Positions 1-53,732 of a stretch of DNA of 53,732 nucleotides are shown here, piece after piece. Source of the DNA: Candidatus Micrarchaeota archaeon. Lineage in GTDB: Archaea > Micrarchaeota > Micrarchaeia > Anstonellales > Bilamarchaeaceae. The notes below the pieces were generated by a model, which was given only the letters and a program-made list of their open reading frames with translations, did no database searches and had not been told where the DNA came from. The position numbers were made by a program, and so were the translations under genes. The DNA is taken from the NCBI GenBank assembly GCA_037440825.1, contig JBBITJ010000003.1:1-53732 (forward strand), written 5' to 3'. How positions within the stretch are numbered: the first letter of the stretch is position 1; the number at the start of each line of letters is the position of its first letter.

Positions 1-242
1 GCGTAACCGGCGGCGGAACACTTTCGGCATTCGTGGATTTCAACCGCTCCCTGATAGGATACTGGAGCTTCAACAACCTCACAGAATACGGCGCCCGTGA
101 TTCATCCTCTTACGGCAACGATGGCAAATTCGGCTACGACCGGATGATGAACCCTGGATTACTGTGCAATTCGAGAATGTCCTCATCTTCTACAAGCAGG
201 GCGCCATTTCCTGAATCGTGCAGCAGGGAAGCGTTCCCCTGA
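1..242 (+). CDS. 3' fragment of a LamG/concanavalin-A-like domain protein (open from the window edge; possibly truncated or frameshifted)
   Basis: The frame is open from nt 3 to the TGA at 240-242. 'SLIGYWSFNNLTEYGARDSSSYGNDGKFG' resembles the start of LamG-type domains of surface proteins. The tail is low-complexity and another frame looks more protein-like near the end. Confidence 0.3.
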   Translation, partial: VTGGGTLSAFVDFNRSLIGYWSFNNLTEYGARDSSSYGNDGKFGYDRMMNPGLLCNSRMSSSSTSRAPFPESCSREAFP

Positions 243-268
243 CATTGCAATGCAGCTAAGATGAGAAA

Positions 269-1459
269 TCAGGATTGCCTGTTGCGGTAGTCCTCGTACC
301 CGAATTTCCGCACCACGCGCACCTTTCCGCTCTCCTTATCGTAAAGCGCTATGGACGGCAGCGTCACTCCGTTGAAAGTCGTGTTCTTCACTATCGAATA
401 TAGCGCCATGTCCAGGAACACCAGCTTGTCCCCGGTTTTGAGCGGCTTGTCGAAAGTGTAATCTCCTATTACATCCCCTGCAAGGCAGGTGAATCCTCCG
501 AGCCTGTAAGCGTGCTTCTTCTCGCCAGGTTCGCCTGCTCCCACTATGCCCGGCTTGTAAGGCATTATTATCGTGTCGGGCATGTGCGCCTCAGCAGAAG
601 TGTCTAATATCGCGATGTCCATGCCGTTCTTGACTATGTCCAGCACGCTTGCCACAAGGACGCCTGCGTTGAGCACGGTCGCTTCCCCGGGCTCCAGGTA
701 TATCTCTTTTGTTCCGTATTTCTTCCTGAATCCGTTTATCGTCCTAATCAGCAATTCCACATCATAATCTTTCCTCGTGATATGATGTCCGCCTCCAAAA
801 TTCACCCATTTCATTTTAGGGATGTATTTTCCAAACCTCTTTTCAAAAGAGTCCAGCACGCGCACGAATACATCCGCGCCCTGCTCGCAGAGCGCATGGA
901 AATGCAGCCCGCTTATGCCGGAAAGGTCCTCGCCTTCGAGCTGCTCCGGCTGTATCCCCAGCCGCGAGCCGGGTATGCACGGATTGTACATATCCGTTTC
1001 GACTTCAGCGTAGCCGGGATTCACGCGGAGCCCTACCTCGATCTTCTTTCCGGATTTCCTTATCAGCGGCTTGTATTTCCTCCACTGCGCGAGGGAATTG
1101 AAGACTATGTGGTCCGAGTTCCTTATTATCTCCGGCATCTCGCGCTCCAGGTATGCGGGAGCGAATGTGTGCACCTCTTTAGCTCCGAACTCGCGCGCGA
1201 GCCGCGCCTCATTCAGCGATGCGGCGTTCATGCCGCTCAGCCGCGAGTTTATCAGGGGGAACGTGGAGTGCGCCGCATATGCCTTGAGGGAATGCAGCAC
1301 CTTTGCCCTGCTCTTCTTCTGCACGTAGTCCAGCGTTTCCAGGTTCTTCCTGATCATGCTTTCGCTGATGAGGTAGCAGGGCGTCTCTACACTGTCCGTC
1401 ACGGATTTCGGAAATTCGGCAAGCGCTTCCTTGTCCGAGAGCCACCAGGAAAAGCCCAT
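269..1459 (-). CDS. nspC: carboxynorspermidine/carboxyspermidine decarboxylase (PLP-dependent, NspC family)
   Basis: 396 aa with an ATG start. Overall similarity by eye to NspC/CANSDC ('HALCEQ', 'NFGGGHH', 'LEPGEA' blocks of the alanine-racemase-fold decarboxylases). It lies 4 nt downstream of the dehydrogenase partner. Confidence 0.8.
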   Translation of the reverse strand: MGFSWWLSDKEALAEFPKSVTDSVETPCYLISESMIRKNLETLDYVQKKSRAKVLHSLKAYAAHSTFPLINSRLSGMNAASLNEARLAREFGAKEVHTFAPAYLEREMPEIIRNSDHIVFNSLAQWRKYKPLIRKSGKKIEVGLRVNPGYAEVETDMYNPCIPGSRLGIQPEQLEGEDLSGISGLHFHALCEQGADVFVRVLDSFEKRFGKYIPKMKWVNFGGGHHITRKDYDVELLIRTINGFRKKYGTKEIYLEPGEATVLNAGVLVASVLDIVKNGMDIAILDTSAEAHMPDTIIMPYKPGIVGAGEPGEKKHAYRLGGFTCLAGDVIGDYTFDKPLKTGDKLVFLDMALYSIVKNTTFNGVTLPSIALYDKESGKVRVVRKFGYEDYRNRQS

Positions 1460-1463
1460 CTTT

Positions 1464-2681
1464 TCACTTTGGAAGCTCGCCCTTGAATTCCACTTTCACG
1501 GACGGAAGCCCGTATTTGTCCAGAGCCTTCATGAATTCGTCAGGATCGAACTGCTCCACGTTGAACACTCCTGCGCCCTTCCAGATGCCCTTGAGCACCA
1601 TCATCGCGCCTATCATCGCCGGAACTCCGGCGGTATAAGAGACCGCCTGCGCGCCTGTTTCCTTGTATGATTCGGCGTGGTCGCACACGTTGTATATGTA
1701 CAATTTCTTCCTCTTCCCGTCCTTCACGCCGTCGAATACGCACCCTATCACTGTCTTTCCAGTGTAGTTCTTGCCTAGCGAGCGCGGATCAGGGAGCAGC
1801 GACTGCACGAACTGTATGGGCACAATCTTCGTCCCCTTGTAGTCCACCTCGTCTATTCGCGTGAGGCCGAGGTTGTTCAGCACCCTGAAGTGCGTGAGGT
1901 AGTTTTCTGAGAACGTCATCCAGAACCTTATCCTCTTGAGCCCCTTTATGTGCTTCACCAGCGACTCTATCTCCTCGTGCCAGATGAGATAGCTCTCGTA
2001 CTTGCCAACGACCGGGTAGTCGAATTCGAAATGCACGCATTTTGGATCCATTATCGGCGGAGTCTCGACCCACTTTCCGTTCTCCCAGTACTTTCCGTTG
2101 TGCAGGAACTCGCGCAGGTTGATTTCGAGGTTGAAATTGGTCGCGAACACCTTGCCGTGGCTGCCCGCGTTGCAGTCCAGTATGTCCACGTAGTTTATCT
2201 CGTCGAAAAGGTTCTTCTGCGCGTACGCGCAATAGATGTTGGAAACTCCGGGGTCGAACCCGCAACCCAGCACCGCCATGAGCCCCTTTTGCTTGAACCT
2301 CTCGTGGTACGCCCACTGCTCCTTGTACTCGAAATGCGCGACGTTCTTGGGCTCGTAGTTCGCGGTGTCCAGGTAATTCACTCCCGCCTGGAGGCAGGCT
2401 TCCATGATGTTGAGGTCGTAGAAAGGCAGCGTTATGTTCATCACGATGTCGGGCTTGAACTCCTTTATGAGCTTCACCATCCCGGGAATATCTTCGGCGT
2501 CAACCTTCGCGACCTTTATGTCGCGGCCGTACCTCTTCTTTATGTCCTTCTGTATCTCCTGGCAGCGCTCAATGCCCCTGCTGGCCAGCATTATCTCGTC
2601 GAATACTTCAGGCACCTGCGCGCACTTGTGCGCCACCACGTTCCCTACTCCGCCTGCGCCTATTATCAAAACTTTTCCCAT
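1464..2681 (-). CDS. carboxynorspermidine synthase/dehydrogenase (saccharopine dehydrogenase family)
   Basis: 405 aa. It has an N-terminal Rossmann motif 'KVLIIGAGGVGNVVAHK' and saccharopine-dehydrogenase-like length and C-terminal domain. It is adjacent to nspC, as in the bacterial pathway. Confidence 0.8.
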   Translation of the reverse strand: MGKVLIIGAGGVGNVVAHKCAQVPEVFDEIMLASRGIERCQEIQKDIKKRYGRDIKVAKVDAEDIPGMVKLIKEFKPDIVMNITLPFYDLNIMEACLQAGVNYLDTANYEPKNVAHFEYKEQWAYHERFKQKGLMAVLGCGFDPGVSNIYCAYAQKNLFDEINYVDILDCNAGSHGKVFATNFNLEINLREFLHNGKYWENGKWVETPPIMDPKCVHFEFDYPVVGKYESYLIWHEEIESLVKHIKGLKRIRFWMTFSENYLTHFRVLNNLGLTRIDEVDYKGTKIVPIQFVQSLLPDPRSLGKNYTGKTVIGCVFDGVKDGKRKKLYIYNVCDHAESYKETGAQAVSYTAGVPAMIGAMMVLKGIWKGAGVFNVEQFDPDEFMKALDKYGLPSVKVEFKGELPK

Positions 2682-2778
2682 CGTTTCACCTCTAAGTCAA
2701 TAATGCGGCGCAGCTGAAATCAGCGCGAAAAATTTTCCTTTTCCTCACGTTGTTTTATTCACTGCCTTGTTTAAATAT

Positions 2779-3792
2779 TTATTCCCGTTTTTTCACTTTC
2801 AAATCTACCACTACCTGCACCTGCGAAGGGGAAAACGGGCGCACTATGCGCTCATTGATTATCCTGTATTTCCCTGCTTCAAGGTGCGCGGCGATCTTCC
2901 TTCTCGCTTCTGCGAACGGATCCTTCATGTCCACGAACGTGTAGAAGTGGATAGTGGCACCGTCTTTCGCCCCTGCGTAAGCCGCTTCAAGGAAGAATTC
3001 CGCGTCCTTTGGAAGCGGCATGGCTATCCTGTCTGCCCAATTCGCGTAATCACGGGGGACTATTGCCTTCACATCCCCGCACACAGCCTTCACGTTCCTA
3101 GCCTTGTTCAGCGCTATGTTTTTCTTCATGTACTCGACAGCAACAGGATTCAATTCAATTGCGACAATCTCGCAATTCTTTTTCGCCTTCGCGATCACAA
3201 GCGGGAAAGGCCCCACTCCTGCGAACAGCGCCAATACCTTCTCTCCGTCCTTCGCAAGTTCGGCAATCCTCTTCCTCTCGAAACTGAGCCGGGGTGAGAA
3301 ATAGACCTTCGCGACGTCGAGCAGCATGCGCGCCCCGCTTTCCCTGTACTCAGTCTCGGTGCGCTGCTCCCCTGCTATCACCTTAAGCCTGCGCACCCTG
3401 TACTCGCCTTCCATCGGCCCTTCCTTTTTCGCCACTGCCCGGACGTTCTGATGCACTTTCATTATCGCGTCCGCGATCAGCTTCTCCTTCGCCACCAGCT
3501 GCTCCGGAATTTCCACTATCGCGATATCGCCTATGAGGTCGAACGACGAGACGACGAGCGGAAGCTCTTCAGGGGAAAGGACGCCCCTGAGCGCTTCATC
3601 CATGCTCCTGGGCTTCGTGTGCAGCGGTTCGGCATCAATTTCAACTGCGCCGCGCACCGCTCCCTTGACCGGAATCCATACCTTTCCGTCCTTGCCGAAA
3701 ACCTTGTACGAGGGGTCGAACCGCCCGTTCTTCTTGAGCTCGACCAGCTTCTTCTGCGCAAGCTTTTTCGCGACAGGGACAAAAAGCGCCAC
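2779..3792 (-). CDS. trm5: tRNA (guanine37-N1)-methyltransferase Trm5/Taw22 family (Met-10+ like)
   Basis: 337 aa with a SAM-binding block 'LFAGVGPFPLVIAK...IVAIELNP'. The GTG start lies 8 nt after the leuS stop, and there is no nearby ATG. Confidence 0.75.
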   Translation of the reverse strand: MALFVPVAKKLAQKKLVELKKNGRFDPSYKVFGKDGKVWIPVKGAVRGAVEIDAEPLHTKPRSMDEALRGVLSPEELPLVVSSFDLIGDIAIVEIPEQLVAKEKLIADAIMKVHQNVRAVAKKEGPMEGEYRVRRLKVIAGEQRTETEYRESGARMLLDVAKVYFSPRLSFERKRIAELAKDGEKVLALFAGVGPFPLVIAKAKKNCEIVAIELNPVAVEYMKKNIALNKARNVKAVCGDVKAIVPRDYANWADRIAMPLPKDAEFFLEAAYAGAKDGATIHFYTFVDMKDPFAEARRKIAAHLEAGKYRIINERIVRPFSPSQVQVVVDLKVKKRE

Positions 3793-3799
3793 GTTATCA

Positions 3800-6559
3800 C
3801 TATTCCAGCACTATCGCAGGTTTTCCAGGCATCGCGCTCTTGGCTTTCGGATGCTTCGAACCCGCCTCCTGCACCACTTCAACTGGGAAGCCGAGCTGCT
3901 CCGCGATGAAATCTGAAGCGTCGGAAAGCGCCTCGCTCTCATCGTCAGATTCGAGTATGGGCGGAAGCGCGAATATGTTCTTGCCTATCTGCCTGGCGAA
4001 TTTCGCAAGGTCGGCGGCGAACGGCTTGAGTTCCGGCTCTGCCATGCACCTTCTCATCGTGCCTTCGAAGCTCCTTTCCTCCCTGGCTATCCAGTACGCC
4101 TTGCGCTTCCATTCGTCAGCGATGATGACTGTCGCCTTCTTCGGCTTCATGCCTGTGAGATGGGCTATCTTCTCGATGTCTTCGATGACCTTCGCGACCA
4201 GCGCCTCGCGCATCTCCAGCCGCTCGTTCACGAGGCTGGCGTCCGCCTGCGCCATCTGCGCATTTACCACGAAGCCCTGGCCGCCAATCTCCCTCCACAG
4301 CTCTTCCGCGAGGTGCGGCGCGAAAGGCGCGATCGCGGTGGTCCATTTCTCGAAGAATTCCTTGAGCTTGGGCTCCTTCGTCCTCTTGAAGTACCACGCG
4401 ATGTCCGCGCTCGTGTCGTAAAGCAGCTCTTTCACGAGTTCCCTGTACTGGAACTTCTGGTACCTGGAATCTATTTCCAAGAGCCTCCTGTTCAGCCGCG
4501 AAAGCAGCCAGAAGTCTATGTCCGAGGTGGCGCGGTGCTTCGCGTACGGCACCACCGCGTAGATCGCCTTGAGCCTGCTGTCCACGCCCTGGGCTACAGG
4601 CTTGCTGAAGTCCGTGTCAACGCTCAGGTCCGCCCCTCCGACTATGCTGAGCCGTATCACATCAGCGCCGTATTCGGCTATCGCCTTCCTGAGCTGAAGG
4701 ATGTTCCCGAGGGACTTGCTCATCTTCTTGCCGTCCATGAGCACGAACCCGTTCGCGACTATCTGCTTCGGCCAGTTTTCCTTGGGGAATATCGCGCAAT
4801 GGTTGAATATGAAGAACGTGAGGTGGTTCCTGATCAGGTCCGCGCCGCTGTGCCTCGAGTCCACTGGATACCAGTAGAGGAACTCTTTCCTCATCCTCTC
4901 CATCTCAGGCGTCCCGCTTCCCCTGCCCAGGAACACGTAATCGAAGAATTTCTCATCCAGTTTCTCCGGCGCCATTCCTTTCAGCATGTGCGCGATCGTA
5001 TAGAACGCCATGTATATGGTGGAATCCGAGAGGGACTCTATTATCTGGGACTTGTCGAACGGGAACGGGGTCCCGAGCCCCTGCGAGCGCACGCACGCCT
5101 TCTCTTTCAGCCAATCGATCGTGTAGAGGTAATCGTCCCTCGTGCGTTCAGGAAGCGCCTTCATCCCAGCCAGGCATTCTTTGGCTGCCTCCTTCCATTT
5201 CGCATCCCCGTAGTCTATGAACCACTGGTTCTTCACTATGTTCACTACTATCCCTGCTCCGCACCTGCACGAGACCGGGCCGTTGGCGATTATGTGGAGC
5301 GAAAGGGCCTGGTTTCCTGCCTTGAGTTTCGCAATTATCTTCTCTCTCGCCTTGGATGCAGGAAGCCCGTCGTACTCCTTGTCCCCGACCTTCATCCTGC
5401 CCTGGTGTATCTCTTTCTTGTAAAGCTCGTGCGTCGCCTCCGCGGCCTTGGGGTCCTGCTGGCTCTTCAAGCCCATTTTTTCCACGATGTCCCTGGCCGG
5501 AATGTCGTAGCCGCTTATCTCTATTACTTTCACGACCCCTATCTCTTCCACTTTGCCAAGGTCCCTGAGCGCGAGGTAGTCGTAGGGCGCGTGCGCAGGC
5601 ACGCTCATCACTGCGCCTGTGCCTTGCCCCGGCTCCACGAAGCTGGCTGGCAGTATTGGCACTTCCTTCCCGAGCGGGCTGACCGCGGTTCCGGGCTTCG
5701 AGCCTTCTGTTCCGGCAATGAGCTCGCTGCCCATCATCCTTCCCTTTATTTCCAGGCTGAGCTGGAGAGCGAGCCCCTTGGCGGCCTCTTCAGCCAGGTA
5801 AAGGATTTCGCCGTTGTGCGCTGCCTTCACATAAGTGGCTTCAGGGTTCACCCACAGGTTGGTCACCCCGAAAAGCGTTTCCGGGCGGTAAGTGGATACG
5901 ATTATGCTTCCGTCCGCGTGCCTGAATTTCACCGCAGTTACCTCCTCTATCTCAGGATCCACGTCCCCTATGGTGTCGTGGGCGCTCACCGCGTTGTTGT
6001 CCGAAGGGCACCACGGAACAGGGTGCTCGCCCATCTTCAGGTAGCCCAGTTCCTTGAGCTTCATGAACTGCCATTCTATGAACTTGTTGAAGTGCGGATC
6101 CAGGGTGTAGAACTTCCTCCTCCAGTCTATCGAATACCCCATCTCCCTCATGCCCTGCTCTATCTCGTGCGAGAAGTGCATCACGAGCGCCTTGGGATCG
6201 GTGAGGGTGGCTGCCTTGGCCCTGCTTATTCCGTATATCCTCTCGAATATGGAAAGCAGATCCGGATCGTTTTCCCTTATCTTCTTGGCCATGCTTATTA
6301 TCGGCGTCCCGGTTACGTGGAAGCCCATTGGGAACAGCACGTTGAATCCCTTCATCCTCCAGTATCTGGCGTATATGTCCGCGACCGTGTACGTCCTTCC
6401 GTGGCCGATGTGCTGCGGCGAATTCGGGTAGGGGAATGCGGCGGTTATGTACTTCTTCTCCTTCGATTCGTCAGCCCTGGCTTCGTAGACCTTCGCCCTT
6501 TCCCATTCCAGGTTCCATTTTGCATCGAAAGACCTGAGGTCAGCTATTTTCTCTTCCAT
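3800..6559 (-). CDS. leuS: leucine--tRNA ligase (archaeal type)
   Basis: Class I signatures 'HIGHGRTYT' (HIGH) and 'KMSKS'. The ATG at 6559 is one codon inside the TTG used by the track. The stop is TAG followed by TGA and TAA. Confidence 0.95.
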   Translation of the reverse strand: MEEKIADLRSFDAKWNLEWERAKVYEARADESKEKKYITAAFPYPNSPQHIGHGRTYTVADIYARYWRMKGFNVLFPMGFHVTGTPIISMAKKIRENDPDLLSIFERIYGISRAKAATLTDPKALVMHFSHEIEQGMREMGYSIDWRRKFYTLDPHFNKFIEWQFMKLKELGYLKMGEHPVPWCPSDNNAVSAHDTIGDVDPEIEEVTAVKFRHADGSIIVSTYRPETLFGVTNLWVNPEATYVKAAHNGEILYLAEEAAKGLALQLSLEIKGRMMGSELIAGTEGSKPGTAVSPLGKEVPILPASFVEPGQGTGAVMSVPAHAPYDYLALRDLGKVEEIGVVKVIEISGYDIPARDIVEKMGLKSQQDPKAAEATHELYKKEIHQGRMKVGDKEYDGLPASKAREKIIAKLKAGNQALSLHIIANGPVSCRCGAGIVVNIVKNQWFIDYGDAKWKEAAKECLAGMKALPERTRDDYLYTIDWLKEKACVRSQGLGTPFPFDKSQIIESLSDSTIYMAFYTIAHMLKGMAPEKLDEKFFDYVFLGRGSGTPEMERMRKEFLYWYPVDSRHSGADLIRNHLTFFIFNHCAIFPKENWPKQIVANGFVLMDGKKMSKSLGNILQLRKAIAEYGADVIRLSIVGGADLSVDTDFSKPVAQGVDSRLKAIYAVVPYAKHRATSDIDFWLLSRLNRRLLEIDSRYQKFQYRELVKELLYDTSADIAWYFKRTKEPKLKEFFEKWTTAIAPFAPHLAEELWREIGGQGFVVNAQMAQADASLVNERLEMREALVAKVIEDIEKIAHLTGMKPKKATVIIADEWKRKAYWIAREERSFEGTMRRCMAEPELKPFAADLAKFARQIGKNIFALPPILESDDESEALSDASDFIAEQLGFPVEVVQEAGSKHPKAKSAMPGKPAIVLE

Positions 6560-6607
6560 CAAAGCACCTTTATTGAGCGATAAGGAATACCTATTCTGCT
6601 CGCATGC

Positions 6608-6629
6608 TTTTTATATATTATTATATAAT
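6608..6629. promoter_or_regulatory. AT-rich TATA-box region of the divergent promoter between leuS and the membrane-paralog operon
   Basis: 'tttttatatattattatataat' is the only AT-rich stretch in the 80-nt divergent intergenic region. It lies about 15-35 nt upstream of the ATG at 6643. Confidence 0.5.
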
Positions 6630-6642
6630 ACTTCTCGATAGC

Positions 6643-7839
6643 ATGCTTCCCGTACCGATGGCAGCGGCGCTTCTGGCGGCCTACCCGACTTTCCAGGACG
6701 CTCTCTCGGGCTATTTCACGGATGTGCTTCCGCTCATCCTCGCCTCTTTCGCAATAAGCCTGTTCGTAACCGCGCTCATGTACATGGCAGGCAGCGCACT
6801 GCAGTCGCAGGACTTGCTTGCATTGGGCAAGGACAACCTGGCCAACCTCTTCTTCTCCGCGATAATCGTGTTCATGTTCCTCGCGCTGTTCGCGATATTC
6901 CAGCAGTTCGCGTCAGCCATCGCGTGCGGCCAGCCGTGCGACCACCTCCAGGCCGCGTATTCGAGCGTCCTCATGCTGCGCTCCAAGCTGATGTCCCTAT
7001 ACTTCAACCTCTACTTCTACGAGCTCATATTCGGTTTCCTCTCCACGCTGGGCTTCTCCATTCCTCTTCCTGCGCTCGGTCCGGCGAGCCTGCTCGCATT
7101 CATCATCAACCTTCCCACCATTTCGTTCGCGCCCCTCTCGGGCCTCACTCCTCTTTCAAATGCGCACACCATAGTGGTCGAGGCGGTGGGAACCGCGCTC
7201 CTCGCCGTGCTGGCGAGGCAGGTGCTCCTCGAATTCGTGATGAAATACATGTTCGTCTTCCTCGTGATCGGCGCAGGGCTGCGCTCCATGTGGTTCACCC
7301 GCCGCACGGGCTCGAGCATACTCGCACTCGCCGCAGTCTCGTATTTCGTCTATCCGCTCGCCGTCCTTCTCTCCAACTACCTCATCTTCCAGGCGTACGA
7401 GCCCGCGAACTTCGGAGTCATACCTACCTCCATCGGCTTCTGCGAGGACTCGACCACCCTCGGATCGCTTTCCGTGATGTTCGCGAGCGAGCGCAGCAAC
7501 CTCTACAACGCGTCCATCCCCAAGTCCGAGACGAAATGGTACATGTTCTGGAACACGCTGGTTGACGGCGCGAACTACGTGGGCGAATCCGCCTCGATGA
7601 TGCTCAAGGTGCTCTGGTCGTTCAACATGAACCTCGCCTACCTGCTCATACTCTCGCCGATGGCGTTCTCCACTTTCCTGGACTTCCTGTTCATAGAGAT
7701 ACAGACCCAGGTGCAGTTCCTGGTGCTCGTGTTCGTGTGCTTCGTCACAGAGATAATAATCACGATAACGATGTACCGCGGCGTCGCGATGCTCATAGAA
7801 GGAGAATCCGAAATATTCGGAATAAGCAAGCTCATGTAA
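6643..7839 (+). CDS. polytopic membrane protein, paralog 1 of 6 (unknown family)
   Basis: About 9 hydrophobic helices. It carries the shared motifs 'LMYMAGSAL', 'LRSMWFTRRTGSS...YFVYP' and the tail 'GESEIFGISKLM'. The track start at 6604 would translate the TATA region, so I prefer the ATG at 6643 (6658 is also possible). Confidence 0.8.
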   Translation: MLPVPMAAALLAAYPTFQDALSGYFTDVLPLILASFAISLFVTALMYMAGSALQSQDLLALGKDNLANLFFSAIIVFMFLALFAIFQQFASAIACGQPCDHLQAAYSSVLMLRSKLMSLYFNLYFYELIFGFLSTLGFSIPLPALGPASLLAFIINLPTISFAPLSGLTPLSNAHTIVVEAVGTALLAVLARQVLLEFVMKYMFVFLVIGAGLRSMWFTRRTGSSILALAAVSYFVYPLAVLLSNYLIFQAYEPANFGVIPTSIGFCEDSTTLGSLSVMFASERSNLYNASIPKSETKWYMFWNTLVDGANYVGESASMMLKVLWSFNMNLAYLLILSPMAFSTFLDFLFIEIQTQVQFLVLVFVCFVTEIIITITMYRGVAMLIEGESEIFGISKLM

Positions 7840-7848
7840 GATGGTGAA

Positions 7849-8760
7849 ATGGCGTTCCTGTTCGAAACCCTTGTGCCGACAATCGGCTTCCTCATGGTGC
7901 TGATCATAATGCTCGCCTACGTTGGCGGCAAGATCTTCCGCATCCCGTCCTGGGAGGCGTACTTCAATGTGGAGCTCCACAACCTCGTGTTCGCGGTCCT
8001 GCTGCTGAGCGTAGCGTTCGCAGCGTACGAAGGGATGAACTCGCTCGCGTACGACGTAGTTGGCGCGAGCCCGGTGCAGGCGTCCATGTCCTTCCTCAAC
8101 AGGATAACGAACAAGGGCGTGCTTCCAATGTACAAGGACCTGCTCGGCATAGAGGCAGGGACCGCGATGAGCAACTCGTTCTACATCAGGATGGGGCCCG
8201 GAGTATGGTCCTACACCAACAAGATCGAGCCGGGCGCGGACGCGATCCTCTCCATGGTGAGGCTCATGAGCATGGGCCTCATAGTGATATACGGAAGCCT
8301 GAGCATCCAGTACATCGGGCTCAGCCTGGTGGATTTCGGGATGCCGCTCTCGCTCTCGCTCGGAGTGCTGCTCTTCATACTTCCCTCCACGAGGGAGGCG
8401 GGCGCGTTCCTCATGTGCTTCGCATTAGCGTTCCAGATAATATTCCCGTCGCTTTACGCGCTCAACCAGGTGATACTCGATGACATGGCGTGCGCCCGCG
8501 CGACTGCGGAAGGCAACGCGTGCGAGCCCTACGATGCGTATATTCCTGAAATCGCGCTCTTCGGTGTGCAGGCAAGGGGAGTTTCTTTCCTGTCCTACCT
8601 GGTCCCGCTGGCGAGCCTGGCGAACTTCGAGCTTCTGATTCCATTCATCAATGCAATGGCACACCTCACGCTGGTCTCGCTTTTCCTGCCGGCGCTCGTG
8701 CTCACGATAACGATAGCGTTCATAAACGCGCTCACCAAATACATACTGGGAAGGATATGA
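7849..8760 (+). CDS. polytopic membrane protein, paralog 2 of 6 (most divergent)
   Basis: A GGTGA SD lies 2 nt upstream of the ATG. It has multiple TM helices, the core 'LFILPSTREAGAF...QIIFP' and the tail 'ALTKYILGRI'. Confidence 0.75.
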   Translation: MAFLFETLVPTIGFLMVLIIMLAYVGGKIFRIPSWEAYFNVELHNLVFAVLLLSVAFAAYEGMNSLAYDVVGASPVQASMSFLNRITNKGVLPMYKDLLGIEAGTAMSNSFYIRMGPGVWSYTNKIEPGADAILSMVRLMSMGLIVIYGSLSIQYIGLSLVDFGMPLSLSLGVLLFILPSTREAGAFLMCFALAFQIIFPSLYALNQVILDDMACARATAEGNACEPYDAYIPEIALFGVQARGVSFLSYLVPLASLANFELLIPFINAMAHLTLVSLFLPALVLTITIAFINALTKYILGRI

Positions 8761-10166
8761 GACTCGCACTTTTCGCCCTGATGGCCGTTGCGGCCTCGTT
8801 CGCTGCGGAAATCCAGGAGTTCTACGAGCCCAGCAACCCCGATTCCCTCTATTTCGCGTGGGGCGTGCTCGCAGCAGGGGCGCTCACGCTGAGCATATTC
8901 CTTGCAGGAATAATCTACATGGCCGGCAATTTCCTGATGAACGAGAAGATCAAGGGGTGGGCGAAGGCGGAAGCGGTGGAAATCCTCTATTCAGGCGTCC
9001 TGCTCGCGGTGGTCGGCGCGTTCTACCTAACCGCGAACCAGGTCGCCAGTTCGCTCGTGTACAGCATAGACACGTACAGCGCTGACCTCGTGTGCAGCAC
9101 TTCGAATCCCTTGTTCAATACGTTCACCATGCATGGCGAGCCTGTTGATCTGGGCTACGCGCATCTTCCCTGCCACATGCGGGTAGCGAAGAATTTCCTC
9201 GCATCCATCTTCTACGAAACAGGGGGCTTCGTGAAGAGCGTCGGCGTTACCCATTCGTGGTACACCTACCTCTCATCGTTCTCGTTCGACTTCACTCCAG
9301 TGGGCACGACAACTTTCTTCTCCGGCGGGAGCTTCAACTTCGCCATATTTGGGTTCCTGAACGCGAAGAACAACGCGCTCTCCTTCCTTTTCGACAACGG
9401 GATAAAGGTGCTCACGCTCGTGCGCTTCCAGGAGGTGCTAATCAATTTCGTAGGCACCGCGCTCTTCCCCGTGCTTCTCATGGCCGGGCTGGTGCTGCGC
9501 ACGTTCATGCTCACCCGCCGCCTTGGAGGGCTTCTGATGGCCATGGCGATCTCGCTATACTACGTCTTCCCGGCGTTCTACGTGCTCGGCGACAGCGTGT
9601 ACACCTCCATCATCCTGGCAAACTACAACAACTCAGTTCCGCTGGAGAACAGGAGCGCGCTGGCGCAGATATTCACGGACTTCAACGCGATGCCCAAGAA
9701 GATAAACGATTCCTACCAGGAGAACATGGCGCTCGCCACCAACGGGAGCAACGCCTCCTCCGAATTCCTGAGCCAGATCGGGCTCCTCACGTCCACGACG
9801 CTGTGCAACAAGACCGCGGAAGAGGTGCAGAACTACACGAACCAGTACGGCAGCGTGACCGGCGCGAACCTGAGCGTGGTGTTGGATTCCTTTGGCTCTG
9901 AGAACCGCCTGCTCGGTAGCTGGCTTACGGACTCTTTCAGCAAGGGCGGCACGCCATGGTACCTGGGCGGAGGGGTGACTGACGCGGTCATGAACACCGC
10001 GAGCTTCAGGTCGATACTCACAGGCATAGACGTGCTCGCGAAAGCAGTATTCTTCTCCATGTTCTTTTCGTTCATATCCATATTCGCCACGATTGCCTCT
10101 GTCAAGTCCCTTTCCCCTATGCTGGGCGGGGACGTGGAGATAGCCGGGCTTACCCACCTCATATGA
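8757..10166 (+). CDS. polytopic membrane protein, paralog 3 of 6, with signal peptide and sequon-rich loop
   Basis: ATGA overlap with paralog 2. It has the signal peptide 'MRLALFALMAVAASFAAE', the motifs 'IIYMAGNFLMNEK' and 'LRTFMLTRRLGGL...YYVFP', a loop with many N-x-S/T sequons (NRS, NDS, NGS, NAS, NKT, NYT, NLS) and the tail 'GGDVEIAGLTHLI'. Confidence 0.8.
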   Translation: MRLALFALMAVAASFAAEIQEFYEPSNPDSLYFAWGVLAAGALTLSIFLAGIIYMAGNFLMNEKIKGWAKAEAVEILYSGVLLAVVGAFYLTANQVASSLVYSIDTYSADLVCSTSNPLFNTFTMHGEPVDLGYAHLPCHMRVAKNFLASIFYETGGFVKSVGVTHSWYTYLSSFSFDFTPVGTTTFFSGGSFNFAIFGFLNAKNNALSFLFDNGIKVLTLVRFQEVLINFVGTALFPVLLMAGLVLRTFMLTRRLGGLLMAMAISLYYVFPAFYVLGDSVYTSIILANYNNSVPLENRSALAQIFTDFNAMPKKINDSYQENMALATNGSNASSEFLSQIGLLTSTTLCNKTAEEVQNYTNQYGSVTGANLSVVLDSFGSENRLLGSWLTDSFSKGGTPWYLGGGVTDAVMNTASFRSILTGIDVLAKAVFFSMFFSFISIFATIASVKSLSPMLGGDVEIAGLTHLI

Positions 10167-10175
10167 TGTGAACCT

Positions 10176-11396
10176 ATGACCCCCTGCACTGCACAACGTG
10201 GTTTCCATTCGAGTGTTCTCGACTGTCTGTTGAACGTTGCGTTCAACATCCGGCCCCCGGTTCCGGGTTTCGGTCTCGCCAGCTTCGGGAAGCTCGCGTT
10301 CGCGTTCCTGCTCCTGGCTGCCATTGCCGGCGCGCAGGGATACGATCCTAATTACAACAACCCGGAAGATCTCAGCAAGACCGTGAACGAGAATATAGAA
10401 ATAATAAAGAATTCCTCCCTGATCGCGGCCTGCACCGCAGCTCCCGGCTCGCATGATTTCCAGACTTCCGTGCTGTCCAATTCGCTCCTCGCGCTGTTCA
10501 TAATGGCGATGGTCATAGGGCTCATGTACATGGCAGGGAACTTCCTCCAGGTGCAGAGCGTGCTCGTGCTCGCGAGGCAGGAGATAAACGAGTTCCTGAT
10601 AACCGCGCTCATCGTCGTGTTCTTCACCATGATAATCTCCGCGCCCACTTATTTCGGCATAGACCTTTTCGACCAGGCAACGACTTACAGCTACAAGATG
10701 CTCTACAAGGTCGGCTCGGTCTCGTCTGTGCTGGTGAGCGCGAACATCGTCCTCAATTCCATCTACACGATCTACATACCGTTCGGGCAGATAAGGAAGG
10801 CGCTCACGATGCAGCTTGGGCCCGCGCTGCGGCCCATAATAGACGGCGTTTCGTTCTCGCTCCAGTTCCTCATCACCACCTACGGCGAATGGACGGTGTT
10901 CGTGTTCATGTTCTGCTTCATCCAGCGTTGGTTCCTGCCATTCTTCTTCCCGCTCGGCCTGATAATGCGCTCATTCCCACAGACGCGCGGAGGGGGCAAC
11001 GCCCTCATCGCATTGTCCATAGCCCTCTCCACAATCTACCCGTTCATGTTCTTCGTGGATTCCGTGATCTTCGCGAAGCAGTTCCCCGAGGACACCAGCA
11101 TAGGCGCGTATTTCGAGCAGGCGGTGCGTTCGGTGTTCGCCGCGCTCGGAATCGGAGGCGTGGCCGCGGTGTTCTTCGGCTTCTCGCTCATATTCGTCTC
11201 GCCCATACTCGTGGGCGCGCTGCTGCTCATCTCATACTTGATGTTCGACGTCGGGTGGGAAGTCCTCCACCTGGTGATGATCTTCAGCATAATCCTGCCT
11301 GTATTGAACATATTCCTCACCCTCTCGTTCACGAGGGAGATATCGAAGCTGCTCGGGACGGAAATAAGCCTGGGGGCGTTCGCAAAGCTGATATGA
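10176..11396 (+). CDS. polytopic membrane protein, paralog 4 of 6, with unusual N-terminal extension
   Basis: The only in-frame ATG is at 10176. A 38-aa extension encoded by heptad arrays precedes the signal peptide 'KLAFAFLLLAAIAGAQG'. It carries the motifs 'LMYMAGNFLQVQS' and 'IMRSFPQTRGGGNA...STIYP' and the tail 'GTEISLGAFAKLI'. Confidence 0.8.
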   Translation: MTPCTAQRGFHSSVLDCLLNVAFNIRPPVPGFGLASFGKLAFAFLLLAAIAGAQGYDPNYNNPEDLSKTVNENIEIIKNSSLIAACTAAPGSHDFQTSVLSNSLLALFIMAMVIGLMYMAGNFLQVQSVLVLARQEINEFLITALIVVFFTMIISAPTYFGIDLFDQATTYSYKMLYKVGSVSSVLVSANIVLNSIYTIYIPFGQIRKALTMQLGPALRPIIDGVSFSLQFLITTYGEWTVFVFMFCFIQRWFLPFFFPLGLIMRSFPQTRGGGNALIALSIALSTIYPFMFFVDSVIFAKQFPEDTSIGAYFEQAVRSVFAALGIGGVAAVFFGFSLIFVSPILVGALLLISYLMFDVGWEVLHLVMIFSIILPVLNIFLTLSFTREISKLLGTEISLGAFAKLI

Positions 11397-11397
11397 C

Positions 11398-12453
11398 ATG
11401 GGATTCTACCTTCCGGAATACAAGCCCTTGATGGACACGGCTGTATGCCAGCCGGGCTTCAGCGAGAGCTTCTTCTATTTCCCGGACTGGGCGTCCACGT
11501 CCCTGGTCGCCCTGCTCGCGTCTGCGTTCATCCTTGCATTCCTGTACATGTTCGCCTCTATGTTCCAGAACCAGCAGAGCGTGGCGCGCGTGAAGATAGA
11601 GCTGTACGAGCTTATAGTCACAGCCGCGATATTCGCAGTCCTCTTCATGATGCTCAACGGCATGTGCAGCATCCAGACCGGATGGATATTCCCCGGCGCA
11701 GGGCACAACTCCAAGGTGCTCGGATGGGAGGACTGGAGCGGCAAGTCCATATACTATTCCTCTTTCAACTACCTGATGGAATTCGCCGATGACACGCTGA
11801 TAGTGATGAGCTACCAGTATCTCGGCTATGCGTTCATAGACTTCTTAACGAGCATGGAGATCTCCTCCACGCCCATGGGCATAGGGGCCACGATGAAGCC
11901 AACTTCCGGGCTGGGCGCGGTGGTGAAGCCGGTGCTCAACAACGCGTTCAGCGTCGAGATCCTGTCGGTGATAACCGCGCAGGCGCAGGTATACGTGATG
12001 GACTACGGCACGTATGGCATGCTGAAATACCTTCTGCCCCTGGCGCTCATAATGCGCAGCTTCACGCTCACGCGGCGCATAGGCGGCACGATAATCTCCA
12101 TCACCATTGTTTTCCTGTTCGTCTACCCGCTGCTCGTGATACCCTCGTACATGGTCGTTAACGACTCCCTGTTCGGTAGCATATCCAAGTACCTCCAGGG
12201 CGGGCAGTATGCAGGCGTGTGGGGGGCCAGCACCTACTTCTGGGCCGTTATAGAGATGATGTTCAAGTTCCTGTGGAGCCCGGACTTCCTCTTCGGCTAC
12301 GCGCTGCTCTTCATGCCGTTCATAGCCAAGATATTCATAGGAGGCGTGTTCATGCCCCTCTTCAACACGATAATACTCACGAACACCGCCAAGTACCTGT
12401 CCAGGTCGCTTGGAGAAGAGATAGATATAACAAACCTGACCAGGATGATTTAG
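11398..12453 (+). CDS. polytopic membrane protein, paralog 5 of 6
   Basis: The start is 1 nt after the paralog 4 stop. It carries the motifs 'FLYMFASMFQNQQ' and 'IMRSFTLTRRIGGT...LFVYP' and the tail 'GEEIDITNLTRMI'. Confidence 0.8.
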   Translation: MGFYLPEYKPLMDTAVCQPGFSESFFYFPDWASTSLVALLASAFILAFLYMFASMFQNQQSVARVKIELYELIVTAAIFAVLFMMLNGMCSIQTGWIFPGAGHNSKVLGWEDWSGKSIYYSSFNYLMEFADDTLIVMSYQYLGYAFIDFLTSMEISSTPMGIGATMKPTSGLGAVVKPVLNNAFSVEILSVITAQAQVYVMDYGTYGMLKYLLPLALIMRSFTLTRRIGGTIISITIVFLFVYPLLVIPSYMVVNDSLFGSISKYLQGGQYAGVWGASTYFWAVIEMMFKFLWSPDFLFGYALLFMPFIAKIFIGGVFMPLFNTIILTNTAKYLSRSLGEEIDITNLTRMI

Positions 12454-12482
12454 CATGACGGGCGTTTACACGAGTGATTTTG

Positions 12483-13484
12483 ATGGCTGATTGGGAAGCC
12501 CTGGCGATAATGGCCGCGTTCATTGCGGTGCTGGTGTCAGCCCTGCTGCTAATGCTCTCCCGCATACTGGACTTCAAGATCCTAGAGCAGTCCGCAAAGG
12601 CAGAGCTGGTCTTCGCGGCCAGCTCTGTAATACTTGTGATATTCCTGATTGGCGCGGTGAAATACGGCACCGACATAGGAAAGACCGTGTCAGCGAGCAT
12701 GTACCTGTACTCCTACCAGCACGTCGGTGAACTCCACTTCCTGAATGCCTCTGGGCAGGAGCAGGTGCTCGACACATCGATTTTCAGCAGCCCGGACTAC
12801 ACGCTCAACGAAATCGTGATACTCTACATGCGCTCGGTGATGTACTGCGCCGAATCAGTGGGCAATTCCGCGTTCTATGTCAGCCTCGCGGCGCACCAAA
12901 TATCCTCCTTCTCGCAGGACGTGTGGATGGCGTACCCTATAAGCGCATGGGCGTGGGGCGGCATCGCGCAGGCGGCTGACAACCTCCTCAACACATTCTA
13001 CTTCATGGAGCTTGTATATCGCATACAGATATACGTGATGAGGTTCATGGACGTGTTCTCCCTGAGCTACCTGCTTCCCATAGGCATACTGATGCGCTCC
13101 TTCCCTCCCACTAGGGCAGCAGGCGCGTACGTGCTCGCGTTCACCATCGGGGTATACCTGGTTTTCCCGATCGCTTACCTAGCTGCCGTTTTCTCTTCTC
13201 CATACCCTGCGCTCTGCGCAACCCCCCAGCTTCCGGAAATCCCGCAGGGCGAGAGCTCCAAGGCCGGCATACTGAGCCAGCTCGTGATGTGGTACCGCGC
13301 CTTCGAAGGAGACCTTCTGGATTTCGTCGACAAGTTCTCTGACTTCACCAACTCGCTGCTCATAAACCTGTGCTTCTTCCCGTTCCTAGCGTTCGCGATA
13401 ATGATAACGTTCGTGCAGTCGTCCAGCGGGCTGTTCGGAGCCAACGTGAGCGAAGTCGGCCGGGGGCTGATCAAGCTTATATGA
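12483..13484 (+). CDS. polytopic membrane protein, paralog 6 of 6
   Basis: ATG at 12483 (the track uses the GTG at 12474). It carries the motif 'LMRSFPPTRAAGAY...YLVFP' and the tail 'GANVSEVGRGLIKLI'. It is followed by a hairpin (cctagc-cgca-gctagg, 13487-13502) and a T-rich stretch. Confidence 0.8.
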   Translation: MADWEALAIMAAFIAVLVSALLLMLSRILDFKILEQSAKAELVFAASSVILVIFLIGAVKYGTDIGKTVSASMYLYSYQHVGELHFLNASGQEQVLDTSIFSSPDYTLNEIVILYMRSVMYCAESVGNSAFYVSLAAHQISSFSQDVWMAYPISAWAWGGIAQAADNLLNTFYFMELVYRIQIYVMRFMDVFSLSYLLPIGILMRSFPPTRAAGAYVLAFTIGVYLVFPIAYLAAVFSSPYPALCATPQLPEIPQGESSKAGILSQLVMWYRAFEGDLLDFVDKFSDFTNSLLINLCFFPFLAFAIMITFVQSSSGLFGANVSEVGRGLIKLI

Positions 13485-13552
13485 ACCCTAGCCGCAGCTA
13501 GGAGTGCCCTGCCCCAGTTTTGTTTATAAAATTACCCTCCCTATCCATCAGC

Positions 13553-14107
13553 ATGCGCAAGTTCGTGATAGACACGAGCGTCTTCGTGAACCACCAGGCC
13601 GCGAAGGCGTTCGGTCCGAATCCCAGGAAAGCCCTCGCTGCATTCGTGAAGATCGTATCCAAAAAGAAGGACTGCGAATTCTACATGCCGGACAGCATAT
13701 TCCGCGAACTCGGAAATTTCGTCGGCAGCGAAACATCGCGGCTCGAGACGGTGGTGAAGAGGCGCTCGCCGAACGTATACGCGATATACCTTCCCGCAGC
13801 CGTGTTCTACGATTTCGTCGAGGAAGTGCGGTGCAGGATAAACAAGGGGCTGCGCATAGCCGAGGAATTCGCCAAGGACAACAAGCCGGAGAACGCCGAG
13901 AAGGTGCAGAAGCTCAGGGAGAAATACAAGGAGGCGCTCCGCACCGGAATCGTGGACAGCAAGGAGGATTTCGAGCTCGTGCTCCTGGCGAAGGAGCTGG
14001 AGGCAACGCTGGTGAGCGCAGACGAAGGAGTATTGGATTTCGCCACGAAAATAGGATGCGAGATCCTCCACGCGTCCAAACTGAAGCCAGTAGTTTCGAA
14101 GAAATAG
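13553..14107 (+). CDS. PIN-domain protein, RNA ligase partner family (MJ_0950-like)
   Basis: It starts 'MRKFVIDTSVFVN' (PIN acidic-residue pattern) and is about 184 aa. It lies tail-to-tail with a Pab1020-type RNA ligase. The ATG at 13553 is preferred over the TTG at 13520. Confidence 0.65.
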   Translation: MRKFVIDTSVFVNHQAAKAFGPNPRKALAAFVKIVSKKKDCEFYMPDSIFRELGNFVGSETSRLETVVKRRSPNVYAIYLPAAVFYDFVEEVRCRINKGLRIAEEFAKDNKPENAEKVQKLREKYKEALRTGIVDSKEDFELVLLAKELEATLVSADEGVLDFATKIGCEILHASKLKPVVSKK

Positions 14108-14111
14108 CCGC

Positions 14112-15179
14112 CTAATCCGTTATCCCCTTTCCATTCAAAAATTCCTTCAGCCTTTTCGAGCTCTTCACGTAAATCTTCCTGAACCGTATCCTAGTTCTGG
14201 TCCCTTCGTCCCGCTCGAACACGGTTTCGAGCTTCACTTCCTTGCTCATGTGCGATTTCAATTCGTCCCACACCAGCGGGTCCTTCACGGTTATCTCGAA
14301 TTCATCGTAAACGTGCCCTTCTTTCTCGAGCATCTTAAGCCCTTCCGCGAATCTCCCGTACACCGCTTTCCCGAGCTTCTTCCCGTATTCCTCCTCGCTG
14401 AGCCCGTACTCATTCACGAATATCGCTGATCTCAGGAGCCGCTGGTTGAAATGCCCTGTGGGCATGTCGAAGAGCGCCTTTATGCATATCCCTATGTCCT
14501 CTATGTCAGCGTTCGGGTTCACGTATTTCACGAGCTGCTTCCTGTCCTCGGACTTGAACACGATTCCTTCCTTCCCCTCCTTGTTCACGTTTAGCACAAG
14601 CTCCCTCAGCTTTTTAGCGTCCTTGGTTTTGTGGAATTTTCCAAGGTACGGCGCAGGTACGAGACCGTGCTTCTTCAGGAACGCGTAGCGCTCCTCAGGG
14701 GCGAGGTAGTCCTCCTTCGCGAGGTCGTAAACGTCGAAAACATAATACCTGACGTCGAAATCGCTGCGCGGGTGCGTGTAAGGCGTGTTCCCGATCATCT
14801 CCCCGCAAAGCATCATCCCCTCCACTGCCGCCCGAGGCACGAGCTCCCTCAGCTTCTCGGTGGAAAATGCGTCTATTATCCCGCCTCTGCTCAACCCGTA
14901 AATCTCCCCCCCGATCGCTGCGCAGCGCAAATTGTATCCGTCTATCTTCTCTTCCGCGTGCACGCTTTCGCTGCTTATGTTGCGCTCCAGCCCCTTCTCC
15001 AAGGTGAATATCCTCTTTATGTGCGGAAAACCCGGAAAAACGGCTCCGCCTGCCAGCACAGTCCCCCTTTCAACCCCTCCATGCGCACTCCTGAGCCGCA
15101 CGTATGAGACCGGGCCGTAGGTGCGCTTCTCGGCAGCGCCCCTCTGGATGAGCTTTTTAAGTTCGGCGTCGGAAAGCAT
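14112..15179 (-). CDS. ATP-dependent RNA ligase, Pab1020/Rnl3 family
   Basis: 355 aa. It has the nucleotidyltransferase motif I 'EEKIDGYNLR' (KxDG), and its length and organisation are typical of archaeal Rnl3. Confidence 0.75.
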   Translation of the reverse strand: MLSDAELKKLIQRGAAEKRTYGPVSYVRLRSAHGGVERGTVLAGGAVFPGFPHIKRIFTLEKGLERNISSESVHAEEKIDGYNLRCAAIGGEIYGLSRGGIIDAFSTEKLRELVPRAAVEGMMLCGEMIGNTPYTHPRSDFDVRYYVFDVYDLAKEDYLAPEERYAFLKKHGLVPAPYLGKFHKTKDAKKLRELVLNVNKEGKEGIVFKSEDRKQLVKYVNPNADIEDIGICIKALFDMPTGHFNQRLLRSAIFVNEYGLSEEEYGKKLGKAVYGRFAEGLKMLEKEGHVYDEFEITVKDPLVWDELKSHMSKEVKLETVFERDEGTRTRIRFRKIYVKSSKRLKEFLNGKGITD

Positions 15180-15234
15180 GCCATTTAAGTGGCCTATAAT
15201 CTTTTTAAAACAGTTTGCTTCATAATTTTACACT

Positions 15235-16017
15235 ATGAAGAACGTAAAAGAGGCGCAGAGAGGAACGATGCGCAGCGTGCTCCTAGCCCTCTTCATGCTT
15301 TCCATGCTCGCGGTCATATCATTCTCGCTCCAGGTCGTCTATTCGGGCAACATACGCGTGGAATCCGTGAAGGGGTACGCGATATACCAGAACGACGTCT
15401 ACAGGGACACAGGGGACACGATGATTCCCTCTATCTTCACGGTCCAGAAATACACGCTTTCAGTGAGGAATTTCGAGAACGCGAGCCGCAACGTGTCCAT
15501 TTCCGCAGATTACTCCGGCGAACTCAGGCTCGTGGATCCTGCGGCGGAGCAGGGCGCGTCCTCGCTCAGGTGGAATTTCCTGCTCGGCCCGCTCGAGGAA
15601 AGGAACCTCACGGTGCTGGGGAAGAACCTCACGCTTGGCGAACCCTCGCTCTCGCTCAACGACATCTACAGCGGCGGGGTTTCGGACAGGAAGCTTTCGC
15701 TCGACGCTGATGGGCGGGCGGAGGAGCAGGAGACGTTCGGCTACATTGTGGAAGAGCCGAGGGGCGTGCTGGACCCATTGGTGAGCGAGGAGAGGAAGCT
15801 GGACATCGTCGCGAAGTCCATGCTCACGCTTTTCGCAGGGCTGGTGGTGCTCACGCTCGCGAGCGGTTTCGCGTTCGTGTTCGGCTCGCACGAGGATTAC
15901 AGGTCCGGCCGCATAACCAGGAAGGCGAGGATACACGTGGGCGAGCTCTACCACAATGACATCGGCTCGGAAGAATTCTCCAAGTACAAGTACGAGGAGA
16001 GCGAGTTTTGGAAATAA
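15235..16017 (+). CDS. hypothetical membrane-anchored protein (N-terminal signal/anchor plus C-proximal TM helix)
   Basis: It has the hydrophobic segments 'MRSVLLALFMLSMLAVISFS' and 'MLTLFAGLVVLTLASGFAFVF', with sequons in the intervening domain. There is an alternative start at 15268. Confidence 0.6.
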   Translation: MKNVKEAQRGTMRSVLLALFMLSMLAVISFSLQVVYSGNIRVESVKGYAIYQNDVYRDTGDTMIPSIFTVQKYTLSVRNFENASRNVSISADYSGELRLVDPAAEQGASSLRWNFLLGPLEERNLTVLGKNLTLGEPSLSLNDIYSGGVSDRKLSLDADGRAEEQETFGYIVEEPRGVLDPLVSEERKLDIVAKSMLTLFAGLVVLTLASGFAFVFGSHEDYRSGRITRKARIHVGELYHNDIGSEEFSKYKYEESEFWK

Positions 16018-16036
16018 TTCTGCCAATAAGAAATAG

Positions 16037-16351
16037 CTAGACCTTCTCAGTTATCCACTTCTCCAGCTCGGCTTCTCCCATCGCGCCGGTGAAGCTGCCC
16101 ACAGCTTTCCCTCCGCTGAAGAGCATGGTGGTCGGTATGCTCATCACTCCGTATTCCTTCGCGACCTCCAATGCATTGTCCACATTGAGCTTCACGAACT
16201 TCACCTTTCCCTCGAGCTTCTTCCCCACCTTCTCGAACGCCGGAGAATAAGCCTTGCACGGCGGGCACCAGTCCGCGTAGAAATCCACTACCACGGGAAT
16301 CCTGCTGTCCAGCACCTCGCTCTTGAAATTCGAATCGTCAACTACCTCCAT
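16037..16351 (-). CDS. trxA: thioredoxin
   Basis: 104 aa with the active site 'WCPPCK'. Confidence 0.9.
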   Translation of the reverse strand: MEVVDDSNFKSEVLDSRIPVVVDFYADWCPPCKAYSPAFEKVGKKLEGKVKFVKLNVDNALEVAKEYGVMSIPTTMLFSGGKAVGSFTGAMGEAELEKWITEKV

Positions 16352-16505
16352 CCTAACACCTGGAAGGAATTGGCTGAAGAAATTTAAATTCTTTTTCCGC
16401 AGTTCCCCATGCAGTCGGCAGCGTCCCGGAATCCGTTGTACGTTATCCGCAGCCTGTAATAGTCAGTCTCCAGTTTCGAAACGCTCAACCTAAAACCCGG
16501 AACGC

Positions 16506-17774
16506 TCACTTGGGAAAATCTATCCTGTCCGCTCCCATGAGGTCGCGCAGCGCCTTGGGCACCGCCACCCCGTTCTCGTCCTGGTAATTTTCCAGTATCG
16601 CTATCAGCGTCCTTCCGACCGCGAGCCCGCTTCCGTTGAGCGTGTGCGCGAACTTCACTTCTCCGTCCTTGTCCCTGTACCTTATGTTCGCCCTCCTCGC
16701 CTGGAAGTCGGTGCAGTTGCTGCACGAAGATATCTCCCTGTACCTGTCCTGGCTCGGAATCCACACTTCTATATCGTAAGTCTTTGCGCTTGCGAACCCC
16801 ATGTCCCCTGTGCATAGCGTTATGACTCGGTAGGGCAATTCGAGCAGCTCGAGGATGTAGCACGCGTCAGCCACCATCCCTTCCAGCTCCTCGAAGCTCT
16901 TTTCCTGCGTGGAGAACTTCACCAGCTCCACCTTGTCGAACTGGTGCTGCCTTATCATGCCCTTTATGTCCTTCCCGTAAGCGCCCGCCTCCTTCCTGAA
17001 GCACGAGCTCAGCGCGGTGTATTTTTTTGGCAAATCCTTGTATTCCAGTATCTCCTGCGCGTGCAGATTGGTGAGCGGCACTTCCGCAGTCGGTATGAGC
17101 CACAAATCATCCTGCGTGCTGTACAAATCTTCCGCGAACTTGGGCAGCTGGCCAGTGCCTCTCATAATATCCGTCTTCACCAATTCGGGAACCCACACCT
17201 CTTTGTATCCGCGAGTAGTGTGCACGTTGAGCATGAAATTCGCAATCGCCCTCTCAAGCCTCGCAACTGCGCCGTAGAGCACCGTGAACCTGTGGCCGCC
17301 GAGCTTCGCGCCGCGCTCGAAATCAATCAGCCCGAGCTTTTCTCCCAGCGCATCGTGCGAAAGCACTTCCTTCGAGGTCTTTTTCGGTATGCCCCACTTG
17401 CGGAGTTCATGGTTTTGCGTCTCGTCCTTCCCCACCGGAACGCTCTTGTCCGGAATATTGGGAATCCTGAGCATGAGGTCTGCGATCTCCTTCTCGAGCT
17501 TCTCCACTTCCTCGTTGAGCGCCTTTATGCGCGCGCTCACCTCTCCGCTCCTCTTAATGTGCTGTGTAGCGTCCTGCCCCTTCTTCTTCGCCTCGGAAAT
17601 CGCGAGCCCCAGCTTGTTCCTCTCAGCGCGGAGCTCCTCCTCTTCCTTCTTGTCCTTCCTCCATATCTTGTCCATTTCAAGGAGCCGGTCCACCGCCTTG
17701 GTGTCCTGGTTCCTGTTCGCGAGCGCGGCCTTGAGCGCCTCGGGGTCGCTTCTTATGAGCTTTATGTCGAGCAT
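16506..17774 (-). CDS. serS: serine--tRNA ligase
   Basis: 422 aa with an N-terminal coiled-coil arm and a class II catalytic core ('FRKEAG', 'GSGLAVGRTL'). Confidence 0.95.
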   Translation of the reverse strand: MLDIKLIRSDPEALKAALANRNQDTKAVDRLLEMDKIWRKDKKEEEELRAERNKLGLAISEAKKKGQDATQHIKRSGEVSARIKALNEEVEKLEKEIADLMLRIPNIPDKSVPVGKDETQNHELRKWGIPKKTSKEVLSHDALGEKLGLIDFERGAKLGGHRFTVLYGAVARLERAIANFMLNVHTTRGYKEVWVPELVKTDIMRGTGQLPKFAEDLYSTQDDLWLIPTAEVPLTNLHAQEILEYKDLPKKYTALSSCFRKEAGAYGKDIKGMIRQHQFDKVELVKFSTQEKSFEELEGMVADACYILELLELPYRVITLCTGDMGFASAKTYDIEVWIPSQDRYREISSCSNCTDFQARRANIRYRDKDGEVKFAHTLNGSGLAVGRTLIAILENYQDENGVAVPKALRDLMGADRIDFPK

Positions 17775-17816
17775 GATTACACCTGGAAGTAGTTCGCATC
17801 CCGATTTTAAAAACGT

Positions 17817-18074
17817 TTAACCTATGCCTTTCGCGGCCAGTACTGCGCGTATCTTCTGGAAAGCGGTTTCGTGCCTCGATGCCTTGATGCCCTCGCTCCA
17901 GTCAGGCACAGCAGCGACCTCTATCATCCTTTTCACAGCCAGCGCCTTCTCCCTCGTCCTCTCGTCTCCAGAATCAGCAATCACTCCGAGCCCGTACATC
18001 ATGTCCCTGCATACGCTGTAAAGCGCCTTGTCCGGGCTGCGCAACCCTTCGACTAGGGATTTCAAATCGTGCAT
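17817..18074 (-). CDS. hypothetical small protein (85 aa)
   Basis: An internal ATG at 18074 lies behind an AT-rich divergent promoter. The upstream part of track ORF 17817..18995 is antisense to carA and is rejected. Confidence 0.4.
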   Translation of the reverse strand: MHDLKSLVEGLRSPDKALYSVCRDMMYGLGVIADSGDERTREKALAVKRMIEVAAVPDWSEGIKASRHETAFQKIRAVLAAKGIG

Positions 18075-18126
18075 GTTGTAATTTATGTTCAAAAGATATT
18101 TAAACCATTTGAACATAACTATATTC

Positions 18127-18393
18127 ATGGCTAAACAGACCAAAGGCACGACCGGCCAGGACAAAACGGCGTACTCGAGCTGGCTGGGGGTAGGTGGCGG
18201 CGCAACACCCAGGTTCTCTCCGGAAGCCGACAGGTTCAAGCCTGAGCCGGAAAAGCAGTGCGGCTTCATGAAGGCGATAGCTGACGCGATAAGGCGGCGA
18301 GCACGGAAGGCCTTCAGGTCGATGCGCCCGAGAAAAAAACCGTCTACACAGCCGCACGACAAGATCGAAGAGGACCCTCCTCTGGGAATATAA
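18127..18393 (+). CDS. hypothetical small basic protein (88 aa)
   Basis: The ATG lies about 25-30 nt downstream of the TATA-like 'atatttaaa'. Codon usage resembles neighbouring genes. I recognise no family. Confidence 0.3.
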   Translation: MAKQTKGTTGQDKTAYSSWLGVGGGATPRFSPEADRFKPEPEKQCGFMKAIADAIRRRARKAFRSMRPRKKPSTQPHDKIEEDPPLGI

Positions 18394-18431
18394 GTTTTAA
18401 AATTCTCTTCAGGAATTATTATTCTGATTTT

Positions 18432-19499
18432 ATGCGGAACGGCAAGCACGCAGTCCTTATCCTGAAAGACGGCTCCATCATCCAGGGCGCAGGATTCGGC
18501 GCGCCCGCGGTGCGCACCGGCGAACTCGTTTTCAACACCGCGATGCAGGGCTACCAGGAATCGCTCACCGACCCGAGCTACGCAGGGCAAATACTCCTCG
18601 CAACCTACCCGCTCATAGGCAATTACGGCATAAACAGCTACTCGTTCGAGAGCAAGAGGATGCACGCTGAGGGCTACGTGATACGCGAGCTCTGCGAGGA
18701 GCCCGAGCACATGGATTCCGTGAAGGAACTCGATTCCTTCCTCGCGGAGAACAACCGGCCGGGGATCCAGGGCATAGACACCCGCTCGTTGGTGCTCAAG
18801 CTCAGGAACTTCGGCGTCATGCCTGCGCTCATAGCGGTGAGCGAGAATCCGCTCAACATCAAGGAGCTGCTGGAGAACCTGAAATTCGATTATGAGAACA
18901 TAGACTTCATAAAAAACATCACAGTAAAGGAGCCGGAAGTGTACGGGAAAGGCAACAGGAAAAAAGTCGTCCTGATAGACTACGGAGCCAAGCACAACAT
19001 AATAAACGAACTGGTGAAGCGCGGGCTCGAAGTCACGGTCGTTTCAGCGTACGAGGAGCTCGAAACCATACGCTCATTCGAGCCCGAAGGGATAATGCTC
19101 TCCAACGGACCGGGAAATCCCGCCATACTGACGCACGCGCACAAGGTCATAAAAGGGCTGAATGATTACCCGATTTTCGGAATCTGCCTGGGCAACCAGC
19201 TCATCTCCCACGCGTTCGGCGGGGACACTTACAAATTGAAATTCGGCCACCGTGGAGTGAACCACCCGGTGATAAACCTGAAGGACGGCAGGGTGCGCAT
19301 AACCACCCAGAACCACGGCTTCGCCGTAGGAAAAGTGCCAGACGGCTTCGAAATCACGGAGAAGAGCGCGAACGACGGGAGCGTGGAAGGAATGGAATCG
19401 TCCGATGGCCGCGTGTTCTGCGTCCAGTACCACCCGGAATCCACGCCGGGCCCGAACGACACCAAGTATTTATTCGACAGGTTCGTGAAGATGCTGTGA
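18432..19499 (+). CDS. carA: carbamoyl-phosphate synthase small (glutaminase) subunit
   Basis: 355 aa. It has a CPSase small-chain N-domain plus a class I amidotransferase with 'GICLGNQL' (catalytic Cys) and 'VQYHPE'. Confidence 0.9.
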   Translation: MRNGKHAVLILKDGSIIQGAGFGAPAVRTGELVFNTAMQGYQESLTDPSYAGQILLATYPLIGNYGINSYSFESKRMHAEGYVIRELCEEPEHMDSVKELDSFLAENNRPGIQGIDTRSLVLKLRNFGVMPALIAVSENPLNIKELLENLKFDYENIDFIKNITVKEPEVYGKGNRKKVVLIDYGAKHNIINELVKRGLEVTVVSAYEELETIRSFEPEGIMLSNGPGNPAILTHAHKVIKGLNDYPIFGICLGNQLISHAFGGDTYKLKFGHRGVNHPVINLKDGRVRITTQNHGFAVGKVPDGFEITEKSANDGSVEGMESSDGRVFCVQYHPESTPGPNDTKYLFDRFVKML

Positions 19500-19509
19500 G
19501 GTGAGCGGA

Positions 19510-20349
19510 ATGAAAAATTTTCTTTCCATTAACGATCTGAAAAAAGAGGAGATGGAGAAGATATTCGAGATGGCAGACAAACTTGGAGGGGAGAATTTCT
19601 TCCCCAAGCCGCAGTGCGCAGGGCTCCTGTTCGACCGCCCGAGCACACGCACGCGCGTCTCTTTCGAGGCAGCGCTCAGGCAGCTGGGCATGCACCCTAT
19701 TTCCCTTGATTACGTCTTCTCGCAGCTGGCTGGAGGCGAATCCATAGAGGATACCGGAAAGGTGCTGAGCGGCTACGTGTCCCTGATAATAGCGAGGCTC
19801 CACAGGCACGACATGCTCAACAGGCTCGCAGCTTCCTCTTCCGTCCCGGTGATAAACGCCGCGACGGATTTGGAGCACCCGTGCCAGGCGCTTGGAGACC
19901 TTTATACGATAAGGCAGAACGGCCTGCTTAAGAAAGGGACAAAGATTGCTTACATCGGCAACCCGGGCTGCAGCGTAGCCAACGCGCTGCTCGCAGGAGC
20001 ATCGAAATTCGGAATCGAATTGTTCTTCATCTCTCCCAAAGGATATTCCCCGAACCCTGCTTACGGGAAGGGCGCGAAAGTGCTGAACGATTTCAGCGCG
20101 AAGGCTGACATCGCGTATTCCAATTCGTTCGGAGTGGGGGAGGATGAGCTCAAGGCGTTCATACCCTACCAGCTCGACGCCGCGAACATGAAAAAGCTGG
20201 GCGCCAAATTCTTCATGCACCCCCTTCCGGCGATGCGGGGCGTGGAAGTGAGCGACGAGGTGCTTGATGGGAAGACCAGTTTGGCGTGGGCTCAGGCGAA
20301 AAACAAGGTCGCTGTGCAGAAGGCGCTGATAGAGTACCTGCTTGCATAG
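19510..20349 (+). CDS. aspartate/ornithine carbamoyltransferase family protein (short, OTC-like with HPLP motif)
   Basis: It has the motifs 'STRTR', 'HPCQALGD' and 'FMHPLPAMRGVEVSDEV'. A GAGGTGAG SD precedes the ATG at 19510, whereas the track start at 19501 is a GTG inside that SD. Confidence 0.8.
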   Translation: MKNFLSINDLKKEEMEKIFEMADKLGGENFFPKPQCAGLLFDRPSTRTRVSFEAALRQLGMHPISLDYVFSQLAGGESIEDTGKVLSGYVSLIIARLHRHDMLNRLAASSSVPVINAATDLEHPCQALGDLYTIRQNGLLKKGTKIAYIGNPGCSVANALLAGASKFGIELFFISPKGYSPNPAYGKGAKVLNDFSAKADIAYSNSFGVGEDELKAFIPYQLDAANMKKLGAKFFMHPLPAMRGVEVSDEVLDGKTSLAWAQAKNKVAVQKALIEYLLA

Positions 20350-20418
20350 CCGGGGCTGGAAACTCGAAACAGAAAACCACAAGCTGAAAAGACGCGAAGA
20401 AAGTAATAAGAAACTGTT

Positions 20419-20492
20419 CGCCCTCGCCGAGATTTGAACTCGGATCATAGCCTCCGCAGGGCCACATTCTATCCAGGTTAAACTACAAGGGC
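20419..20492 (-). tRNA. tRNA-Arg (anticodon GCG)
   Basis: I folded the cloverleaf by hand. The acceptor stem is GCCCTTG/CGAGGGC, the anticodon arm is TGGCC-CTGCGGA-GGCTA, the T arm is CCGAG-TTCAAAT-CTCGG and the discriminator is G. No CCA is encoded. Confidence 0.85.
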
Positions 20493-20618
20493 AAAAAGTT
20501 GCTTTGCGCCCGTCCGCCCATTTCGGAAGGCTGCCGAACGATATGTATTTTAAATACACTAATTTTAATAAACTAATCTGCTAATCAGTCTCGATTATAT
20601 TGACTTAGAGGTGTCTGA

Positions 20619-20765
20619 ATGAAAAGATGCGTCACATGCGGAAAAATGGTCAAGGAATTCACGGAATTCCCGTGCCCGGACTGCAGCTCGAAGCTCGTCA
20701 GGTGCAACCACTGCAGGGAGATAAAGAACCCCTACAAGTGCGAGTGCGGATTCACGGGCCCGTAG
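20619..20765 (+). CDS. small Zn-ribbon protein (48 aa) conserved upstream of aEF-1beta
   Basis: It is below the 60-aa track cutoff. A GAGGTG SD lies 5 nt upstream. It has four CxxC-type pairs (CVTC, CPDC, CNHC, CEC). The position directly upstream of ef1b is the known archaeal arrangement. Confidence 0.6.
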   Translation: MKRCVTCGKMVKEFTEFPCPDCSSKLVRCNHCREIKNPYKCECGFTGP

Positions 20766-20798
20766 GCGTTCCGGGTTCAGAGTTTTGACGGTGAAACT

Positions 20799-21050
20799 AT
20801 GTCTAACGAAGTCGCGGTGTCCATGAAGATATTCATGGACGACCAGGGCAAGATGGAGGAGACGCTCAAGGAGATAAACAAGATTGTCACGGTCACGAAC
20901 ATGAAGACCGAGGACGTGGGCTTCGGCATAAAGGCCCTCAAGATCATCTTCTTGATGGGCGACGACGGCGGAGTGGACCAGATAGAGGAGAAGATCGCAG
21001 CGGTCCAGAACGTCAGCCAGGTCCAGGTAGAGGAAGTAAGCAGGCTTTAG
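20799..21050 (+). CDS. ef1b: translation elongation factor aEF-1 beta
   Basis: 83 aa. The pattern 'KIFMDD...VGFGIKALKIIFLMGDDGGVDQIEEKI...VSQVQVEEVSRL' matches the archaeal EF-1beta pattern. Confidence 0.8.
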   Translation: MSNEVAVSMKIFMDDQGKMEETLKEINKIVTVTNMKTEDVGFGIKALKIIFLMGDDGGVDQIEEKIAAVQNVSQVQVEEVSRL

Positions 21051-21100
21051 CCAGTTCCGTTTTGTTTTCTATTCTTTTTCTCCGTTTTAAAACTAGAATT

Positions 21101-22726
21101 TTACCTCCTTCTCTTGTACACGAAGAGGTAGAATGCGACTGCGAGCACTGCAAATGCCACTCCCGCGTAAGTCGCCAGGACCGTCATGTCGTAGCTGACA
21201 TTGACCGTGACCCTTCCATCCTCGTAGCCGGTCTTCTTCACTGTAAGTGTGTATGTGCCCGGCTCGGCGAACCTGAGCGTCACCGTGCCGTTCTTCCCTG
21301 CGTACGTCTTTCCAGCAGCCGAGACTGTGAAATCATCCATGCGCTGGCCGTTCTCGTCAAGCACGCTTATTGTGAAATTCTTGTCCTCGGTCACGCTCCG
21401 GGGCGCATCCACGATCATGACGAACTTCTGTGCATTCTGGTCCCTGAACAGCACCACGTAAGTGAAGCCCTTGCTCTCCTGGCCCGCGCTGTCCGAAACT
21501 CTGCATTCCACGAAGACATTCCCGAATTCGTAGTTGTTCGGGTCAAAGATGTAGAACCAGTCGTTTCCTGAGACCTGCGCCATGTTCCACGTGCCGTTGT
21601 TCACCCTCACCGCGACCTGCGCGCCCGGATATTGCGAGAACACCCTTCCGCTCACGTTCACGACCTTGTACCCTATGCTCTCGCCGGTGAACGGCGAGTC
21701 TATCGTGCAGCCTCTGTCTACGACGTACGAGTATATCAGCCCGTCATAGGACCCGAAATAGAGCATGCCGCCGTAGAACGCTGGGTTGTGTACCCAGCCG
21801 TGCGCAGAGAACGCGATCACCACGTTCCCGTTCTTCGTGTCGACTATGTATATCTTGTTGTCGTTGCTCCCGGTTATGAGCATCTCCCTTCCCCCAAGGG
21901 AAGTGATTACCATGCTGCCCTGCACAGCTTCAGCAGTCTTCCTCTTCCAGATTAGTGTCCCGTTCTTGGAGTTGACTGCGTATATGTAGCCGTCGTTGCT
22001 CCCGAAATACACCACGTCGTTGGAGTATATGGGATCGGACATTATCCAGCCGCCCGTGTCGAACGTCCAGAGGATCTTTCCGGTGTATATGTTGACCGCA
22101 TTCATCTTGCCGTCGTTGCTGCCTATGTACACCACTCCCAGGTGGAATTCCGGCCTGGATTCCCAGAACGGGCTCACGCGCGTGCGGCTCCTCACGCTCC
22201 CGTTTATGTCCGCGACGACCAGCTCGTCAGAAGCGCCGTATATGAGCGTGTCGTTGAGCAGCAGTATGTCGGTGAGCGGCATATCGTTCTCGTGGATAAC
22301 CCACAGGAGCGTGCCTTCGTAGTCGTATTTCTTGACCCCCTTGTCCGTGGATATGTAGATGAATTCGGGCGAAGCCGCCATCCCGTAGATGGTCGTCTCG
22401 TTCACCTTATGCTGGATATTGCCGCTCCTGTCGAGTATTACTATGCGGGAATTGGATATGCCGACTATCTGGCTTCCCGGGCTTTCAAGCTCCTTGATTT
22501 TCTCCTCGACATACGTCCTCCACGAGATTATGCCGTTCTGCTGGTACGCGCAGTAGATGAATCCGTCGTAGGATGCGGCGACCACCTTGTCGCCGAAGAA
22601 AACCAGGTTGCTCTCTATGGGCCCGAACGTGAGCAGGCTCCAGCTCTGGCCGGCAAAGGATGCGGAAAGAAGAATGATGAATGCCAGAAAAAGGCGGTTG
22701 CGCGTTCCGAGTTCCCTGGCTGGCAT
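21101..22726 (-). CDS. PQQ-like beta-propeller repeat surface protein with C-terminal Ig/PEGA-like domain and tail anchor
   Basis: It has repeated 'DG.IY(A/I)V....G..(L/I)W' blades, 'GTYTLTVKKTGYEDGRVTVNV', a C-terminal TM helix plus 'KRRR', and the N-terminal anchor 'LFLAFIILLSASFAG'. The start is uncertain (22726 or 22777). The track start at 22882 overlaps rpl11. Confidence 0.75.
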   Translation of the reverse strand: MPARELGTRNRLFLAFIILLSASFAGQSWSLLTFGPIESNLVFFGDKVVAASYDGFIYCAYQQNGIISWRTYVEEKIKELESPGSQIVGISNSRIVILDRSGNIQHKVNETTIYGMAASPEFIYISTDKGVKKYDYEGTLLWVIHENDMPLTDILLLNDTLIYGASDELVVADINGSVRSRTRVSPFWESRPEFHLGVVYIGSNDGKMNAVNIYTGKILWTFDTGGWIMSDPIYSNDVVYFGSNDGYIYAVNSKNGTLIWKRKTAEAVQGSMVITSLGGREMLITGSNDNKIYIVDTKNGNVVIAFSAHGWVHNPAFYGGMLYFGSYDGLIYSYVVDRGCTIDSPFTGESIGYKVVNVSGRVFSQYPGAQVAVRVNNGTWNMAQVSGNDWFYIFDPNNYEFGNVFVECRVSDSAGQESKGFTYVVLFRDQNAQKFVMIVDAPRSVTEDKNFTISVLDENGQRMDDFTVSAAGKTYAGKNGTVTLRFAEPGTYTLTVKKTGYEDGRVTVNVSYDMTVLATYAGVAFAVLAVAFYLFVYKRRR

Positions 22727-22785
22727 TCCGCTTTTCGAAACGGGAAACCCAGAACTGCAAACTGCCTTTTCTTGCATGCTTGCCC

Positions 22786-23262
22786 TCATCCAGCCAGCAT
22801 CGAGTCGTACTTGCCTTCCTTGATCTCCTTCTCGACCTGCTTGGCATCCTTGGAATCCACTGTGACGCCCATGCTCATGCACGTGCCTATCACTTCGCGC
22901 ACCGTCTGCCTGAGCGTGCTGCCATAGCTCTTAGACTTCAGCCCTTTCGCGAGCTCCACTACGGCGGAGAACTCCACGTTGCCGACCTTGTCCTTGGTGC
23001 CTGAGCCTTTCTCTATCCCGGCAGCCTTCTTCACGAGCTCGCTGGTCGCAGGCGCGCCGACCGTTACAGTGAACGCCTTGGTCGCAGTGTCAACAACTAC
23101 CTTCACTGGCACCTTGAGTCCCGCGAACGCCTTGGTCTCCTCGTTTATCTTCGCTACGACCATGCCCACGTTGACGCCCAGCGGCGCAAGCCCCGGCCCG
23201 ATGGGCGGTCCTGCGGTCGCTTTCCCTCCGTCTACTATCGCATTCAATATTTTTTCCCCCAT
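22786..23262 (-). CDS. rpl11: 50S ribosomal protein L11 (uL11)
   Basis: It has 'GKATAGPPIGPGLAPLGVN' and the typical uL11 length. The ATG at 23262 is preferred over the TTG at 23271. Confidence 0.95.
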   Translation of the reverse strand: MGEKILNAIVDGGKATAGPPIGPGLAPLGVNVGMVVAKINEETKAFAGLKVPVKVVVDTATKAFTVTVGAPATSELVKKAAGIEKGSGTKDKVGNVEFSAVVELAKGLKSKSYGSTLRQTVREVIGTCMSMGVTVDSKDAKQVEKEIKEGKYDSMLAG

Positions 23263-23502
23263 AATTTTCAACTCTCAGGATTTACTGTGTAGAATTCTTC
23301 TGAATTCCTTTCATATTTTCCTGTCTAGGATAAATAGGAGATTACTTTTATAAACATTTATAAGGGCTGCGAAGGCGGCTTAGTGCGCTCTGCTTTCGGA
23401 CCATGCCTTCCAGTTGGCATTGAAGAATGAGTATGCCCTCTCCTTCATCTCCATGGCATAATCGCTCAGTTTCCAGTGTTCGATAAGCTTTCTACAAAAC
23501 CG

Positions 23503-24024
23503 CTACCACGGGACTTTCTTCCATCCCAGCCTGTTCGCCGCGAAGTTGGAGGCCACGTGCAGCACATAGGTGGCTATGAACAGGAACAGGAGCGGCTCAA
23601 GGGTGAATAGTGATGCAGACGCGAGCGGATGTACGGCGAGTAGCGCTATCACGATGAACATGAGCTGGTCGAGAATGAACGGCTTGCCCGGCTGCACGCC
23701 GAATCTCCTCTTGAGGAAGCTTCCCAATGCGTCTCCGATCATCGTTCCGAGCGCCATGAGCGCGAATCCGGCGAACTGCACCGCCGCGGTGGGAAAGAAT
23801 GGGCTCAGGTAAACAAGCGACACTATTCCGCCTGCGGCTATTCCTCCGAACACCCCTGCGAAGAATCCGCGCACGGTCTTCCCGTCCCCGAATATCCTCC
23901 TTCCGTCCGGAAAGTTTTTCCCGAAATCCATGGGCGTCCCGCCGCCGAGCAGCACCGGAATGGCATTGGCCACGTACGCGGGCAGCATGAACACAAGCAG
24001 GTAAATCACGGTCTGGGCGTCCAT
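23503..24024 (-). CDS. carS: CDP-archaeol synthase (CarS, DUF46 family)
   Basis: 173 aa with about 5 TM helices. It has 'DGRRIFGDGKTVRGF' and 'GDALGSFLKRR', characteristic of CarS. Confidence 0.75.
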   Translation of the reverse strand: MDAQTVIYLLVFMLPAYVANAIPVLLGGGTPMDFGKNFPDGRRIFGDGKTVRGFFAGVFGGIAAGGIVSLVYLSPFFPTAAVQFAGFALMALGTMIGDALGSFLKRRFGVQPGKPFILDQLMFIVIALLAVHPLASASLFTLEPLLFLFIATYVLHVASNFAANRLGWKKVPW

Positions 24025-24075
24025 GATTGTTTAGTGATTGATAAGTATTATAAACCGGATTCCAGAAAATCCTGC

Positions 24076-25011
24076 ATGCGAATCAGATTACAGACTCAAC
24101 AGTCCCAGGGGGCGAACTGGCTCAAGTACGGGGGCGCCATAGTCCTCGCGCTCGCGTTCCTCGTGTTCCTGGGCATCCTGCTTTTCTCCTCGGTCTCAGT
24201 CCCGATAATCGGGAGCAAGTGCGTCGCGATCGTGAACATCGACCAGGAGATAACGACGGAGAGCGTCCCTCCCACCCTTTTCAGCACCGCTGTGCCGGGC
24301 AGCGAGGAGATCGCATCATCGATAGCCGCGCTGGAAACTAGGGACGACGTGGGTTCGGTCGTGTTCGTAATGAACTCGCCGGGCGGCAGCGTCGTGGCGA
24401 CCAAGGAGATATACGAGGCCGTCAAGAACCTCAGCAAGCCCAAGGTCGCGTATTTCAGGGAAATCGCGGCTTCAGGCGCATATTACATTTCTACGGGCGC
24501 AGATTACATAGTAAGCGAGCCGGACGCGATAACCGGCAGCATAGGGGTCATAATGACCGTTACCGAGCTCAGCGGCCTTTTCGACAAGCTCGGAATAAAC
24601 TCCACTGCGATAAAGAGCGGGGAAAGCAAGGACATCGGCTCCCCTGAAAGGCCGATGACGGATAATGAGAAGCAGATACTCCAGGCGCTCGTGGACGAGA
24701 TCTTCGGGGAATTCAGGTCCATAGTGGTCGCCAACCGCGGCTCCAGGCTAGACATGGACAGGTTCGAGGAAATACTTGACGGAAGGATAGTGAGCGGCAG
24801 GCAGGCGAAGGCGATCGGGCTCGTGGACGCGCTCGGGAACAAGCGCGACGCGATAATGAAGGCGGCCGCGCTTGCAGGCATAGGCGATGAAGAGCCTTTG
24901 CTTTGCGAGATAGACACGAGTTCGCATAAAACGGGGCTATTCGATGTGCGCACCTATTTCGCGGGCATCCTCGCGCAGGATACCAAAAAGTTCAGCGTCA
25001 AGTACGAGTGA
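24076..25011 (+). CDS. sppA: signal peptide peptidase SppA (S49 family, 36K type)
   Basis: It has an N-terminal TM helix, then 'VFVMNSPGGSV' and 'AASGAYYIS' (Ser nucleophile region) and 'SIGV'. ATG at 24076 (the track uses the GTG at 24034). Confidence 0.85.
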   Translation: MRIRLQTQQSQGANWLKYGGAIVLALAFLVFLGILLFSSVSVPIIGSKCVAIVNIDQEITTESVPPTLFSTAVPGSEEIASSIAALETRDDVGSVVFVMNSPGGSVVATKEIYEAVKNLSKPKVAYFREIAASGAYYISTGADYIVSEPDAITGSIGVIMTVTELSGLFDKLGINSTAIKSGESKDIGSPERPMTDNEKQILQALVDEIFGEFRSIVVANRGSRLDMDRFEEILDGRIVSGRQAKAIGLVDALGNKRDAIMKAAALAGIGDEEPLLCEIDTSSHKTGLFDVRTYFAGILAQDTKKFSVKYE

Positions 25012-25369
25012 ATTGCTGGCGCTGCTGAAATTGGCGGCTCCGCTGGCAGTTGTCGCGATTTTCGTAGCTTCGCTCCTCTACCTCTACTCGATAATCAGCG
25101 GCTTTTTCCCGGAAACAGGCGAGTCCGCACAGCCGCCTATTTCCCCTCCGCCGCAGGCAGAATGCTCTGCTGGCGACAAGGCGGAATGTACGAGTTCCCA
25201 GGGCTGCCCCGGCACCAGGATGTGCCGCGAGGGGAAGTGGAGCGAGTGCATGGTGAAGAAGATATGCAGCCCTGGAGAGGAGCAGGGGTGCTTCATAGGC
25301 ACCTGCGCAACAGGCAAGCAGGTGTGCAACGCGTGCGGGACCGCGTACGAGAACTGCACGCAGACCTAG
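24944..25369 (+). CDS. membrane-anchored Cys-rich small protein
   Basis: It has the TM helix 'LAAPLAVVAIFVASLLYLYSII', a Pro-rich linker and a 12-Cys module ('ECSAGDKAECTSSQGCPGTRMCREGKWSEC...CSPGEEQGCFIGTCATGKQVCNACG'). The ATG at 24944 overlaps sppA by 68 nt, and there is an alternative TTG at 25013. Confidence 0.6.
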   Translation: MCAPISRASSRRIPKSSASSTSELLALLKLAAPLAVVAIFVASLLYLYSIISGFFPETGESAQPPISPPPQAECSAGDKAECTSSQGCPGTRMCREGKWSECMVKKICSPGEEQGCFIGTCATGKQVCNACGTAYENCTQT

Positions 25370-25435
25370 TTCCGGCGCTTCCTGCCCGCACGCTGAACTA
25401 GGCTTTTTAAAGATTCCCGGCTTAACTTTAGAACG

Positions 25436-26059
25436 ATGGCAAAGGCATTCATATTCTCTATAGACGCGTTTGTCGCATTCACGTTCGTGCTCATAATGAT
25501 ACATTCCCTCATCTTCATCGCCGCGGTCCCGTCCAGCTATTACGGCGGGCTCACGCAGGCTAATTACCTTGCGAGGGACACCGTAGCGGCGCTCGCAGCC
25601 GCTAACTCGAGCAAGCTCATATGCGACCCCGCCGATTCCGGCTACAACGAGTGCGTTTCGGACTATTCGCAAGTAACTCTCCTCGACTACCTGATGAGGC
25701 ACAGGGACGCTGACACCATAAGGGCGCACGTGGGCGCGCTCATTCCGGAGCAATACGGCTACGCGCTCGAGCTCTGGGATTCAGGCACCGGATCATGGAC
25801 AACGCTCTACGACAGCGCGGATTACGATTATTCCGAGGATCCGCACGCGAAGTCCTACCACAAGCTCATGGTATCTTCGCATTCGCTCTTCTTCGGCTAC
25901 GACAGCGACGGCGCCCGCGGTTTCCACATCCCCTACTGCTACATAACCTGCAACCCCGGCTCCTACGGCGGCTGCCCCACTCCCTGCGACGAGCCGGTTT
26001 CCAATTACGACGAAGGGCAGGCGGACCTCGGGCTGGTGAGGCTCACGGTTTACAGGTGA
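25436..26059 (+). CDS. type IV prepilin-like (class III signal peptide) protein 1
   Basis: The N-terminus 'MAKAFIFSIDAFVAFTFVLIMI' has a short charged leader, a hydrophobic helix and an acidic residue at about +6. The TATA-like 'ctttttaaag' lies about 27 nt upstream. Confidence 0.65.
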   Translation: MAKAFIFSIDAFVAFTFVLIMIHSLIFIAAVPSSYYGGLTQANYLARDTVAALAAANSSKLICDPADSGYNECVSDYSQVTLLDYLMRHRDADTIRAHVGALIPEQYGYALELWDSGTGSWTTLYDSADYDYSEDPHAKSYHKLMVSSHSLFFGYDSDGARGFHIPYCYITCNPGSYGGCPTPCDEPVSNYDEGQADLGLVRLTVYR

Positions 26060-26063
26060 ATGC

Positions 26064-27587
26064 ATGGCCCGGAAATCCAGGGGATTCTTCTTCGTGCTGA
26101 TCTCGTTCATACTGCTGCTCTATATATTCCTCTACCTCGCGGCTTGGATAAGCGCGATAGAGATATCGGAAAAGGCATCATCCGAGAGGTTCAGGACCGC
26201 GTCGGTTTCAGGCATAATGTCCCAGCTCACCAAGGAGCGGCTTGACAATTTCTTCGACATCGCCGGCTATTACGCCCTGTTCAAGATAAACAACCATTCG
26301 TCGGATCCCGCGCACCCCCTCCAATACGACCCTGCGGACGAGCTGCGATACCTGAGGGGCGCGTTCTTCGGCTGCGTTTTCAACGGCACCTCAGATGATT
26401 TCGAATCTGTTTCGCTGGATTACTCGGACGATGAAAAAGGCACGTACACGTTCTACGCATGGATGGACAGCCTGAACCGCACGCTTTCGCAGGCTGGGCT
26501 GGAGGTGGTCTCGTTCAGCGTGTCCAACGAGAATTTCACGCAGCTGGACCACGTGACGTTCAACGCGTCCATGGACGTTTCCATATACGTGAGGGACCGG
26601 CTTTCCACGGTTTCAGTGAACAGGAGCTTCAGCCTAAGCCGCCAGTTCAACGTCACCGGATTCCCTGACCCGATGATCACGAGGGAATACAGGCTCATAG
26701 AGCCCTCGTCGACTGTGGAGCGGCAGATATTCTTCAGGAACATATCTCTTTCGAACCTCACTCCGATAAACGTGATCAACGGCACGCAGGGCCAGGGCTT
26801 TTTCTACGGCCCAATGATCGCTGCTGCTGACGTGACCTCCACCAACCCGATACCATCCCAGAGGTGGCAGTACATCCTCGTGGGCAGCTTCGAAGACATA
26901 GTGGACGTGGCGAATTACGGCCAGTTCGGCGCGTACATCGTCACGAGCGCTGTGGAGTATAACAGCTACGACGGCTGCAGTCCGAGCGAGGAAGGGACTT
27001 TCAACGCCATCCAGAACAGAACCTCTTCGTGCAACGTGACGATCGCTTACCCTACTGACAGGCCGTTCGCGGTCATCGAAGGTCTTGATATCAATTCGTT
27101 CCGCGGCCCGGGAGGGGAACACCACGCGCTTTTCATAGCAGAGCGCTCGGTAGAGCAGGTGGCGAACAACCCTGCGGACAAGCTGGGCGAAGTGGTGGCT
27201 TACGACATCGAGGACCTGAGGGACGCCATGATATGCACATATTTCTTCCCGTCCGGCCGCGGCCCTTCGTATGCGCAGCGGCTCTCGTCTGATGCGATTT
27301 CCCTCTCAAGCGCCTCTTTCGGCATGGAGACGTTCCTGCTGGGCATGTGGGCAGGAGGGAGCCAGCTTCCAGATTACGAGAATTACAGCCGCGTGGACTG
27401 GGAATTCTTCAACATGCTGGAGGGAGTGAAGTTGCGGGGCATGGCTGGATGCAAGAGCCCCTCAATGTGCGCCGCTGCAGTAGGCTCTGACGCACAGGTG
27501 GGGCAGTTCAGGCTCACGGATGAATCCATAAGAGAATACGGCGCAGGGGGCATCGCCTGCAACGACGGCCGAGCGGGGTGCGACTAA
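26064..27587 (+). CDS. large pilin-like/adhesin-like protein 2 (507 aa) with prepilin-like N-terminus
   Basis: It starts 'MARKSRGFFFVLISFILLLYIFLY' and has many sequons in the body. It is 4 nt downstream of protein 1. Confidence 0.65.
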   Translation: MARKSRGFFFVLISFILLLYIFLYLAAWISAIEISEKASSERFRTASVSGIMSQLTKERLDNFFDIAGYYALFKINNHSSDPAHPLQYDPADELRYLRGAFFGCVFNGTSDDFESVSLDYSDDEKGTYTFYAWMDSLNRTLSQAGLEVVSFSVSNENFTQLDHVTFNASMDVSIYVRDRLSTVSVNRSFSLSRQFNVTGFPDPMITREYRLIEPSSTVERQIFFRNISLSNLTPINVINGTQGQGFFYGPMIAAADVTSTNPIPSQRWQYILVGSFEDIVDVANYGQFGAYIVTSAVEYNSYDGCSPSEEGTFNAIQNRTSSCNVTIAYPTDRPFAVIEGLDINSFRGPGGEHHALFIAERSVEQVANNPADKLGEVVAYDIEDLRDAMICTYFFPSGRGPSYAQRLSSDAISLSSASFGMETFLLGMWAGGSQLPDYENYSRVDWEFFNMLEGVKLRGMAGCKSPSMCAAAVGSDAQVGQFRLTDESIREYGAGGIACNDGRAGCD

Positions 27588-28063
27588 TGAGTTCCCTGTT
27601 CCCAGTTTCGAGTTTTGCGGCGAAACCAGAGATCCCCGGTCCGAAACCGCGCAATGCATGCCTGAAGGGACAGTCGTCCCTGGAAATGCTCGTAACCGTG
27701 GCCGCGCTGCTCGCATATTCCCTGCCTATCGTGCTCCTGGTATTCTCGTTTTCCTACATGAAGCTGGAGGACGTGGCGCTCACGCAGGGGCGCGCCACAG
27801 TCCAGCAGCTCTCCGACGGCGTGAATTCCGTCTATCTCCAAGGAGAGGGCGCAAGGCACTCCATGCTCATAGACCTTCCGTCAGGCACGAGGAATCTCAC
27901 CGTGTCAGGAAAGACGATAACTCTCTACATTTCAGCCACAGGCGGCACATATTCCATTTCCCACCCTATTTTCGCCAACGCGAGCAGCTTCACGATTTCG
28001 GACCGCGTGGGGCTCATAAAAATCACGATGAGGATGGAAGGTGGACAGGTGATTCTGGAATGA
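27587..28063 (+). CDS. type IV prepilin-like protein 3 with long leader
   Basis: The taATG overlaps the upstream stop. A 27-aa leader ends in 'LKGQ', followed by 'SSLEMLVTVAALLAYSLPIVLLVF' (Glu at +5). No in-frame ATG lies closer to the hydrophobic helix. Confidence 0.65.
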   Translation: MSSLFPVSSFAAKPEIPGPKPRNACLKGQSSLEMLVTVAALLAYSLPIVLLVFSFSYMKLEDVALTQGRATVQQLSDGVNSVYLQGEGARHSMLIDLPSGTRNLTVSGKTITLYISATGGTYSISHPIFANASSFTISDRVGLIKITMRMEGGQVILE

Positions 28064-28653
28064 TTCCCAACCTCCCAATGGCATCAAAGCGCGGTTCCCA
28101 GTTCCCAGTTCCCAGTTCCGGCGCGATACCCAAAACTCAAAACAGGAAACCCCTTGTATCTACCAGCACTATGCCGGCACTGCGAGGCCAGGTGGCCACG
28201 GAGTTCTTCGTCTATTCCGCAGTCTTCCTCATAATCGTGCTGGCAGCGTACTTCAGCATATTCTTCGTGCAGAGCGCGGAAGTGGCGAACAAGGAAGCCC
28301 TCTACGTGAAATGGTTCGGCGAGCGCTTCGCATCGAACCTGAACACAGCGATGAGCAGCGGCGAGGGATTCTCGATGAAGATGGCGTTCTCTCCATACAT
28401 CCTGGAGAAGCCCTACTCGGTGTACATAAAGCCTGCACGCGCGGGCAGGAACGGCTTCGTGTTCATAACGTGGAGCGCGGGCAACGTGACCTATTCTTAC
28501 CCCATAGGTAACATGAACATAGGCGCAGGCGACAGCTGCGTGCACGCCATATCTTCCCCTGACGGCGCATACTACGAGATCACGAGCGCGAGAGGGGAGC
28601 TCTGGTTCGAGAACGACGGCAGCTCTATAACCATCACACAGGGATGCACATGA
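28060..28653 (+). CDS. type IV prepilin-like protein 4 (long-leader start; alternative short-leader start at 28171)
   Basis: ATGA overlap at 28060. The sequence '...MPALRGQVATEFFVYSAVFLIIVLAAYF' has Glu at +5. The ATG at 28171 would give a classical 7-aa leader. Confidence 0.6.
   Translation: MIPNLPMASKRGSQFPVPSSGAIPKTQNRKPLVSTSTMPALRGQVATEFFVYSAVFLIIVLAAYFSIFFVQSAEVANKEALYVKWFGERFASNLNTAMSSGEGFSMKMAFSPYILEKPYSVYIKPARAGRNGFVFITWSAGNVTYSYPIGNMNIGAGDSCVHAISSPDGAYYEITSARGELWFENDGSSITITQGCT
28094..28121 (+). repeat. tandem heptanucleotide repeat (GTTCCCA)x3 plus a partial copy
   Basis: 'gttcccagttcccagttcccagttccgg' is read directly from the sequence. It is followed at 28129-28153 by an inverted degenerate array 'cccaaaactcaaaacaggaaacccc'. 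Confidence 0.9.
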
Positions 28654-29162
28654 AAGTTTCCAGTCTCCAGTCTCCTGTTTCGAAGTGCGGATTTAAGAAA
28701 GGCCAGTACTTCAGCTTCGACGCGATAGTCGCTTCGGTGCTCTTCGCGCTGACATTCATAACCCTGGTGAGCTACTGGTTCAGCGTGAAGTCCGGCTTGG
28801 AATCCAAGGATGAGGAGATGCTCAAGGAGGCCGCGAGGATAAGCGACGCGATGCTCAACCCTGGCCTGTTCCAGAACTCTTACAGCGATCCGCGCGTCAG
28901 CCTGAGCCGCATAAAGTCGTTCGAGGGCAAGAGCCAGGATGAGCTGAAGGAGATGTTCAACACCCCCTACAATATCTCCCTGTTGGTGGATACGGAAGCG
29001 GGCACCCGCATAGCGGCCGTGGGCCCTGATCCGACCGACCCGGCATATTCATACATATTCTCCAATGTTGTCAACACAGCCAAGATGCGGAGGATCGTCG
29101 TAATCCAGGTCAACGAGAGCTACGAAACTCCTGCTGCGCTGGATATCTACCTGTACAACTAG
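28644..29162 (+). CDS. type IV prepilin-like protein 5 with long leader
   Basis: There are ATGs at 28644 and 28650, and the latter forms an ATGA overlap with the upstream stop. The leader ends in 'FKKGQ', followed by 'YFSFDAIVASVLFALTFITLVSYWF'. Confidence 0.65.
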   Translation: MHMKVSSLQSPVSKCGFKKGQYFSFDAIVASVLFALTFITLVSYWFSVKSGLESKDEEMLKEAARISDAMLNPGLFQNSYSDPRVSLSRIKSFEGKSQDELKEMFNTPYNISLLVDTEAGTRIAAVGPDPTDPAYSYIFSNVVNTAKMRRIVVIQVNESYETPAALDIYLYN

Positions 29163-29181
29163 ATGGGCAGCGGGCAGAGTC

Positions 29182-29189
29182 TTTTTTTT
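29182..29189 (+). terminator. oligo-T tract (T8), candidate archaeal intrinsic terminator of the pilin-like operon
   Basis: 'cttttttttc' lies 20 nt after the stop at 29162, in a convergent intergenic region. Confidence 0.5.
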
Positions 29190-29223
29190 CCGAAAATAAG
29201 AAATTAAATGAAAAAAGGAAAAA

Positions 29224-30666
29224 TCACTTGTTCTTGGTGACCACTTCGAGCGTGTCCGGCTTCTTGCCCACGTTGCCGAGCTTCACGCCTATTATGGTCT
29301 TCACGCCCCTTCCTGCTGCGATGTCCACGAGCCTCTGCGTTATTATGCCGTCGAACACGATGGTCTCTATTCCGTTGGTTTCGCCTATGGACTTTATCAC
29401 GTCGCGCACCGGCACCTCCTTTATGAGCACGCCTTCGCTTCCGTAGAGCCTCGCCTTGAGCGTGTTGCTGAGTTCGTTGAGCTCGTTCATAAGGTCCTCG
29501 CGGCTCCTTTTCTGGCCGTTCGGCTTCTCCTGCGCGGGTTCTGCAGCCATCTCCATCCTTTCCGGCCTCTCCTCCGCGACGATTTCATCCCTGGCCGCTA
29601 TCGGCTTTATGATTTGCTCCATCCGCCCCAGCACGGGCTGGACGCTCGCTATGGGCATGGGCAGCCTTCTCTGCTCAGGCATCCTCGGCACTTCCCTCCC
29701 GGGCGCCTGCTGCTCATCCTCTAGCTGGAACCTCTCTTCCGCGGCCTTCACAAACTGGGGCTGCTCCACCAGATACCTCTTCGGAGTCTGGTAGGGCTGC
29801 GCAAAGGGCTTGGCCTTCTGCTCCTCTGCCTGCTCCACAGGCACTTTGTTCCTGAGCACCTTTATTATCTCCTTCCTAGTGAGCTCTTCGACCTCCTTGC
29901 CTACAGGGGCTCTTGCAACGAAATCCAGCTCCGCCCCTGCCTGGATGAGCTCGTTGAGTATTATGTCTCCTCCCCTGTCGCCGTCCAGGAACGCGGTGAC
30001 CTCCTTGCCTTTGGAGAGCTCCACGATGCTGCGGGGCACCTTCGCGCCGCCTATCGCGATCGCGTTGGGTATGTCGTTCTTCAGGAGGTTTATCACGTCT
30101 GCCCTTCCCTCCACGAAAATTATCTCGTTGAGCTTCTCTATGCCCGGCCCTGCCGCGAGTCTGTCCGGCCCATACTCCACGACTTCGGCGGTCTTGACCT
30201 GCTCGCGCACGAGTTCGCTTATCTCCCTGCTTTCCGGTATCTCTGTGTTGAGCAGAGTCTTGAGCAGGTTCTTCGCCCTATCCACGAGCACCCTCCTCTT
30301 CTGGTTTCTCGTGTCCTCTATCTTCTGCACGCGCACGCGCGCGTCGCACGGGCCAACCCTGTCGACAGTCTCGAGCGATGCGGCTATTATAGAAGTCTCG
30401 ACCATGTCCAGGCTGCTCGGCACCTTTATCACACCTATGGTCTTTCCGCCCCTCGCGTTGAGATCCACCTCGATCCTTCCGATCCTCCCGTTCTTCTGGA
30501 GATCCCTAAGATCCAGCTCGTCGCCGAGCAGGCCTTCGGTCTGCCCGAACACGGCGCCCACGACGTCGGGTTTGTCAACGAGCCCGCCTATCTCTATCTC
30601 CGCGTAAATCAAGTACTTCACCGTGTCAATGTATGTCTTTGCCATAATGTCCACCTTTTGAATCAT
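29224..30666 (-). CDS. dnaG: archaeal DnaG (TOPRIM) primase/exosome-associated protein
   Basis: It has 'VVGAVFGQTEGLLGDELDLRDLQKNGRIGRIEV' and the TOPRIM block 'IIFVEGRADV...FLDGDRGGD'. The ATG at 30666 forms an ATGA overlap. An alternative ATG at 30645 has an AGGTGG SD. Confidence 0.85.
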   Translation of the reverse strand: MIQKVDIMAKTYIDTVKYLIYAEIEIGGLVDKPDVVGAVFGQTEGLLGDELDLRDLQKNGRIGRIEVDLNARGGKTIGVIKVPSSLDMVETSIIAASLETVDRVGPCDARVRVQKIEDTRNQKRRVLVDRAKNLLKTLLNTEIPESREISELVREQVKTAEVVEYGPDRLAAGPGIEKLNEIIFVEGRADVINLLKNDIPNAIAIGGAKVPRSIVELSKGKEVTAFLDGDRGGDIILNELIQAGAELDFVARAPVGKEVEELTRKEIIKVLRNKVPVEQAEEQKAKPFAQPYQTPKRYLVEQPQFVKAAEERFQLEDEQQAPGREVPRMPEQRRLPMPIASVQPVLGRMEQIIKPIAARDEIVAEERPERMEMAAEPAQEKPNGQKRSREDLMNELNELSNTLKARLYGSEGVLIKEVPVRDVIKSIGETNGIETIVFDGIITQRLVDIAAGRGVKTIIGVKLGNVGKKPDTLEVVTKNK

Positions 30667-30917
30667 TTTTCAGCGATTTTCCGCAGTTTTGCGAGTACCG
30701 CCTCCTCATCGCCGCTTATGTCCAACACCTTGCTGCGGCTTTTCGCCCCTCCCACGAGCGAAACGCGCGTTCCCATGGCTTCTGAGAGCGCTGCCACCAG
30801 CTCCAGGTTCGCCTTGTTGTCCTCAGCCTTCGCAGGTACATGGATTTTCCAGATGCCGTCCTTGAACGAGACCGAGAACTTCTTCGCATTCGGAACTACG
30901 CGTACATTCAGGTGCAT
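30663..30917 (-). CDS. DUF167/YggU family protein (UPF0235)
   Basis: It has 'LNVRVVPNAKKFSV...HVPAKAEDNKANLELVAALSEAMG...GGAKSRSKVLDISG'. A GGGAGG SD lies upstream of the ATG at 30917. The track N-terminal extension is rejected. Confidence 0.75.
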   Translation of the reverse strand: MHLNVRVVPNAKKFSVSFKDGIWKIHVPAKAEDNKANLELVAALSEAMGTRVSLVGGAKSRSKVLDISGDEEAVLAKLRKIAEK

Positions 30918-31053
30918 TTTTTCCTCCCGAAGCTGGCAAAAAGCCAGTCTAAGAGCCCAGAACAGAATTAGAGAGCGTAATGGTGACCTGTGCACTGTTG
31001 ACGGGCATCTCACGGCTTAAAGCTCGAGCCGCCATCCGTGCACAGAGTCAGCA

Positions 31054-31476
31054 TCATTTGACTTGGTCCCTTTCCTCGATCAAATCCACTATCGAGGGGA
31101 GGAGGCGCACGAGGTCTCCCTCGCTCAGTATGCCGATAAGTTCCTTCCTCTCGTTTATCACGGGGAGGCGCTTTATCCGGTTGCTCTTCATCGCCTTCGC
31201 AGCCTCTTCTATGCTTGCAGTAGGCTTGACAACCCTGAGCGGCTTCGACATCACCGCATCCACCTTGACCTTTGAAATATCCTTCTTTCCGGCGACGACC
31301 TTGTGCACTATGTCGCGTTCGGTTATTATCCCGAGCGCGGTCTTGCCGTCGACCACTATGACTGAGCCGACGTCGTGCTTCTTCATCATCATCGCAACAT
31401 CGGAGAGAGGGCTTCCTGTACCTATTACTATTACCTCTTTCGTCATTACGTCTCCTACTTTCAATTCTGAACTCAT
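31054..31476 (-). CDS. CBS domain pair protein
   Basis: 140 aa with two CBS repeats ('VMTKEVIVI...GIITERDIV', 'VMSKPLRVV...GILSEGDLV'). Confidence 0.8.
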   Translation of the reverse strand: MSSELKVGDVMTKEVIVIGTGSPLSDVAMMMKKHDVGSVIVVDGKTALGIITERDIVHKVVAGKKDISKVKVDAVMSKPLRVVKPTASIEEAAKAMKSNRIKRLPVINERKELIGILSEGDLVRLLPSIVDLIEERDQVK

Positions 31477-31663
31477 ACTTTAGTTGTGTCGACGAGGGTT
31501 TATAAAGCTAATCATCCTGCAGCCGCGCCTAAACTATTGTACGCAACGCTTCAGGAGCGTCCTCGTGCTCCTTAAGCTTCATCGCCATGTTTTCACTTTT
31601 ATATGACTATGCAGGCAGAGCTACCAAAGGAAAGTTTAAAACCGTTCCAGCCTTAACTAACCT

Positions 31664-32323
31664 ATGCGAAAAATCCTCGCGCTCTTTCTTGCGCTCGCGT
31701 TTCTGTCCTTCGCGGACTACGATTTGTGCTCCAGCTGCAATGGCGAGGCGCCGAAGGAATGCACTGGCCTTCCAGTAAAGGAAGTTCCCTGCTCCATTTC
31801 CTCGGCTTCTTTCTCATGCCAGCAGATAGTCACTACGGAAGGCTGGATACTCTGTCCCCTATGCCCTGACGGCTACGATTTCGCGAGGTGCGAGTCCAGC
31901 TGGCTCTTCGGACTCTACAAGATATCTTATTGCGTCCAGAACTACGGAGTCGCGTGCGGCGCGTACTGCGAGCAGTCTGACAACGTTATTTCGCGCTCCG
32001 AATGCTCTATCAATTCATCCAAGAAATGCTGCACCATCCCCACAAACGAGATCCAGCTCGTCTCCCCGCAGAGCGGCTCAACCCATCCGAGGAACGAGAC
32101 TGCCTCATTCACAGTGAATTACACCGGGGCGATAACCAACCTCTCAATTGATTTCGGGGACGGAAGCATAGAATGGAAGCAGCCGAACGTGAACAAGCTC
32201 ACAATCTTCGAGCACAACTACACTTCCACGGGCGCATTCAACGTTAGCGCGTGGGCGTATTCCTGCTGGAACTGCTCGTACAAGTACAATTCCACCTTTT
32301 CCATCATCATAAACGTCCACTAG
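31664..32323 (+). CDS. secreted Cys-rich protein with C-terminal PKD domain
   Basis: It has the signal peptide 'MRKILALFLALAFLSFA', a module with about 16 Cys, and the PKD signature 'FTVNYTGAITNLSIDFGDGS...HNYTSTGAFNVSAWA'. Confidence 0.7.
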   Translation: MRKILALFLALAFLSFADYDLCSSCNGEAPKECTGLPVKEVPCSISSASFSCQQIVTTEGWILCPLCPDGYDFARCESSWLFGLYKISYCVQNYGVACGAYCEQSDNVISRSECSINSSKKCCTIPTNEIQLVSPQSGSTHPRNETASFTVNYTGAITNLSIDFGDGSIEWKQPNVNKLTIFEHNYTSTGAFNVSAWAYSCWNCSYKYNSTFSIIINVH

Positions 32324-32333
32324 GCGCGATCAG

Positions 32334-32726
32334 ATGCTGATTATTCACACGGACGGGGCTTGCTTCGGGAATCCCGGTCCCATGGGAGTGGGCGTCGTTG
32401 CCTACAAGGGAGCAAAGGTCGTCCATACGATAAGCGAATACATAGGAAAAGGCACGAACAGCATCGCGGAATACACGGCCGTGCTTCGCGCGCTCGAATA
32501 CGCGAAAGAGCTGGGGGAAAGCGAAGTCGAGATACGCAGCGACAGCGAGCTGGTCATAAAGCAGATGAACGGGGAGTACAAGGTGAAGGCGCCCCACCTG
32601 AAAGAGCTGAAGCGGAAGATCGACTCGATAAGGAATGGGATGGAAGTGAAATTCAGGTGGGTTCCCCGTGAACAGAACACAGCCGCCGACGAACTTTCAA
32701 AGGACGCGATAGAGTCTCAGCTCTGA
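32334..32726 (+). CDS. rnhA: ribonuclease HI
   Basis: 130 aa. 'IHTDGACFGNPGPMG', 'AEYTAVLRALE' and 'SDSELVIKQMNGEYK' give the DEDD catalytic pattern. Confidence 0.85.
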   Translation: MLIIHTDGACFGNPGPMGVGVVAYKGAKVVHTISEYIGKGTNSIAEYTAVLRALEYAKELGESEVEIRSDSELVIKQMNGEYKVKAPHLKELKRKIDSIRNGMEVKFRWVPREQNTAADELSKDAIESQL

Positions 32727-32737
32727 CCCGCTTTCAC

Positions 32738-32887
32738 TGAAGCACCACGGGTGCGCGGAAGCCGCCTGATTTCGCCCTTATGCACGGTTTCAGCCGTTGG
32801 AGGAGCGCACCCTTTTCTACGTTGCTGTGGCTTCCGCCTAAATCCCGCTACTCTGGAAGCCGCGGGGCTTTAGCCCGTGGTGCTTCA
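32738..32887. other. 150-nt element bounded by perfect 14-bp inverted repeats (candidate MITE or structured RNA)
   Basis: 'tgaagcaccacggg' at 32738-32751 and its exact reverse complement at 32874-32887. A nested 9-bp pairing joins gcggaagcc (32755-63) and ggcttccgc (32829-37). Confidence 0.5.
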
Positions 32888-33095
32888 CAAGAGGCAGCAG
32901 GTCCGCATAAATCCGGTATACGTATTCTGCCAGCGCGTTCGACTCGTCCCCTATGTTCCTGCCCAGTATGCTCAGGAGCATCTGGAATTCAAGCGGATGA
33001 AATCCGCCCCAGCTTCCGCGCGTTCAGAAAAGGTTCGAGGACCGCTCCCTGGTCTCATTGAAGCTCTTCGGCAGGCTGAGGTAAATCGCGAATAC
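32838..33095 (-). pseudogene. decayed ORF remnant divergent from the methyltransferase (no start codon, in-frame TGA)
   Basis: The minus-strand frame reads 'FAIYLSLPKSFNETRERSSNLF*TRGSWGGFHPLEFQMLLSILGRNIGDESNALAEYVYRIYADLLPLVKHHGLKPRGF...'. It is protein-like but interrupted at 33024-33026 and lacks an initiator. Confidence 0.25.
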
Positions 33096-33157
33096 TTACG
33101 CGGGTACACGGACATGTGCGAAGGCAACTATTTAAAGAAAAAAGGGCAGATGCATCC

Positions 33158-34306
33158 ATGAATATCATCAGCCGCCTGGAGCTCGGCCCCTATTTCACGT
33201 TCGAGCCGAGCAAGGACAAACAAATATACAATTGGTTCTATTACAAGGAAGCATATTCCCCTGAATTCGTGGAAAAGACGCTGGACGAATTTGGGGTGAA
33301 GGAAGGATGCGTGCTCGACCCCTTTTCCGGCATAGGCACCACCTCGCTGGTCGCAAAATCGCGCGGATTGCAGGCGTACGGAATAGACGCCTCTCCTCTC
33401 GCAGTGCTTGCGGGAACGGTCAAATCCCGGAACTATTCACCTGAAGACATAGCTGCAATCGAATCGTTCATGGAACGCGTCTTCCAGGAAAAGACCTCTT
33501 TTTCCCTTCGCTGGGATTTCGAATTGTTCAAAGTGGAAAAGGCATTCCCTCCGGCGAACCTGCGGGACATACTCTCCATAAGGGAAAAGATTTCGAAAGT
33601 GGAAGCCGACAAAGCCCACGATTTCCTGCTGCTCGCCCTGCTTTCCATAATCCCGATGTGCAGCTTCGTGCTCAAGGACGGAGGCGTGCTCAAGATAACG
33701 AAAAAATCCGTTGCGCCAGTGCGCGAGATGTTCAAGAGGAAAGTGAAGAGGATGCTCCGCGACCTGGAATTGGGGCCCAAGACACAGGGCCCGGAACCAA
33801 AAATAATGCTGGGCGACGCGCGCTCCCTTCCGTTCGAAGAAGGGAGCATGGACGCGGTTATCACTTCTCCCCCTTACCTGAACAACATAGATTACACAAA
33901 AGTGTACGGGCTCGAACTTTCTCTCATGGAGATGGATGCACGCGGCACCAAGGACGCGCGCTCCAGGAGCCTGCGCTCCTTCATCACATCCCCAGCGTCA
34001 GAGGAGAAACTACCGCAGGAAGTGGAGGAATTCGGATACAACATCCCGATTGCCGGAGCATATTTCTCCGATATGGAAAAGGTGCTGGTGGAAACCTACC
34101 GGGTGCTCAAGCCCGGCTCTTCCGCGTCATTCGTAGTAGGGAACGCCGTGATACACTATACGCACATCATGGTGGATGAAATACTTGCGGAAATGGGCGA
34201 ACGCTTGGGGTTCGAATCAGAAATCTGGGTCGGATTGGAAAGGATCGCGGACGTAAGGCCCGCGAAAGTGAAAACAAGGGAAAGCGCAGTGGTGCTGCGT
34301 AAATAA
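33158..34306 (+). CDS. SAM-dependent N6-adenine/N4-cytosine-type methyltransferase (apparently orphan)
   Basis: Motif I 'LDPFSGIGTT' is followed about 190 aa later by motif IV 'ITSPPYLNNIDY'. The ATG at 33158 lies about 25 nt downstream of the TATA-like 'tatttaaag'. Confidence 0.7.
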   Translation: MNIISRLELGPYFTFEPSKDKQIYNWFYYKEAYSPEFVEKTLDEFGVKEGCVLDPFSGIGTTSLVAKSRGLQAYGIDASPLAVLAGTVKSRNYSPEDIAAIESFMERVFQEKTSFSLRWDFELFKVEKAFPPANLRDILSIREKISKVEADKAHDFLLLALLSIIPMCSFVLKDGGVLKITKKSVAPVREMFKRKVKRMLRDLELGPKTQGPEPKIMLGDARSLPFEEGSMDAVITSPPYLNNIDYTKVYGLELSLMEMDARGTKDARSRSLRSFITSPASEEKLPQEVEEFGYNIPIAGAYFSDMEKVLVETYRVLKPGSSASFVVGNAVIHYTHIMVDEILAEMGERLGFESEIWVGLERIADVRPAKVKTRESAVVLRK

Positions 34307-34319
34307 GGACAGATTGGGG

Positions 34320-34475
34320 CTACCCTTCCTCCGCGAACTTCTTTATCTCGTCGAAGCATTCCACTATGAGCTGCGCCTTCTTCTTCCCGAACTGGAATGG
34401 GTACTGGTCGTTCTCGTCCCTTTTCAGTATTATCATCGCGTTTCCCTTAAATTCGCCTCGTTCAACTATTGCCAT
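34320..34475 (-). CDS. hypothetical small protein (51 aa)
   Basis: It is below the track cutoff. An AGGTGA SD lies 5 nt upstream of the ATG. The sequence 'MAIVERGEFKGNAMIILKRDENDQYPFQFGKKKAQLIVECFDEIKKFAEEG' looks like a compact folded domain. Confidence 0.5.
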   Translation of the reverse strand: MAIVERGEFKGNAMIILKRDENDQYPFQFGKKKAQLIVECFDEIKKFAEEG

Positions 34476-34581
34476 CAAATCACCTGTTAGGAGTTCCTAT
34501 AAGATACGGTTAGATTTTTATCCTCTCCTATCCAGAGCCCGCTTCCTGCAGTCATTGCCACAAGCCCGAGCTGTAGAATCA

Positions 34582-34687
34582 TTCGGTCGGCGTTCAGACC
34601 GAAAGCTCTCAAATGCGTTTGAGATGGACCGGAAAATCCTCGCATCGCTCGGATTTTCCGGTGATTTGAACCCGCCTCGTTCAAATC
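34582..34687. other. four contiguous perfect stem-loops (candidate structured RNA or regulatory region)
   Basis: The stems are 7 bp (34582-34603), 7 bp (34607-34624), 12 bp (34628-34662) and 9 bp (34663-34687). They lie between tRNA-Arg(CCG) and the small gene at 34475. Confidence 0.5.
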
Positions 34688-34756
34688 TCTCTTATAGAGG
34701 CTGGAAACCGGAAACCACAAGCTGAAAAGACGCGGAGAAACTAATAAGAAACTGTT

Positions 34757-34830
34757 CGCCCTCGTCGGGATTTGAACCCAAATCACAGCCTCCGGAGGGC
34801 CGCATCTTATCCAGGTTGGACTACAAGGGC
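34757..34830 (-). tRNA. tRNA-Arg (anticodon CCG)
   Basis: I folded the cloverleaf by hand. The acceptor stem is GCCCTTG/CGAGGGC, the anticodon arm is CGGCC-CTCCGGA-GGCTG and the T arm is TTGGG-TTCAAAT-CCCGA. The TATA-like 'tttaaataat' lies about 27-35 nt upstream. Confidence 0.85.
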
Positions 34831-34993
34831 AGATTATTATCCATCAGTTAAGTAGATTATTTAAACCTGAAACAGAACTGGCTCATAGTAGCCAATACGA
34901 AAAACAGCATTGTAAACTTGACGGCTTGCGACGCTTCTGCTAATCGGCTCAGTATTTAATCCTATATGAAAAATGAAAACTCAGAATTATGTT

Positions 34994-35066
34994 CGCCCCG
35001 AGAAAGACTTGAACTTTCGGCCTCCTGATTAACAGTCAGGCGCTCTACCAACTGAGCTATCGAGGC
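34994..35066 (-). tRNA. tRNA-Asn (anticodon GUU)
   Basis: The sequence is GCCTCGATAGCTCAGTTGGTAGAGCGCCTGACTGTTAATCAGGAGGCCGAAAGTTCAAGTCTTTCTCGGGGCG. It has canonical D and T loops and the anticodon loop CTGTTAA. Confidence 0.9.
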
Positions 35067-35244
35067 AGACAGGGGGCTTCTCATGAGGGCGCACAATATC
35101 CCCCTTCTTCCTGAATACCCCCTTTCTGATATATTCGCTTTCGTTGCTCAACGCAACTCTCCGCGCCCGCCCAACTGAGGCAGACGCTAAATTATCTAAC
35201 ATAAGATAATGGAGAATAAACTTATGTCGAAAAAGGTTTAAAAA

Positions 35245-35379
35245 TCAATTCACTCCGCACGCGCTCCAGCCGCACGCCTCGCACATCTTGCATTTCTCCT
35301 TGAACGCGAGCCTGTTGCCGCAGTCCGGGCAAATCCCTTTCTTGATCTTCTCCTCGTCCGTCATCTTATCATCATTCAT
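35245..35379 (-). CDS. small Zn-ribbon protein (44 aa)
   Basis: It is below the track cutoff. It forms an ATGA overlap with the upstream gene. The motif is 'CPDCGNRLAFKEKCKMCEACGWSAC'. Confidence 0.5.
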   Translation of the reverse strand: MNDDKMTDEEKIKKGICPDCGNRLAFKEKCKMCEACGWSACGVN

Positions 35380-35726
35380 GCTTCTGCCTTCTTCTTGAAC
35401 AGCCCTTCAGGTGTGAGCTTGAGGTCGCTCAGGAACGAGAACCACCCTCCCTTCTTCTTCAGCTTCTCAAGCACTTCCCTGGTTTCTGCCAATACCGCCT
35501 TCGTCTTGGGGTTCTTGCCCTGCGCTCTGTAAACGATATTCATGAGTGCGTTTATTCCAGCCACGGTGTGCCCCTGGCTCTTGAATTCTTGCACGAATTC
35601 CCGCACTTCCCTCTGCTTCACCATCTTGGAGAAATCTGCCTCTTCCTTCTCCTCTTCGGGCTTCTCAACCATGTACCTTCCTGCAACCATAGAATCACGC
35701 CTTTCCCTTTCATTTGCTCTTTTCAT
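35376..35726 (-). CDS. hypothetical charged protein (116 aa)
   Basis: It is a Lys/Glu-rich ORF with codon usage like its neighbours, and it is coupled to the downstream Zn-ribbon ORF. There is an alternative start at 35690. Confidence 0.5.
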   Translation of the reverse strand: MKRANERERRDSMVAGRYMVEKPEEEKEEADFSKMVKQREVREFVQEFKSQGHTVAGINALMNIVYRAQGKNPKTKAVLAETREVLEKLKKKGGWFSFLSDLKLTPEGLFKKKAEA

Positions 35727-35743
35727 TCGCTATATATAAATCA

Positions 35744-36238
35744 TTATTTTTTGTACCCTATCTTCCTGAGCAGTTCGCGTCTCCATTCCCTCTCCGCCCT
35801 GTCCTCGATTCCGAGAGGGCTCTGGCCGTCAATCACTCCGAGCACCCCTCTCCCTCCGTTGTTCTCTGCAACGATCGCCTGGAGCGGGTTCGCAGTTGCT
35901 GCAAAGACGGTGCACACCTCGCCCAGCCCCTTTATTCTGTTCAGCACGTTTACTGGATATCCGTTCCTCAGGAAGATGATGAACGAGTGCCCGCACCCGA
36001 GCTTCATCGCCTCCTTTTCCGCGTGCTTCACCAGCTCTTCGTCGTTGCCGTCGCTCCTCACGAGCCTTTTTCCCGACGCCTCACAAAAAGCCAGCCCGAA
36101 TTTCAGCGACGGAGAGCTTTCCGCAAGCGTTTCGTAAATGTCCTCCACGCTCTTTATGAAATGTGTCTGCCCCAGAATGACGTTCGCATCTTTCGGGAGC
36201 GCAATCTCAACTGATTTCAGCTCAACCATCCTCATCAT
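35744..36238 (-). CDS. adenosine-specific kinase family protein (PF04008-like)
   Basis: It has 'ILGQTHFIKSVEDIYE', 'FGLAFCEASG', 'GYPVNVLNRIK' and 'VFAATANPLQ...GRGVLGVIDG', typical of this archaeal family. Confidence 0.6.
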   Translation of the reverse strand: MMRMVELKSVEIALPKDANVILGQTHFIKSVEDIYETLAESSPSLKFGLAFCEASGKRLVRSDGNDEELVKHAEKEAMKLGCGHSFIIFLRNGYPVNVLNRIKGLGEVCTVFAATANPLQAIVAENNGGRGVLGVIDGQSPLGIEDRAEREWRRELLRKIGYKK

Positions 36239-36521
36239 CCCTTTGCGGGCATGCGGAAACCCTGCCCTCGTTCATCCTTGAAATCAGCACTCCTCCTGCC
36301 CAGAAGGCGGTTATGCCGGCAGTTATCGCGATTCCCAGCAGCAGGTCGTTCGCCACATTCCCGCTGAACCACAGCTCGCCGTTCCACAAATGGTCTATGA
36401 ATCCGAAAACCCCTCCGCCTGCAAGAAGGAGATTGAGCGTCCTCAGCTCCTGCGAATCGCCCTTGCGCCGGAGGAGATAAACAGCCGCGGCAGCGGCAAC
36501 CGACATCGTATAGCATCCCAT
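36222..36521 (-). CDS. small membrane protein (99 aa, 3 predicted helices)
   Basis: It has hydrophobic segments with Gly/Ala-rich helices. It overlaps the downstream gene by 17 nt. Confidence 0.5.
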   Translation of the reverse strand: MGCYTMSVAAAAAVYLLRRKGDSQELRTLNLLLAGGGVFGFIDHLWNGELWFSGNVANDLLLGIAITAGITAFWAGGVLISRMNEGRVSACPQRDDEDG

Positions 36522-36529
36522 GGTTCCAC

Positions 36530-36943
36530 CTACAATCCAAGTTCCCTTATTATTTTGCTGCTCTTGAGCTTCTCCGGCTCCACGTGCTTCTCCAGCTGCA
36601 CTATCTCGACCCCTTCAGGCTTGAGAACGGGCTTCTGGTCGTATCCGTAGATTATCACATCCGGCTTCACGAGCGCGAGCGTCTTTTGCATATCCGCCCC
36701 TCCCAACACAACATAGTCAACGGGCTTTAGGAATCCCACCATTGCCGCGCGGTATTCCTGCGAATGCACAAGCTTCCTTCCTTTCTTCAATATGTGCTCG
36801 TCGGAAGCAACGACCACAACGAGGTAATCGCACCTCTTCTTCGCCTCGCTGAGCGTGAACACGTGCCCGAAATGGAGTATGTCGAAAACGCCTCCTGTGA
36901 GCCCTATCCTAAGCCCTTTCTTCCTTGCTTCCTCAAGTTCCAA
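36530..36943 (-). CDS. ribL: cytidylyltransferase-fold nucleotidyltransferase, probable FAD synthase RibL
   Basis: 137 aa with 'GGVFDILHFGHV' (the HxGH nucleotidyltransferase motif). The size matches archaeal RibL. Confidence 0.6.
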   Translation of the reverse strand: MELEEARKKGLRIGLTGGVFDILHFGHVFTLSEAKKRCDYLVVVVASDEHILKKGRKLVHSQEYRAAMVGFLKPVDYVVLGGADMQKTLALVKPDVIIYGYDQKPVLKPEGVEIVQLEKHVEPEKLKSSKIIRELGL

Positions 36944-36951
36944 GTGAGCAC

Positions 36952-37968
36952 CTATACGCTGGTGGCCAGTTCCTTCATGCGCTCGGAGACGTGTATTTTC
37001 GCCTTCTTCAGCGCGGCCACATCCTTGGAGCCCGTGAGGAACATGCTCACCCTGAGCTGCTCCTTCCAGGTCGTTATCTCTTTCTGCAGCTCTCCTCTCC
37101 CGTACGCGCGGAGGAACGGCTGCGCCGCGCCCGCTATTTCAGCGCCCAGGGCGATGGACTTCGCGGCGTCTATGCCGCTGCGCACCCCCCCACTCGCTAT
37201 CAGCGGCGCTATTCCTTTGTCCGCAAGGAGGCACGCGACCGTGGGGATCCCCCAGTCCGCGAACCCCGGAACGCCCCCTTTGCGCTCGTACTCTATCGCG
37301 CTCCAAGAAGTTCCGCCCGCTCCTGCGACGTCGATGTATTTCACTCCAGCCTCCTTGAGCTTCTTCGCGGCCGCGCTTCCTATCCCTGCCCCAGTCTCCT
37401 TCGCAATCACCGGGACTGAAATCTTGTCGCACGTTATCGCTATCGCATCCAGTATCACGGAAAAATCCATGTCCCCTTCGGGCTGGATTATCTCCTGCAA
37501 GGGGTTGAGGTGCACGGCGAGCGCGTCTGCATCCACGTCAGCGACCATCTCCTCGACTTTCGCTGCCGGGTATTTCTTCAGCTGGTATGCCCCTATGTTC
37601 GCGATTATCGGTATGGAGGGCGCGACGTCCCTCACGTAATACGTGTCCTTGAGCGAGGCGTTCTCTATCATCGCCCTCTGGCTTCCGAGCCCGAATACCA
37701 TCCCTTCCTTCTCCGCGACTTTGGCGAGTTCCTTGTTTATTTTCCCTCCTTCCGGATATCCGCCTGTCATCGCCTCTATGGCGAGCGGCGCGGCAAGCTC
37801 CTTCCCGAGGAACTTCGTCCTCGTGTCTATATTGCCGAAATTGAGCTCGGGAAGTGCGCTGTGCACCAGCATCACTTCATCGAATCCCGCGCTGGTCGCG
37901 TACTGCATACCCTTTTTCATCACTATGTCAACGTGCTCCTTCTTCCTCGAACTGGTCGTTCTGTTCAT
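36952..37968 (-). CDS. fni: isopentenyl-diphosphate delta-isomerase, type 2 (FMN-dependent)
   Basis: It has 'RKKEHVDI', 'GSQRA', 'VIAKETGAGI' and 'IASGGVRSGID'. The real start is the ATG at 37968, which forms an ATGA overlap. The 128-aa Arg-rich track extension overlaps the upstream gene and is rejected. Confidence 0.9.
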   Translation of the reverse strand: MNRTTSSRKKEHVDIVMKKGMQYATSAGFDEVMLVHSALPELNFGNIDTRTKFLGKELAAPLAIEAMTGGYPEGGKINKELAKVAEKEGMVFGLGSQRAMIENASLKDTYYVRDVAPSIPIIANIGAYQLKKYPAAKVEEMVADVDADALAVHLNPLQEIIQPEGDMDFSVILDAIAITCDKISVPVIAKETGAGIGSAAAKKLKEAGVKYIDVAGAGGTSWSAIEYERKGGVPGFADWGIPTVACLLADKGIAPLIASGGVRSGIDAAKSIALGAEIAGAAQPFLRAYGRGELQKEITTWKEQLRVSMFLTGSKDVAALKKAKIHVSERMKELATSV

Positions 37969-38789
37969 TTGGTTCCACCTTTTGGAAATATCACGCTTGC
38001 GTATCCTACAACCGCGGTGTAATCCCCGCTCGATTTCCCTGAATTCGCATACCTGAGCATCTTTCCGGCCTTGCAGCCCTTCGCGTCCGCGTATTTGATC
38101 AGCGCGGCTATCGGGCCGTGGCCGCATATAGTCCAGCCGAACTTCTCCACGTTGCGCTCGAACGTCTCGGCGTCCAGGCTCTCTATGTGGCCTAGCGCTC
38201 CCTTGTCCTTCTTCTCCGCGACGTCCGCAGGGACGTAATGGGAGAAATCCGAGCTCGCTATCACCACGTGCTTTTTGGGGTCGAGCGTTTTCACCAATGC
38301 TGTTCCGACCATCTTCGCGCTGTCGTAGTCCTGGCTCATCATGCATATGCACACGATCTTAGTCTTGGGATTGATCTTCTGGATGAAAGGCAGCTGGACC
38401 TCTATGCTGTGCTCACGGAGATGGGCGCTTTCATCGAAATCCATGAGCGCGCAGTTCTTCTGTATCTCCTTTGCGAGCGCGGTGTCGCACTTGAGCACTC
38501 CCAAAGGGGTTTCCCAGTCCTGCAATGAAACTGAAATGAGGCTGCCTTCGCCGCTGTGGTTCGGCCCCAGCAGGATGACGGTCTCGGCAGTCTTGAGGTT
38601 GGAGATCGATGCGTAGGTGATCGCCGCCGTGGAGCCGGAATACTGGTAGCCTGCGTGCGGGCATATTCCCCCGAACGCCTCCACAGGCTCGAAATCCCTG
38701 GACGCGTTCTTCAGGTATTCCGTGACCTCCAGATTGAGCTTCATCCTCTCTCCTGGATAGAAGTACCCTGCAACTGCGGCGCTTCGCAT
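37965..38789 (-). CDS. AmmeMemoRadiSam system protein B (MEMO1 family)
   Basis: It has 'AVAGYFYP', 'CPHAGYQYSG', 'ILLGPNH' and 'EHSIEVQLPF', diagnostic for Memo-like proteins. Confidence 0.8.
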   Translation of the reverse strand: MRSAAVAGYFYPGERMKLNLEVTEYLKNASRDFEPVEAFGGICPHAGYQYSGSTAAITYASISNLKTAETVILLGPNHSGEGSLISVSLQDWETPLGVLKCDTALAKEIQKNCALMDFDESAHLREHSIEVQLPFIQKINPKTKIVCICMMSQDYDSAKMVGTALVKTLDPKKHVVIASSDFSHYVPADVAEKKDKGALGHIESLDAETFERNVEKFGWTICGHGPIAALIKYADAKGCKAGKMLRYANSGKSSGDYTAVVGYASVIFPKGGTK

Positions 38790-38819
38790 GCGTGTATCTC
38801 TTTTGCAAGGTATATAAAC

Positions 38820-39641
38820 CTAATTTTGCCCTGCCACCGAATATCCGTTCCCCTCAGTCCTCAAGACAATCGTTCCATTCGCATCTGTCCTGAGCACCTC
38901 CGCTCCCGCAGCCCTCAGCCGCGCGAGCGTCCCGCTGTCCGGGTGGCCGTAATCGTTCTTTCCCACCTCGATCACTGCAATGAGGGGACTAACCTTCTGC
39001 AAAAATTCGGTTGATGAAGCGTATTTGCTTCCGTGGTGCGCAACCTTCAGAACATCAGCATCAATGTTTTCGGAAAGCAAATCCAGTTCGCATTCTCCGT
39101 CGCAGTCCGCATCCAAAAGGAGGGTGAAATTCCCGAACCGGACCATCATCACTATCGAATTCTGGTTCGGCTCATCGGAGCCGGTGTTCGCGTGCACCAC
39201 TTCCAGTTCCGCTTGCCCGAGCGCGAACCTTTGCCCCTTCTGCGCAATGATGATAGTTTCGCGGTCTATCTCGCCCATCGTCCTGTTGTAAGTGTAAGTT
39301 TCCCTTTCCTGCCCGTCCACAATCACGCTTTTCACGAAAAATTTCCTGAGCACTTCCGCGCATCCCCCTATATGGTCGGAATCCGTGTGCGTCATCACCA
39401 AATAATCTATCTTGTAAGCTCCAAGCTGCGTGAGATATTCCGCGATTTTATCCGATTGGCTCGCCTGCCCGCAATCAATCAGCATTGTATGGTTGCCGTT
39501 CCTTAGGAATTCCGAATCTCCCTGGCTCACGTTCAGGAAATATATCTCAAGAGTGGAGTTCACAGGCGGGTTCCCGCTCTCCGGTTTCCAGTTTTGCACG
39601 CATCCAAAAAGAAGAACAACCGCCAGGAGCATCCTTCTCAT
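38820..39641 (-). CDS. ComEC/Rec2-related metallo-beta-lactamase fold hydrolase, probable lipoprotein
   Basis: It has the lipobox-like 'LLFGC', 'VSQGDS', 'MTHTDSDHIGG' and 'VAHHGSKY'. Confidence 0.75.
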   Translation of the reverse strand: MRRMLLAVVLLFGCVQNWKPESGNPPVNSTLEIYFLNVSQGDSEFLRNGNHTMLIDCGQASQSDKIAEYLTQLGAYKIDYLVMTHTDSDHIGGCAEVLRKFFVKSVIVDGQERETYTYNRTMGEIDRETIIIAQKGQRFALGQAELEVVHANTGSDEPNQNSIVMMVRFGNFTLLLDADCDGECELDLLSENIDADVLKVAHHGSKYASSTEFLQKVSPLIAVIEVGKNDYGHPDSGTLARLRAAGAEVLRTDANGTIVLRTEGNGYSVAGQN

Positions 39642-39645
39642 GCGC

Positions 39646-40167
39646 TCACTTCAATTCGTACTCTCCCAATACGGTATACTTCGGCCCGCCCGGCGCGAGT
39701 TCGCTGCTCATCAGGTAGAATCGTTCGACATTGAAGTCTCCGAACCTCCATTCTCGGTATTTGCCGAAGAACCCTTCCAGCCGCACCTTCTTCTTCACGC
39801 GTGCAAGAGTCAAATGGCCGATGAATTCCTCCTTGGGAAAATCAGGCGCAAGCGCCTCATTGACTTTCTGCGCCAGCTCCGCAAGTTCCCTTGTCCTGCA
39901 TCCGGCCCACACCACGCGCACGTACTGCTCGTTCGGGAAAGCGCCCACTCCCTTCACCACGGCTTCGAATTTCGGGTGCTCTATGGCTTTGAGCGCATTA
40001 TCTATCGCCTGCACCTTTTTTGGGTTCACATCCCCGAGGAACTTGAGCGTGAGGTGCATGTTCTCCGTGGCCACGAGCGCGAGCCCTTCGGAAGGCATGT
40101 TCATCTGCACTCCGTGCACCACTCGCTTTATCCAAGGGGGCACGTCCACAGCTACGAACATTCTCAT
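39646..40167 (-). CDS. thpR: RNA 2',3'-cyclic phosphodiesterase (ThpR/LigT 2H family)
   Basis: It has two HxT/S motifs, 'MHLTLKFLG' and 'GHLTLARV'. Confidence 0.8.
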   Translation of the reverse strand: MRMFVAVDVPPWIKRVVHGVQMNMPSEGLALVATENMHLTLKFLGDVNPKKVQAIDNALKAIEHPKFEAVVKGVGAFPNEQYVRVVWAGCRTRELAELAQKVNEALAPDFPKEEFIGHLTLARVKKKVRLEGFFGKYREWRFGDFNVERFYLMSSELAPGGPKYTVLGEYELK

Positions 40168-40170
40168 GGA

Positions 40171-40329
40171 TCAAATTTGGGAAACAGCATTTATAATCAG
40201 TTCAGCAACAGCTTGCGGATGCTCATTAGTAAGGCGCGGATCCTCAAGTATGCGTTCCGGCTCGCTCTTCATGTGCGAATTCCTTCCCAGGCTTCCCGCA
40301 GCCTTGGCTGGCACTCGTAATTTGTGCAT
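40171..40329 (-). CDS. hypothetical small protein (52 aa)
   Basis: It is below the track cutoff. The ATG lies about 30 nt downstream of the TATA-like 'ctttataaatt' in a divergent AT-rich promoter. The stop is 3 nt upstream of the thpR ATG. Confidence 0.35.
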   Translation of the reverse strand: MHKLRVPAKAAGSLGRNSHMKSEPERILEDPRLTNEHPQAVAELIINAVSQI

Positions 40330-40394
40330 ATTAATAATATTCTATGTAAATGAATTTATAAAGATTTATTAACCGCATCAAAGATGAAAAACTG

Positions 40395-40934
40395 ATGATA
40401 ATAGTCGTATGCGGTTTTCGCGGAAGCGGAAAATCCCTCTTCGGCTCCATAGCGAAGAAGATGGGGTTCCCGGTGCTGGAGATGAGCGAGCCCGTGCTCG
40501 CGCTCATGAAGGAGCTGGGGCTCGAAGTCAACAACGAGAGCGTGCGCAACTTCGCAACCGATTTCAGGGAGAAGGGAGGAAAGGATGCTGTCGCGAAGCT
40601 CATGCTTCCCCGGATGCGGGAGCTCATTCGCGACAACGGGAACATAGTGGTCGTGGGAGCTCGTAGCATTGAGGAAGTGGACATATTCAGGCAGTTCGGC
40701 GAGGTCGTGACAGTCGCTATCGTATCTGCGGAAAAGAACCGCTTCAGCAGGATAAAGGAGAGGAACAAGACCAGCGACCCGAAGAATATCTTGAATTTCA
40801 AGTGGGCGGACGAAGTGGAGGCTAAGTGGGGGCTGGACCGGCTCGTGGAGTCCTGCGGCGTGAAGATCCAGAACGACGGCTCCGAGCGCGAGTTCGAGGA
40901 GAGCGTGAAGCGCTTCCTGGCGAAATACAAGTGA
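40395..40934 (+). CDS. P-loop nucleotide kinase-like protein (UPF0200/dephospho-CoA-kinase-like)
   Basis: It has the Walker A-like 'VCGFRGSGKS' at the N-terminus, and the 179-aa size fits the archaeal UPF0200 family. Confidence 0.5.
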   Translation: MIIVVCGFRGSGKSLFGSIAKKMGFPVLEMSEPVLALMKELGLEVNNESVRNFATDFREKGGKDAVAKLMLPRMRELIRDNGNIVVVGARSIEEVDIFRQFGEVVTVAIVSAEKNRFSRIKERNKTSDPKNILNFKWADEVEAKWGLDRLVESCGVKIQNDGSEREFEESVKRFLAKYK

Positions 40935-40938
40935 TCTG

Positions 40939-42222
40939 ATGCTGGACGCGCTCAGGATGTTCCACTCTCTAGGCGCCTCGGACGGCGAGATATTCCACGC
41001 GAGCGAAACCTCCGTGGTCTACGAATATGCCGCAGGAGCACTCAAGGTGAAGAGCCGCGGCACGGACGAGGGTTTCGGTTTGCGTGTTTTGAGCGGCAGG
41101 AAGCTCGGCTTTTCCTATGCGAATTCCAAGTCGAAGCTTGAATCTGCCGTGAAATCCGCGCTCGCGTTCTCCAAGTTCTCGCAGAAGAGCGGCTTCTCGT
41201 TCGCCCTCAAGCAGGCATACCCGAAAACGGACTCATACGATCCCAAAGTGGCGGGACTGGACGAAGCCGCGCTGAAGGAGATGGTCCTGGAGCTCGTGGC
41301 CGGAGTGGAGGAGCATTCGGAAGTGATGCGCGCCATACTCGTTTGCGGAACAGGCAAGAGCGCAATCGCGAACACTTCATTGCTTTTCGCCGAGAGGGCC
41401 AGCACATCCTTCATGGCTTACGTGGAAGCCAAGAACAAGGACGGCTTCGGGTTCGCTGACTATTCCCATTACAGAATCGCAGGGGATCTCCGCGCGCTCG
41501 GAAGGAAAGCCGGGCTCATGGCGAAGGAGATGAAATCTCCGAAGAAGCTCCAGGCGGGCAAATACACGGTGGTTTTTTCGCAGGAAACGCTCGCATCCCT
41601 TTTCGGGTTGCTCGCGGCCTCTTTTTCCGGAGACCTCAAGAGGAGGAAAATCTCCAAGTTGTGGGACGCCGAAGGTAAAAAGATGTTCGACGAAAAGCTC
41701 ACTGTGCTGGACGATCCCTTTGCGGATGCGGAGGCGAGATGCGCGTTTGACGGCGAAGGAGTCGCGTCGAAGAAGCGCCCGCTGATAGAGAAAGGGGTGG
41801 TGAAGGATTTCTATTACAGCCGCGAGATAGCCGCGCTCGAATGCGTGGAGAAGGAAGGAAGCTGCTCCAGGACTGATTACAAGACAATCCCCGGCATTGG
41901 TCCCTCCAACACCGTGATTGGAACAGGGGACGCTGACCTCGGAACCGAATCTTCAGCTGAATCCGAATTGGGCAAATACCTCTACATAGAATCCATGCAC
42001 GGCCTGCACACGGCCAACACCACCACAGGCGATTTCGGGTGCGAGGCGAGCATCGCGTTCCTGCACGAGAACGGTAAAAAAGTCCCGGTGCGCGGGTTCA
42101 TGGTGAGCGAAAACGTATTTAACCTGTTCAACAAAATAGAGGCAGTCGGAAAACGCCAGATGCAGGCAGGGGACTTCGTTTCCCCTGCGCTCGCGTTCAG
42201 GGACGTTTCCATAGTTTCGTGA
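40939..42222 (+). CDS. TldD/PmbA family metallopeptidase (U62)
   Basis: 427 aa. The C-terminal 'GDFGCEASIAF..NGK' and overall pattern fit PmbA/TldD. Confidence 0.75.
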   Translation: MLDALRMFHSLGASDGEIFHASETSVVYEYAAGALKVKSRGTDEGFGLRVLSGRKLGFSYANSKSKLESAVKSALAFSKFSQKSGFSFALKQAYPKTDSYDPKVAGLDEAALKEMVLELVAGVEEHSEVMRAILVCGTGKSAIANTSLLFAERASTSFMAYVEAKNKDGFGFADYSHYRIAGDLRALGRKAGLMAKEMKSPKKLQAGKYTVVFSQETLASLFGLLAASFSGDLKRRKISKLWDAEGKKMFDEKLTVLDDPFADAEARCAFDGEGVASKKRPLIEKGVVKDFYYSREIAALECVEKEGSCSRTDYKTIPGIGPSNTVIGTGDADLGTESSAESELGKYLYIESMHGLHTANTTTGDFGCEASIAFLHENGKKVPVRGFMVSENVFNLFNKIEAVGKRQMQAGDFVSPALAFRDVSIVS

Positions 42223-42240
42223 CTTTTCAACGTGGTGCTC

Positions 42241-44241
42241 ATGAAGGAATTCAAGACAACAGAAGAGATTCAGGTTCCGGAAAAGCTCATAGACCAGGTA
42301 ATCGGGCAGGAGAAGGCAGTAGAAATAATCAAGAAGGCGGCGAAGCAGAAGCGCAATGTCCTCCTGATAGGCGCGCCGGGAACCGGGAAGAGCATGCTCG
42401 CACAGGCGATGGCGGAGATCATGCCCATGGAGAGCCTGGAGGATGTCATAGTGTATCCCAACCAGCTGAACGAGAACCAGCCGCTCGTGCGCGTCGTTCC
42501 CACCTATCCGGCGCAGGACTTCCTAGACAAGAAGCCAGAATACAGAAAGTATTACACTCCTTACGAGCTCGCCGCGATAAAGAAATATTCTGAAGAAGGA
42601 AAAACCGCATTGCTCCCCGGCCTGCTGCGCGTAGGGCTGGGGCGAAGGATAACCAATTACAGGAGGCCGCAGGAGGACGTCCAGCAGCCGAAGATAAGCC
42701 AGAATTACGTTTTTGCGATAATGGGGCTTTTGCTTCTCGCCCTCCTTTTCTCTCCGGACATTTCCGAGGGCACGAAATGGCTCGTGCTCGCGGTGGTCCT
42801 CGGCTTGGGGCTGCTTTACATGCTTTCCGGAGTGGCGAGCGGGATGCAGAAGCGCATGATGCCCTTTGAATCGCCGCAGCCCAAGCTCATAGTGGACAAC
42901 ACAGGGAACAAGACCGCGCCGTTCGTGGACGCCACGAGCTCAAAGGCAGGCTCGCTCCTGGGAGACGTGAAGCACGACCCCCTCCAGAGCGGCGGCCTGG
43001 GAACCCCTGCGCATCTCAGGGTGGAGAGCGGGGCGATACACAGGGCGAGCAAAGGGGTCCTTTTCATAGATGAAATAGCTTCCTTGAAATACAACTGGCA
43101 GCAGGAACTGCTCACCGCGATGCAGGAGAAGAAATACTTCATAACCGGGCAGAGCGAGACAAGCTCCGGCGCATTGGTGAAGACCGAGCCCGTGCCTTCA
43201 GATTTCGTGCTCGTGGCAGCAGGCAATCTTCCTGACATTCAGCACATCCACCCCGCGCTCCGCTCCAGGATACGGGGTTCAGGCTACGAGGTTTACATGG
43301 AGGACAGCATGGAGGACAATCCTGCGAACAGGGACAAGCTCGTGCAGTTCACCGCGCAGGAGATAAGGCGCGATGCCAAGATTCCGCATTTCTCCCGCGA
43401 AGCGGTCATGGAGATAATAGAGGAAGCCAGACGCATGGCAGGGAGGCGCGGCCACCTCACCATGAACCTGCGCGAGCTCGGAGGACTCATACGCGCAGCA
43501 GGCGACATCGCAAGGGAAGAGGGCGCGAAATTCGTGTCTGTTGAGCACGTGAAGAAAGGGAAGAAGATATTCTCGAGCGTAGAATTCCAGTTGAGCAAGC
43601 GCATCGCGGAGCGCAAGAAGGAATACCGCGTTTTCGCCAACGAGGGCTTCGAGATCGGGAGGGTGAACGGTCTTGCTGTCTTGGGCGATTCGCTCGCAGG
43701 GCTCGTGTTGCCCATAGTCGCCGAAGTGACGCCTTCGGCGTCCAAGAGCGAGGGCCGCGTGATCGCTACAGGGAAGCTGGGGCAGATCGCGAAGGAGGCA
43801 GTGGACAACGTTTCCGCGATATTGAAGAAATACGAGAGCGACGACCTTTCCCAGAAGGACATACACATCCAGTTCCTCCAGACTTACGAAGGGGTGGAAG
43901 GCGACAGCGCCTCCATTTCAATTGCAGTGGCAGTCATCTCCGCATTGGAGAGCATCCCGCTGGACCAGAGCTGCGCGCTCACCGGTTCGCTTTCCGTGCG
44001 CGGCGACGTGCTGCCCGTGGGCGGCATAAACGGGAAAGTGGACGCTGCGATAGACGCAGGCATGAAACAGGTCCTGATTCCGAAGGCGAACGAGGACGAC
44101 GTTTACATACCCAAGGAGAGGCTCAAGCTCATAAAAGTGGTTCCTGTTTCGAGCATCGCGGAGGTGCTCGAGCACGTTCTCGGGAAGAGCGAGAGGAAGA
44201 CTCGGCTCGTTTCCGAAATCAAGAAGCAGATGAGGAAATAG
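42241..44241 (+). CDS. lonB: archaeal membrane-bound Lon protease (LonB)
   Basis: It has the Walker A '[10 protein letters not shown]', two TM helices inserted in the AAA+ domain and the protease domain '[19 protein letters not shown]' (catalytic Ser). The ATG at 42241 is preferred over the GTG at 42232. Confidence 0.9.
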
Positions 44242-44255
44242 AATTCGTTTGCGGC

Positions 44256-45491
44256 TTAGGTCTTCACCACTACCTTGTCCGCAACGCTCGTTATCTCGTC
44301 CAGGCTCACATTCATCCTCCTTTCGAAAGGAGTCTGCACGATGATGAACCCGCCCTTTATGTTCACTCCCACCACTTTTCCGAGATAAGTGCCACTCTCC
44401 TCTATCGCCTCCTTCCCCTCTATCTTCATTTCCCCGAGCGCGTCTTCCCTTATTATCCTCACGACCTGTATGGAGACGTATCCTGCGAGCAGGGCCATCA
44501 CTATTGTTATGAGGAAGTCAGCGAAGCTCACGTAGGGCGGCGCGAGGTTGGTTATCCAGTCGCTCCCTATCTTGAGCAGCATCGTTGTAAGCATTATGGC
44601 GCTTCCGTAGAGCGCATACCTCGTGATCACGAATTTCCTCTTCTCCGAGCGCGCGTCCAGCGCCTTGCCCACGAGGATGAACAGCAGCGCCCACGGCACG
44701 ATGAGCAGCCCTGACTTCAGCACGTAAGCATATATTTTCTCCCCATAGAGGGGCTTCGCGAGCGCGTCTATGTACGCCTGGTACATCGCGACCGCGGAAA
44801 CCGCGAGCAGCGCTGCGGCTGAAATGTAGGCAATCCAGCTCGTCTTGTCTATGGAGAACCGGAATTCCTTCGCAAGCTGGAACAGGGATTCGTCTATCCC
44901 GAAGCCCCTCAGCACGAGGTAAAGCCCTACTATTATCCCTATGGGCTGCCACCCGTACCCGAACTGGCTCGCTATGGAAAGCATGAATATGAGTATTGCC
45001 GGAACGCCGATTATGATCTTCGTGTAATACGGATCCTTGAGCTTCTCCAGGAGCACGAAGTACGTCTTCTCGAGCTCCTTCGCCTGCTTTATCACGACCA
45101 CTTTCGCGGAATCTATCTTTATCCGGCTCTTGATTATCGGGATCACTTCCTCGTCAGCAGCGCCGTCCGAGACGAATATGCAGCTCTCCGCCCTCGTCTC
45201 CTCGAGTACCTTGTCCAGTTGCTTCGCGATCTCGCGGTCAGCCACGTGCCCCAGTTTCTTGTGGCCCGTGAGCGTGGCTATCACCACGTGCTTCTCTTCC
45301 TTCTTTATCTCGTCGTACACCTTGACCGCGGAAAAGATGGCGTTAGCGTCCGAATCCTCCGGATCAGCGAGCGCAAGCTTAGTGCCGGCCTTGACGTTCT
45401 CGTCCCTCCCTATGACCGGACCGTGCACCTTGGCCTTTTCGAAGAGGTCGTTGTCCCTATCTATGCAGAGCACAAGAATAGGATTCTCCAT
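44256..45491 (-). CDS. DUF373 family membrane protein
   Basis: It has the soluble N-domain 'VLCIDRDNDL...ADPEDSDANAIF', then about 7 TM helices and a C-terminal beta-rich domain. This is the archaeal DUF373 architecture. Confidence 0.55.
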   Translation of the reverse strand: MENPILVLCIDRDNDLFEKAKVHGPVIGRDENVKAGTKLALADPEDSDANAIFSAVKVYDEIKKEEKHVVIATLTGHKKLGHVADREIAKQLDKVLEETRAESCIFVSDGAADEEVIPIIKSRIKIDSAKVVVIKQAKELEKTYFVLLEKLKDPYYTKIIIGVPAILIFMLSIASQFGYGWQPIGIIVGLYLVLRGFGIDESLFQLAKEFRFSIDKTSWIAYISAAALLAVSAVAMYQAYIDALAKPLYGEKIYAYVLKSGLLIVPWALLFILVGKALDARSEKRKFVITRYALYGSAIMLTTMLLKIGSDWITNLAPPYVSFADFLITIVMALLAGYVSIQVVRIIREDALGEMKIEGKEAIEESGTYLGKVVGVNIKGGFIIVQTPFERRMNVSLDEITSVADKVVVKT

Positions 45492-45562
45492 ATTCAGGGT
45501 TATTCAAAATCTATTTAAATATGTTATCCATACAATATCTATCTCTATTTGATGAGAGTCTG

Positions 45563-46165
45563 ATGAGAATTCATGAAACAGTGGTATTGATGGAGAAAGA
45601 CGATATCGCCTACCCCGGCAAGCACCTCGGCTCGGCAGAGGAAGCCGCACCGGGAAAAGGCACTTACGAAAAGGAGCACGAAGTGTACGCAGCTGCTGCA
45701 GGCCGCGTGGTGCGGGAGCACGGCGAGGTTTTCGTGCTGCCGAAAAAGGAAGTGATGCAGATACACCCGGGCCAGATTGTGTACGGCATAGTCGCGGACG
45801 TGATGGAGCAGCTCGCCCTCATAGAGATTGAGCCGCTCGCCAAGGGGAGGGAGCGCTTCGTGCCCCCTTCCGACTACGGGGTGCTCAGGGTAATGAACAT
45901 CCGCGAGGGCTTCGTTCCCACCGCGAAGACCGAGATGAAGCGCGGAGACGTGGTGAAGGCGCGCGTCGAGATGACCAAGCCAGGAATATTCCTTTCCACA
46001 AAGGGATTCGATTTCGGCGTGGTGCGCGCCTACTGCACCGTGTGCAGGCACGAACTCGCCCTTTCAGGAAATGCGCTCAAGTGCACGAAATGCGGCAGGA
46101 TGGACAGGCGCAAGCTCTCCAAGTCCTACGGCCAGGACGTCATGCTCAACGAGATAAAGCTTTAG
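45563..46165 (+). CDS. csl4: exosome complex RNA-binding subunit Csl4
   Basis: It has an N-terminal 'PG..LG..EE..PG.GTY' pattern, an S1 domain and a C-terminal Zn-ribbon 'CTVCRHEL...CTKCG'. It lies directly upstream of rpoL, as in many archaea. There is an alternative start at 45590. Confidence 0.75.
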   Translation: MRIHETVVLMEKDDIAYPGKHLGSAEEAAPGKGTYEKEHEVYAAAAGRVVREHGEVFVLPKKEVMQIHPGQIVYGIVADVMEQLALIEIEPLAKGRERFVPPSDYGVLRVMNIREGFVPTAKTEMKRGDVVKARVEMTKPGIFLSTKGFDFGVVRAYCTVCRHELALSGNALKCTKCGRMDRRKLSKSYGQDVMLNEIKL

Positions 46166-46174
46166 GTGATTGCG

Positions 46175-46459
46175 ATGGAGATCAACATACTGAACCATGA
46201 AAAGAACACCCTCGAATTCGAGATATCCGGAGCAGGCGCTTCGATACCTGAAATGCTAACCAACAAGCTCTCCGGCAGCAAGAGCGTGGAGTTCGTGTCC
46301 TACAAGATAGACCACCCTCTATCCGGAAAGCCGCGCGTGATAGTGAAGACGAAGAGCAAGGACGCGCTGGAAGTCACGCTCGAGGCCCTCGAGGAAATCA
46401 AGGGCGAAGTTGCGGAATTCAGGAAGGCGTTCAAGGGCTCCACAAGTGATCCTTCATAG
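46175..46459 (+). CDS. rpoL: DNA-directed RNA polymerase subunit L (Rpo11)
   Basis: About 94 aa. The sequence 'EINILNHEKNTLEFEISGAGASIPEMLTNKL...VEFVSYKIDHPL' matches the Rpo11 pattern. Confidence 0.75.
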   Translation: MEINILNHEKNTLEFEISGAGASIPEMLTNKLSGSKSVEFVSYKIDHPLSGKPRVIVKTKSKDALEVTLEALEEIKGEVAEFRKAFKGSTSDPS

Positions 46460-46474
46460 GCTGCGGCGATTCCT

Positions 46475-47458
46475 GTGGACCTGAAAGGGCTGGACAAGAA
46501 GCTCACCAAATTCGAGGAGAGCGCCGCGCAGGTCGCGGTGCTCGCAATAACCTTCATCCTCTACCTTCTCACCAAGAACGCGATTTTCGGGGCGCTAGTG
46601 GCGGTCGAATTCATCGCGTTCGTGCTCCTGGAAGTCCAGCAGGGCGTGAAGAAGCACGGCGTGAAGAACGAGATAATAGACACTCTCAAGTCATTCGGGA
46701 TCGCGATTCTCGCATGGCTCGCGATTTCCTTCCTTCTCCGCACCACGGTTCCAGTGAGCGCGGTCGTTTCCTGCTCCATGCTCCCGAGCCTCCAGCGGGG
46801 AGATTTGACGATAATACACGGCACGACTGCAGCGGAGCTCGCCGCGCCTGAGATAAACGTGAGCTGGGAAGAGCTGCAGAAAATCTATTCAACCTCTGCA
46901 AATATCTATTCCGAGTACGGGAATTTCAGCGTGGACGGCTCGCTGTTCTCCTATTGCCAGACCTACCAATTCACGAATCCCACCTGCAAATACTTCTTCT
47001 CCGAGCCGGAAAAATTCACTGAAGCCAGGGGCGGGCTGGAATTCCGCTACTCGAATTGCGAGCGCAGGCTTCTGGACGGAGGCGGAAGCTCGAAAACCCC
47101 GTGCATCACGTCCGTATCTTACGGCGGAACCGAATACGCTGCGAACGCATCGAACAGCATAATCGTCTACGAGCCGAACAAGGGCGACCTCTTCTCCTAT
47201 ACAGGGGACATAATCCACCGCGTCTTCCTGAAAGTCAAATCAGGGAACGACAGCTACGTGCTTACGAAAGGAGACAACAACAACATATTCGACATCCAGT
47301 TCTACGATTACTCAAGGAAGCTCGCGAACCGCCCGGTGCCTGAAAAGAATATAAAGGGCGAGCACATGTTCGCGATTCCCTATATAGGATATTTCAAGCT
47401 TTTCATCTCCGGATTCGTGGAGGAGCCCGTGTACTGCAATACGAACCTGGAGCATTAG
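46475..47458 (+). CDS. signal peptidase I, archaeal/ER type (S26B) with large insertion
   Basis: It has 'VVSCSMLPSLQRGDL' (Ser box), 'GDIIHRV' (His box) and 'KGDNNNIFD'. About 130 aa of Cys-containing insertion separates the Ser and His boxes. It has a GTG start. Confidence 0.7.
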   Translation: MDLKGLDKKLTKFEESAAQVAVLAITFILYLLTKNAIFGALVAVEFIAFVLLEVQQGVKKHGVKNEIIDTLKSFGIAILAWLAISFLLRTTVPVSAVVSCSMLPSLQRGDLTIIHGTTAAELAAPEINVSWEELQKIYSTSANIYSEYGNFSVDGSLFSYCQTYQFTNPTCKYFFSEPEKFTEARGGLEFRYSNCERRLLDGGGSSKTPCITSVSYGGTEYAANASNSIIVYEPNKGDLFSYTGDIIHRVFLKVKSGNDSYVLTKGDNNNIFDIQFYDYSRKLANRPVPEKNIKGEHMFAIPYIGYFKLFISGFVEEPVYCNTNLEH

Positions 47459-47510
47459 CAGCGGAGCAAAACGCTGAACTCAAAACCGAAAAACCAAAAC
47501 GCTCAGCGCA

Positions 47511-48356
47511 TCATCTGTAGTGCCCTTCTTCCCTTTCCATGAGCACCACGTCGTTTATCTTCTTCATCAGCTCGTCCTTCTCTTTCTGCCCGAGCTTCAG
47601 CCTGTGCACCTTCTCCTTCCATTCCACTATGGACGAGATGATTCTTCCTCCGAGCTGCTCGTTCTCCACGTTCCGTACGTAGGACAGCAGCGCCTTCAGC
47701 GCGTACACGGAATCGCTTTTTCCCAACGCGTCCACTACTGCGCCCCTGAGTATGCGCGCAGCCTCGCTATTATCATAAGCGCAGAGGAAGGAGAACTGGT
47801 GCGTAAGCACTTTCGCGGAGTCGTCGTCCCCGAGTTCGGAAAGCAGGTCCACTATCTCGATGAGCCCTTCGAGCGAGCTCGAGTAGTTGAACATGCTCCT
47901 GTACACGTGGAGCCTGTGCTGCGACGCCTCCGCCTGGGGCAGCTTCTTCCTGAAGTAGTCCAGGTTCTTCGCGATCCGGTATTCGGCGAACTGCGAGAAC
48001 GTCTCGTGCAGCACATACAGTATTATCTGCCTCAGGCTCGGATCCCCTTCCTTGTACAGCCGCTTCAGCGCGGCGAGCGCGTCGTCCTTTGCGCCCTCCT
48101 TCGCCGCAACCGGGTACATGTTGAACTTGAGCATCGCGTCGTTCACTTCGTCTATCCTCTTCTTGCGCGCCAGCTCCTCGGCTGAAAGGGGCTTCTGCTC
48201 AATCGTCATGGTAGGCGGCTTCTGCTCCAGGGATCCTGCTGGTATGTCCTTCCCTATCTCAAGGGCCTGAGCCGCGCCTGCGGGTTTTCCGTTTCCAGCA
48301 TCCAGCCTCCCGCCGGCCGCTTCAGGTTTCGCGACGTTGCCTTTTTTCAAAGCCAT
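47511..48356 (-). CDS. hypothetical alpha-helical (HEAT/ARM-like) protein
   Basis: It has a disordered Ala/Gly/Pro N-terminus followed by repeated helical hairpin-like segments ('ALAALKRLYKEGDPSLR', 'VDALGKSDSVYALKALL'). I assign no family. Confidence 0.55.
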   Translation of the reverse strand: MALKKGNVAKPEAAGGRLDAGNGKPAGAAQALEIGKDIPAGSLEQKPPTMTIEQKPLSAEELARKKRIDEVNDAMLKFNMYPVAAKEGAKDDALAALKRLYKEGDPSLRQIILYVLHETFSQFAEYRIAKNLDYFRKKLPQAEASQHRLHVYRSMFNYSSSLEGLIEIVDLLSELGDDDSAKVLTHQFSFLCAYDNSEAARILRGAVVDALGKSDSVYALKALLSYVRNVENEQLGGRIISSIVEWKEKVHRLKLGQKEKDELMKKINDVVLMEREEGHYR

Positions 48357-48387
48357 GAGAATCACTTTAAAATTTTCCAGCTAATAA

Positions 48388-48957
48388 TTGCACGGTGATT
48401 TTATAACCTTGCTTTTCGCGACAGGCAATGCGCACAAATTCAGGGAGGCGCAGGAAATACTCAAGCCCTATGGAATAATGCTGGAGCAGATCCGCCCGGA
48501 CCACCCGGAGATACGCGCCGACGACGTAGAGGAAGTGGCGCTCGATTCCGCAAAGAACATCCACGCGCGCGTGAAGAAGCCGCTCATAGTGGACGATTCC
48601 GGACTCTTCATCCACGCGCTGGGCAATTTCCCTGGCGCGTACTCTGAGTGGGTGCAGAAAAAGCTGGGAAACAAGGGGATACTGAAGCTGATGGAGGGGC
48701 AGGCTGACCGCACCGCACATTTCAAGGCGTGCGTCGCCTATTGCGACGGCAAGGTACTGAAATCCTTTTGCGGAAGAGTAAACGGAACCATCGCGGAACG
48801 CGAATCCGGAAACGGAGGTTTCGGCTACGACCCCATATTCGTTCCGGAGAACGAGAAGGAAACCTTTGCGGAAAACGAAACGCTTAAAAACCGTATTTCG
48901 CATAGATTCAATGCTTTTACTGACTTCGCCAAATGGTATACTTCTTATACCCGTTAA
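48388..48957 (+). CDS. non-canonical purine NTP pyrophosphatase (RdgB/HAM1 ITPase)
   Basis: It has 'FATGNAHKFREA', 'VDDSGLFIHALGNFPG', 'GGFGYDPIF' and 'KNRISHR'. There is no in-frame ATG, so I take the TTG at 48388 as the start. Confidence 0.85.
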   Translation: MHGDFITLLFATGNAHKFREAQEILKPYGIMLEQIRPDHPEIRADDVEEVALDSAKNIHARVKKPLIVDDSGLFIHALGNFPGAYSEWVQKKLGNKGILKLMEGQADRTAHFKACVAYCDGKVLKSFCGRVNGTIAERESGNGGFGYDPIFVPENEKETFAENETLKNRISHRFNAFTDFAKWYTSYTR

Positions 48958-48994
48958 AAGCGTCGAGAAAGAAACTTTGATATACGGTGAATTA

Positions 48995-49450
48995 ATGGCT
49001 AAATTGCACTCTAAGAAGCATGGAAAAAGCGGCCGCAAGAGGCCGAAGGCAAAGGTGGCGCCCAAGTGGGTCGATTATTCCGAGAAGGAAGTCAAGGAGA
49101 TAATAAACGACCTCGCGAAGAAGGGCACATCGCCGACTATGATCGGCACGATACTCAGGGACCAGTACGCTGTCCCTTCGGTGAAGGCGCTGCTCGGGAA
49201 GACGCTCAACCAGTACATGAAGGAGGAAAACATGCTTCCCCAGTACCCGGACGACCTCATAAACCTGATCAGGAAAGCGGTCAAGATGAGGAACCACCTC
49301 AAGGCGAACAAGGCCGACACGCACGGGAAAGTGAAACTTAGCCACGTGGAGTCCAAGATCAACAGGCTCGTGAAATACTACACGAGGAGCGGAAGACTAC
49401 CGGCAGACTGGAAGTACGACGCCGAGAAGGCCGCGCTGCTCGTCAAATAA
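48995..49450 (+). CDS. rps15: 30S ribosomal protein S15 (uS15, S13e type)
   Basis: It starts 'MAKLHSKKHGKSGRKRP' and ends '...DTHGKVKLSHVESKINRLVKYY'. A GGTGA SD lies upstream of the ATG at 48995. The track start is upstream and overlaps the ITPase gene. Confidence 0.9.
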   Translation: MAKLHSKKHGKSGRKRPKAKVAPKWVDYSEKEVKEIINDLAKKGTSPTMIGTILRDQYAVPSVKALLGKTLNQYMKEENMLPQYPDDLINLIRKAVKMRNHLKANKADTHGKVKLSHVESKINRLVKYYTRSGRLPADWKYDAEKAALLVK

Positions 49451-49461
49451 CGGTGATTCTT

Positions 49462-50061
49462 ATGGCAGCAACTCCAACCAAGAAAGCGAAGGTAGTGGAC
49501 AAGTGGAAGGCGAAGCAGTGGTACACCGTGCTCGCGCCGCAGATTTTCGAAAGCAAGGAGATCGCCGAGATAATCTCGAGCGACGAGGAGAACGTGAAGA
49601 ACCGCGTCATTTCCGTGAGCCTCGCAGAGGTTACCGGGCAGCCGTCGCAGAGCGCGATATTCACCTCGCTCAGGTTCAGGGTGATGGACGTGAAGGGCAA
49701 GAGCGCCTACACGAAGCTCATCGGGCACGAGATATCGCCTTCATACCTAAGGACACTGTCCAGGCGCAACCGCTCCATAATCTCCATAGTCTACGACGTC
49801 AAGACAAAGGACGACCAGACCGTGAGGGTCAAGCTCATTGCGATAACAGGCAGCGAGGTTTCGCAGAACACGAAGAAGAACATCCACCACGCGATAATGG
49901 AGGAGCTCAAGAAGGTCGGCGCGGAATACACCACGGACCAGCTCATGCAGGAGATAATCTTCGGCAAGTTCGCGAGCAGGTTCTTCAACCGCCTCAAGCA
50001 GATAACCCTGATGAGGCGCGTGGAAATCAAGAAGAGCGAGCTGAAAGAAGCCGCAGCATAA
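49462..50061 (+). CDS. rps3ae: 30S ribosomal protein S3Ae (eS1)
   Basis: It has 'KKAKVVDKWKAKQWYTVLAP' and 'RFRVMDVKGKSAYTKLIGHE', typical of eS1. Confidence 0.9.
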   Translation: MAATPTKKAKVVDKWKAKQWYTVLAPQIFESKEIAEIISSDEENVKNRVISVSLAEVTGQPSQSAIFTSLRFRVMDVKGKSAYTKLIGHEISPSYLRTLSRRNRSIISIVYDVKTKDDQTVRVKLIAITGSEVSQNTKKNIHHAIMEELKKVGAEYTTDQLMQEIIFGKFASRFFNRLKQITLMRRVEIKKSELKEAAA

Positions 50062-50124
50062 TCCGGATTTTTTCAATTGTCCGGACCTTCTTCATTTTAT
50101 TGTTTTCCCTCCTTATCCTTACCC

Positions 50125-50394
50125 ATGCGAAACAAGTTCAATCTCCGCCTTCACGAGCTCATAGGGCTCAGGGCGAGGATAACCAAATCGCCCTCCCGCC
50201 AGCTCATCGGGCTTGAGGGAAAAGTGGTGGACGAGACGAAGAATCTCCTCGTAATTGAGACCGAAAAAGGCGAGAAGCGCATACCCAAGTCGCCGAACAC
50301 GTTCCTGTTCTTCCTGGAAAAAGGCGAGAAAGTCGAGATAAAAGGGAAAGAGATCGCGTTCCGCCCGGAAGAGCGGACGAAGAAGGCCCTCTAA
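50125..50394 (+). CDS. rnp1: RNase P protein component 1 (Rpp29/Pop4)
   Basis: The sequence 'LHELIGLRARITKSPSRQLIGLEGKVVDETKNLLVIET' gives the Sm-like Rpp29 pattern. ATG at 50125. Confidence 0.75.
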   Translation: MRNKFNLRLHELIGLRARITKSPSRQLIGLEGKVVDETKNLLVIETEKGEKRIPKSPNTFLFFLEKGEKVEIKGKEIAFRPEERTKKAL

Positions 50395-50614
50395 ATTTGC
50401 CATCGCAGGGGCGACGCCCTCGGGACCTGAGGAACCGCCCATGCCGCCCAGTATCGTGGCGATGTGCCTCTAATTCGTTAATTCATTATTACATATTCTG
50501 CAACAGTTTTATTACTTGTGTTTCATTTAAAACTCTTTGTTATGTTGCCGCGGGAAAACCTTAAAGAACCAGGGGTGCCAAATCATCTTGCAGCCAACGC
50601 AACGGTGAGAATGC

Positions 50615-50941
50615 ATGATTCCAAATATGAATCCCAGACAAATGGCGAAGATGATGGCCCAGATGGGCATAAAGTCCAGGCAGCTGAACGCATCCCGCGT
50701 CGTAATCGAATGCGACGGGGAAAACGTCGTGATAACCGAGCCTCAGGTCATGGAGATCACGATAGAGGGGCAGAAATCCTACCAGATTTCCGGCAAGTCC
50801 AGCAGCGAAGCCTCGATAAAGGAAGAGGATATCAGGATGGTTATGGAGCAGGCTCATTGCACCGAAGCCCAGGCGAAAGACGCCCTCGCCAAATCCAAAG
50901 GGGACATCGCCCAGGCGATAATGGAGATAAGCGGCGAATGA
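50615..50941 (+). CDS. nac: nascent polypeptide-associated complex protein (archaeal NAC with UBA domain)
   Basis: It has 'NPRQMAKMMAQMGI', a NAC beta-barrel and the C-terminal UBA 'EDIRMVMEQAHCTEAQAKDALAKSKGDIAQAIMEI'. A GGTGAG SD lies upstream. Confidence 0.85.
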   Translation: MIPNMNPRQMAKMMAQMGIKSRQLNASRVVIECDGENVVITEPQVMEITIEGQKSYQISGKSSSEASIKEEDIRMVMEQAHCTEAQAKDALAKSKGDIAQAIMEISGE

Positions 50942-51344
50942 GCTGGCAATTCCCTAATCTTTGGGATAATACTTCCCGTAGAGCGGGTACAGGATCTTTT
51001 CCAGCTTCGGGTAAAGTTTGTCGTCCTTCGTGGTCTGGACCTAGTCGCTGAGCTTCGTGAATATCTTCAGCAGCATCCTGTGCTGTCCCTTAAGCGTCTT
51101 TATGAGCGTGCTTGGCATGGCGGTTTTACGGAAAGCACATTTAAAAATACGCTGCGCGGCCGGCAAAGCAAACCTCGCAGCGGAAGCGCCACGAAATTCT
51201 TTATTAATCTTTTGTTATATACATAAGCAAATCCTCATCAGCAAATGGTAAACTCCTACAGAGGCAATCCTAATGAGGGGTGTGGGGAAATCAAGGAAAA
51301 ACCGCTAGGGGCGAAGCCCCTAAGAGGTTTGTCTGGGTGAGTTT

Positions 51345-53717
51345 GTGGCTTATGTCAAGTGGTTCGAGCAGCTGAACAACTCTTCATTGCAGGAGGCAGG
51401 CGGCAAAGGCGCAAACCTCGGCGAAATGGCTAACGCGGGCTTCCCGATCCCTCCCGGCTTCGTGGTCGTGAGCGACGCCTACTTCAAGCACCTGGACCAC
51501 AACAACCTCAGGCAGCAGATAAAGAGCATACTGGACGGCCTGAACGTGGACGACAACGAGAAGCTCAACAAGGCGAGCGAAGATATAAAATCCCTCATCT
51601 TCAGCGGAGAAATGCCTCCTGAAATCCAGCAGGAGGTGAAATCCCAGTACGAGAAGCTCAACGAAAAGCTGGGCAAGGAGTGTTACGTTGCCGTGAGGAG
51701 CTCGGCAACGGCCGAAGACCTGCCTACAGCCAGCTTCGCAGGCCAGCAGAGCACCTACCTCAACATAAAAGGCAGCGACAACGTCTTGGAAGCGGTGAAG
51801 GAATGCTGGGCGTCGCTCTTCGAGCCGCGTGCCATCTATTACAGGGTGCAGAACAAGTTTGAGCACATGAAGGTCGGGCTCGCGGTCGTAGTTCAGTTGA
51901 TGGTGCAGAGCGAGCGCTCCGGAGTGATGTTCACGGTGGATCCTATTTCGCAGGACAGGAACGTGATGACTATAGAGGGCGCGTACGGCCTCGGCGAGAC
52001 CGTGGTGAGCGGTCAGGTCACCCCGGACACATACCACGTGAGCAAGTCCGACATGCGGGTGATGGACAAATCCGTGTCCAAGCAGAGCTGGATGCTCATA
52101 AAGATCGGTGAGAAGAACGAGCGCGCGGAGATAAGGGAGGAGGCGCAGCAGAGGCAGAAGCTCACGGACGAGCAGATAATCGAGCTCGCGAAAATAGGGA
52201 AGAAGATAGAAGACCACTACGGCTCGCCGCAGGACATAGAGTGGGCGACCAGCGACGGGATCATATACGTGCTCCAGTCCAGGCCGATCACCACGCTCAA
52301 CAAGAAGGAGGAGAAAACCGCGGCTGAAAAGTTGAGCACCGTGGAGAGCAGGAAGCAGAGCATAACCAGTGCGAAAGTGCTCCTCAAGGGGCTTGCTGCT
52401 TCGCCCGGAGTCAGAAGCGGCAAGGTCAGGATCTGCAAGAACGCCAAGGAGATCGACAAGGTGAAGCAGGGTGACGTGCTCGTGGCCACCATGACCACTC
52501 CTGACTACGTGCCTGCGATGAAGAAAGCGGCCGCGATAGTCACGGACCAGGGCGGCATGACCAGCCACGCGGCAATCGTTTCAAGGGAGCTGGGCGTGCC
52601 GTGCATCGTCGGTTCAGGGAAGGCGACCACAGAGCTGCAGGAAGACATGCTGATTACAGTGGACGGGGAGAAGGGAATCGTCTACGAAGGCGAAGTGATA
52701 GCCAAGGTCGTGGAGGGGCCCGACCTTGTCTCAGGGCTCGTAGCGAAACCGGAGTTTCCGATCACGGGAACTAAGATCTACGTGAACATGGCCGAAGTGG
52801 AGCTTGCGGAGAAGACCTCGAAGCTCCCAGTGGACGGAGTTGGGCTGCTCAGGGCGGAATTCATGGTCGCCGCCATAGGCCAGCACCCGCGCAAGATACT
52901 CGAGGAGGGCAGGAAGCAGGAGTACATAAACAAGCTCGCCGAAGGCCTGCAGAGGTTCGCGGCAGCGTTCTACCCGCGCCCGGTCGTTTACCGTGCGACG
53001 GATTTCAAGACGAACGAGTACAGAAACCTCGAAGGAGGCGACAAGTACGAGCCGCAGGAAGAGAACCCGATGATGGGCTACCGCGGCGCGTCCAGGTACA
53101 TCCAGGAGCCAGAGATATTCAAGATGGAGCTGGAGGCGATAAAGAAGGTGCGCGACGAGTTCGGGTTGAAGAACCTCTGGCTAATGATTCCGTTCGTGCG
53201 CAGGATCGGCGAGCTGCGGGCGATAAAGGAGATAATGCAGGAAGTCCATCTCTACCGCACGCGCGACTTCAAGCTCTGGATAATGGTCGAGGTTCCGAGC
53301 ACCGTGTTCCTGATAGACCAGTTCTGCCAGGAAGGGATAGACGGAATATCCATCGGAAGCAACGACCTCACCCAGCTCACCCTGGGGATAGATCGGGACA
53401 ACGCGACGCTCTCGAAAGGGTTCGATGAAAGGAACGAGGCGGTGTACCGGGCGATAAAGCACGTGGTGGAGACCTGCAACCAGTACGGCGTGACAAGCTC
53501 GCTGTGCGGCCAGGCGCCTTCAGTATATCCAGAGTTCGCCGAGAAGCTGGTGGAATTCGGGATCACGAGCATATCCGTGAATCCGGACGCGGTGGACAGG
53601 GTCAGGCACATAGTGGCAAGCGCGGAGCAGAAGATAATGCTCAAGAGGCTCGCGAAGCTGACTGCGGCGCTCAAGGAGGACTCGAAGGAGAAGTTCGACT
53701 TCGGCAGGGACCAGTAA
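51345..53717 (+). CDS. ppsA: phosphoenolpyruvate synthase (pyruvate, water dikinase)
   Basis: 790 aa. It has 'GGKGANLGEM', the phosphohistidine swivel 'GGMTSHAAIVSRELGVPCIVG' and a C-terminal PEP-utilising TIM domain ('GSNDLTQL'). It has a GTG start. Confidence 0.95.
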   Translation: MAYVKWFEQLNNSSLQEAGGKGANLGEMANAGFPIPPGFVVVSDAYFKHLDHNNLRQQIKSILDGLNVDDNEKLNKASEDIKSLIFSGEMPPEIQQEVKSQYEKLNEKLGKECYVAVRSSATAEDLPTASFAGQQSTYLNIKGSDNVLEAVKECWASLFEPRAIYYRVQNKFEHMKVGLAVVVQLMVQSERSGVMFTVDPISQDRNVMTIEGAYGLGETVVSGQVTPDTYHVSKSDMRVMDKSVSKQSWMLIKIGEKNERAEIREEAQQRQKLTDEQIIELAKIGKKIEDHYGSPQDIEWATSDGIIYVLQSRPITTLNKKEEKTAAEKLSTVESRKQSITSAKVLLKGLAASPGVRSGKVRICKNAKEIDKVKQGDVLVATMTTPDYVPAMKKAAAIVTDQGGMTSHAAIVSRELGVPCIVGSGKATTELQEDMLITVDGEKGIVYEGEVIAKVVEGPDLVSGLVAKPEFPITGTKIYVNMAEVELAEKTSKLPVDGVGLLRAEFMVAAIGQHPRKILEEGRKQEYINKLAEGLQRFAAAFYPRPVVYRATDFKTNEYRNLEGGDKYEPQEENPMMGYRGASRYIQEPEIFKMELEAIKKVRDEFGLKNLWLMIPFVRRIGELRAIKEIMQEVHLYRTRDFKLWIMVEVPSTVFLIDQFCQEGIDGISIGSNDLTQLTLGIDRDNATLSKGFDERNEAVYRAIKHVVETCNQYGVTSSLCGQAPSVYPEFAEKLVEFGITSISVNPDAVDRVRHIVASAEQKIMLKRLAKLTAALKEDSKEKFDFGRDQ

Positions 53718-53732
53718 GAGGAGCATACAAGC

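Follow-up and report, generated by a model that had tools for sequence, protein, structure and literature searches.

Six adjacent genes (G1 to G6) in a 53.7-kb stretch of Micrarchaeota DNA, hereafter the window (the whole stretch that was analysed), most likely encode subunits that take the VirB6/CedA position in a T4SS-derived, Ced/Ted-like apparatus, a reading that we hold to be fairly probable. The position was assigned because of the pilin and ATPase gene context in relatives and the fusions of pilin modules to G2. The genes are paralogous, keep one order in approximately 55 species-level genomes, and in other genomes the array is linked to a pilin gene and an ATPase module. If our reading is true, the Micrarchaeota, which are tiny symbiotic archaea, possess a conjugation-like machine that could pass DNA or other material between cells.

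Gene array, operon boundaries and distribution

The ORF coordinates reproduced exactly the sizes and gaps that an earlier note on this DNA had given for the six co-directional genes (6643-13484), and each product was read as a polytopic membrane protein. The genes and the two flanking elements, both direct sequence readings, are as follows:

6608..6630, + strand: AT-rich TATA-like element, ctttttatatattattatataata
6643..7839, + strand: G1, paralog 1, 398 aa
7849..8760, + strand: G2, paralog 2, short form, 303 aa
8757..10166, + strand: G3, paralog 3, 469 aa
10176..11396, + strand: G4, paralog 4, 406 aa
11398..12453, + strand: G5, paralog 5, 351 aa
12483..13484, + strand: G6, paralog 6, 333 aa from ATG
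13518..13525, + strand: T-run ttttgttt, 34 nt 3' of the G6 stop

Intergenic gaps from G1 to G6 are +9, -4, +9, +1, and +29 nt, with an ATGA overlap of G2 and G3 at 8757-8760. An alternative GTG start at 12474 would give a G6 of 336 aa. GC3 of the six genes is 0.76-0.82, and other window genes are alike. The TATA-like element ends 12 nt 5' of ATG 6643, within the 80 bp that separate G1 from the divergent LeuRS gene on the minus strand. As a candidate archaeal promoter of the six-gene operon, it implies a short leader or none; an alternative G1 start at 6604 would put it within the ORF. The T-run is a candidate archaeal terminator of the operon and overlaps a TATA-like box (13523-13531) of the next gene, PIN_5, which likely starts at ATG 13553, as judged from the N-terminus (MRKFVIDTS) of its orthologue in locus L001.

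All six genes recur in unchanged order in approximately 55 species-level Micrarchaeota genomes, some of them encoding proteins only 23-28% identical to those of the window, and the duplications are therefore old. G1 orthologues stand first in the array in approximately 55 species, and full-length loci all have a single member of each ortholog group, in fixed order. The superfamily comprises at least 3,300 clusters at 50% identity. Neighbouring genes are conserved across distant species, with LeuRS or AspRS upstream and PIN_5, RNA ligase, and CarS downstream, and the divergence of each paralog group appears to follow that of the species. A chromosomal, vertically inherited apparatus in Micrarchaeota is part of the explanation that we consider best.

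Paralogy, topology and relation to VirB6

Pairwise BLASTP matches among the six proteins were weak, yet colinear. For each gene a profile was made from 35-71 orthologues, and these profiles matched one another in hhalign with probabilities of 99.4-99.9% (E 1e-21 to 1e-36), and reversed-alignment controls of the same profiles stayed below 3% (E >0.01). By these sequence comparisons G1 to G6 are true paralogs of one another, as had been proposed. Each ortholog group is monophyletic, with NJ bootstrap values of 95-100 for G1, G2, G3, and G5 (99 for G1). The shared core motif claimed earlier was recovered in the six-way alignment, where T-R-x-x-G is invariant, as is a Pro 19 residues after the Thr. 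The early-helix motif is present in the set, but degenerate in G2 and G6. A C-terminal tail, G-x-[ED]-[IV]...[KR]-[LM]-[IV]-COOH, had been ascribed to all six proteins and was found in five; G2 ends in ...TKYILGRI and is tail-less in every species examined. This tail is also kept in single-copy and ATPase-linked versions of the family.

Each protein is predicted to have an N-terminal two-helix hairpin, an outward loop domain, and a second hairpin, in which the T-R-x-x-G turn links two very long helices at the cytoplasmic face. Another outward loop comes next, and then a long last hydrophobic helix, to which five of the six add a short cytoplasmic tail. Size and glycosylation-site content of the outward loops differ greatly among the paralogs. 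In G1, the N-terminal hairpin and outward loop precede the hairpin around TRRTG (residues 219-223), and the tail is ...EGESEIFGISKLM. The core of G2 is degenerate (LPSTREAGAF). Signal-peptide-like N-termini of G3 and G4, and a G3 loop rich in sequons, had been noted before and were confirmed. G3 has TRRLG at residue 253, the tail LGGDVEIAGLTHLI, and eight N-x-S/T sequons (residues 291-371) in a 140-aa outward loop after the fourth hydrophobic segment. In G4 (TRGGG at residue 270, tail LLGTEISLGAFAKLI) the signal-peptide-like segment comes after a 28-aa N-terminal extension, which makes the true start uncertain. G5 has TRRIGG at residue 225, the invariant Pro244, the tail LGEEIDITNLTRMI, and conserved Cys17 and Cys90, both in predicted outward segments; in G6, TRAAG lies at residue 210 and the tail reads FGANVSEVGRGLIKLI.

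The AlphaFold2 model of G5 (pLDDT 79.5, pTM 0.76) places helices of 46-48 residues on both sides of the TRRIGG turn. A Foldseek search of such models, suggested in the earlier note, gave a divided result. For a single-copy relative, the best of 350,542 PDB chains was 8rtd_L from the R388 T4SS stalk-arches-IMC structure, which contains TrwI/VirB6, a weak match (E 0.05, TM 0.26-0.31) to a chain taken as TrwI by its length. With the G5 model, E was 0.26 at best, and the 50 highest-ranked matches included no T4SS chain. The six proteins had no Pfam, NCBIfam, or PDB sequence match. Pfam TrbL matched neither them nor 8 single-copy relatives, and hhalign against a 13-sequence proteobacterial VirB6 profile gave probabilities of at most 1.1%, equal to reversed controls. 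The family resembles VirB6 in having an N-terminal hairpin, five hydrophobic segments in all, and a central loop that is large and faces outward. The six proteins may be homologous to VirB6 proper, with the sequence profile comparison negative and the structure match weak. The earlier verdict of no recognisable family thus stands for curated families and solved structures searched by sequence, but not for the VirB6/CedA slot, to which gene position, topology, and the weak TrwI/VirB6 structure match point; this assignment is the kind of result that was expected to lower the novelty of the genes.

Pilin and ATPase genes beside the family in relatives

Single-copy relatives matched the six group HMMs with E values of 1e-23 to 1e-33. 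In Micrarchaeaceae-type genomes the single family member lies directly 3' of a VirB2/TrbC-like pilin gene and 5' of CedB/VirB4-like and CedD-like ATPases. At all nine single-copy loci, collected by a genome scan and a Mancarchaeum look-up, the gene is directly downstream of one for a small signal-peptide-bearing two-helix protein; Pfam T4SS_pilin matched every member (9/9) and TrbC/VirB2 matched four. Best NCBIfam matches of the downstream ATPase were CedB (1e-18), CedD, and VirB4_CagE (1e-13), and a second ATPase matched CedD weakly. The NCBIfam search gave no match for the membrane protein family itself.

Complete arrays were also found beside the ATPase module. Metagenome contig L101 carries G1 to G6 in order, each best matched by its own group HMM (116-175 bits), and directly thereafter two c2 genes and a VirB4/CedB-like ATPase. 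In contig L100 an orthologous array likewise leads directly into the ATPase module, and a 121-aa protein encoded just 5' of G1 scored 28.5 bits with Pfam TrbC/VirB2 (gathering score 27.9). Besides these two, five more contigs hold multi-paralog arrays adjoining an ATPase. Four to six diverged paralogs adjoin the same VirB4/CedB-like ATPase in L095, L096, L098, and L080, and L140 has G4 to G6 followed by c2-c2. In genomes other than that of the window, the neighbourhood survey proposed earlier therefore found orthologous arrays beside the ATPase module and a pilin gene. These arrays and the single-copy relatives, set in clusters with VirB2-like pilin and VirB4/CedB-like ATPase genes, back the direction of the earlier suggestion of a membrane assembly for secretion or cell contact, an interpretation that overall is partly supported.

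A long form of G2 (approximately 520 aa) occurs in 22 of 58 species and has a signal peptide and two tandem N-terminal VirB2-like pilin hairpins, which the window G2 lacks; similar hairpins are sometimes fused to G1, G4, or G6. Matches of the pilin-hairpin HMM were reciprocal and specific to family members. Similarity between the family's own N-terminal hairpin and pilin was not significant.

The window lineage has the six genes apart from those for the ATPases. A search for homologues of the ATPase, c2, c3, and pilin found none in the window, nor within approximately 10 kb of the operon at 70 other stand-alone loci. At ten metagenome loci c2-ATPase-c3 occurs and at least 7 kb of upstream sequence is free of family genes, as would be expected of the complement to a stand-alone operon like that of the window. 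An ATPase module is presumably present elsewhere in the window genome.

Working model, known systems and alternatives

In our model the six products, probably one copy each, would assemble into a hetero-oligomeric membrane platform or channel. A VirB2-like pilin would be recruited on this platform, a hexameric VirB4/CedB-like ATPase would dock beneath it, and the conserved C-terminal tails are candidate docking peptides. Such a machine would move DNA or another macromolecule between cells in contact.

Ced (Sulfolobales) and Ted (Thermoproteales) are DNA-import systems with membrane proteins (CedA, CedE, TedA), pilins (CedA1, TedC), and ATPases (CedB, CedD, TedB). Like them, the family has 5-7 TM segments and is chromosomal rather than plasmid-borne. 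An archaeal pilin gene lies directly upstream of CedA/TedA (PMC9905601), as the VirB2-like pilin gene of our relatives does upstream of the polytopic protein, with VirB4/HerA-type ATPases in the cluster. Sulfolobales have CedA plus CedE, and CedB plus CedD (PMC11868833), so that more than one VirB6-like paralog per system is a further likeness to Ced, and pilin-like modules joined to the membrane protein recall the reported similarity of the CedA N-terminus to CedA1. However, Micrarchaeota have six paralogs rather than one or two, the array is detached from the ATPase module in most of them, and descriptions of CedA/TedA do not include the T-R-x-x-G core and the C-terminal tail motif. Their hosts also differ, Micrarchaeota being DPANN symbionts and Ced/Ted hosts free-living Crenarchaeota.

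VirB6/TrbL proteins (R388 TrwI, A. tumefaciens VirB6) are likewise polytopic inner-membrane subunits encoded between pilin and ATPase-related genes, and VirB6 is the platform where VirB2 is recruited (PMC11294453). They differ in their long K/R-rich cytoplasmic C-terminal region (a 13-23 aa tail in our family) and in a short loop between the fourth and fifth segments (15-140 aa and outward in our family). Rickettsia has five tandem VirB6 paralogs with approximately 80% amino acid divergence and T4SS genes scattered in genomic islets (PMC2653234). The Rickettsiales rvh system thus shares a tandem array (four to five) of strongly diverged, lineage-conserved VirB6-position paralogs, and scattered T4SS genes in reduced-genome, host-dependent organisms. 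In contrast, rvh is a bacterial double-membrane system with an outer-membrane complex, its array stays beside virB3-virB4, and a TrbL/VirB6 domain can be recognised in its paralogs, which also carry large additional domains (670-1150 aa). Patescibacteria (CPR) have a chromosomal T4SS, which one strain was reported to need for epibiotic growth (PMC12102498). It too is a conjugation-derived machine, with VirB4, VirB6, and VirB2-like components, that ultra-small episymbionts have retained in their core genome, but it is bacterial and monoderm-type, existing profiles recognise its VirB6 homologues, and no six-paralog array is reported.

The operon might instead work by itself after parting from the ATPase module, as a lineage-specific complex that is no longer T4SS-like (for instance a passive pore, an anchor for a surface layer or appendage, or a platform that takes up lipids or metabolites). 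We consider this rather unlikely. The missing ATPase, pilin, c2, and c3 homologues around the stand-alone operons speak for it, as do the operon's own promoter-like and terminator-like elements, its conserved housekeeping block, and the loss of pilin-like modules from the short-form G2 of the window clade. However, conservation of the cytoplasmic tail in five paralogs, and likewise in versions that are single-copy or ATPase-linked, speaks for a cytoplasmic partner that was kept, the ten family-less c2-ATPase-c3 loci indicate that the complementary half is encoded somewhere, and scattered T4SS genes are known from Rickettsia (PMC2653234).

Alternatively, each paralog may form its own homo-oligomeric channel or platform, specialised by substrate, partner, or condition, as was proposed for the five Rickettsia VirB6 paralogs (PMC2653234). 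One family member evidently suffices for the single-copy relatives, so a homo-oligomer is viable for this fold, R388 VirB6 is a homo-pentamer (PMC11294453), and the outward loops vary greatly in size and glycosylation sites. Against this, all six genes are kept with tight or overlapping spacing in approximately 55 species with reduced genomes, and such retention, one per group, fits fixed-stoichiometry subunits better than alternative channels. A tail-less and often pilin-fused G2 suggests division of labour inside one assembly, and we judge separate homo-oligomers to be quite improbable.

It is very improbable that the six genes are part of a mobile element, integrated conjugative or other, rather than of the core genome. 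T4SS-like genes usually reside on such elements, and a putative IS605-type transposase-like ORF upstream of the L101 array might hint at one. Against this, none of the clusters examined showed an integrase or relaxase, the paralog groups appear to track species divergence, the same housekeeping genes flank the array across distant species, and its GC3 equals that of neighbouring genes.

Six paralogous membrane proteins in one operon

The six genes G1-G6, which encode polytopic membrane proteins, are co-directional, with intergenic gaps of +9, -4, +9, +1, and +29 nt from G1 to G6. When the ORFs were re-read in the window, the sizes and gaps given in the earlier note were borne out.

Features of the six-gene operon (window coordinates, strand, description)
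6608-6630, +, AT-rich TATA-like stretch ending 12 nt 5' of the G1 ATG
6643-7839, +, G1, ORF of 398 aa
7849-8760, +, G2, ORF of 303 aa, short form
8757-10166, +, G3, ORF of 469 aa
10176-11396, +, G4, ORF of 406 aa
11398-12453, +, G5, ORF of 351 aa
12483-13484, +, G6, ORF of 333 aa
13518-13525, +, T-run downstream of the G6 stop

Judged from these signals G1-G6 look like a single transcription unit, because the TATA-like stretch precedes G1, the T-run follows G6, and PIN_5, the next gene after G6, carries a TATA-like box of its own. The stretch before G1 is contained in an 80-bp divergent region common to G1 and a leucyl-tRNA synthetase gene. The GC content of the window is 55%, and the GC3 of its genes about 0.75-0.8. 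The true start codon of G4 is uncertain, because a 28-aa N-terminal extension precedes a signal-peptide-like segment (GKLAFAFLLLAAIAGAQG; window 10176-10260) and the annotated ATG lies 9 nt past the G3 stop.

Pairwise BLASTP comparisons among G1-G6 were weak and colinear. In a six-way alignment the motif T-R-x-x-G is invariant, with a proline 19 residues C-terminal of its threonine. Group profiles were built from orthologues of each gene taken from 70 other loci, and every pair of profiles matched by hhalign at 99.4-99.9% probability (E 1e-21 to 1e-36), in many cases almost end to end. Reversed-alignment controls, in which composition and hydrophobicity are kept, gave probabilities <3% and ruled out a composition artefact of hydrophobic proteins as the source of the signal. 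These data confirm the paralogy of the six products that the earlier note had proposed. The C-terminal tail said to be common to all six, G-x-[ED]-[IV]-x(4-6)-[LF]-x-[KR]-[LMV]-[IV]-COOH, was found in G1, G3, G4, G5, and G6, but it was absent from G2 in every species examined.

Hydropathy gave a common layout. It opens with a TM1-TM2 hairpin and an outward loop of 31-145 aa, continues with a TM3-TM4 hairpin whose helices meet at the basic T-R-x-x-G turn and with a second loop (15-140 aa), and closes with a long hydrophobic helix and a tail of 13-23 aa. The predicted orientation, N-terminus out and C-terminus in, is fixed by the basic turn, by eight N-x-S/T sequons in the second loop of G3, and by the conserved Cys17/Cys90 pair of G5, which is located in two predicted outward segments. 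In an AlphaFold2 model of G5 (pLDDT 79.5, pTM 0.76) unusually long helices of 43-48 residues flank the turn, and the first loop holds small beta-hairpins.

A scan of one genome per prokaryotic species yielded 78 family loci, nearly all of them in Micrarchaeota; relatives of G5 reach down to 28% identity and almost all carry the Micrarchaeota label. The order G1 to G6 was kept wherever the flank sufficed (about 55 species), each gene scoring best to its window counterpart. In a neighbor-joining tree the ortholog groups were monophyletic with bootstrap values of 99 (G1), 95 (G2), 100 (G3), 97 (G5), 71 (G6), and 38 (G4), and deep branching was not resolved. The duplications are thus older than the sampled diversity of the phylum. 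Searched against 1.84 billion representatives, a superfamily profile matched 3,312 clusters (50% identity) at E <=1e-3; the 150 matches listed were all close members, and the search yields family size only. That the proteins belong to no family recognisable by sequence also held: the six window proteins gave only sub-threshold noise against Pfam and NCBIfam, and a PDB sequence-profile search with the G5 alignment returned no match at E <=10.

Several features of the surroundings were recorded. PIN_5 (13553-14107) lies 3' of the six-gene operon in 34 of 71 loci, an RNA ligase gene (14112-15179) in 29, and a CarS-like gene downstream in 19; upstream, AspRS was found in 17 loci and LeuRS in 13. 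PIN_5 and the RNA ligase gene belong to a conserved block of synteny in which no functional tie is evident, and a functional link to PIN_5, the RNA ligase, or CarS was rejected since these neighbours look like a general synteny block. Further along the window, at 25436-29162, a membrane-protein cluster with pilin-like N-termini (MAKAFIFSIDAFVAF..., ...KGQYFSFDAIVASV...) had no matches in Pfam. In about 10 other species its homologues lie within 6 kb 3' of the six-gene operon. This proximity may be mere synteny, or the cluster may stand to the operon as Ups does to Ced, as a partner resembling a type IV pilus.

Single-copy relatives, pilins, and the ATPase module

Eight loci from the genome scan carry a lone family member of about 345 aa (core LRSFYFTRRLGGTIIAI, tail ILGSEVSFGKFDVF), which matched the six group HMMs at E 1e-23 to 1e-33. 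Ca. Mancarchaeum acidiphilum has one such protein, a single-copy relative, in its annotation (P0206), and a metagenome contig encoding exactly this protein makes a ninth locus. Modelled at pLDDT 80.7, a single-copy relative follows the plan seen in G5. In all nine loci the family member directly follows a small pilin-like gene, in a conserved cluster that continues with c2 (a protein of about 250 aa), the ATPase c1, and a further protein, c3. The pilin-like protein has a signal peptide ending in A-x-A and two hydrophobic helices linked by GQLLPPDKKANFH; against Pfam, 9/9 matched T4SS_pilin (best 1.8e-5) and 4/9 TrbC/VirB2 (best 9e-6). The ATPase c1 combines DUF87/HerA, AAA_10, and TraG P-loop domains. 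Its best NCBIfam matches were two DNA-import proteins, CedB (9.5e-19) and CedD (2.7e-14), followed by VirB4_CagE (1.3e-13), all with scores far below the curated cut-offs, and c1 is therefore a superfamily relative, not an equivalog. Small ORFs come after c3, and then a protein of about 800 aa that weakly matches CedD in NCBIfam.

Outside its own group the pilin HMM matched only family members. The matches fall in an N-terminal extension of a long-form G2 (about 520 aa; 22 of 58 species), which consists of a signal peptide and a pair of tandem hairpins that bear the motif AAYVxGQxFGAETRA[RK]A, and also in G1, G4, or G6 of a few genomes. Reciprocally, an HMM of the G2 extension matched 9/9 pilins. 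The first hairpin of the family itself ([IL]-Y-M-A-G...K-x-E) is pilin-like by eye, and hhalign against the pilin was not significant. No pilin-like ORF was found in the window, where G2 has the short form.

Arrays joined to the ATPase module were also found. At L080 at least four tandem paralogs stand before a TM protein, after which come a c2-like protein and a VirB4/CedB/CedD-like ATPase. A metagenome scan was queried with the ATPase alignment, and the resulting loci were mapped with all HMMs. The decisive cases are two contigs, L100 and L101, which carry G1-G6 in order, each best-scoring to its own group HMM (116-175 bits), with matching tails on the paralogs and a G2 without a tail. Directly 3' of G6 both encode c2, c2, the ATPase, a small protein, a Zn-ribbon-like protein, and c3. 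Just 5' of G1 in L100 lies a 121-aa protein that attains the Pfam TrbC/VirB2 gathering score (28.5 vs 27.9 bits). Five or six more diverged paralogs precede the same ATPase module in L095, L096, and L098, and L140 has G4-G6 followed by c2-c2.

The loci with a strong ATPase match comprised 5 arrays, 9 with a single family gene, and 10 "islets" (L104, L105, L113, L115, L117, L120, L121, L125, L133, and L137). An islet encodes c2, the VirB4/CedB-like ATPase, a small Zn-ribbon-like protein, c3, and a product of about 865 aa, in some cases preceded by one to three VirB2-like pilin genes (three in L120). No family gene was found upstream of the 10 islets within at least 7 kb, and housekeeping genes flank the three that were inspected (L104, L113, and L120). 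HMMs of the ATPase, c2, c3, and c5 (another protein group of the single-copy cluster) matched nothing in the window or in about 10 kb of flank at the 70 similar stand-alone loci. The company of pilin and ATPase is thus seen in relatives, namely at 9/9 single-copy loci and in arrays L080, L095, L096, L098, L100, and L101, and is absent at these stand-alone operons within the same scope. We infer that the islets supply the other half expected for stand-alone six-gene operons like that of the window.

One full single-copy cluster of archaeal type (pilin, family member, c2, ATPase, c3, and c5) is on L074 (DATLRT010000015.1), labelled "Candidatus Acidiferrales bacterium", which is probably a mis-binned Micrarchaeota contig. 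The same question of mis-binning arises for L059, labelled Woesearchaeota.

Relation to VirB6, Ced, and Ted

The earlier note had named FlaJ/TadC and VirB6/TrbL among the families a match to which would remove the novelty. A FlaJ/TadC/PilC-type platform (T2SSF) was rejected: the T2SSF profile was negative and no array adjoins a PilB/FlaI ATPase. VirB6/TrbL was not borne out by sequence. Neither the six window proteins nor eight single-copy relatives matched Pfam TrbL (PF04610) at E <=10. Aligned by hhalign to a shallow VirB6 profile of 13 plasmid proteins (R388 TrwI and relatives, Proteobacteria only), seven group profiles reached probabilities <=1.1%, no better than reversed controls.

The structural match was marginal. 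Among 350,542 PDB chains the top Foldseek match of the single-copy model was 8rtd_L (E 0.05, probability 0.87, TM 0.26/0.31), from the stalk-arches-IMC entry of the R388 T4SS, which contains TrwI/VirB6. Chain L is probably TrwI, because its 268 residues make it longer than TrwJ (229). The match is to the target predicted by the hypothesis, but at this marginal score it is weak evidence for a structural relation to VirB6. The G5 model gave no match of this kind in the PDB (best E 0.26); its matches, mostly to rhodopsins and ABC transporters at TM <0.2, were judged meaningless. By hydropathy the first four elements are alike in the six proteins, the single-copy relatives, and four VirB6 proteins, whereas the C-terminal halves of VirB6 are unlike those of the family.

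In the archaeal Ced and Ted systems a VirB2-like pilin gene lies directly upstream of VirB6-like CedA/TedA, and the link of TedA to VirB6 is itself called only "distantly related" (PMC9905601). Sulfolobales have two VirB6-like proteins (CedA and CedE) and two VirB4-like ATPases (CedB and CedD) (PMC11868833). A family member likewise stands directly 3' of a VirB2-like pilin gene, in 9/9 single-copy loci and as G1 in L100, and the relatives' clusters carry c1, a CedB/CedD superfamily relative. The relatives' cluster thus follows the same gene grammar as Ced and Ted. The window operon differs from them in having neither a pilin gene nor a CedB/CedD/VirB4-type ATPase in the window. The family membrane protein had no match in NCBIfam. 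Because the sequence tests were negative and the structural signal weak, the family is filed by position: it occupies the place of VirB6/CedA and is not a demonstrated TrbL/VirB6 member. It probably works like VirB6/CedA.

The operon now has a well-supported functional context. It most likely encodes the six-paralog membrane core of an archaeal apparatus derived from a T4SS, a core whose genes usually lie apart from that of the ATPase. A parallel exists in Rickettsia, where five highly diverged VirB6 paralogs stand in tandem and the T4SS genes are scattered as islets (PMC2653234); the six-gene array offers an archaeal counterpart to this unexplained multiplication of VirB6 in Rickettsiales. 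In Patescibacteria a T4SS likewise belongs to the core genome (PMC12102498). A mobile element was rejected on the conserved housekeeping synteny and the lack of an integrase or relaxase in the clusters examined. A single-copy relative had no tblastn match at E <=10 in 72,556 plasmids.

A candidate membrane platform

In R388, VirB6 is the membrane base of the stalk, recruits VirB2 at its TM hairpin, and lies above the VirB4 hexamer (PMC11294453). If the analogy extends to this family, the six paralogs would together be the platform, set in the membrane, of a pilus or channel. They may form one hetero-oligomer, possibly a pseudo-hexamer matched to the ATPase, which would fit because all six are retained, their order is fixed, and their spacing is tight. 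G2, without a tail and pilin-bearing in many species, might be a specialised pilin-handling subunit, and the conserved cytoplasmic tails of the other five are candidate docking peptides for the ATPase or c2. The substrate could be DNA, as in Ced/Ted, or something else.

A bolder and, in our judgement, rather improbable version is that G1-G6 form a pseudo-sixfold hetero-hexameric channel matching a hexameric VirB4/CedB-like ATPase, a vertically inherited conduit, common in the phylum, for the uptake of DNA, lipid, or protein from host cells. On this view the membrane core of the T4SS would have been re-invented in DPANN alone, with six fixed, non-interchangeable subunits, G2 among them bearing pilin modules, in place of a homo-oligomeric VirB6-like ring, and with a fold perhaps not homologous to VirB6.

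DPANN archaea, Micrarchaeota among them, have very small genomes and rely on host cells, and little is known of the machinery that moves material between the partners. The platform proposed here is a concrete candidate for such transfer, a conjugation-derived apparatus found across the sampled Micrarchaeota, and would extend T4SS-like systems of the Ced/Ted type from Crenarchaeota to DPANN. Full-text literature searches found no description of a T4SS-like system or a VirB6-like array in Micrarchaeota, and the superfamily of at least 3,300 clusters, annotated only as "hypothetical", has no Pfam or NCBIfam model. Since Ca. Mancarchaeum acidiphilum, which is in culture, has an annotated single-copy relative, the hypothesis is open to experiment. 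Clear targets are the T-R-x-x-G turn, the tail at the C-terminus, and G2 with its pilin modules and missing tail.

Directly 3' of the array and ATPase cluster, a giant ORF of >1,930 aa (15602-21509 in L100, 14879-20669 in L101) occupies what had seemed an ORF-free stretch and runs past the end of the locus. Its product, a secreted protein with a signal peptide and much T, S, N, and G, is reminiscent of the giant surface proteins encoded beside VirB4-like ATPases in nanohaloarchaea, where giant surface proteins with VirB4-like ATPase domains are tied to host interaction (PMC10266531). Rfam searches of L100 and L101 found no RNA families. Upstream of the array in L101 is a short ORF on the minus strand (256-621; MLKVKVSDMQLSYKFRLYPSRKQEEKLLW...), which we take to resemble the N-terminus of IS200/IS605-type OrfB/TnpB proteins.

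Follow-up and report, generated by a model that had tools for sequence, protein, structure and literature searches.

Degenerate GTTYCSR heptanucleotide arrays form a lineage-specific repeat family at gene junctions in a Micrarchaeota clade

A 53,732-nt stretch of DNA from a Candidatus Micrarchaeota archaeon (DPANN; contig JBBITJ010000003.1, assembly GCA_037440825.1), hereafter the window, carries a genuine lineage-specific family of short degenerate tandem repeats located at gene junctions. The family belongs to one Micrarchaeota clade, from which about 130 kb of sequence was examined, i.e., the window and the sequences designated L001, L004, L481, L482, L484 and L485. The repeat unit follows the consensus G-T-T-Y-C-S-R (per-position composition: G.82, T.75, T.79, Y.86, C/T.87, S.89, R.75), and the arrays are 2-5 units long.

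An initial annotation of the window had described recurrent 7-nt-phased GTTYC/GRAAC arrays and had attributed them to a functional or mobile family rather than to chance, a view which both the spacing counts and the Markov controls support. Counting same-strand pairs of GTTYC or GRAAC gives 10 at a distance of 7 nt and 7 each at 14 and 21 nt, vs. 0-2 pairs at each other distance up to 40 nt. A triple-heptad position weight matrix (PWM) scan found 12 clusters at a score of at least 16 and 23 clusters at a score of at least 12, compared with 0.40 and 2.6, respectively, in third-order Markov simulations, and the 5-nt core alone gives 19 clusters at spacing 7 vs. 1-4 at spacings 5, 6 and 8-12. A motif-free self-similarity search (28 nt) returned 2-4 clusters at lag 7 under strict thresholds, with none or one at lags 4, 5, 8, 10 and 11, and 14 clusters vs. 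1-3 under a loose threshold. The excess of phased heptads is restricted to 7-nt spacing, and a chance origin is excluded. Standard repeat finders miss most arrays because the heptad family is too degenerate; Tandem Repeats Finder recovered just two, those at 28094 and 28655. Three perfect adjacent copies are found in one array (28094), and no other array has more than two identical neighbouring units.

The sites are collected in Table 1. Eleven of the twelve sites listed initially are real at the coordinates given there, including those in which GTTYC lies on the minus strand (16466-16508, 20356-20380, 34701-34718 and 47467-47508), whereas 21052-21070 is weak, a single strict unit with a T-rich tract behind it. 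Sites beyond that list are 34967-34987, 41072-41092, 48284-48297 and 48793-48813. The contexts named initially, i.e., after serS, on both sides of ef1b, after both tRNA-Arg genes and in the convergent spacer at 47.5 kb, are correct. As for the starting sequence described as common to several sites, exact matches number two for GCGTTCCGGGTT and three for GTTCCGGGTT, with no excess over what the motif itself predicts.

Table 1. Heptad arrays, possible members of the family and two landmark genes in the window
Array or feature	Position	Strand	Context	PWM score
Composite site: weak heptads 10201-10221; GTTGAAC/GTTCAAC hairpin; strict pair GTTCCGG GTTTCGG 10260-10273	10201..10280	+	5' end of multi-TM/signal-peptide gene 10176-11396	18.5
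GTTCCGG GTTTTAG GTTGAGC GTTTCGA, then inverted unit GTTTCGAAAC (n=1)	16476..16503	-	2 nt past serS stop	
serS	16506-17774	-	gene preceding array 16476..16503	
GTTTTCT GTTTCGA GTTTCCA	20357..20377	-	tRNA-Arg(GCG) 3' trailer; spacer convergent with carbamoyltransferase gene 19501-20349	24.3
GTTCCGG GTTCAGA GTTTTGA, plus one inverted unit GGTGAAAC	20768..20798	+	takes up the 33-nt spacer from zinc-finger gene stop (20765) to ef1b start (20799)	
ef1b	20799-21050		arrays on both sides	
Weak member GTTCCGT, then T-rich tract phased at ~7 nt	21054..21085	+	3 nt past ef1b stop, convergent spacer	
Inverted pair; order on the gene's (minus) strand: GTTTGCA GTTCTGG GTTTCCC GTTTCGA, ATG, AGGGAAC TCGGAAC GCGCAAC	22697..22762	.	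between rpl11 stop codon and PQQ-propeller gene	
GTTCCCT GTTCCCA GTTTCGA GTTTTGC, then two GAAAC words	27591..27650	+	begins 3 nt past stop of gene 26064-27587; in-frame leader of prepilin-like gene 1	25.7
(GTTCCCA)x3 GTTCCGG, directly then inverted array (minus strand: GTTTCCT GTTTTGA GTTTTGG)	28094..28150	.	upstream of prepilin-like gene 2 ATG at 28171 (likely true start)	26.8 and 21.9
GTTTCCA GTCTCCA GTCTCCT GTTTCGA	28656..28683	+	2 nt past stop of prepilin-like gene 2; read in frame as leader of prepilin-like gene 3	
GTTTCCG GTTTCCA	34702..34715	-	tRNA-Arg(CCG) 3' trailer	
T-rich variant (ATTCTGA) GTTTTCA TTTTTCA	34967..34987	-	tRNA-Asn 3' trailer	13.8
GTTCCCG CTCTCCG GTTTCCA GTTTTGC	39570..39597	+	antisense, within metallo-beta-lactamase lipoprotein gene 38820-39641(-); codes linker QNWKPESGNP after lipobox cysteine	19.7
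Possible member GTTTCGG TTTGCGT GTTTTGA	41072..41092	+	133 nt into PmbA/TldD-like gene	16.1
GTTTTGG TTTTTCG GTTTTGA GTTCAGC GTTTTGC	47466..47500	-	convergent spacer; begins 10 nt past stop of gene 47511-48365(-)	17.1
Possible member GTTTTCC GTTTCCA	48284..48297	+	antisense, 68 nt into 5' end of gene 47511-48365(-), low-complexity N-terminus	15.5
Possible member GTTTCCG GATTCGC GTTCCGC	48793..48813	-	within ORF 48367-49065(-); sole strong match away from gene boundaries	19.6

The position bias proposed initially is borne out: intergenic DNA and the opening 100 nt of CDSs account for 19.7 % of the window but contain 10 of the 11 strong sites (P = 8e-7). Four of 20 arrays begin 2-3 nt past a same-strand stop codon (P = 6e-5), and these four carry GTTYC on the sense strand of the upstream gene. 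The combination of forward and inverted arrays, also described initially, was found at seven sites, in the order forward then inverted (→←); of 23 forward arrays, 10 have an inverted unit behind them and 1 has it in front (chance expectation 0.087), and an inverted partner is missing from about half of the arrays. The typical block lies directly after the upstream stop codon with GTTYC in the sense orientation, often followed by an inverted array ahead of the next start. A tally by hand over unambiguous transcripts gave roughly 7 sense vs. 4-5 antisense arrays; this strand bias, weak when all arrays are counted, does not discriminate between action at the RNA and at the DNA level. No functional theme was found among the genes flanking the arrays.

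As the initial annotation had noted, arrays occur at the 5' ends of genes for exported proteins. The cases identified here are three prepilin-like genes, the signal-peptide PQQ propeller, the lipoprotein and the multi-TM protein. At spacerless junctions, the predicted reading frames show the block translated as extra residues of the leader peptide in prepilin-like and signal-peptide proteins. The leaders of prepilin-like proteins in relatives are MKAQ, MMKGQ, MSARKGQ or MKGCRKGQ, and those in array-bearing genomes are 18-42 residues long, all in frame. The GTTYCSR consensus contains a stop codon in none of the six frames, and units with TGA or TAG are almost confined to arrays outside coding sequence. 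Exported proteins are over-represented because N-terminal leaders tolerate insertions, and the junction just past an upstream stop codon is the more general rule.

Among the relatives compared, the closest have arrays and the more distant ones lack them. The lag-7 excess is seen in the window, L001 and L004, while 16 kb of L482 contain a single array, 12 kb of L481 are free of them, and no arrays were found in more distant Micrarchaeota relatives. Arrays change by whole units and, between related genomes, also come and go as 25-95-nt blocks. Such blocks are present or absent at orthologous junctions, added where spacers are otherwise 1-9 nt or where stop and start overlap; the junction from rpl11 to the PQQ gene, for example, measures about 95 nt in the window vs. 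1 nt in L001 and L004, and the spacer from the zinc-finger gene to ef1b measures 33 nt vs. 9 nt in L002. The array of prepilin-like gene 1 (27591) has an ortholog in L001 and is missing from L004, L481 and L482. L001 is more distant than L004 and L481, yet its junction is occupied, and this patchy occupancy suggests repeated gain or loss. The array at 28094..28150 is missing from all four relatives compared, and that at 28656..28683 has its left edge, ATGAAAGTTTCCAG, in common with L004, while L481 lacks the array.

At the level of single units, the prepilin-like gene 1 array reads GTTCCCT GTTCCCA GTTTCGA GTTTTGC in the window vs. GTTTCCA GTTCCAG GTTTCCG GTTCCGG in L001. G-T-T is the same in 4/4 units, positions 6-7 mostly differ and the flanks are unalignable; the retention of the core may in part reflect ascertainment, as the arrays were found with the motif itself. 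The 42 positions that precede the array in the paralogous tRNA-Arg trailers show 40 identities, and the arrays themselves comprise three (20357) vs. two (34702) heptads. Turnover is not fast, since no indel separates the window from a 99.92 %-identical strain over 13.5 kb, and none of the six arrays covered differs in length.

According to the initial annotation, the arrays could bind a protein, signal termination or processing, or represent a miniature repeat. What the data favor is a repeat family that changes by indels and has a putative sequence-specific binder. More precisely, we give roughly an even chance to a junction-resident heptanucleotide repeat family whose turnover proceeds by slippage and block indels and whose probable reader is a multimeric nucleic-acid-binding protein; the terminator, REP/MITE-like and phase-variation readings are weaker. 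Units and blocks would be gained and lost by replication slippage or local duplication. Ancestral junctions are nearly spacerless, so that a block landing on an overlapping stop/start is retained only if in frame. Such a block adds residues to a disposable N-terminal part of the protein: a prepilin-type leader, a signal-peptide n-region or the linker past the lipobox cysteine. A multimeric binder, with one subunit per heptad, is inferred because the core word stands in strict 7-nt register at every locus and because the orthologous core is kept while its surroundings diverged beyond alignment. The omega ribbon-helix-helix repressor on WATCACW heptads may serve as a model for this reader, and single-strand binders with a 7-nt footprint would also fit. 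The likely consequence is modulated expression at the junction, via insulation or termination of read-through or via altered access to the downstream start. The arrays are not essential, because close relatives live without them, and a neutral or selfish repeat fits this absence and the lack of a flanking-gene theme equally well.

An unlikely alternative, though the one that survives best, is a REP- or MITE-like mobile palindrome, in which the whole element is a 60-95-nt →← block copied to junctions by a trans-acting enzyme, forward-only arrays are decayed halves, and effects on mRNA stability or translation are by-products of the hairpin. The presence and absence of blocks at orthologous junctions would agree with it, as would the seven →← sites, the prepilin-like gene 1 junction that is filled in the window and distant L001 and empty in closer L004 and L481, and the location just past stop codons, where bacterial REPs typically sit. 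RNA folding also offers it two good cases: the inverted pair at 22697..22762 is the strongest hairpin (22692-22768, -33.8 kcal/mol, z -3.5), with complementarity reaching past the heptads, and 10198-10285 folds at -29.8 kcal/mol (z -2.7). However, most →← blocks fold no better than shuffled controls (three in relative genomes, z -0.1 to -1.9; two in the window, z +0.75 and +1.2), and about half of the arrays would have lost their partner. No common full-length element exists, as the 7-nt word alone is shared while arms and loops differ from site to site. Inspection of the compared junctions by eye revealed no target-site duplications, and no transposase, RAYT or integrase was found within the window. 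Forward-only arrays fold worse than shuffled controls (z +1.2 to +1.6). A hairpin or processing signal in its simple form is disfavored on the ground that most forward arrays behave this way.

Archaeal RNA polymerase terminates at oligo-T tracts, and the arrays could be phased U-tract terminators or insulators, a reading that we regard as rather improbable. A forward array would give U-rich unstructured RNA (GUUUC, GUUUU) in the transcript leaving a gene, a →← block would halt polymerases from both sides, and GTTCC-rich arrays would be the form the signal takes in a GC-rich genome. Arrays do follow tRNA-Arg (twice), tRNA-Asn, serS, ef1b and gene 47511, and three of these arrays occupy convergent spacers; →← is commoner than ←→, and forward arrays lack structure. 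Intergenic arrays contain more T (as GTTTT units) than arrays in coding sequence; in 3' flanks, T-T co-occurrence is highest at lags 7-8 and 13-14, and the tract after dnaG is T-rich in the window, L481 and L484 and phased at ~7 nt in the window and L481. However, many arrays lie within operons, at an overlapping stop/start or in leader-coding sequence, where a terminator would cut off the downstream cistron. GTTCCCA-type units have just two T's, several arrays are antisense to the sole expected transcript (39570, 48284, L001 10332, L482 11139), and arrays are missing from close relatives carrying the same genes.

Contingency loci, in which 7-nt slippage in the 5' coding region of surface-protein genes toggles the reading frame, are a very improbable explanation. 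Pentamer repeats in the leader-coding region of Neisseria opa act in this way, and the arrays in the first codons of three prepilin-like genes, the lipoprotein and the secreted propeller recall them, as do a unit length that is not a multiple of three, the three perfect copies at 28094 and the one-unit difference between the tRNA trailers. However, the arrays are short and degenerate, with more than two identical adjacent units in one alone, and for this perfect array the likely true start, at 28171, is further downstream; one half of the sites follow tRNAs and housekeeping genes in non-coding DNA, and the 99.92 % strain shows no length change. The view that the arrays simply reflect composition, codon usage or a peptide motif, to which the similar S/P/V/F/Q-rich or K/P/E/N-rich peptides of coding arrays might point, has next to no probability and is refuted by the Markov and spacing controls, by the identical word in non-coding trailers and all three reading frames, by the inability of codon-level constraint to yield a 7-nt register, and by an orthologous array that keeps its DNA word while the amino-acid sequences differ.

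We compare the GTTYCSR arrays with four known systems. First, the REP/BIME of enterobacteria are short palindromic intergenic repeats, which likewise often lie just past stop codons and within operons, form inverted pairs and vary in presence between relatives. However, the GTTYCSR arrays have no conserved full-length palindrome and are internally periodic at 7 nt, most copies do not form stable hairpins, some lie in coding sequence, and the window has no RAYT-type transposase. Second, Rickettsia palindromic elements also sit in frame at tolerant positions within protein-coding genes, but they are conserved elements of 100-150 nt, whereas the present family shares a 7-nt word alone in blocks of 25-95 nt. 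Third, the operators of the omega (ribbon-helix-helix) repressor of plasmid pSM19035 are arrays of 7-10 WATCACW heptads, with the same 7-bp register, a conserved 5-bp core with looser edges, and direct and →← units combined while ←→ is disfavored. The word is different, the omega operators overlap plasmid promoters whereas GTTYCSR arrays lie after stops and in leaders chromosome-wide, and a ribbon-helix-helix partner for GTTYCSR is only putative.

Fourth, the arrays fall into one broad class with the dispersed heptanucleotide repeats known from certain bacteria, for example the intergenic TAACTGA heptamers of marine Beggiatoaceae, Cyanobacteria and Bacteroidetes (PMC4679880) and, in Geobacter metallireducens, the four-heptad 'Gmet_H4' elements (GGGACCG) and the five-heptad MTYCTGA sites (PMC2700814); a further example is the long simple-sequence repeats covered by the survey of Mrazek et al. 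2007 (cited in PMC4679880). The host of GTTYCSR is an archaeon (DPANN), and its unit is degenerate, with a conserved GTTYC core and looser S and R, in contrast to the exact bacterial heptads. The GTTYCSR arrays are anchored directly past stop codons, not directly ahead of start codons, and frequently have inverted partners (→←), and, whereas TAACTGA carries stop codons, GTTYCSR is stop-free in all frames and is absorbed in frame into leader peptides. What the two groups have in common is one genome-specific 7-nt word in short arrays (2-6 copies) at many loci, clustering by gene boundaries with some intragenic copies, a patchy, lineage-specific distribution, and the proposal of regulatory protein binding.

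Same-strand pairs of GTTYC or GRAAC words were found 10 times at a distance of 7 nt and 7 times each at 14 nt and 21 nt, versus 0–2 pairs at any other distance up to 40 nt. A position weight matrix (PWM) scan scoring three 7-nt units in register returned 12 clusters at a score of at least 16, versus 0.40 expected from third-order Markov simulations, and the overall number of such sites in the window was 12–23, versus 0.4–2.6 expected by chance. When the spacing of the units was varied, 19 clusters were obtained at 7 nt and 1–4 at 5, 6 or 8–12 nt. A motif-free test of self-identity at successive lags (21–28 comparisons) also singled out lag 7 among the non-multiples of three; the strongest lag-7 segments were nearly all of the GTTYC type, the remainder being marginal. 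Spacing counts, PWM scan and motif-free test thus confirm the recurring 7-nt-phased GTTYC/GRAAC arrays described by the initial annotation. Eleven of its 12 sites were recovered, the site at 21052-21070 is marginal, and four candidate sites were added. Tandem Repeats Finder reported only two arrays (28094 and 28655), both with period 7. An origin of the arrays in composition or at the peptide level was excluded by controls.

The repeat unit is G-T-T-Y-C-S-R, in which the GTTYC core is conserved and the S and R positions are looser. The tracts are degenerate and 2–5 units long; three identical units occur at 28094 alone, the other arrays sharing G-T-T-Y-C and varying at positions 4, 6 and 7. 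Judged by its pattern of firm and loose positions, the unit looks like a binding site. A longer common element, GCGTTCCGGGTT, was rejected, as it occurs two or three times only, which the motif alone predicts. The consensus unit carries a stop codon in none of the six frames, and units with TGA or TAG are almost confined to arrays outside coding sequence. This stop-free property was not accepted as special, since 50 % of all heptamers share it; it permits residence in genes and is not remarkable.

The window has a G+C content of 55 % and a GC3 near 0.78, and it is coding-dense, with annotated genes covering about 91 % of it in the curated gene map. The similarity of its DnaG primase to Micrarchaeota proteins marks the source as a DPANN archaeon. 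An Rfam search of the window returned three tRNAs and nothing else. The most repeated 10-mer in the window is GAACGCGAGC (seven copies, counting its complement), whose recurrence probably reflects codon usage where hydrophobic segments (…KLAF…) are encoded.

Genes, array-bearing segments and side features of the window ("listed", beside a site of the initial annotation)
Feature	Position	Strand	Basis or remark
serS	16506-17774	-	Pfam; listed
aEF-1beta (ef1b)	20799-21050		Pfam; listed
Thioredoxin			Pfam; listed
Aspartate/ornithine carbamoyltransferase			Pfam; listed
Small HVO_2753-type zinc-finger protein			Pfam; listed
Ribosomal protein L11			Pfam; listed
PQQ beta-propeller protein with signal peptide			Pfam; listed; array in signal-peptide n-region
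Metallo-beta-lactamase lipoprotein			Pfam; listed
tRNA-Arg(GCG), tRNA-Arg(CCG), tRNA-Asn			ARAGORN and Rfam
tRNA-Arg regions	20335-20500 (GCG), 34680-34838 (CCG)	-	
Array-bearing gene	10176		array in signal-peptide n-region
Array-bearing gene (the metallo-beta-lactamase lipoprotein)	38820-39641		array in linker after lipobox cysteine
Array-bearing gene	47511-48365		array in low-complexity N-terminus
Five-gene operon with prepilin-like genes 1, 2 and 3	25436-29162; starts 27587, 28171, 28650		no Pfam or NCBIfam matches; arrays in prepilin-type leaders
T-rich tract directly past the dnaG stop codon	29163-29223	-	about 7-nt phase: TTTTTCC TTTTTTC ATTTAAT TTCTTAT
DnaG primase	29224-30666	-	tblastn, 76–77 % identity to Candidatus Micrarchaeota MAG proteins
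Stretch of about 650 nt	17775-18431		no confident gene call
392-aa ORF	17817-18995	-	opposite strand; overlaps carA-like gene
carA-like gene	18432-19499	+	
N6/N4 DNA methyltransferase-like gene	33158-34306		weak Pfam match, L480 gene table; adjoins tRNA cluster
Copies of GAACGCGAGC	10292, 13133, 15477, 24150, 35302, 41160, 42189		dispersed

The arrays are not randomly placed with respect to genes. Of the 11 strongest sites, ten are intergenic or fall within the first 100 nt of a coding sequence, two classes that together account for 19.7 % of the window (P = 8e-7). Four arrays, those after serS, the zinc-finger gene, the gene at 26064-27587 and prepilin-like gene 2, begin 2 or 3 nt past a same-strand stop codon (P = 6e-5, even with the null limited to spacers and gene starts); the weak ef1b site starts 3 nt past the ef1b stop codon, and an array at 3356 in the related genome locus L004 starts 2 nt past one. 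Inverted units occur within 40 nt downstream of 10 of the 23 forward arrays and upstream of 1 of the 23 (chance 0.087), showing that a forward array followed by an inverted one (→←) is the preferred arrangement. Where the transcript strand is unambiguous, a hand tally gave about 7 sense versus 4–5 antisense arrays, so there is no decisive strand bias overall.

Half of the array sites are non-coding, and the arrays within genes sit in disordered segments or in segments removed by cleavage, i.e., prepilin-type leaders, signal-peptide n-regions, a linker after a lipobox cysteine and a low-complexity N-terminus. The association with genes for exported proteins seen at the outset is explained by these hosts. 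The prepilin-like label itself comes from inspection by eye of a [KR]G|Q motif followed by a hydrophobic helix in each of the three genes, which we read as possible class III signal peptides; searches of Pfam and NCBIfam gave no matches for these genes.

A scan of a genome collection found eight syntenic Micrarchaeota loci, and protein look-ups added the near-identical strain L480 and the relatives L481, L482, L484 and L485; the window with L001, L004, L481, L482, L484 and L485 makes up a clade sample of about 130 kb. One further contig found by exact-protein look-up, L483, falls wholly inside the window. The identity of DnaG to that of the window is 83 % for L004, 77 % for L481 and L001, and 76 % for L482. 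The lag-7 excess was also found in L001 and L004. One array was found in the 16 kb of L482, none in the 12 kb of L481, and none in the loci of lower-identity relatives.

At orthologous junctions, a clear pattern of presence and absence was observed, of the kind that the initial annotation had named as a test of its family, and the comparisons identify the arrays as additions to otherwise almost spacer-free junctions. In array-free genomes, the prepilin-like proteins begin with short leaders (MKAQ, MMKGQ, MKSMKGQ, MSARKGQ, MKGCRKGQ), and the stop and start codons of adjacent genes overlap (ATGA). At gene 1, a forward array of four units stands directly after ATGA in both the window and L001, with degenerate inverted units behind it. 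The gene 2 block, upstream of the gene, is confined to the window, and at gene 3 the left edge ATGAAAGTTTCCAG is common to the window and L004, which differ completely beyond it; all of these blocks preserve the reading frame. The junction from rpl11 to the PQQ gene measures 1 nt in L001 and L004 versus about 95 nt in the window, where the order is forward array, ATG, inverted array. The zinc-finger–ef1b spacer measures 33 nt in the window versus 9 nt in L002, the insertion being placed downstream of the conserved stop codon and ahead of the GGTGA ribosome-binding sequence. The spacer from dnaG to miaB ranges from 4 nt (L485) up to 103 nt, with inverted-orientation units in L001, L481 and L482. 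By these comparisons, arrays come and go over the time that separates the genomes, and the presence of the gene 1 array in the window and the more distant L001, rather than in the closer L004 or L481, suggests that this one point has gained or lost an array repeatedly.

The surroundings of these junctions deserve a brief description. The operon containing the prepilin-like genes is conserved in L001, L004, L481 and L482, beside an S49 peptidase gene. A MiaB-like radical-SAM/TRAM gene follows dnaG in six of six relatives (L001, L004, L481, L482, L484, L485); the window lacks it at 29162-29224, where dnaG is convergent with prepilin-like gene 3 instead. The T-rich tract past the dnaG stop codon in the window has counterparts in L481 (5774-5810, also phased at about 7 nt) and, directly past the stop codon, in L484 (2471-2500), and it is probably a local form of oligo-T terminator.

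Shorter-term turnover was assessed within the window and against the near-identical strain. Up to the array, the 3′ trailers of the two tRNA-Arg genes agree at 40 of 42 positions, the tRNA bodies being less similar. Their arrays read GTTTTCT GTTTCGA GTTTCCA versus GTTTCCG GTTTCCA, with GCC next in both, i.e., 3 versus 2 units, a change by one whole unit. The trailer similarity suggests a recent duplication or conversion, or else conservation of a signal for 3′ processing or termination; no tRNA genes, and hence no trailers to compare, are present in the loci of the relatives. Over 13,538 nt covering six arrays, L480 matches the window at 99.92 % identity, with 11 substitutions, all outside arrays, and no indels in this one strain pair, showing that the tracts are not hypermutable. 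In the orthologous gene 1 arrays of the window and L001, G-T-T is kept in all four units of both genomes and position 4 is always a pyrimidine; there is little agreement at positions 6–7, and outside the units the inserted block is unalignable. We read this retention as constraint on the word, with the caveat of ascertainment that both arrays were found with the motif.

When 13 segments were folded and compared with shuffled controls, two were clearly more stable, namely the rpl11–PQQ block (−33.8 kcal/mol, z −3.5, with the start codon partly paired) and the composite site 10198-10285 (z −2.7). Three →← blocks from relative genomes were marginal (z −0.1 to −1.9), two from the window were no better than shuffled sequence (z +0.75 and +1.2), and forward-only arrays folded more weakly than shuffled sequence (z +1.2 to +1.6). 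A general hairpin or processing signal was rejected, as most arrays are no more stable than the controls or are less stable; what the arrays have in common is an unstructured pyrimidine-rich strand, not a hairpin.

The best-supported description is that the arrays form a heptanucleotide repeat family that resides at gene junctions and is specific to the lineage. The family would turn over by slippage of units and by block indels, with arrays surviving only at harmless positions. The sharing of one word, kept strictly in register, points to a multimeric binder that would recognize the sequence and place one subunit on each heptad. The initial annotation favored a functional or mobile family and offered a protein-binding array, a termination or processing signal, or a miniature repeat; the family stands, and no single one of the three options is picked out.

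One rival explanation is that the arrays are terminators or insulators, as suggested by their T-rich forms in convergent spacers and behind tRNAs, by the →← order and by the T-T periodicity of 7–8 nt in 3′ flanks. A sense-strand run of at least 5 T downstream of a gene is present in the variants at 47466, 34967 and 21054. However, such a run is missing from GTTCC-type and operon-internal arrays, and the arrays within operons and leaders, the GTTCC-only units and the antisense arrays do not fit a terminator.

An unlikely proposal, which we offer as a long shot, is that the arrays are candidate loading or recognition platforms for a trans-acting factor reading the exposed post-stop transcript, i.e., an archaeal counterpart of the bacterial rut site. 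The factor would see RNA that is unstructured and rich in pyrimidines, with a UYC every 7 nt from 2–3 nt past the stop codon. This RNA would be bare if the downstream cistron were untranslated and ribosome-covered if it were translated, and termination or decay at operon junctions would thereby be coupled to translation; the →← pair would insulate against polymerases from either direction. If true, the in-frame leader insertions would be regulatory, beyond being merely tolerated.

A mobile element of the REP or MITE kind would account for the block indels and →← blocks, but it fails on three counts. First, a full-length conserved element is missing, the heptad word alone being common while arms, loops and lengths differ. 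Second, most copies fold poorly. Third, no transposase (RAYT or other) was found in the 53.7-kb window. Phase-variable contingency repeats also fail, given degenerate tracts of 2–5 units with no long perfect repeat, half of the sites being non-coding, and identical tract lengths in the 99.92 %-identical strain. The ORB consensus, a TTCCAGTGGAAAC-like dyad, clusters near an AT-rich unwinding element; ORB or mini-ORB origin boxes were discarded, as no TTCCAGTGGAAAC-like match at up to 2 mismatches was found and the arrays are dispersed rather than clustered.

Dispersed heptanucleotide repeats are recurrent and still unexplained in some bacterial genomes, and the junction-resident family offers a tractable case, with a core word, a strict post-stop anchor, a →← preference and clean presence/absence comparisons. 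A very compact genome here accommodates arrays by translating them as an extra leader peptide on prepilin-like or secreted proteins, which matters to annotators, as start codons and signal peptides are then easily miscalled. A binding factor, should there be one, would regulate expression at junctions throughout the genome; it would be specific to this lineage, in an organism whose known regulators are very few.

Scans for (GTTYCNN)x4 gave at least 120 matches in a metagenome and in a viral collection, and the control words GTCYT and CTTYG gave at least 120 each, so these scans carry no information on specificity. Among the matches listed, no metagenome locus overlapped the window's gene region, and protein-level similarity was confined to two weak matches, both to unrelated loci (L042, 43 %; L077, 30 %). 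An ORF of about 120 aa, resembling by eye the four-helix-bundle/23S rRNA intervening-sequence protein family, lies beside GTTYC-type arrays in the metagenome loci L040 (728-1175) and L060 (5039-5472), and also in L010, L092 and L053. In L040 and L060, it has a forward GTTTCRR x4 array on one side and an inverted one on the other and is inserted between operon genes (etfA and ETF-QO; trpE and trpG), and thus looks like a small cassette with heptad arrays as inverted ends. Its kinship to the window's family is a candidate only, as control heptads are equally common among the matches listed.

Known systems provide two comparisons. The heptad operators of omega/RHH proteins are arranged →→ and →←, rarely ←→, and by analogy the window's arrays may resemble them in the 7-nt register and the →→/→← arrangement only. 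The closer comparison is with bacterial heptamers. TAACTGA heptamers, present in Beggiatoaceae, Cyanobacteria and Bacteroidetes, mostly lie shortly before start codons, and a translational role has been proposed (PMC4679880); Geobacter metallireducens has four-heptad GGGACCG elements at 49 intergenic and intragenic places, as well as five-heptad MTYCTGA sites (PMC2700814). A survey, as cited in PMC4679880, ranks heptanucleotides as the most abundant class of long simple-sequence repeats in most prokaryotic genomes. In a limited literature search, no report of heptamer repeats in Micrarchaeota, or in archaea or DPANN more widely, was found. The window's family belongs to these dispersed, genome-specific heptamer arrays near gene boundaries, likewise consisting of head-to-tail 7-nt units at many loci with copy number changing by whole units. 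We note five differences from its bacterial counterparts: the host is an archaeon (DPANN), the units are degenerate, conserved in the GTTYC core and looser at S and R, arrays are anchored just past stop codons, forward and inverted arrays are paired →←, and arrays are absorbed in frame into leader peptides.

Follow-up and report, generated by a model that had tools for sequence, protein, structure and literature searches.

A run of five tightly coupled cistrons on the forward strand (P1-P5, positions 25436-29162) is likely to constitute one operon encoding five different type IV pilin-like proteins. The five protein families are previously undescribed and the type of system is already known: P1-P5 are probably an undescribed pilin set of a known kind, namely minor pilins or a tip complex. 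The operon would form part of a pilus whose assembly genes lie elsewhere in the genome; such an arrangement is familiar. Coordinates below refer to the window, i.e., the whole stretch of 53.7 kb that was analyzed.

Table 1. The five-gene module, its upstream neighbors, and the membrane protein array in the window
Feature	Coordinates	Strand	Description	Type
Six-paralog polytopic membrane array	6604..13484			
SppA (peptidase S49)	24034..25011	+	Pfam Peptidase_S49 E=7e-43; TIGR00706 196 bits, cutoff 155	
12-Cys membrane-anchored protein	24944..25369	+	141 aa, start codon uncertain; between SppA and P1	
P1	25436..26059	+	207 aa; leader MAKA, then FIFSIDAFVAF..., Asp+6	ORF
P2	26064..27587	+	507 aa; leader MARKSRG, then FFFVLISF...	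ORF
P3	27587..28063	+	158 aa; 29-residue leader ending LKG (...CLKG), then QSSLEMLVTV...; Gln+1, Glu+5	
P4	28060 or 28171..28653	+	197 aa from ATG 28060, 160 aa from ATG 28171; leader ends LRG (...ALRG), then QVATEFFVYSAVFL...; Gln+1, Glu+5	
P5	28644 or 28650..29162	+	172 aa, or 170 from ATG 28650; leader ends KKG (...FKKG), then QYFSFDAIVASV...; Gln+1, Asp+6	

All five ORFs are present where an earlier note on this DNA had reported consecutive, coupled genes, and their junctions are tight. P1 and P2 are separated by a 4-nt gap, the start ATG of P3 overlaps the stop codon of P2 (TAATG), P3 and P4 overlap by ATGA, and the overlap between P4 and P5 amounts to 4-10 nt.

Throughout Micrarchaeota, the five genes are kept together as a block. 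Approximately 38 related loci were retrieved from Micrarchaeota MAGs and metagenomes, nearly all of them labeled Micrarchaeota, and the synteny comparison proposed in the earlier note showed that all of them contain these five families in an identical order. This order is kept down to 27-35% identity of P2, and 31 loci have a P1 ortholog immediately upstream of P2. For P2, 23 homologs were obtained and an alignment (A1) was built. A search of 1.84 billion proteins yielded 527 representatives of its family at E<=1e-3; every named one belongs to Micrarchaeota. The neighborhood of the module consists of conserved housekeeping genes, namely CarS, SppA, a radical-SAM gene, and DnaG.

Each of the P1-P5 proteins possesses a basic leader with a [KR][GA] end, followed by a hydrophobic stretch of approximately 22 residues. 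Gln+1 and Glu+5 were observed in P3 and P4, Asp+6 in P1 and P5, and the N-terminal helix of P2 has no acidic residue. The acidic positions, which had been claimed for two proteins each, are conserved among the 28-31 orthologs per family. Specifically, S+4, D+6, and F+8 are invariant in 31 orthologs of P1, Q+1 and E+5 in 28 orthologs of P3, and Q+1, A+3, E+5, and Y+9 in 30 orthologs of P4, while the string GQYFSFDA is nearly invariant across 30 orthologs of P5. The FlaFind 1.2 motif, applied as published (PMC4307647), fits the orthologs of P1 (29/31), P3 (28/28), and P4 (30/30), but P2 and P5 fail the strict motif at position +2 (Phe/Tyr). A relaxed motif combined with the hydrophobic stretch, tabulated with regular expressions that in part assume the motif in advance, was found in 112 of the 125 module ORFs (five homology clusters) vs. 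10 of the 474 remaining ORFs of these loci, i.e., far above chance. Four of these 10 ORFs match through an internal CarS helix, three are extra pilin-like genes, and one (L003, 6400-6882) is a P4 ortholog overlooked by BLAST clustering.

The leaders in the window comprise 29 residues in P3, 7 or 44 in P4, and 18-20 in P5. The basic segment ending in [KR][GA] had been described as short; the ending is present in all five proteins, but the word "short" does not apply to P3, nor probably to P4. There is no alternative canonical start before KGQ of P3 in the window sequence, the public gene call for P3 gives the same 158 aa, and the upstream ATG of P4 (28060) is favored by a GGTG Shine-Dalgarno-like motif. 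The unusual leader lengths, 29 aa for P3 and up to 44 aa for P4, were counted against the pilin reading, as was the Asp+6 of P1 and P5, which departs from the canonical Glu+5.

Curated Pfam and NCBIfam models gave no match at threshold for any of P1-P5. Below threshold, the Pfam family PF04021 (Class_IIIsignal) is the commonest match both for P4 (12/30 members, best E 0.015, with the next Pfam family having 3 matches) and for P3 (3/26 members, best E 0.005). P1 had no Pfam, NCBIfam, or PDB sequence match, and profile searches of PDB sequences with the module proteins returned nothing meaningful. P1-P5 are not paralogs: according to hhalign, the five families are unrelated beyond the N-terminus.

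AlphaFold models cover two of the five proteins. The model of P2 (pLDDT 84.9, pTM 0.76) shows a predicted helix of 48 residues (5-52) and then a confident globular alpha/beta domain, and that of P5 (from alignment A3, pLDDT 82.4) consists of a disordered leader, a helix of 46 residues (23-68), and a four-stranded sheet. The structure modeling called for earlier thus yielded an N-terminal helix on a globular domain in both cases, but Foldseek provided no solved relatives, pilins or otherwise: P2 had no match in PDB (best E 6.7e-3, TM <=0.12), and P5 had no significant match either in Foldseek or in PDB sequence searches. P2 is indeed sequon-rich, as had been noted for the 507-aa member, with 13 N-X-S/T sites (2.6 per 100 aa vs. 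0.35 in cytoplasmic proteins of the window), and conserved cysteines were observed in P1 (two invariant residues), P2, and P4. We regard the sequon density and the cysteines as markers of extracytoplasmic location, and P2 is a candidate tip or adhesin subunit. The [KR][GA] junction, Gln+1/Glu+5, the sub-threshold matches to PF04021, and the predicted lollipop architecture of P5 and P2 uphold the claim of type IV prepilin-like (class III) N-termini; the presence of class III signal peptides in P1-P5 is supported as far as sequences and models show.

Assembly genes are missing in cis, in agreement with the earlier note. Pfam scans of the 47 window ORFs detected no T2SSE/FlaI, T2SSF/FlaJ, or Peptidase_A24 domains, and Micrarchaeota A24 and TadC queries (tblastn, phmmer) had no match within the window. 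The cluster stands alone in relatives as well, since, with flanks of up to 10 kb, the longer ones among the ~38 related loci contain no assembly ATPase and have platform genes near the module in L025 only. Machinery genes occur near the module in three relatives: a Peptidase_A24 gene is located within 10 kb of it in L008 (34.4 bits) and L003 (25.2 bits, just under the gathering score of 26.5), and L025 carries, 5.5 kb from the module, two TadC (T2SSF) genes (E 9e-14 and 1e-17) together with a canonical pilin, encoded in a TadC operon, that has weak N-terminal similarity to the P3 and P4 proteins. Type IV pilus ATPase/TadC genes are present in published genomes of Micrarchaeota; in that of Mia14, there are two type IV pilus systems, a single FlaK-like peptidase, and seven consecutive class-III-signal genes next to ATPase/TadC (PMC5498576). 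In archaea, it is common for ATPase/TadC modules to serve pilin sets whose genes lie in trans, and the systems of clade 1 possess five or more minor pilins (PMC4858521). These data make service in trans the better of the two options that had been offered, the other being unrecognized partners.

The partners considered under the latter option are the six-paralog polytopic membrane array (Table 1) and possibly SppA and the Cys-rich protein, an explanation that we find very improbable. In L028 and L044, the array is the immediate, divergently oriented neighbor of the module, and it lies within ~4-12 kb of it in L024, L049, and the window; however, these five loci are the only ones where it is near, as it does not appear in the 10-kb flanks of the other ~33. 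Its proximity tracks a conserved syntenic block (array, c54, RNA ligase, ..., CarS, SppA) and not the module as such. The array proteins resemble neither T2SSF/FlaJ nor any entry in Pfam or PDB, and module-bearing relatives possess canonical genes for TadC and A24. The identity of SppA was confirmed by both models listed in Table 1. Its gene is located directly upstream of the module and co-oriented with it in ~21/38 loci, which would speak for a partnership, but in other loci this position is taken by PGK, CorA, or TFIIB, and an entire clade (L005, L012, L014, L016-L019, L033, L040) has retained the module but lacks SppA. The TM-anchored protein upstream of P1 has the 12 cysteines ascribed to it and no Pfam or NCBIfam match; a small Cys-rich homolog occupies the same position in ~13/38 loci, a count that includes the window, whose homolog was overlooked by BLAST clustering. 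With such distributions, inclusion in the functional unit is at most weakly supported for both genes: that of SppA is doubtful, and the 141-aa protein is a possible accessory protein.

Alternatively, P1-P5 could be ordinary uncleaved signal-anchor (type II) proteins of a surface complex unrelated to type IV machinery (e.g., an envelope, S-layer-associated, or cell-contact complex), their resemblance to prepilins being convergent. The lack of assembly genes in cis in the window and nearly all related loci, the housekeeping rather than pilus-type neighborhood, the lack of above-threshold Pfam matches and of structural matches to pilins, and the failure of P2 and P5 in the strict FlaFind motif all agree with this explanation. 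Nonetheless, we consider it unlikely, since a plain anchor needs no invariant small residue at -1, Gln+1, or acidic residue at +5/+6, and such residues are invariant over at least 30 divergent orthologs in four different families. In addition, PF04021 recurs as the top match, the predicted N-terminal helices span ~46-48 residues instead of ~20, and pilin sets away from the machinery are normal in archaea (PMC4858521).

The pilin-like set itself might build a short pseudopilus or a specialized uptake or secretion structure (bindosome-like, Com-like, or T2SS-like) instead of an adhesive pilus tip, with P3 or P4 as the main polymerizing subunit. Known pilin-like sets of this kind are the T2SS pseudopilins GspG-K and ComGC-GG, which are mirrored by the five genes with one large member devoid of E5. 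In P3 and P4, the canonical Q1/E5 is combined with a small mature protein of 130-154 aa, no gene for a small Flp/EpdE-like major pilin is present in the window, and DPANN archaea rely on import of metabolites and DNA from their hosts (PMC5498576). On the other hand, no locus has substrate-binding or transporter genes linked to the module, GspK/I/J and Com pilins have no structural similarity to the module proteins, and the data do not distinguish short from long structures; we assign a rather low probability to this variant.

For a minor-pilin set served in trans, we infer the following scheme. The products would insert N-in/C-out via the hydrophobic N-terminal segment, and an A24-family prepilin peptidase of the PibD/FlaK/EppA type, whose gene would lie elsewhere, would cut the leader after [KR][GA]. 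The mature N-terminal helices would then form the packed core of a type IV filament, whose assembly would be driven by an ATPase and a TadC platform, also encoded elsewhere. The set would most likely form a minor-pilin or priming/tip complex and not the bulk filament, because a single type of N-terminus is combined with five globular domains unrelated to one another and because P2 is a protein of ~500 aa that is glycosylation-rich, disulfide-stabilized, and devoid of an acidic helix residue. With P2 at its tip, such a set would parallel the GspK- or PilY1-bearing tip complexes of bacteria, and its probable role would be surface or host-cell adhesion by small episymbiotic archaea.

The closest known systems, likened by description, are the Epd ("clade 1/system 1") minor pilins of Methanococcus maripaludis (EpdA, EpdB, EpdC) and the class-III-signal run MIA14_0254-0260 of Mia14. 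Like these sets, the module encodes several different small proteins side by side, each type combining a basic leader, Gly/Ala at -1, Gln+1, Glu+5, and a hydrophobic helix; the known sets are processed by an A24 peptidase, and their machinery can be encoded elsewhere. The module differs from them in that it is apart from ATPase/TadC in every locus seen and resides amid housekeeping genes, none of its families matches Pfam/NCBIfam above threshold, and in two families Asp+6 is accompanied by an aromatic residue at +2/+3 (QYFSFDA, FIFSIDA). An operon of four to five dissimilar pilin-like proteins also resembles GspH-I-J-K of T2SS and FimU-PilV-PilW-PilX-PilE plus PilY1 of T4aP, and P2, like GspK, is much larger than the rest and has no conserved acidic helix residue. 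The expected role of such bacterial minor (pseudo)pilin complexes is assembly priming and adhesin presentation at the tip. Their operons are normally within or adjoining machinery genes, in contrast to the module, which moreover has no detectable sequence or structural similarity to them and belongs to an archaeon with a single membrane. A precedent for pilins that are encoded apart from ATPase/TadC and yet cooperate with them is provided by PilA1-6 and PilB3-C3 of Haloferax volcanii (PMC4858521), although PilA1-6 are paralogous major pilins encoded by scattered single genes, whereas the module is a fixed-order operon of five unrelated families.

The five coupled pilin-like genes of the window, P1 to P5 (together, the module), represent five unannotated families that are widespread and fixed in gene order. 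The module is new, and so are the large P2 protein, for which no relative of solved structure was found, and two N-terminal variants that escape the standard predictor. The kind of system is already known, namely sets of class III signal peptide pilins whose genes lie apart from those of the machinery, and the phylum is reported to have type IV pili; no published description of the module itself was found in the literature searched. The earlier note had described, from the sequence alone, a stand-alone prepilin-like cluster accompanied by SppA and a Cys-rich protein. Its five pilin-like members do hold together: among the related loci gathered via the P2 family (23 homologues, 28 GTDB-species loci, 24 metagenome loci, and individual contigs), the five families occur in identical order in every locus long enough to show them. 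One copy is distant and GC-rich (locus L034). The P2 family comprises 527 representatives at E<=1e-3 and is thus widespread, with homologues almost exclusively from MAGs labelled Micrarchaeota or Micrarchaeia (two are labelled 'ainarchaeum', probably Iainarchaeum). Every public copy of the module proteins is annotated as 'hypothetical'.

Coordinates of the module, its surroundings, and selected features of related loci (handles L003 to L049); a slash marks the predicted leader cleavage site
Feature	Position	Strand	Remarks
Six-paralog array	window 6604-13484	+	motifs shared with relatives
Array relative	L024 7-5632		shared motifs
Array relative	L028 2095-9454	-	shared motifs
Array relative	L044 2328-9326	-	shared motifs
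Array relative	L049 36-4941		shared motifs
Probable surface protein, 593 aa	window 21101-22882	-	
SppA (Peptidase_S49)	window 24034-25011	+	PF01343 and TIGR00706 matches
Membrane-anchored protein, 141 aa, 12 Cys	window 24944-25369	+	between SppA and P1
P1	window 25436-26059	+	MAKA/FIFSIDA
P2, 507 aa	window 26064-27587	+	MARKSRG/FFFVLISF
P3	window 27587-28063	+	...CLKG/QSSLEML
P4	window 28060 or 28171 to 28653	+	...ALRG/QVATEFF
P5	window 28644 or 28650 to 29162	+	...FKKG/QYFSFDA
Leader tract of P3	window 27591-27611	+	7-nt units
Leader tract of P4	window 28094-28121	+	7-nt units
Leader tract of P5	window 28656-28683	+	7-nt units
Probable surface protein, 219 aa	window 31664-32323	+	
A24 and site-2 protease genes, two pilin-like genes	L003 125-1868		also in L004
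Stand-alone P3-like pilin	L025 5806-6231	+	
T2SSF/TadC genes and pilin	L025 18013-21513	-	
Similar 7-nt tracts	L037 4034-4061; L040 14737-14764; L017 11887-11907		
P4 leader	L024 ~11934-12010		
P3 leader	L026 11538-11725		
P3 and P5 leaders	L028 11579-11695 and 12656-12808		

Within the module, neighbouring genes either lie 4 nt apart or overlap (TAATG, ATGA), and a Shine-Dalgarno-like GGTG precedes P2, P3, and the more upstream of the two possible P4 starts. The contig carries archaeal markers (ribosomal protein L11, CDP-archaeol synthase, archaeal DnaG, LonB, LeuRS, SerRS, and PPDK). Two probable surface proteins are encoded on it as well, on either side of the region: a 593-aa protein with PQQ/beta-propeller and CarboxypepD_reg-like domains that is membrane-anchored at its C-terminus, and a 219-aa Cys-rich protein with a PKD domain; surface proteins with these domain types are reported to be expanded in Micrarchaeota (PMC5498576).

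Recurrent neighbours in the flanks of the module (up to 10 kb) are housekeeping genes and include CarS, SppA, a MiaB-like radical-SAM gene, DnaG, a CBS protein, TFIIB, CorA, and PGK. The upstream gene was correctly recognized as SppA, exceeding the curated cutoffs of both PF01343 (146.7 bits against 24.9, E=7e-43) and TIGR00706 (196 bits against 155.45). Its membership in the unit, and that of the Cys-rich gene, is doubtful: SppA lies co-oriented and directly upstream of the module in approximately 21 of the 38 or so related loci and the Cys-rich gene occupies the corresponding position in approximately 13, and one clade has the module without either. An obligate partnership with SppA was rejected, since that whole clade retains the module in its absence. 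Both genes are regarded as frequent neighbours, possibly co-transcribed, and not as defining parts of the module.

The N-termini were compared with the FlaFind 1.2 motif, [KRDE][GA][ALIFQMVED][ILMVTAS] (PMC4307647), together with the hydrophobic stretch following it. The class III signals proposed for all five proteins fit this motif in P1 (KAFI), P3 (KGQS), and P4 (RGQV), each with the hydrophobic stretch, and in nearly all of their orthologues (29/31, 28/28, and 30/30, respectively), as counted in tables extracted by regular expressions in which the motif is partly assumed. P2 (RGFF) and P5 (KGQY) do not satisfy it, and the orthologue fit is 2/31 and 0/30 in the same tables; both deviate only at +2, which is Phe or Tyr, and conform at -2, -1, +1, and in the hydrophobic stretch. 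Among the 28-31 distinct orthologues compared in each family, the residue at -2 is K or R and that at -1 G or A. Gln+1 and Glu+5 are invariant in P3 and P4; in place of Glu+5, P1 (FxFSxDA) and P5 (QYFSFDA) have an invariant Asp+6. The P2 orthologues share an invariant G/FFF and contain no D or E across positions +1 to +10. A relaxed motif with the hydrophobic stretch was found in 112 of 125 ORFs belonging to BLAST-defined module clusters, which are independent of the motif, versus 10 of 474 other ORFs. Of these ten, an internal CarS helix accounts for four, a P4 orthologue in locus L003 overlooked by clustering for one, and additional pilin-like genes for three. FlaFind-type predictors would overlook two conserved N-terminal variants, one with Asp+6 and aromatic residues at +2/+3 and the other an acid-free GFFFVL.

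No Pfam or NCBIfam model scored above threshold for the five P proteins or the Cys-rich protein. When orthologues were scanned one by one, the family with most matching members for P4 and P3 was PF04021 (Class_IIIsignal, QxSxExxxL), found in 12 of 30 P4 members (best E 0.015) and 3 of 26 P3 members (best E 0.005), with every hit short of the gathering score and none of them to a window copy; each other family was matched by at most three members. The five proteins were rejected as paralogs of one another: hhalign similarity is confined to the N-terminal ~20-30 residues of the P3-P4 and P1-P5 pairs (68 and 43% probability, respectively, for the match of the helices), and after removal of the first 32 residues no similarity remains among the five families.

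For P5, AlphaFold (13-sequence alignment, pLDDT 82.4) predicts a disordered leader followed by a helix (residues 23-68) and a small alpha/beta head that contains a four-stranded sheet, the generic pilin 'lollipop'. For P2 (23 sequences, pLDDT 84.9, pTM 0.76) it predicts a helix at residues 5-52 followed by a large confident globular domain. The pilin-like architecture expected from the earlier note, a long N-terminal helix with a globular head, is present in the P2 and P5 models; Foldseek searches of the PDB with both models returned no significant match, pilins and GspK/GspI/GspJ-type folds included. As modelled, both proteins are pilin-like in architecture, with globular folds that are without solved relatives. 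PDB sequence profile searches gave only chance matches for P1, P3, P4, and P5 and none of GspK/GspI/GspJ type; ankyrin matches of P3 were rejected as a product of summed weak repeats, and the homologue search with P3 returned only the query itself. P2 contains 13 sequons (2.6 per 100 aa, where cytoplasmic proteins have 0.35 per 100 aa) and five invariant Cys residues, and conserved Cys residues also occur in P1 and P4, which is consistent with an extracytoplasmic location.

The absence of an assembly ATPase, platform protein, and prepilin peptidase from the 53.7-kb window, which makes up the full contig, is upheld as reported in the earlier note: T2SSE/FlaI, T2SSF/FlaJ, and A24 domains are absent from the 47 scanned ORFs, and tblastn and phmmer searches with Micrarchaeota A24 and TadC proteins found no match. 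A Walker-A regular expression applied to all flanks for FlaI/PilB-type ATPases retrieved only HerA, an A-type ATP synthase, and a small kinase. Machinery genes lie near the module in three relatives. An A24 peptidase is encoded within 10 kb of it in L003/L004 and in L008, scoring 34.4 bits in L008 (gathering score 26.5) and 25.2 bits, just under, in L003; the archaeal A24 C-terminal domain is weakly present in both genes. L025, a locus from a Micrarchaeota MAG, has a pair of T2SSF/TadC genes (E 9e-14 and 1e-17) and, after them, the gene of a 199-aa canonical pilin (VRG/QAAMEYLMTYGW), at a distance of 5.5 kb from the module. In Mia14, a member of the Micrarchaeota, two type IV pilus systems and one FlaK-like peptidase were described, with seven consecutive class-III-signal genes adjoining an ATPase/TadC pair (PMC5498576). 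Pilin sets of archaeal ATPase/TadC modules are often encoded elsewhere, and Clade 1 systems combine at least five minor pilins with small stand-alone major pilins (PMC4858521). Together, the relatives and this literature make it well supported that the module is served in trans, one of the two options raised in the earlier note.

Further pilin-related genes were observed in these loci. In L003/L004, the A24 gene and a site-2 protease (Peptidase_M50) gene adjoin two extra pilin-like genes 2.5 kb upstream of the module (SKG/QAVFDTLVAL and MRG/QISTIDALSMF), again with Asp near +5/+6. In L025, the gene upstream of the pilus locus has no known family and extends past the locus end, beyond which an ATPase may lie; elsewhere upstream, an additional stand-alone P3-like pilin (PF04021 E 0.001) is found beside a TraB/PrgY-family gene.

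The other suggested option, a partnership with the six-paralog array, fared less well. The array consists of six tandem polytopic membrane paralogs of 303-469 aa with motifs YMxG, LRSFPxTRxxG, and a C-terminal GLxKLI, and its relatives always form a block of 4-6 genes, directly and divergently adjoining the module in L028 and L044. It showed no similarity to Pfam or PDB sequences, T2SSF/FlaJ included, and lies near the module in only 5 loci, for which it was rejected as a TadC/FlaJ-like platform. Since it is also missing from the remaining flanks and its position tracks a conserved synteny block, the case for partnership is weak. It appears very improbable that the module is the core of a Micrarchaeota-specific host-contact organelle and not an accessory of a canonical pilus, with the array as candidate platform, P2 as host-binding tip, and the Asp+6 'FSxDA' proteins as a new subunit class.

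Many orthologues have minimal leaders (MKGQ..., MKAQ...), and the window leaders of P3 and P4 comprise 29 and probably 44 residues, respectively. The leader-coding parts of P3, P4, and P5 contain tandem 7-nt units (GTYYCSN): GTTCCCT/GTTCCCA/GTTTCGA in P3, three GTTCCCA and a fourth GTTCCGG in P4, and GTTTCCA/GTCTCCA/GTCTCCT/GTTTCGA in P5. The 10-mer GTTYCSAGTT occurs 8 times in the window versus 0.34 expected. The insertions are in frame with the coupled start codons, so the long leaders are likely translated. The tracts are possibly a slippage-prone or regulatory element. Slipped-strand phase variation was considered and is noted only as an observation; speaking against it are the small number of units (3-4, all of them in frame at present), the short, tract-free leaders of the closest relative (L059, P2 62% identical), and the presence of similar tracts at other sites in related genomes. 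Other leaders contain small duplications: the segment NLKAQVA of the cleavage site is present twice in P4 of L024, P3 of L026 has an upstream pseudo-copy MKGQSSIDL, and P3 and P5 of L028 have internal duplications, with Q/S/P-rich 7-aa repeats (PATRSQQ) in P5. The gene junctions of the operon look like hot spots for such events.

Judging by their basic leaders, the five proteins would insert into the membrane N-in/C-out, and the genome's A24 peptidase would cut the leader after [KR][GA]. The mature helices could then enter a type IV filament, a step powered by an ATPase/TadC pair encoded elsewhere. The preferred reading is a minor-pilin or priming/tip complex in which P2 would be the distal subunit and possibly adhesive, on account of the unrelated globular domains, the fixed stoichiometric operon order, and the large P2 without an acidic helix residue. 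The window contains no gene for a small major pilin. Alternatively, the proteins could form a short structure, with P3 or P4 as its polymerising subunit.

Micrarchaeota are ultrasmall archaea living attached to other archaea, and the module is a concrete candidate for their host-contact apparatus. It is among the most conserved surface-protein gene sets of the phylum (more than 500 sequence clusters in the P2 family) and supplies five candidate subunits, including a large glycosylation-rich protein. Type IV pili have been suspected in Micrarchaeota host contact (PMC5498576), and in Saccharibacteria, analogous ultrasmall bacteria, they drive episymbiosis (PMC12206443). The GspH-I-J-K and PilVWX/PilY1 complexes are paralleled in logic only, homology being found neither by Foldseek with P2 and P5 nor by PDB profiles. 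As an operon of dissimilar pilin-like genes (five here, four to five in the bacterial case), one of them large and without the acidic helix residue, the module resembles in its make-up the bacterial minor-pilin tip complex (GspH/I/J/K; FimU-PilVWXE), with P2 as the large member.

Follow-up and report, generated by a model that had tools for sequence, protein, structure and literature searches.

Dispersed heptad repeats probably form inserted, tolerated leader extensions of three archaeal pilin-like genes

Results

Our analysis of a 53,732-nt stretch of DNA (the window) from an archaeal genome of 875 kb (G000) focused on an operon of three pilin-like genes, here referred to as genes 3, 4, and 5. 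The operon is shared by seven genomes of the same genus (G001 to G007) and one further contig (L076). The pilin-like proteins had no matches in Pfam or NCBIfam; G000 encodes a homologue of Peptidase_A24, as well as several platform proteins and four ATPases of type IV filaments. The features of the operon are as follows.

27574..27589, plus strand: ancestral translation start of gene 3, with the SD-like sequence GGGGTG (27574-27579) 7 nt before ATG 27587-27589
27587..28063, plus strand: gene 3, class-III-signal-peptide (pilin-like) protein, MSSLFPVSSFAAKPEIPGPKPRNACL-KGQ-SSLEMLVTVAALLAYSLPIVLLVF...
27590..27664, plus strand: in-frame insert of 75 nt in the leader of gene 3, absent from G001 to G004, G006, G007, and L076
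28047..28062, plus strand: ancestral start of gene 4, with the SD AGGTGA (28047-28052) 7 nt before ATG 28060-28062
28060..28653, plus strand: gene 4, pilin-like protein, long form, MIPNLPMASKRGSQFPVPSSGAIPKTQNRKPLVSTSTMPAL-RGQ-VATEFFVYSAVFLIIVLAAY...; a short form would begin at 28171
28063..28182 (approximate bounds), plus strand: insert in the leader of gene 4, lineage-specific and free of stops, absent from the relatives examined
28644..29162, plus strand: gene 5, pilin-like protein with the invariant KGQYFSFDA motif, starting at ATG 28650 or ATG 28644
28656..28694, plus strand: heptad insert of about 39 nt in the gene 5 leader, encoding VSSLQSPVSKCGF between MHMK and KKGQ

A preliminary description of the locus had pointed to start codons that overlap the upstream stop and are followed by heptad arrays and a [KR]GQ motif, and all of these are indeed present in genes 3, 4, and 5. 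ATG 27587 overlaps the TAA stop (27585-27587; TAATG) of an upstream 507-aa gene, ATG 28060 shares an ATGA with the TGA stop of gene 3, and ATG 28650 overlaps the TGA of gene 4 in the same way (ATGA), with ATG 28644 two codons further upstream. The distance to the motif, given previously as 21 to 44 codons, was correct in kind although slightly off for gene 5: it is 26 codons in gene 3 (from ATG 27587 to the K of KGQ at 27665) and 41 codons in gene 4 (from ATG 28060 to the R of RGQ at 28183), and in gene 5, KGQ (28698) lies 16 codons after ATG 28650 and 18 after ATG 28644.

In gene 3, the insert contains the forward heptads GTTCCCT GTTCCCA GTTTCGA GTTTTGC (27591-27618) and, after them, a reverse arm that is degenerate but has GAAAC cores at positions 27622-27626 and 27643-27647. 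The gene 4 insert carries a perfect (GTTCCCA)x3 followed by GTTCCGG (28094-28121) and a reverse arm, CCAAAAC TCAAAAC AGGAAAC (28130-28150); Tandem Repeats Finder confirmed the reported perfect tract as a period of 7 at 28094-28119 with 3.7 copies and 100% matches. The units in gene 5 (28656-28683) are GTTTCCA GTCTCCA GTCTCCT GTTTCGA, followed by 11 nt, and the same program reported a period of 7 with 3.0 copies at 28655-28675.

Comparison with the relatives linked these arrays to the length of the leaders. In array-less relatives, genes 3 to 5 begin M-x(0-10)-[KR][GA]Q at an SD-preceded ATG that overlaps the upstream stop. For gene 3, the start context GRGGTG-N7-ATG recurs in G001, G002, G004, G006, G007, and L076, where [KR][GA]Q follows immediately after the ATG. 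The N termini read MKGQ, MRGQ, MKAQ, or MMKGQ in six genomes and MKEMKAQ or MGSMKGQ in two more, and the insert is missing from G001, G002, G003, G004, G006, G007, and L076. G005 carries a 63-nt in-frame insert at the very same site that encodes a different peptide. The insert of G000 ends in CTG (27662-27664) at the site of the start ATG of the relatives, and this old ATG is a CTG in G005 as well. The gene 4 context, AGGTGA/GGGTGA-N7-ATG, is kept in G002, G003, G004, G005, G006, and L076, and its N termini in relatives are MILKGQ, MNLKAQ, MKRKGQ, or MSRGQ (the last from L076, caAGGTGATTCTAGAATGAGCAGGGGCCAG); the leader insert was found in none of the relatives examined. The gene 5 leader comprises 1 to 9 aa in 20 of 26 homologues, and G007 reads MHMMNLQKRRKKGQ at this position. 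In G004, MKGQ is preceded by an in-frame version of 72 nt, and L076 has an independent, stop-free in-frame heptad leader of about 50 aa (about 150 nt).

Each insert in G000 still lies downstream of an SD and ATG, and SD-like words peak genome-wide at −12 to −9. The unusually long leaders of genes 3, 4, and 5 are probably attributable to a heptad element inserted in frame between the start codon and the cleavage motif. The inserts of gene 3 in G000 (75 nt) and G005 (63 nt), of gene 4 (111 nt), and of gene 5 in G004 (72 nt) are all in frame and free of stop codons. Furthermore, genes 3 and 5 contain no in-frame ATG, as noted previously, and also no GTG or TTG between the array and the motif. With the SD and ATG retained, every insert a stop-free multiple of 3, and the proximal starts lost from genes 3 and 5, the arrays are most likely translated as N-terminal leader extensions. 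In line with the earlier proposal, this is very probable for genes 3 and 5 and probable for gene 4. The in-frame argument is partly circular for genes lacking a proximal start, since out-of-frame inserts would kill the gene and go unseen. In the whole genome, the class-III-like genes with leaders of at least 12 aa all bear heptads (C13:18074, C13:4696, C14:4775, C14:4357, and C2:44063), and the remaining ones have leaders of 1 to 10 aa.

Alternatively, the arrays may be untranslated intercistronic or 5′-UTR sequences, with translation starting downstream at ATG 28171 in gene 4 and at noncanonical codons, e.g., CTG 27662, in genes 3 and 5. In-frame ATG 28171, 111 nt past ATG 28060, yields MPALRGQ, a leader of family-typical length, and a CTG (27662 in G000) stands where the ancestral start was in both G000 and G005. 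Elsewhere in the genome, many arrays lie in 5′ UTRs directly before the first start codon of cytoplasmic genes, and at C4:24257, the element separates a retained upstream ATG from the real start, is out of frame (67 nt), and creates a 10-codon upstream ORF. However, neither ATG 28171 nor CTG 27662 has an SD, while conserved SDs precede the upstream ATGs; gene 5 offers no alternative ATG, GTG, or TTG and no CTG at the ancestral position; and stop-free multiples of 3 in all class III leader inserts would be unexpected without translation. We therefore regard untranslated arrays as unlikely. For gene 4 taken by itself, ATG 28171 could be the start codon, in which case the array would be an intercistronic spacer.

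The arrays belong to a family dispersed over the whole genome. The element is built of (GTTYCSN)2-4, in many cases with a degenerate arm in inverted orientation, (NSGRAAC)n, behind it; it spans 30 to 110 nt in total and lacks stop codons in all six frames. About 135 to 190 sites with (GTTYCSN)n arrays, with a maximum of 5 units, occur in the 0.88-Mb genome; a strict definition yielded 160 arrays, compared with 5 to 11 in shuffled sequences. Runs of GTYYC/GRRAC numbered 194 at period 7 and 20 to 42 at the other periods within 5 to 13. In the window, a two-unit probe gave 12 near-matches against 4.0 expected, a number reached by none of 100 shuffles. The pattern read backwards was essentially absent from G000 and its relatives, with zero occurrences in G000 and the array-rich relatives. 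Runs of at least 3 units amounted to 54 in G000 and 0 in the array-free G007 (339 kb; 23 two-unit runs). Arrays are located in spacers and 5′ UTRs, in the flanks and introns of tRNA genes, and, in frame, within conserved genes. Fifteen of 41 tRNA genes have an array inside or within 100 nt, although such regions make up 1.4% of the genome. Additional copies in the window are as follows.

10260..10273, plus strand: array of two units, GTTCCGG GTTTCGG, within the N-terminal extension of membrane paralog 4
20357..20377, minus strand: heptad array GTTTTCT GTTTCGA GTTTCCA, 41 to 48 nt after tRNA-Arg(GCG), noncoding
22704..22748: convergent (forward...reverse) heptad pair before the PQQ-propeller gene (minus strand)
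34702-34715: second copy of the tRNA-Arg-flanking array, after tRNA-Arg(CCG), noncoding

The proximal ATG of the PQQ-propeller gene gives a normal signal peptide, and the element there is therefore part 5′ UTR and part n-region (RELGTRN). A class-I aminoacyl-tRNA synthetase carries an in-frame insert of 16/17 aa, AVSGSQSPVSSQAKPKTRN, that is absent from orthologues of 80% and 74% identity, and four other conserved genes likewise contain in-frame inserts missing from their orthologues. As arrays also occur before cytoplasmic genes, in tRNA introns and flanks, and in the synthetase, the earlier view of them as a feature of exported proteins with a shared functional leader peptide was not supported. 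The resemblance of the encoded peptides is real, but it is a by-product of the 7-nt period rather than a selected signal: (GTTCCCA)n encodes repeated VPSSQFP in every entry frame, and the shared motifs (FPVSS, SQFPVPSS, QSPVS, and, for the reverse arm, KPKTRN-like peptides) arise because a 7-nt period is read in three frames. The leader peptides differ between the species with the common gene 3 insert, G000 and G005.

The perfect tract had also been proposed to act as a slipped-strand switch in which gain or loss of units of (GTTCCCA)3.7 at 28094-28121 would frameshift translation from ATG 28060 and turn one pilin-like subunit on or off within the population. The tract is the sole perfect heptamer repeat of at least 3 copies in the genome and lies between the SD-served ATG 28060 and RGQ, where a 7-nt change shifts the frame and both other frames extend past ATG 28171. 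Moreover, unit number can change, since G000 and G005 differ by exactly three units (21 nt) in the in-gene array at C2:25902. Host-adapted bacteria have slipped-strand contingency loci, such as the surface genes of Haemophilus and Neisseria with tracts of tetranucleotides and pentanucleotides, that share with gene 4 a perfect tandem repeat, of a unit that is not a multiple of 3, in the 5′ coding part of a gene for a surface structure, here a filament. However, tracts in known contingency loci are usually much longer than 3.7 units, in-frame ATG 28171 provides a bypass, and the genome-wide family to which the tract belongs as an ordinary member has more than 130 arrays, which are mostly degenerate and sited where switching is meaningless. 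No 7-nt indels were seen in three other arrays compared between strain-variant contigs of 97 to 99% identity. Phase variation, the logic of which applies to gene 4 only, is thus mechanistically possible but unsupported, and we consider it very unlikely.

The orientation of the arrays bears on a different explanation, that they are functional cis elements, i.e., sites bound by a lineage-specific protein with affinity for DNA or single-strand RNA, insulators or weak terminators of the U-tract type, or promoter elements resembling a BRE; if so, the arrays at the pilin junctions would regulate subunit expression or stoichiometry. Polarity is strict, with at least 10 forward-then-reverse pairs and none in the reverse-then-forward order, and arrays within coding sequence are antisense in 41 cases and sense in 8. 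Around tRNA genes, the arrays are GRAAC-sense upstream, several adjoining TATA-like boxes, and GTTYC-sense downstream. Bacterial heptamer arrays have been proposed as sites for a posttranscriptional regulator (PMC4679880). Heptad cores are still visible at the gene 3 site in G000 and G005, whose proteins are only about 57 to 66% identical. Either the DNA or RNA motif is under constraint or the site is a hot spot that has received insertions repeatedly, and pure neutrality would explain neither. On the other hand, array positions are not conserved between the array-bearing species: among 119 syntenic junctions, an array was present only in G000 at 10, only in G005 at 7, and in both at 1, i.e., at 1 of 18 occupied junctions. 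Arrays are missing from 4 of the 7 same-genus genomes with the same operon, they occur within an essential synthetase and within tRNA introns, A/T-rich boxes follow 17% of them against a background of 11%, and RNA structure does not exceed that of shuffled sequences (z = +0.6 to +1.2). A cis-regulatory role consequently appears quite improbable.

Finally, the element might be excised from RNA, as a bulge-helix-bulge intron or by other processing, so that mRNAs would regain short leaders and tRNAs their anticodon loops. In support of this, several tRNA introns are made of heptad elements (C8 His, C13 Ala, and C1/C39), and tRNA-Ser(UGA) of G005 contains a 44-nt forward...reverse element exactly at position 37/38, while its G000 orthologue has no intron. 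Nevertheless, the three leader inserts fold no better than shuffled sequences and reveal no evident bulge-helix-bulge motif, and inserts in coding regions are always stop-free multiples of 3, which would be needless if they were spliced. Because the majority of tRNA introns in the genome lack heptads, invasion of preexisting introns would account for the association. RNA removal therefore has hardly any probability in our assessment.

Discussion

Our favored explanation, which we consider reasonably probable, is that the stop/start junctions of three pilin-like genes have each received a copy of a dispersed heptad repeat, which is translated there as tolerated passenger DNA. Each insert sits directly after the ancestral SD-preceded ATG overlapping the upstream stop. 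Ribosomes would keep starting at this ATG, and for this reason only frame-open inserts would survive and the element would be translated as part of a lengthened class III signal-peptide leader. The A24 prepilin peptidase of the genome presumably cuts the leader (16 to 41 aa) between G and Q of the [KR]GQ motif, and since the leader would be removed, its extension would be cheap and tolerated. The arrays thus look like passenger DNA at permissive sites rather than an export or switching device.

REP/BIME sequences with RAYT transposases and MITEs are likewise short dispersed extragenic repeats with inverted arms; unlike these, the element at the best-defined insertion site has no terminal inverted repeats, and we found no Y1 transposase, TnpB, or reverse transcriptase in G000. 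As neither a mobilizing enzyme nor a target-site duplication at the best-defined insertion site was found, "insertion" denotes an outcome and not a demonstrated mechanism. The palindromic elements of Rickettsia (RPEs) were reportedly described by Ogata et al. in 2000 as "selfish DNA in protein-coding genes." Both they and the heptad elements are short palindromic repeats of a reduced genome that lie in frame in conserved protein-coding genes and in RNA genes and add a tolerated peptide segment. However, RPEs are nonperiodic sequences of 100 to 150 bp, whereas the elements of G000 span 30 to 110 nt, have a 7-nt period, and fold no better as RNA than shuffled sequences.

Dispersed heptameric repeats are known from Xanthomonas (GGGAATC) and Nostoc PCC 7120 (GGGGA(C/T)T; Rehm et al. 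2015, PMC4692102), the latter of which correspond to the STRR heptanucleotides of cyanobacteria, initially observed in Calothrix (cited in PMC4692102). Like those of G000, they constitute one family with more than 100 sites per genome, are overrepresented outside genes, typically comprise 2 to 4 units, form many inverted pairs of convergent orientation, are located no more than about 50 bp from starts and stops, and have no known mobilizing enzyme or function (PMC4692102). In contrast, the host is here an archaeon with a 0.88-Mb genome, arrays do not exceed 5 units, and, unlike in that description, they recur in frame in coding sequence, class III signal-peptide leaders, and tRNA introns. A G-quadruplex is no general explanation for the arrays of G000, as the GTTYCSN/NSGRAAC unit has no regular G-tracts. 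Marine Beggiatoaceae, cyanobacteria, and Bacteroidetes contain similar heptamer direct repeats, TAACTGA (2 to 6 copies, about 170 sites; MacGregor 2015, PMC4679880), which have a patchy phylogenetic distribution and no evident transfer mechanism, lie in many cases directly before start codons, and were proposed as a regulator-binding site in 5′ UTRs. While TAACTGA contains stop codons and is essentially intergenic, the stop-free unit of G000 appears to be translated in several genes.

A pilin-like gene cluster with heptad arrays

The window is contig C3 of the source genome (G000; 875 kb in 45 contigs, GC of 0.55, estimated completeness of 95.6%), which is archaeal and encodes a CDP-archaeol synthase at 23503-24024 of the window. 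Many of its proteins carry class III signal-peptide N termini, recognizable by a [KR]-[GA] pair, by a Q (or else a small or hydrophobic residue) in the next position, and by a hydrophobic helix that then extends for about 20 residues. Five genes of this kind are clustered in the window, and the last three (genes 3 to 5) contain heptad arrays, that is, runs of the dispersed repeat (GTTYCSN)n that are often followed by a reverse arm (NSGRAAC)n.

25436-29162: five co-oriented class-III-signal-peptide genes
27587: ATG of gene 3, within the TAATG that ends a 507-aa gene; product begins MSSLFPVSSFAAKPEIPGPKPRNACLKGQ...
28060: ATGA of gene 4, overlapping the gene 3 stop; product begins MIPNLPMASKRGSQFPVPSSGAIPKTQNRKPLVSTSTMPALRGQ...
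28650: ATGA of gene 5, overlapping the gene 4 stop; product begins (MH)MKVSSLQSPVSKCGFKKGQ...

Both features, the N-terminal [KR]-[GA]-Q and the hydrophobic helix behind it, are seen in KGQSSLEMLVTVAALLAYSLPIVLLVF, RGQVATEFFVYSAVFLIIVLAAY and KGQYFSFDAIVASVLFALTFITLV, and the gene 5 motif KGQYFSFDA is invariant in an alignment of 26 homologues. Since none of the five proteins matched a Pfam or NCBIfam family at an E value of ≤0.01, apart from one spurious sub-threshold match, the N-terminal motif and the fact that it is conserved are the basis of the putative label "pilin-like". No gene for an assembly ATPase or platform protein was found near the cluster; such genes are located on contigs C6, C9, C11, C14 and C23, adjoining other class III genes.

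Inspection of the sequence bore out the preliminary description of genes 3 to 5, in which starts overlapping the upstream stop are followed by arrays and then by [KR]GQ. Tandem Repeats Finder recovered the perfect GTTCCCA repeat at 28094-28119 (period of 7, 3.7 copies, 100% matches) and a second repeat at 28655-28675 (period of 7, 3.0 copies). Genes 3 and 5 offer no in-frame ATG, GTG or TTG between the array and the motif; gene 4 has an in-frame ATG there, at 28171. Leaders of this class usually comprise a few to about 12 residues, whereas those of G000 comprise 26 (gene 3), 41 or 5 (gene 4) and 16 to 18 (gene 5). Predicted folds of four array regions (27575-27680, 28055-28185, 28640-28715 and 22690-22760) were no better than those of shuffled sequences (z of +0.6 to +1.25), and an RNA hairpin or bulge-helix-bulge structure was therefore rejected. 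A search of the window against Rfam returned three tRNAs only.

Long leaders are insertions into short ones

We recovered the operon from seven genomes of the same genus (G001 to G007) and from one more contig, L076. The leaders of the orthologues comprise 1 to 10 residues, and the excess length in genes 3 to 5 of G000 corresponds to the heptad insert. In the relatives, gene 3 starts with an ATG that overlaps or abuts the upstream stop and is preceded by a GRGGTG Shine-Dalgarno (SD) motif, and its product begins with MKGQ (G007), MRGQ (G001), MKAQ (G006 and G002), MMKGQ (G004), MKEMKAQ (G003) or MGSMKGQ (L076). Gene 3 of G000 retains the identical SD motif and ATG; however, 75 additional nt precede AAG-GGA-CAG, and a CTG occupies the old ATG position. 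At the same place, gene 3 of G005 carries a 63-nt insert that is also terminated by CTG but encodes a different peptide, MSFQFQVSGSGAKHGEQNAKYLKAQ.

In the relatives, the gene 3 stop is overlapped by the ATGA of gene 4, which has AGGTGA 7 nt before it, and the gene 4 product begins with MILKGQ, MNLKAQ, MKRKGQ, MSKTHARKGQ or MSRGQ. The AGGTGA-N7-ATGA arrangement is retained in G000 (28047-28063), where it is followed by an insert of about 110 in-frame nt containing the perfect array, a reverse arm (28130-28150) and the ATG at 28171. Gene 5 of G007 begins with MHMMNLQKRRKKGQ, and 20 of the 26 aligned homologues have leaders of 1 to 9 residues. The G000 product starts with MHMK, continues with 13 heptad-encoded residues and then reads KKGQ; that of G004 has MHMK, a 72-nt in-frame heptad element and MKGQ, and the heptad leader of L076, in frame and independent of the others, comprises about 50 residues. 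Comparison with the relatives thus indicates that the long leaders are insertions, and they would have arisen when a heptamer element was inserted into the cleavable class III leaders. The genomes assigned to this genus vary widely in GC (0.36 in G003, 0.49 in G005, 0.535 in G007 and 0.55 in G000), and the median protein identity to G000 is 62 to 66% for G007 and G005.

Inserts appear to be translated

SD-like words in G000 peak at positions -12 to -9 before open reading frame starts (46 to 51 occurrences versus a background of about 10), and SD motifs are in use in this organism. Conserved SD motifs serve the upstream ATGs of genes 3 to 5, and nothing SD-like precedes the ATG at 28171 or the CTG at 27662. 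Furthermore, all the ATG-to-motif inserts (75, 63, 111 and 72 nt, and the gene 5 leaders of G000 and L076) are stop-free multiples of three, and stop-free in-frame inserts occur in five more class III genes of G000 (C13:18074, C13:4696, C14:4775, C14:4357 and C2:44063). Finally, the proximal starts of genes 3 and 5 have decayed, a loss that would be expected only with initiation at the upstream start. Three lines of comparative evidence, i.e., SD use, stop-free lengths divisible by three and decay of proximal starts, therefore support the earlier suggestion that the leader inserts of genes 3 to 5 are translated. Among the class-III-like genes of G000, every leader of at least 12 residues contains heptads, and all the others comprise 1 to 10 residues. 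The contrasting case is a site at C4:24257, where an element of 67 nt before an unrelated gene lies out of frame behind a retained ATG, and the true start is kept downstream.

The odd annotation of pilin-like genes with leaders of 16 to 41 residues and no proximal start would thus be the footprint of a dispersed repeat, and for start calling in such genomes, the SD-preceded ATG that overlaps the upstream stop should be kept.

Heptamer arrays form a genome-wide family

Strict arrays, defined as at least two units of GT[TC][TC]C[CG]N, number 160 in G000 versus 5 to 11 in shuffled sequences, and runs of the GTYYC/GRRAC core number 194 at period 7 versus 20 to 42 at other periods. Most runs consist of two units (140), and 36, 17 and 1 consist of three, four and five units, respectively. 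The array-free congener G007 has 23 runs of two units in 339 kb, and no run there exceeds this length; by this measure, chance may account for about 60 of the 140 two-unit runs in G000, which leaves about 135 real arrays. Arrays of three units abound in G000, G004, G005 and G025, the last of which belongs to a different family, and are rare or absent in the other relatives, including four genomes of the same genus from which they are absent. No other heptamer family of period 7 was found in the array-free relatives G003 (GC of 0.36) and G007 (GC of 0.535).

Arrays are concentrated at gene boundaries, with at least one noncoding flank in 61% of cases versus 38% of random positions. They are also found inside or within 100 nt of 15 of the 41 tRNA genes, regions that account for 1.4% of the genome; in the window, both tRNA-Arg genes are followed by an array, and other arrays lie within tRNA introns. 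About a third of the arrays (59 of 194) have reverse-complement cores within 60 nt downstream, compared with 13 upstream, and we counted at least 10 forward-reverse composites and none in the opposite order.

All six frames of the heptamer unit are free of stop codons. In translation, successive 7-nt units are read in each of the three frames in turn, so that the same cyclic heptapeptide results from any entry frame. The related peptides pointed out in the preliminary description are real, but the period fully accounts for their likeness.

Insertions in conserved genes and their turnover

The element was also detected inside a class I aminoacyl-tRNA synthetase gene (PF00133 plus an anticodon-binding domain; G000:C1:18334-20886). 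Its in-frame insert of 16 to 17 residues, AVSGSQSPVSSQAKPKTRN, is a forward-reverse element in the part of the protein aligned to the catalytic-domain model and is absent from orthologues of 80% (G005) and 74% (G007) identity. At this site, 63 nt replace 15 nt of ancestral sequence, and there is no target duplication. Four other conserved genes carry heptad inserts of 8 to 18 residues. The element is translated outside leaders as well, and the initial view of long leaders as a trait of exported proteins was not supported. In a conserved gene at G000:C2:25902-25913, a reverse-sense array is present in both G000 (KLETQN...) and G005 (KLETGNPGLETGG...), and that of G005 is longer by 7 residues (21 nt, three units), a change in unit number that keeps the frame.

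At 119 syntenic junctions compared between G000 and the array-bearing G005, an array was present in G000 only at 10, in G005 only at 7 and in both at 1; for the array-free G007, the corresponding numbers were 16 (G000 only), 2 (G007 only) and 0. Filled and empty sites differ by clean blocks of 40 to 110 nt, located at stop/start junctions, in 5' UTRs and between divergent promoters. This turnover argues against a site-specific function and in favor of tolerated insertions. Insertion seems to be tolerated particularly well in cleavable class III leaders: about 8 of about 20 such genes contain an insert.

A coupling of arrays to promoters or BRE elements as a general rule was too weak to be retained, with A/T-rich boxes following 17% of arrays versus a background of 11%. 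At several tRNA promoters, GRAAC-sense arrays abut the TATA-like box. The divergent promoter region at G000:C14:22883-23205 spans 321 nt versus 154 nt in G007; both TATA-like boxes are conserved, and two heptad elements make up the additional DNA, one located between the boxes and one in the 5' UTR of the leftward gene.

As to how the arrays spread, the Y1/RAYT transposase (PF01797), reverse transcriptase (PF00078) and TnpB (PF07282) are absent from G000, and across the 10 genomes searched their presence does not track the arrays, so that they were rejected as mobilizing enzymes. Target-site duplication was likewise rejected, because the apparent TGA/ATG duplications at a few junctions were not reproduced at the synthetase, the best-conserved site. 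Arrays could spread by in-place growth from unit-like seeds together with conversion between copies, or by a trans-acting activity.

Phase variation of gene 4 is improbable

The perfect (GTTCCCA)3.7 tract had been proposed as a slipped-strand on/off switch of one pilin-like subunit. Such a switch would have been created when the genome-wide, stop-free element colonized the gene 4 leader. The tract is the sole perfect heptamer repeat of at least three copies in G000, has a unit that is not divisible by three, and is situated between the SD-preceded ATG at 28060 and RGQ, in the path of ribosomes starting at that ATG; both alternative frames run beyond the ATG at 28171. However, 3.7 units make a short tract compared with the lengths prone to slippage, the in-frame ATG at 28171 downstream may rescue expression by bypassing it, and the tract belongs to a large array family. 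Moreover, a comparison of redundant contigs of 97 to 99% identity (C39, C40 and C41 versus C1), which covers three other arrays, revealed substitutions only and no 7-nt indel. The reading as a phase switch is not supported, and we consider it very improbable. If it were true, a very small archaeal genome would contain a contingency locus, and elements of this kind would be able to give rise to phase variation of surface filaments.

Contigs C39, C40 and C41 are 97 to 99.8% identical duplicates of parts of C1 (79348-83265, 44780-47420 and 13821-16271, respectively) and presumably represent strain variants kept by the assembler. Two metagenome scans yielded no near-identical contig, and neither a genome-contig search for related loci nor a search for contigs encoding the 507-aa protein gave any match.

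Presumed processing of the long leaders

G000 encodes a Peptidase_A24 homologue (PF01478, C1:69682-70017; 34.4 bits with a cutoff of 26.5), and contigs other than the window contain four strong matches to the type IV filament ATPase (PF00437) and eight to the platform protein (PF00482). We infer that this peptidase would remove leaders of 16 to 41 residues. Leaders of comparable length are known in bacterial type IVb pilins. Processing of leaders of 26 to 41 residues, if it truly takes place, would widen the known substrate tolerance of the prepilin peptidase.

Relation to known repeats

The closest described systems are bacterial, and a literature search for heptanucleotide repeats in archaea found no relevant report. 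Rickettsia palindromic elements colonize genes in frame. The G000 element resembles such selfish repeats in lying in frame in conserved genes, five of them including the class I aminoacyl-tRNA synthetase, as well as in 8 class III leaders, and in being absent from the orthologues. It differs from MITE and REP-RAYT elements in that no cognate transposase was found in G000 and no terminal inverted repeats or target-site duplication at the synthetase site. Heptamer arrays of GGGAATC in Xanthomonas and GGGGA(C/T)T in Nostoc are dispersed, mostly noncoding, located near gene ends and often arranged as convergent pairs (PMC4692102), and TAACTGA repeats in Beggiatoaceae sit upstream of start codons (PMC4679880). 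With the former, Rehm-type repeats, the G000 arrays share one heptamer family at many loci, enrichment outside genes and convergent inverted pairs (PMC4692102); they lack the G-quadruplex G-tracts and the preference for four units, and about half of their units are GTTTCGN, the complement of which (NCGAAAC) has a single G.

The G000 element is best filed as an archaeal, stop-free and coding-tolerant variant of dispersed heptamer repeats. Such arrays, hitherto described as intergenic in bacteria, are thus also present in an archaeal lineage, where they enter tRNA introns and coding sequence (an essential synthetase, cleavable leaders and lipoprotein linkers); the absence of stops from all frames of the unit makes this possible. 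Their turnover between species is fast and is accompanied by neither transposase nor duplication.

Arrays at tRNA genes

The two tRNA-Arg genes of the window (GCG and CCG) share, at 20371-20417 and 34716-34755 (minus strand), a near-identical trailer of about 40 nt, ACAGTTTCTTATTA..TTTTCAGCTTGTG, followed by a heptad array and the common sequence CCAGCC. In tRNA-Ser(UGA) of G005 (locus L067, G005:C13 at about 8527-8724), a 44-nt forward-reverse element lies exactly at the canonical intron position 37/38, and the G000 orthologue (C4:27611-27698) has no intron; either a heptad element brought in the intron, or it invaded one that was already there. ARAGORN also called a "tRNA-Pyl(cta)" and a "tRNA-Stop(tta)" at G000:C1:82988-83536 and C39:174-294. 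With an intron at the canonical position 37/38, the anticodon loops read CTTCTAA (Arg-UCU) and CTTTTAA (Lys-UUU), and both are probably normal tRNAs with introns rather than suppressors; the intron of the Arg-UCU tRNA is a heptad array.
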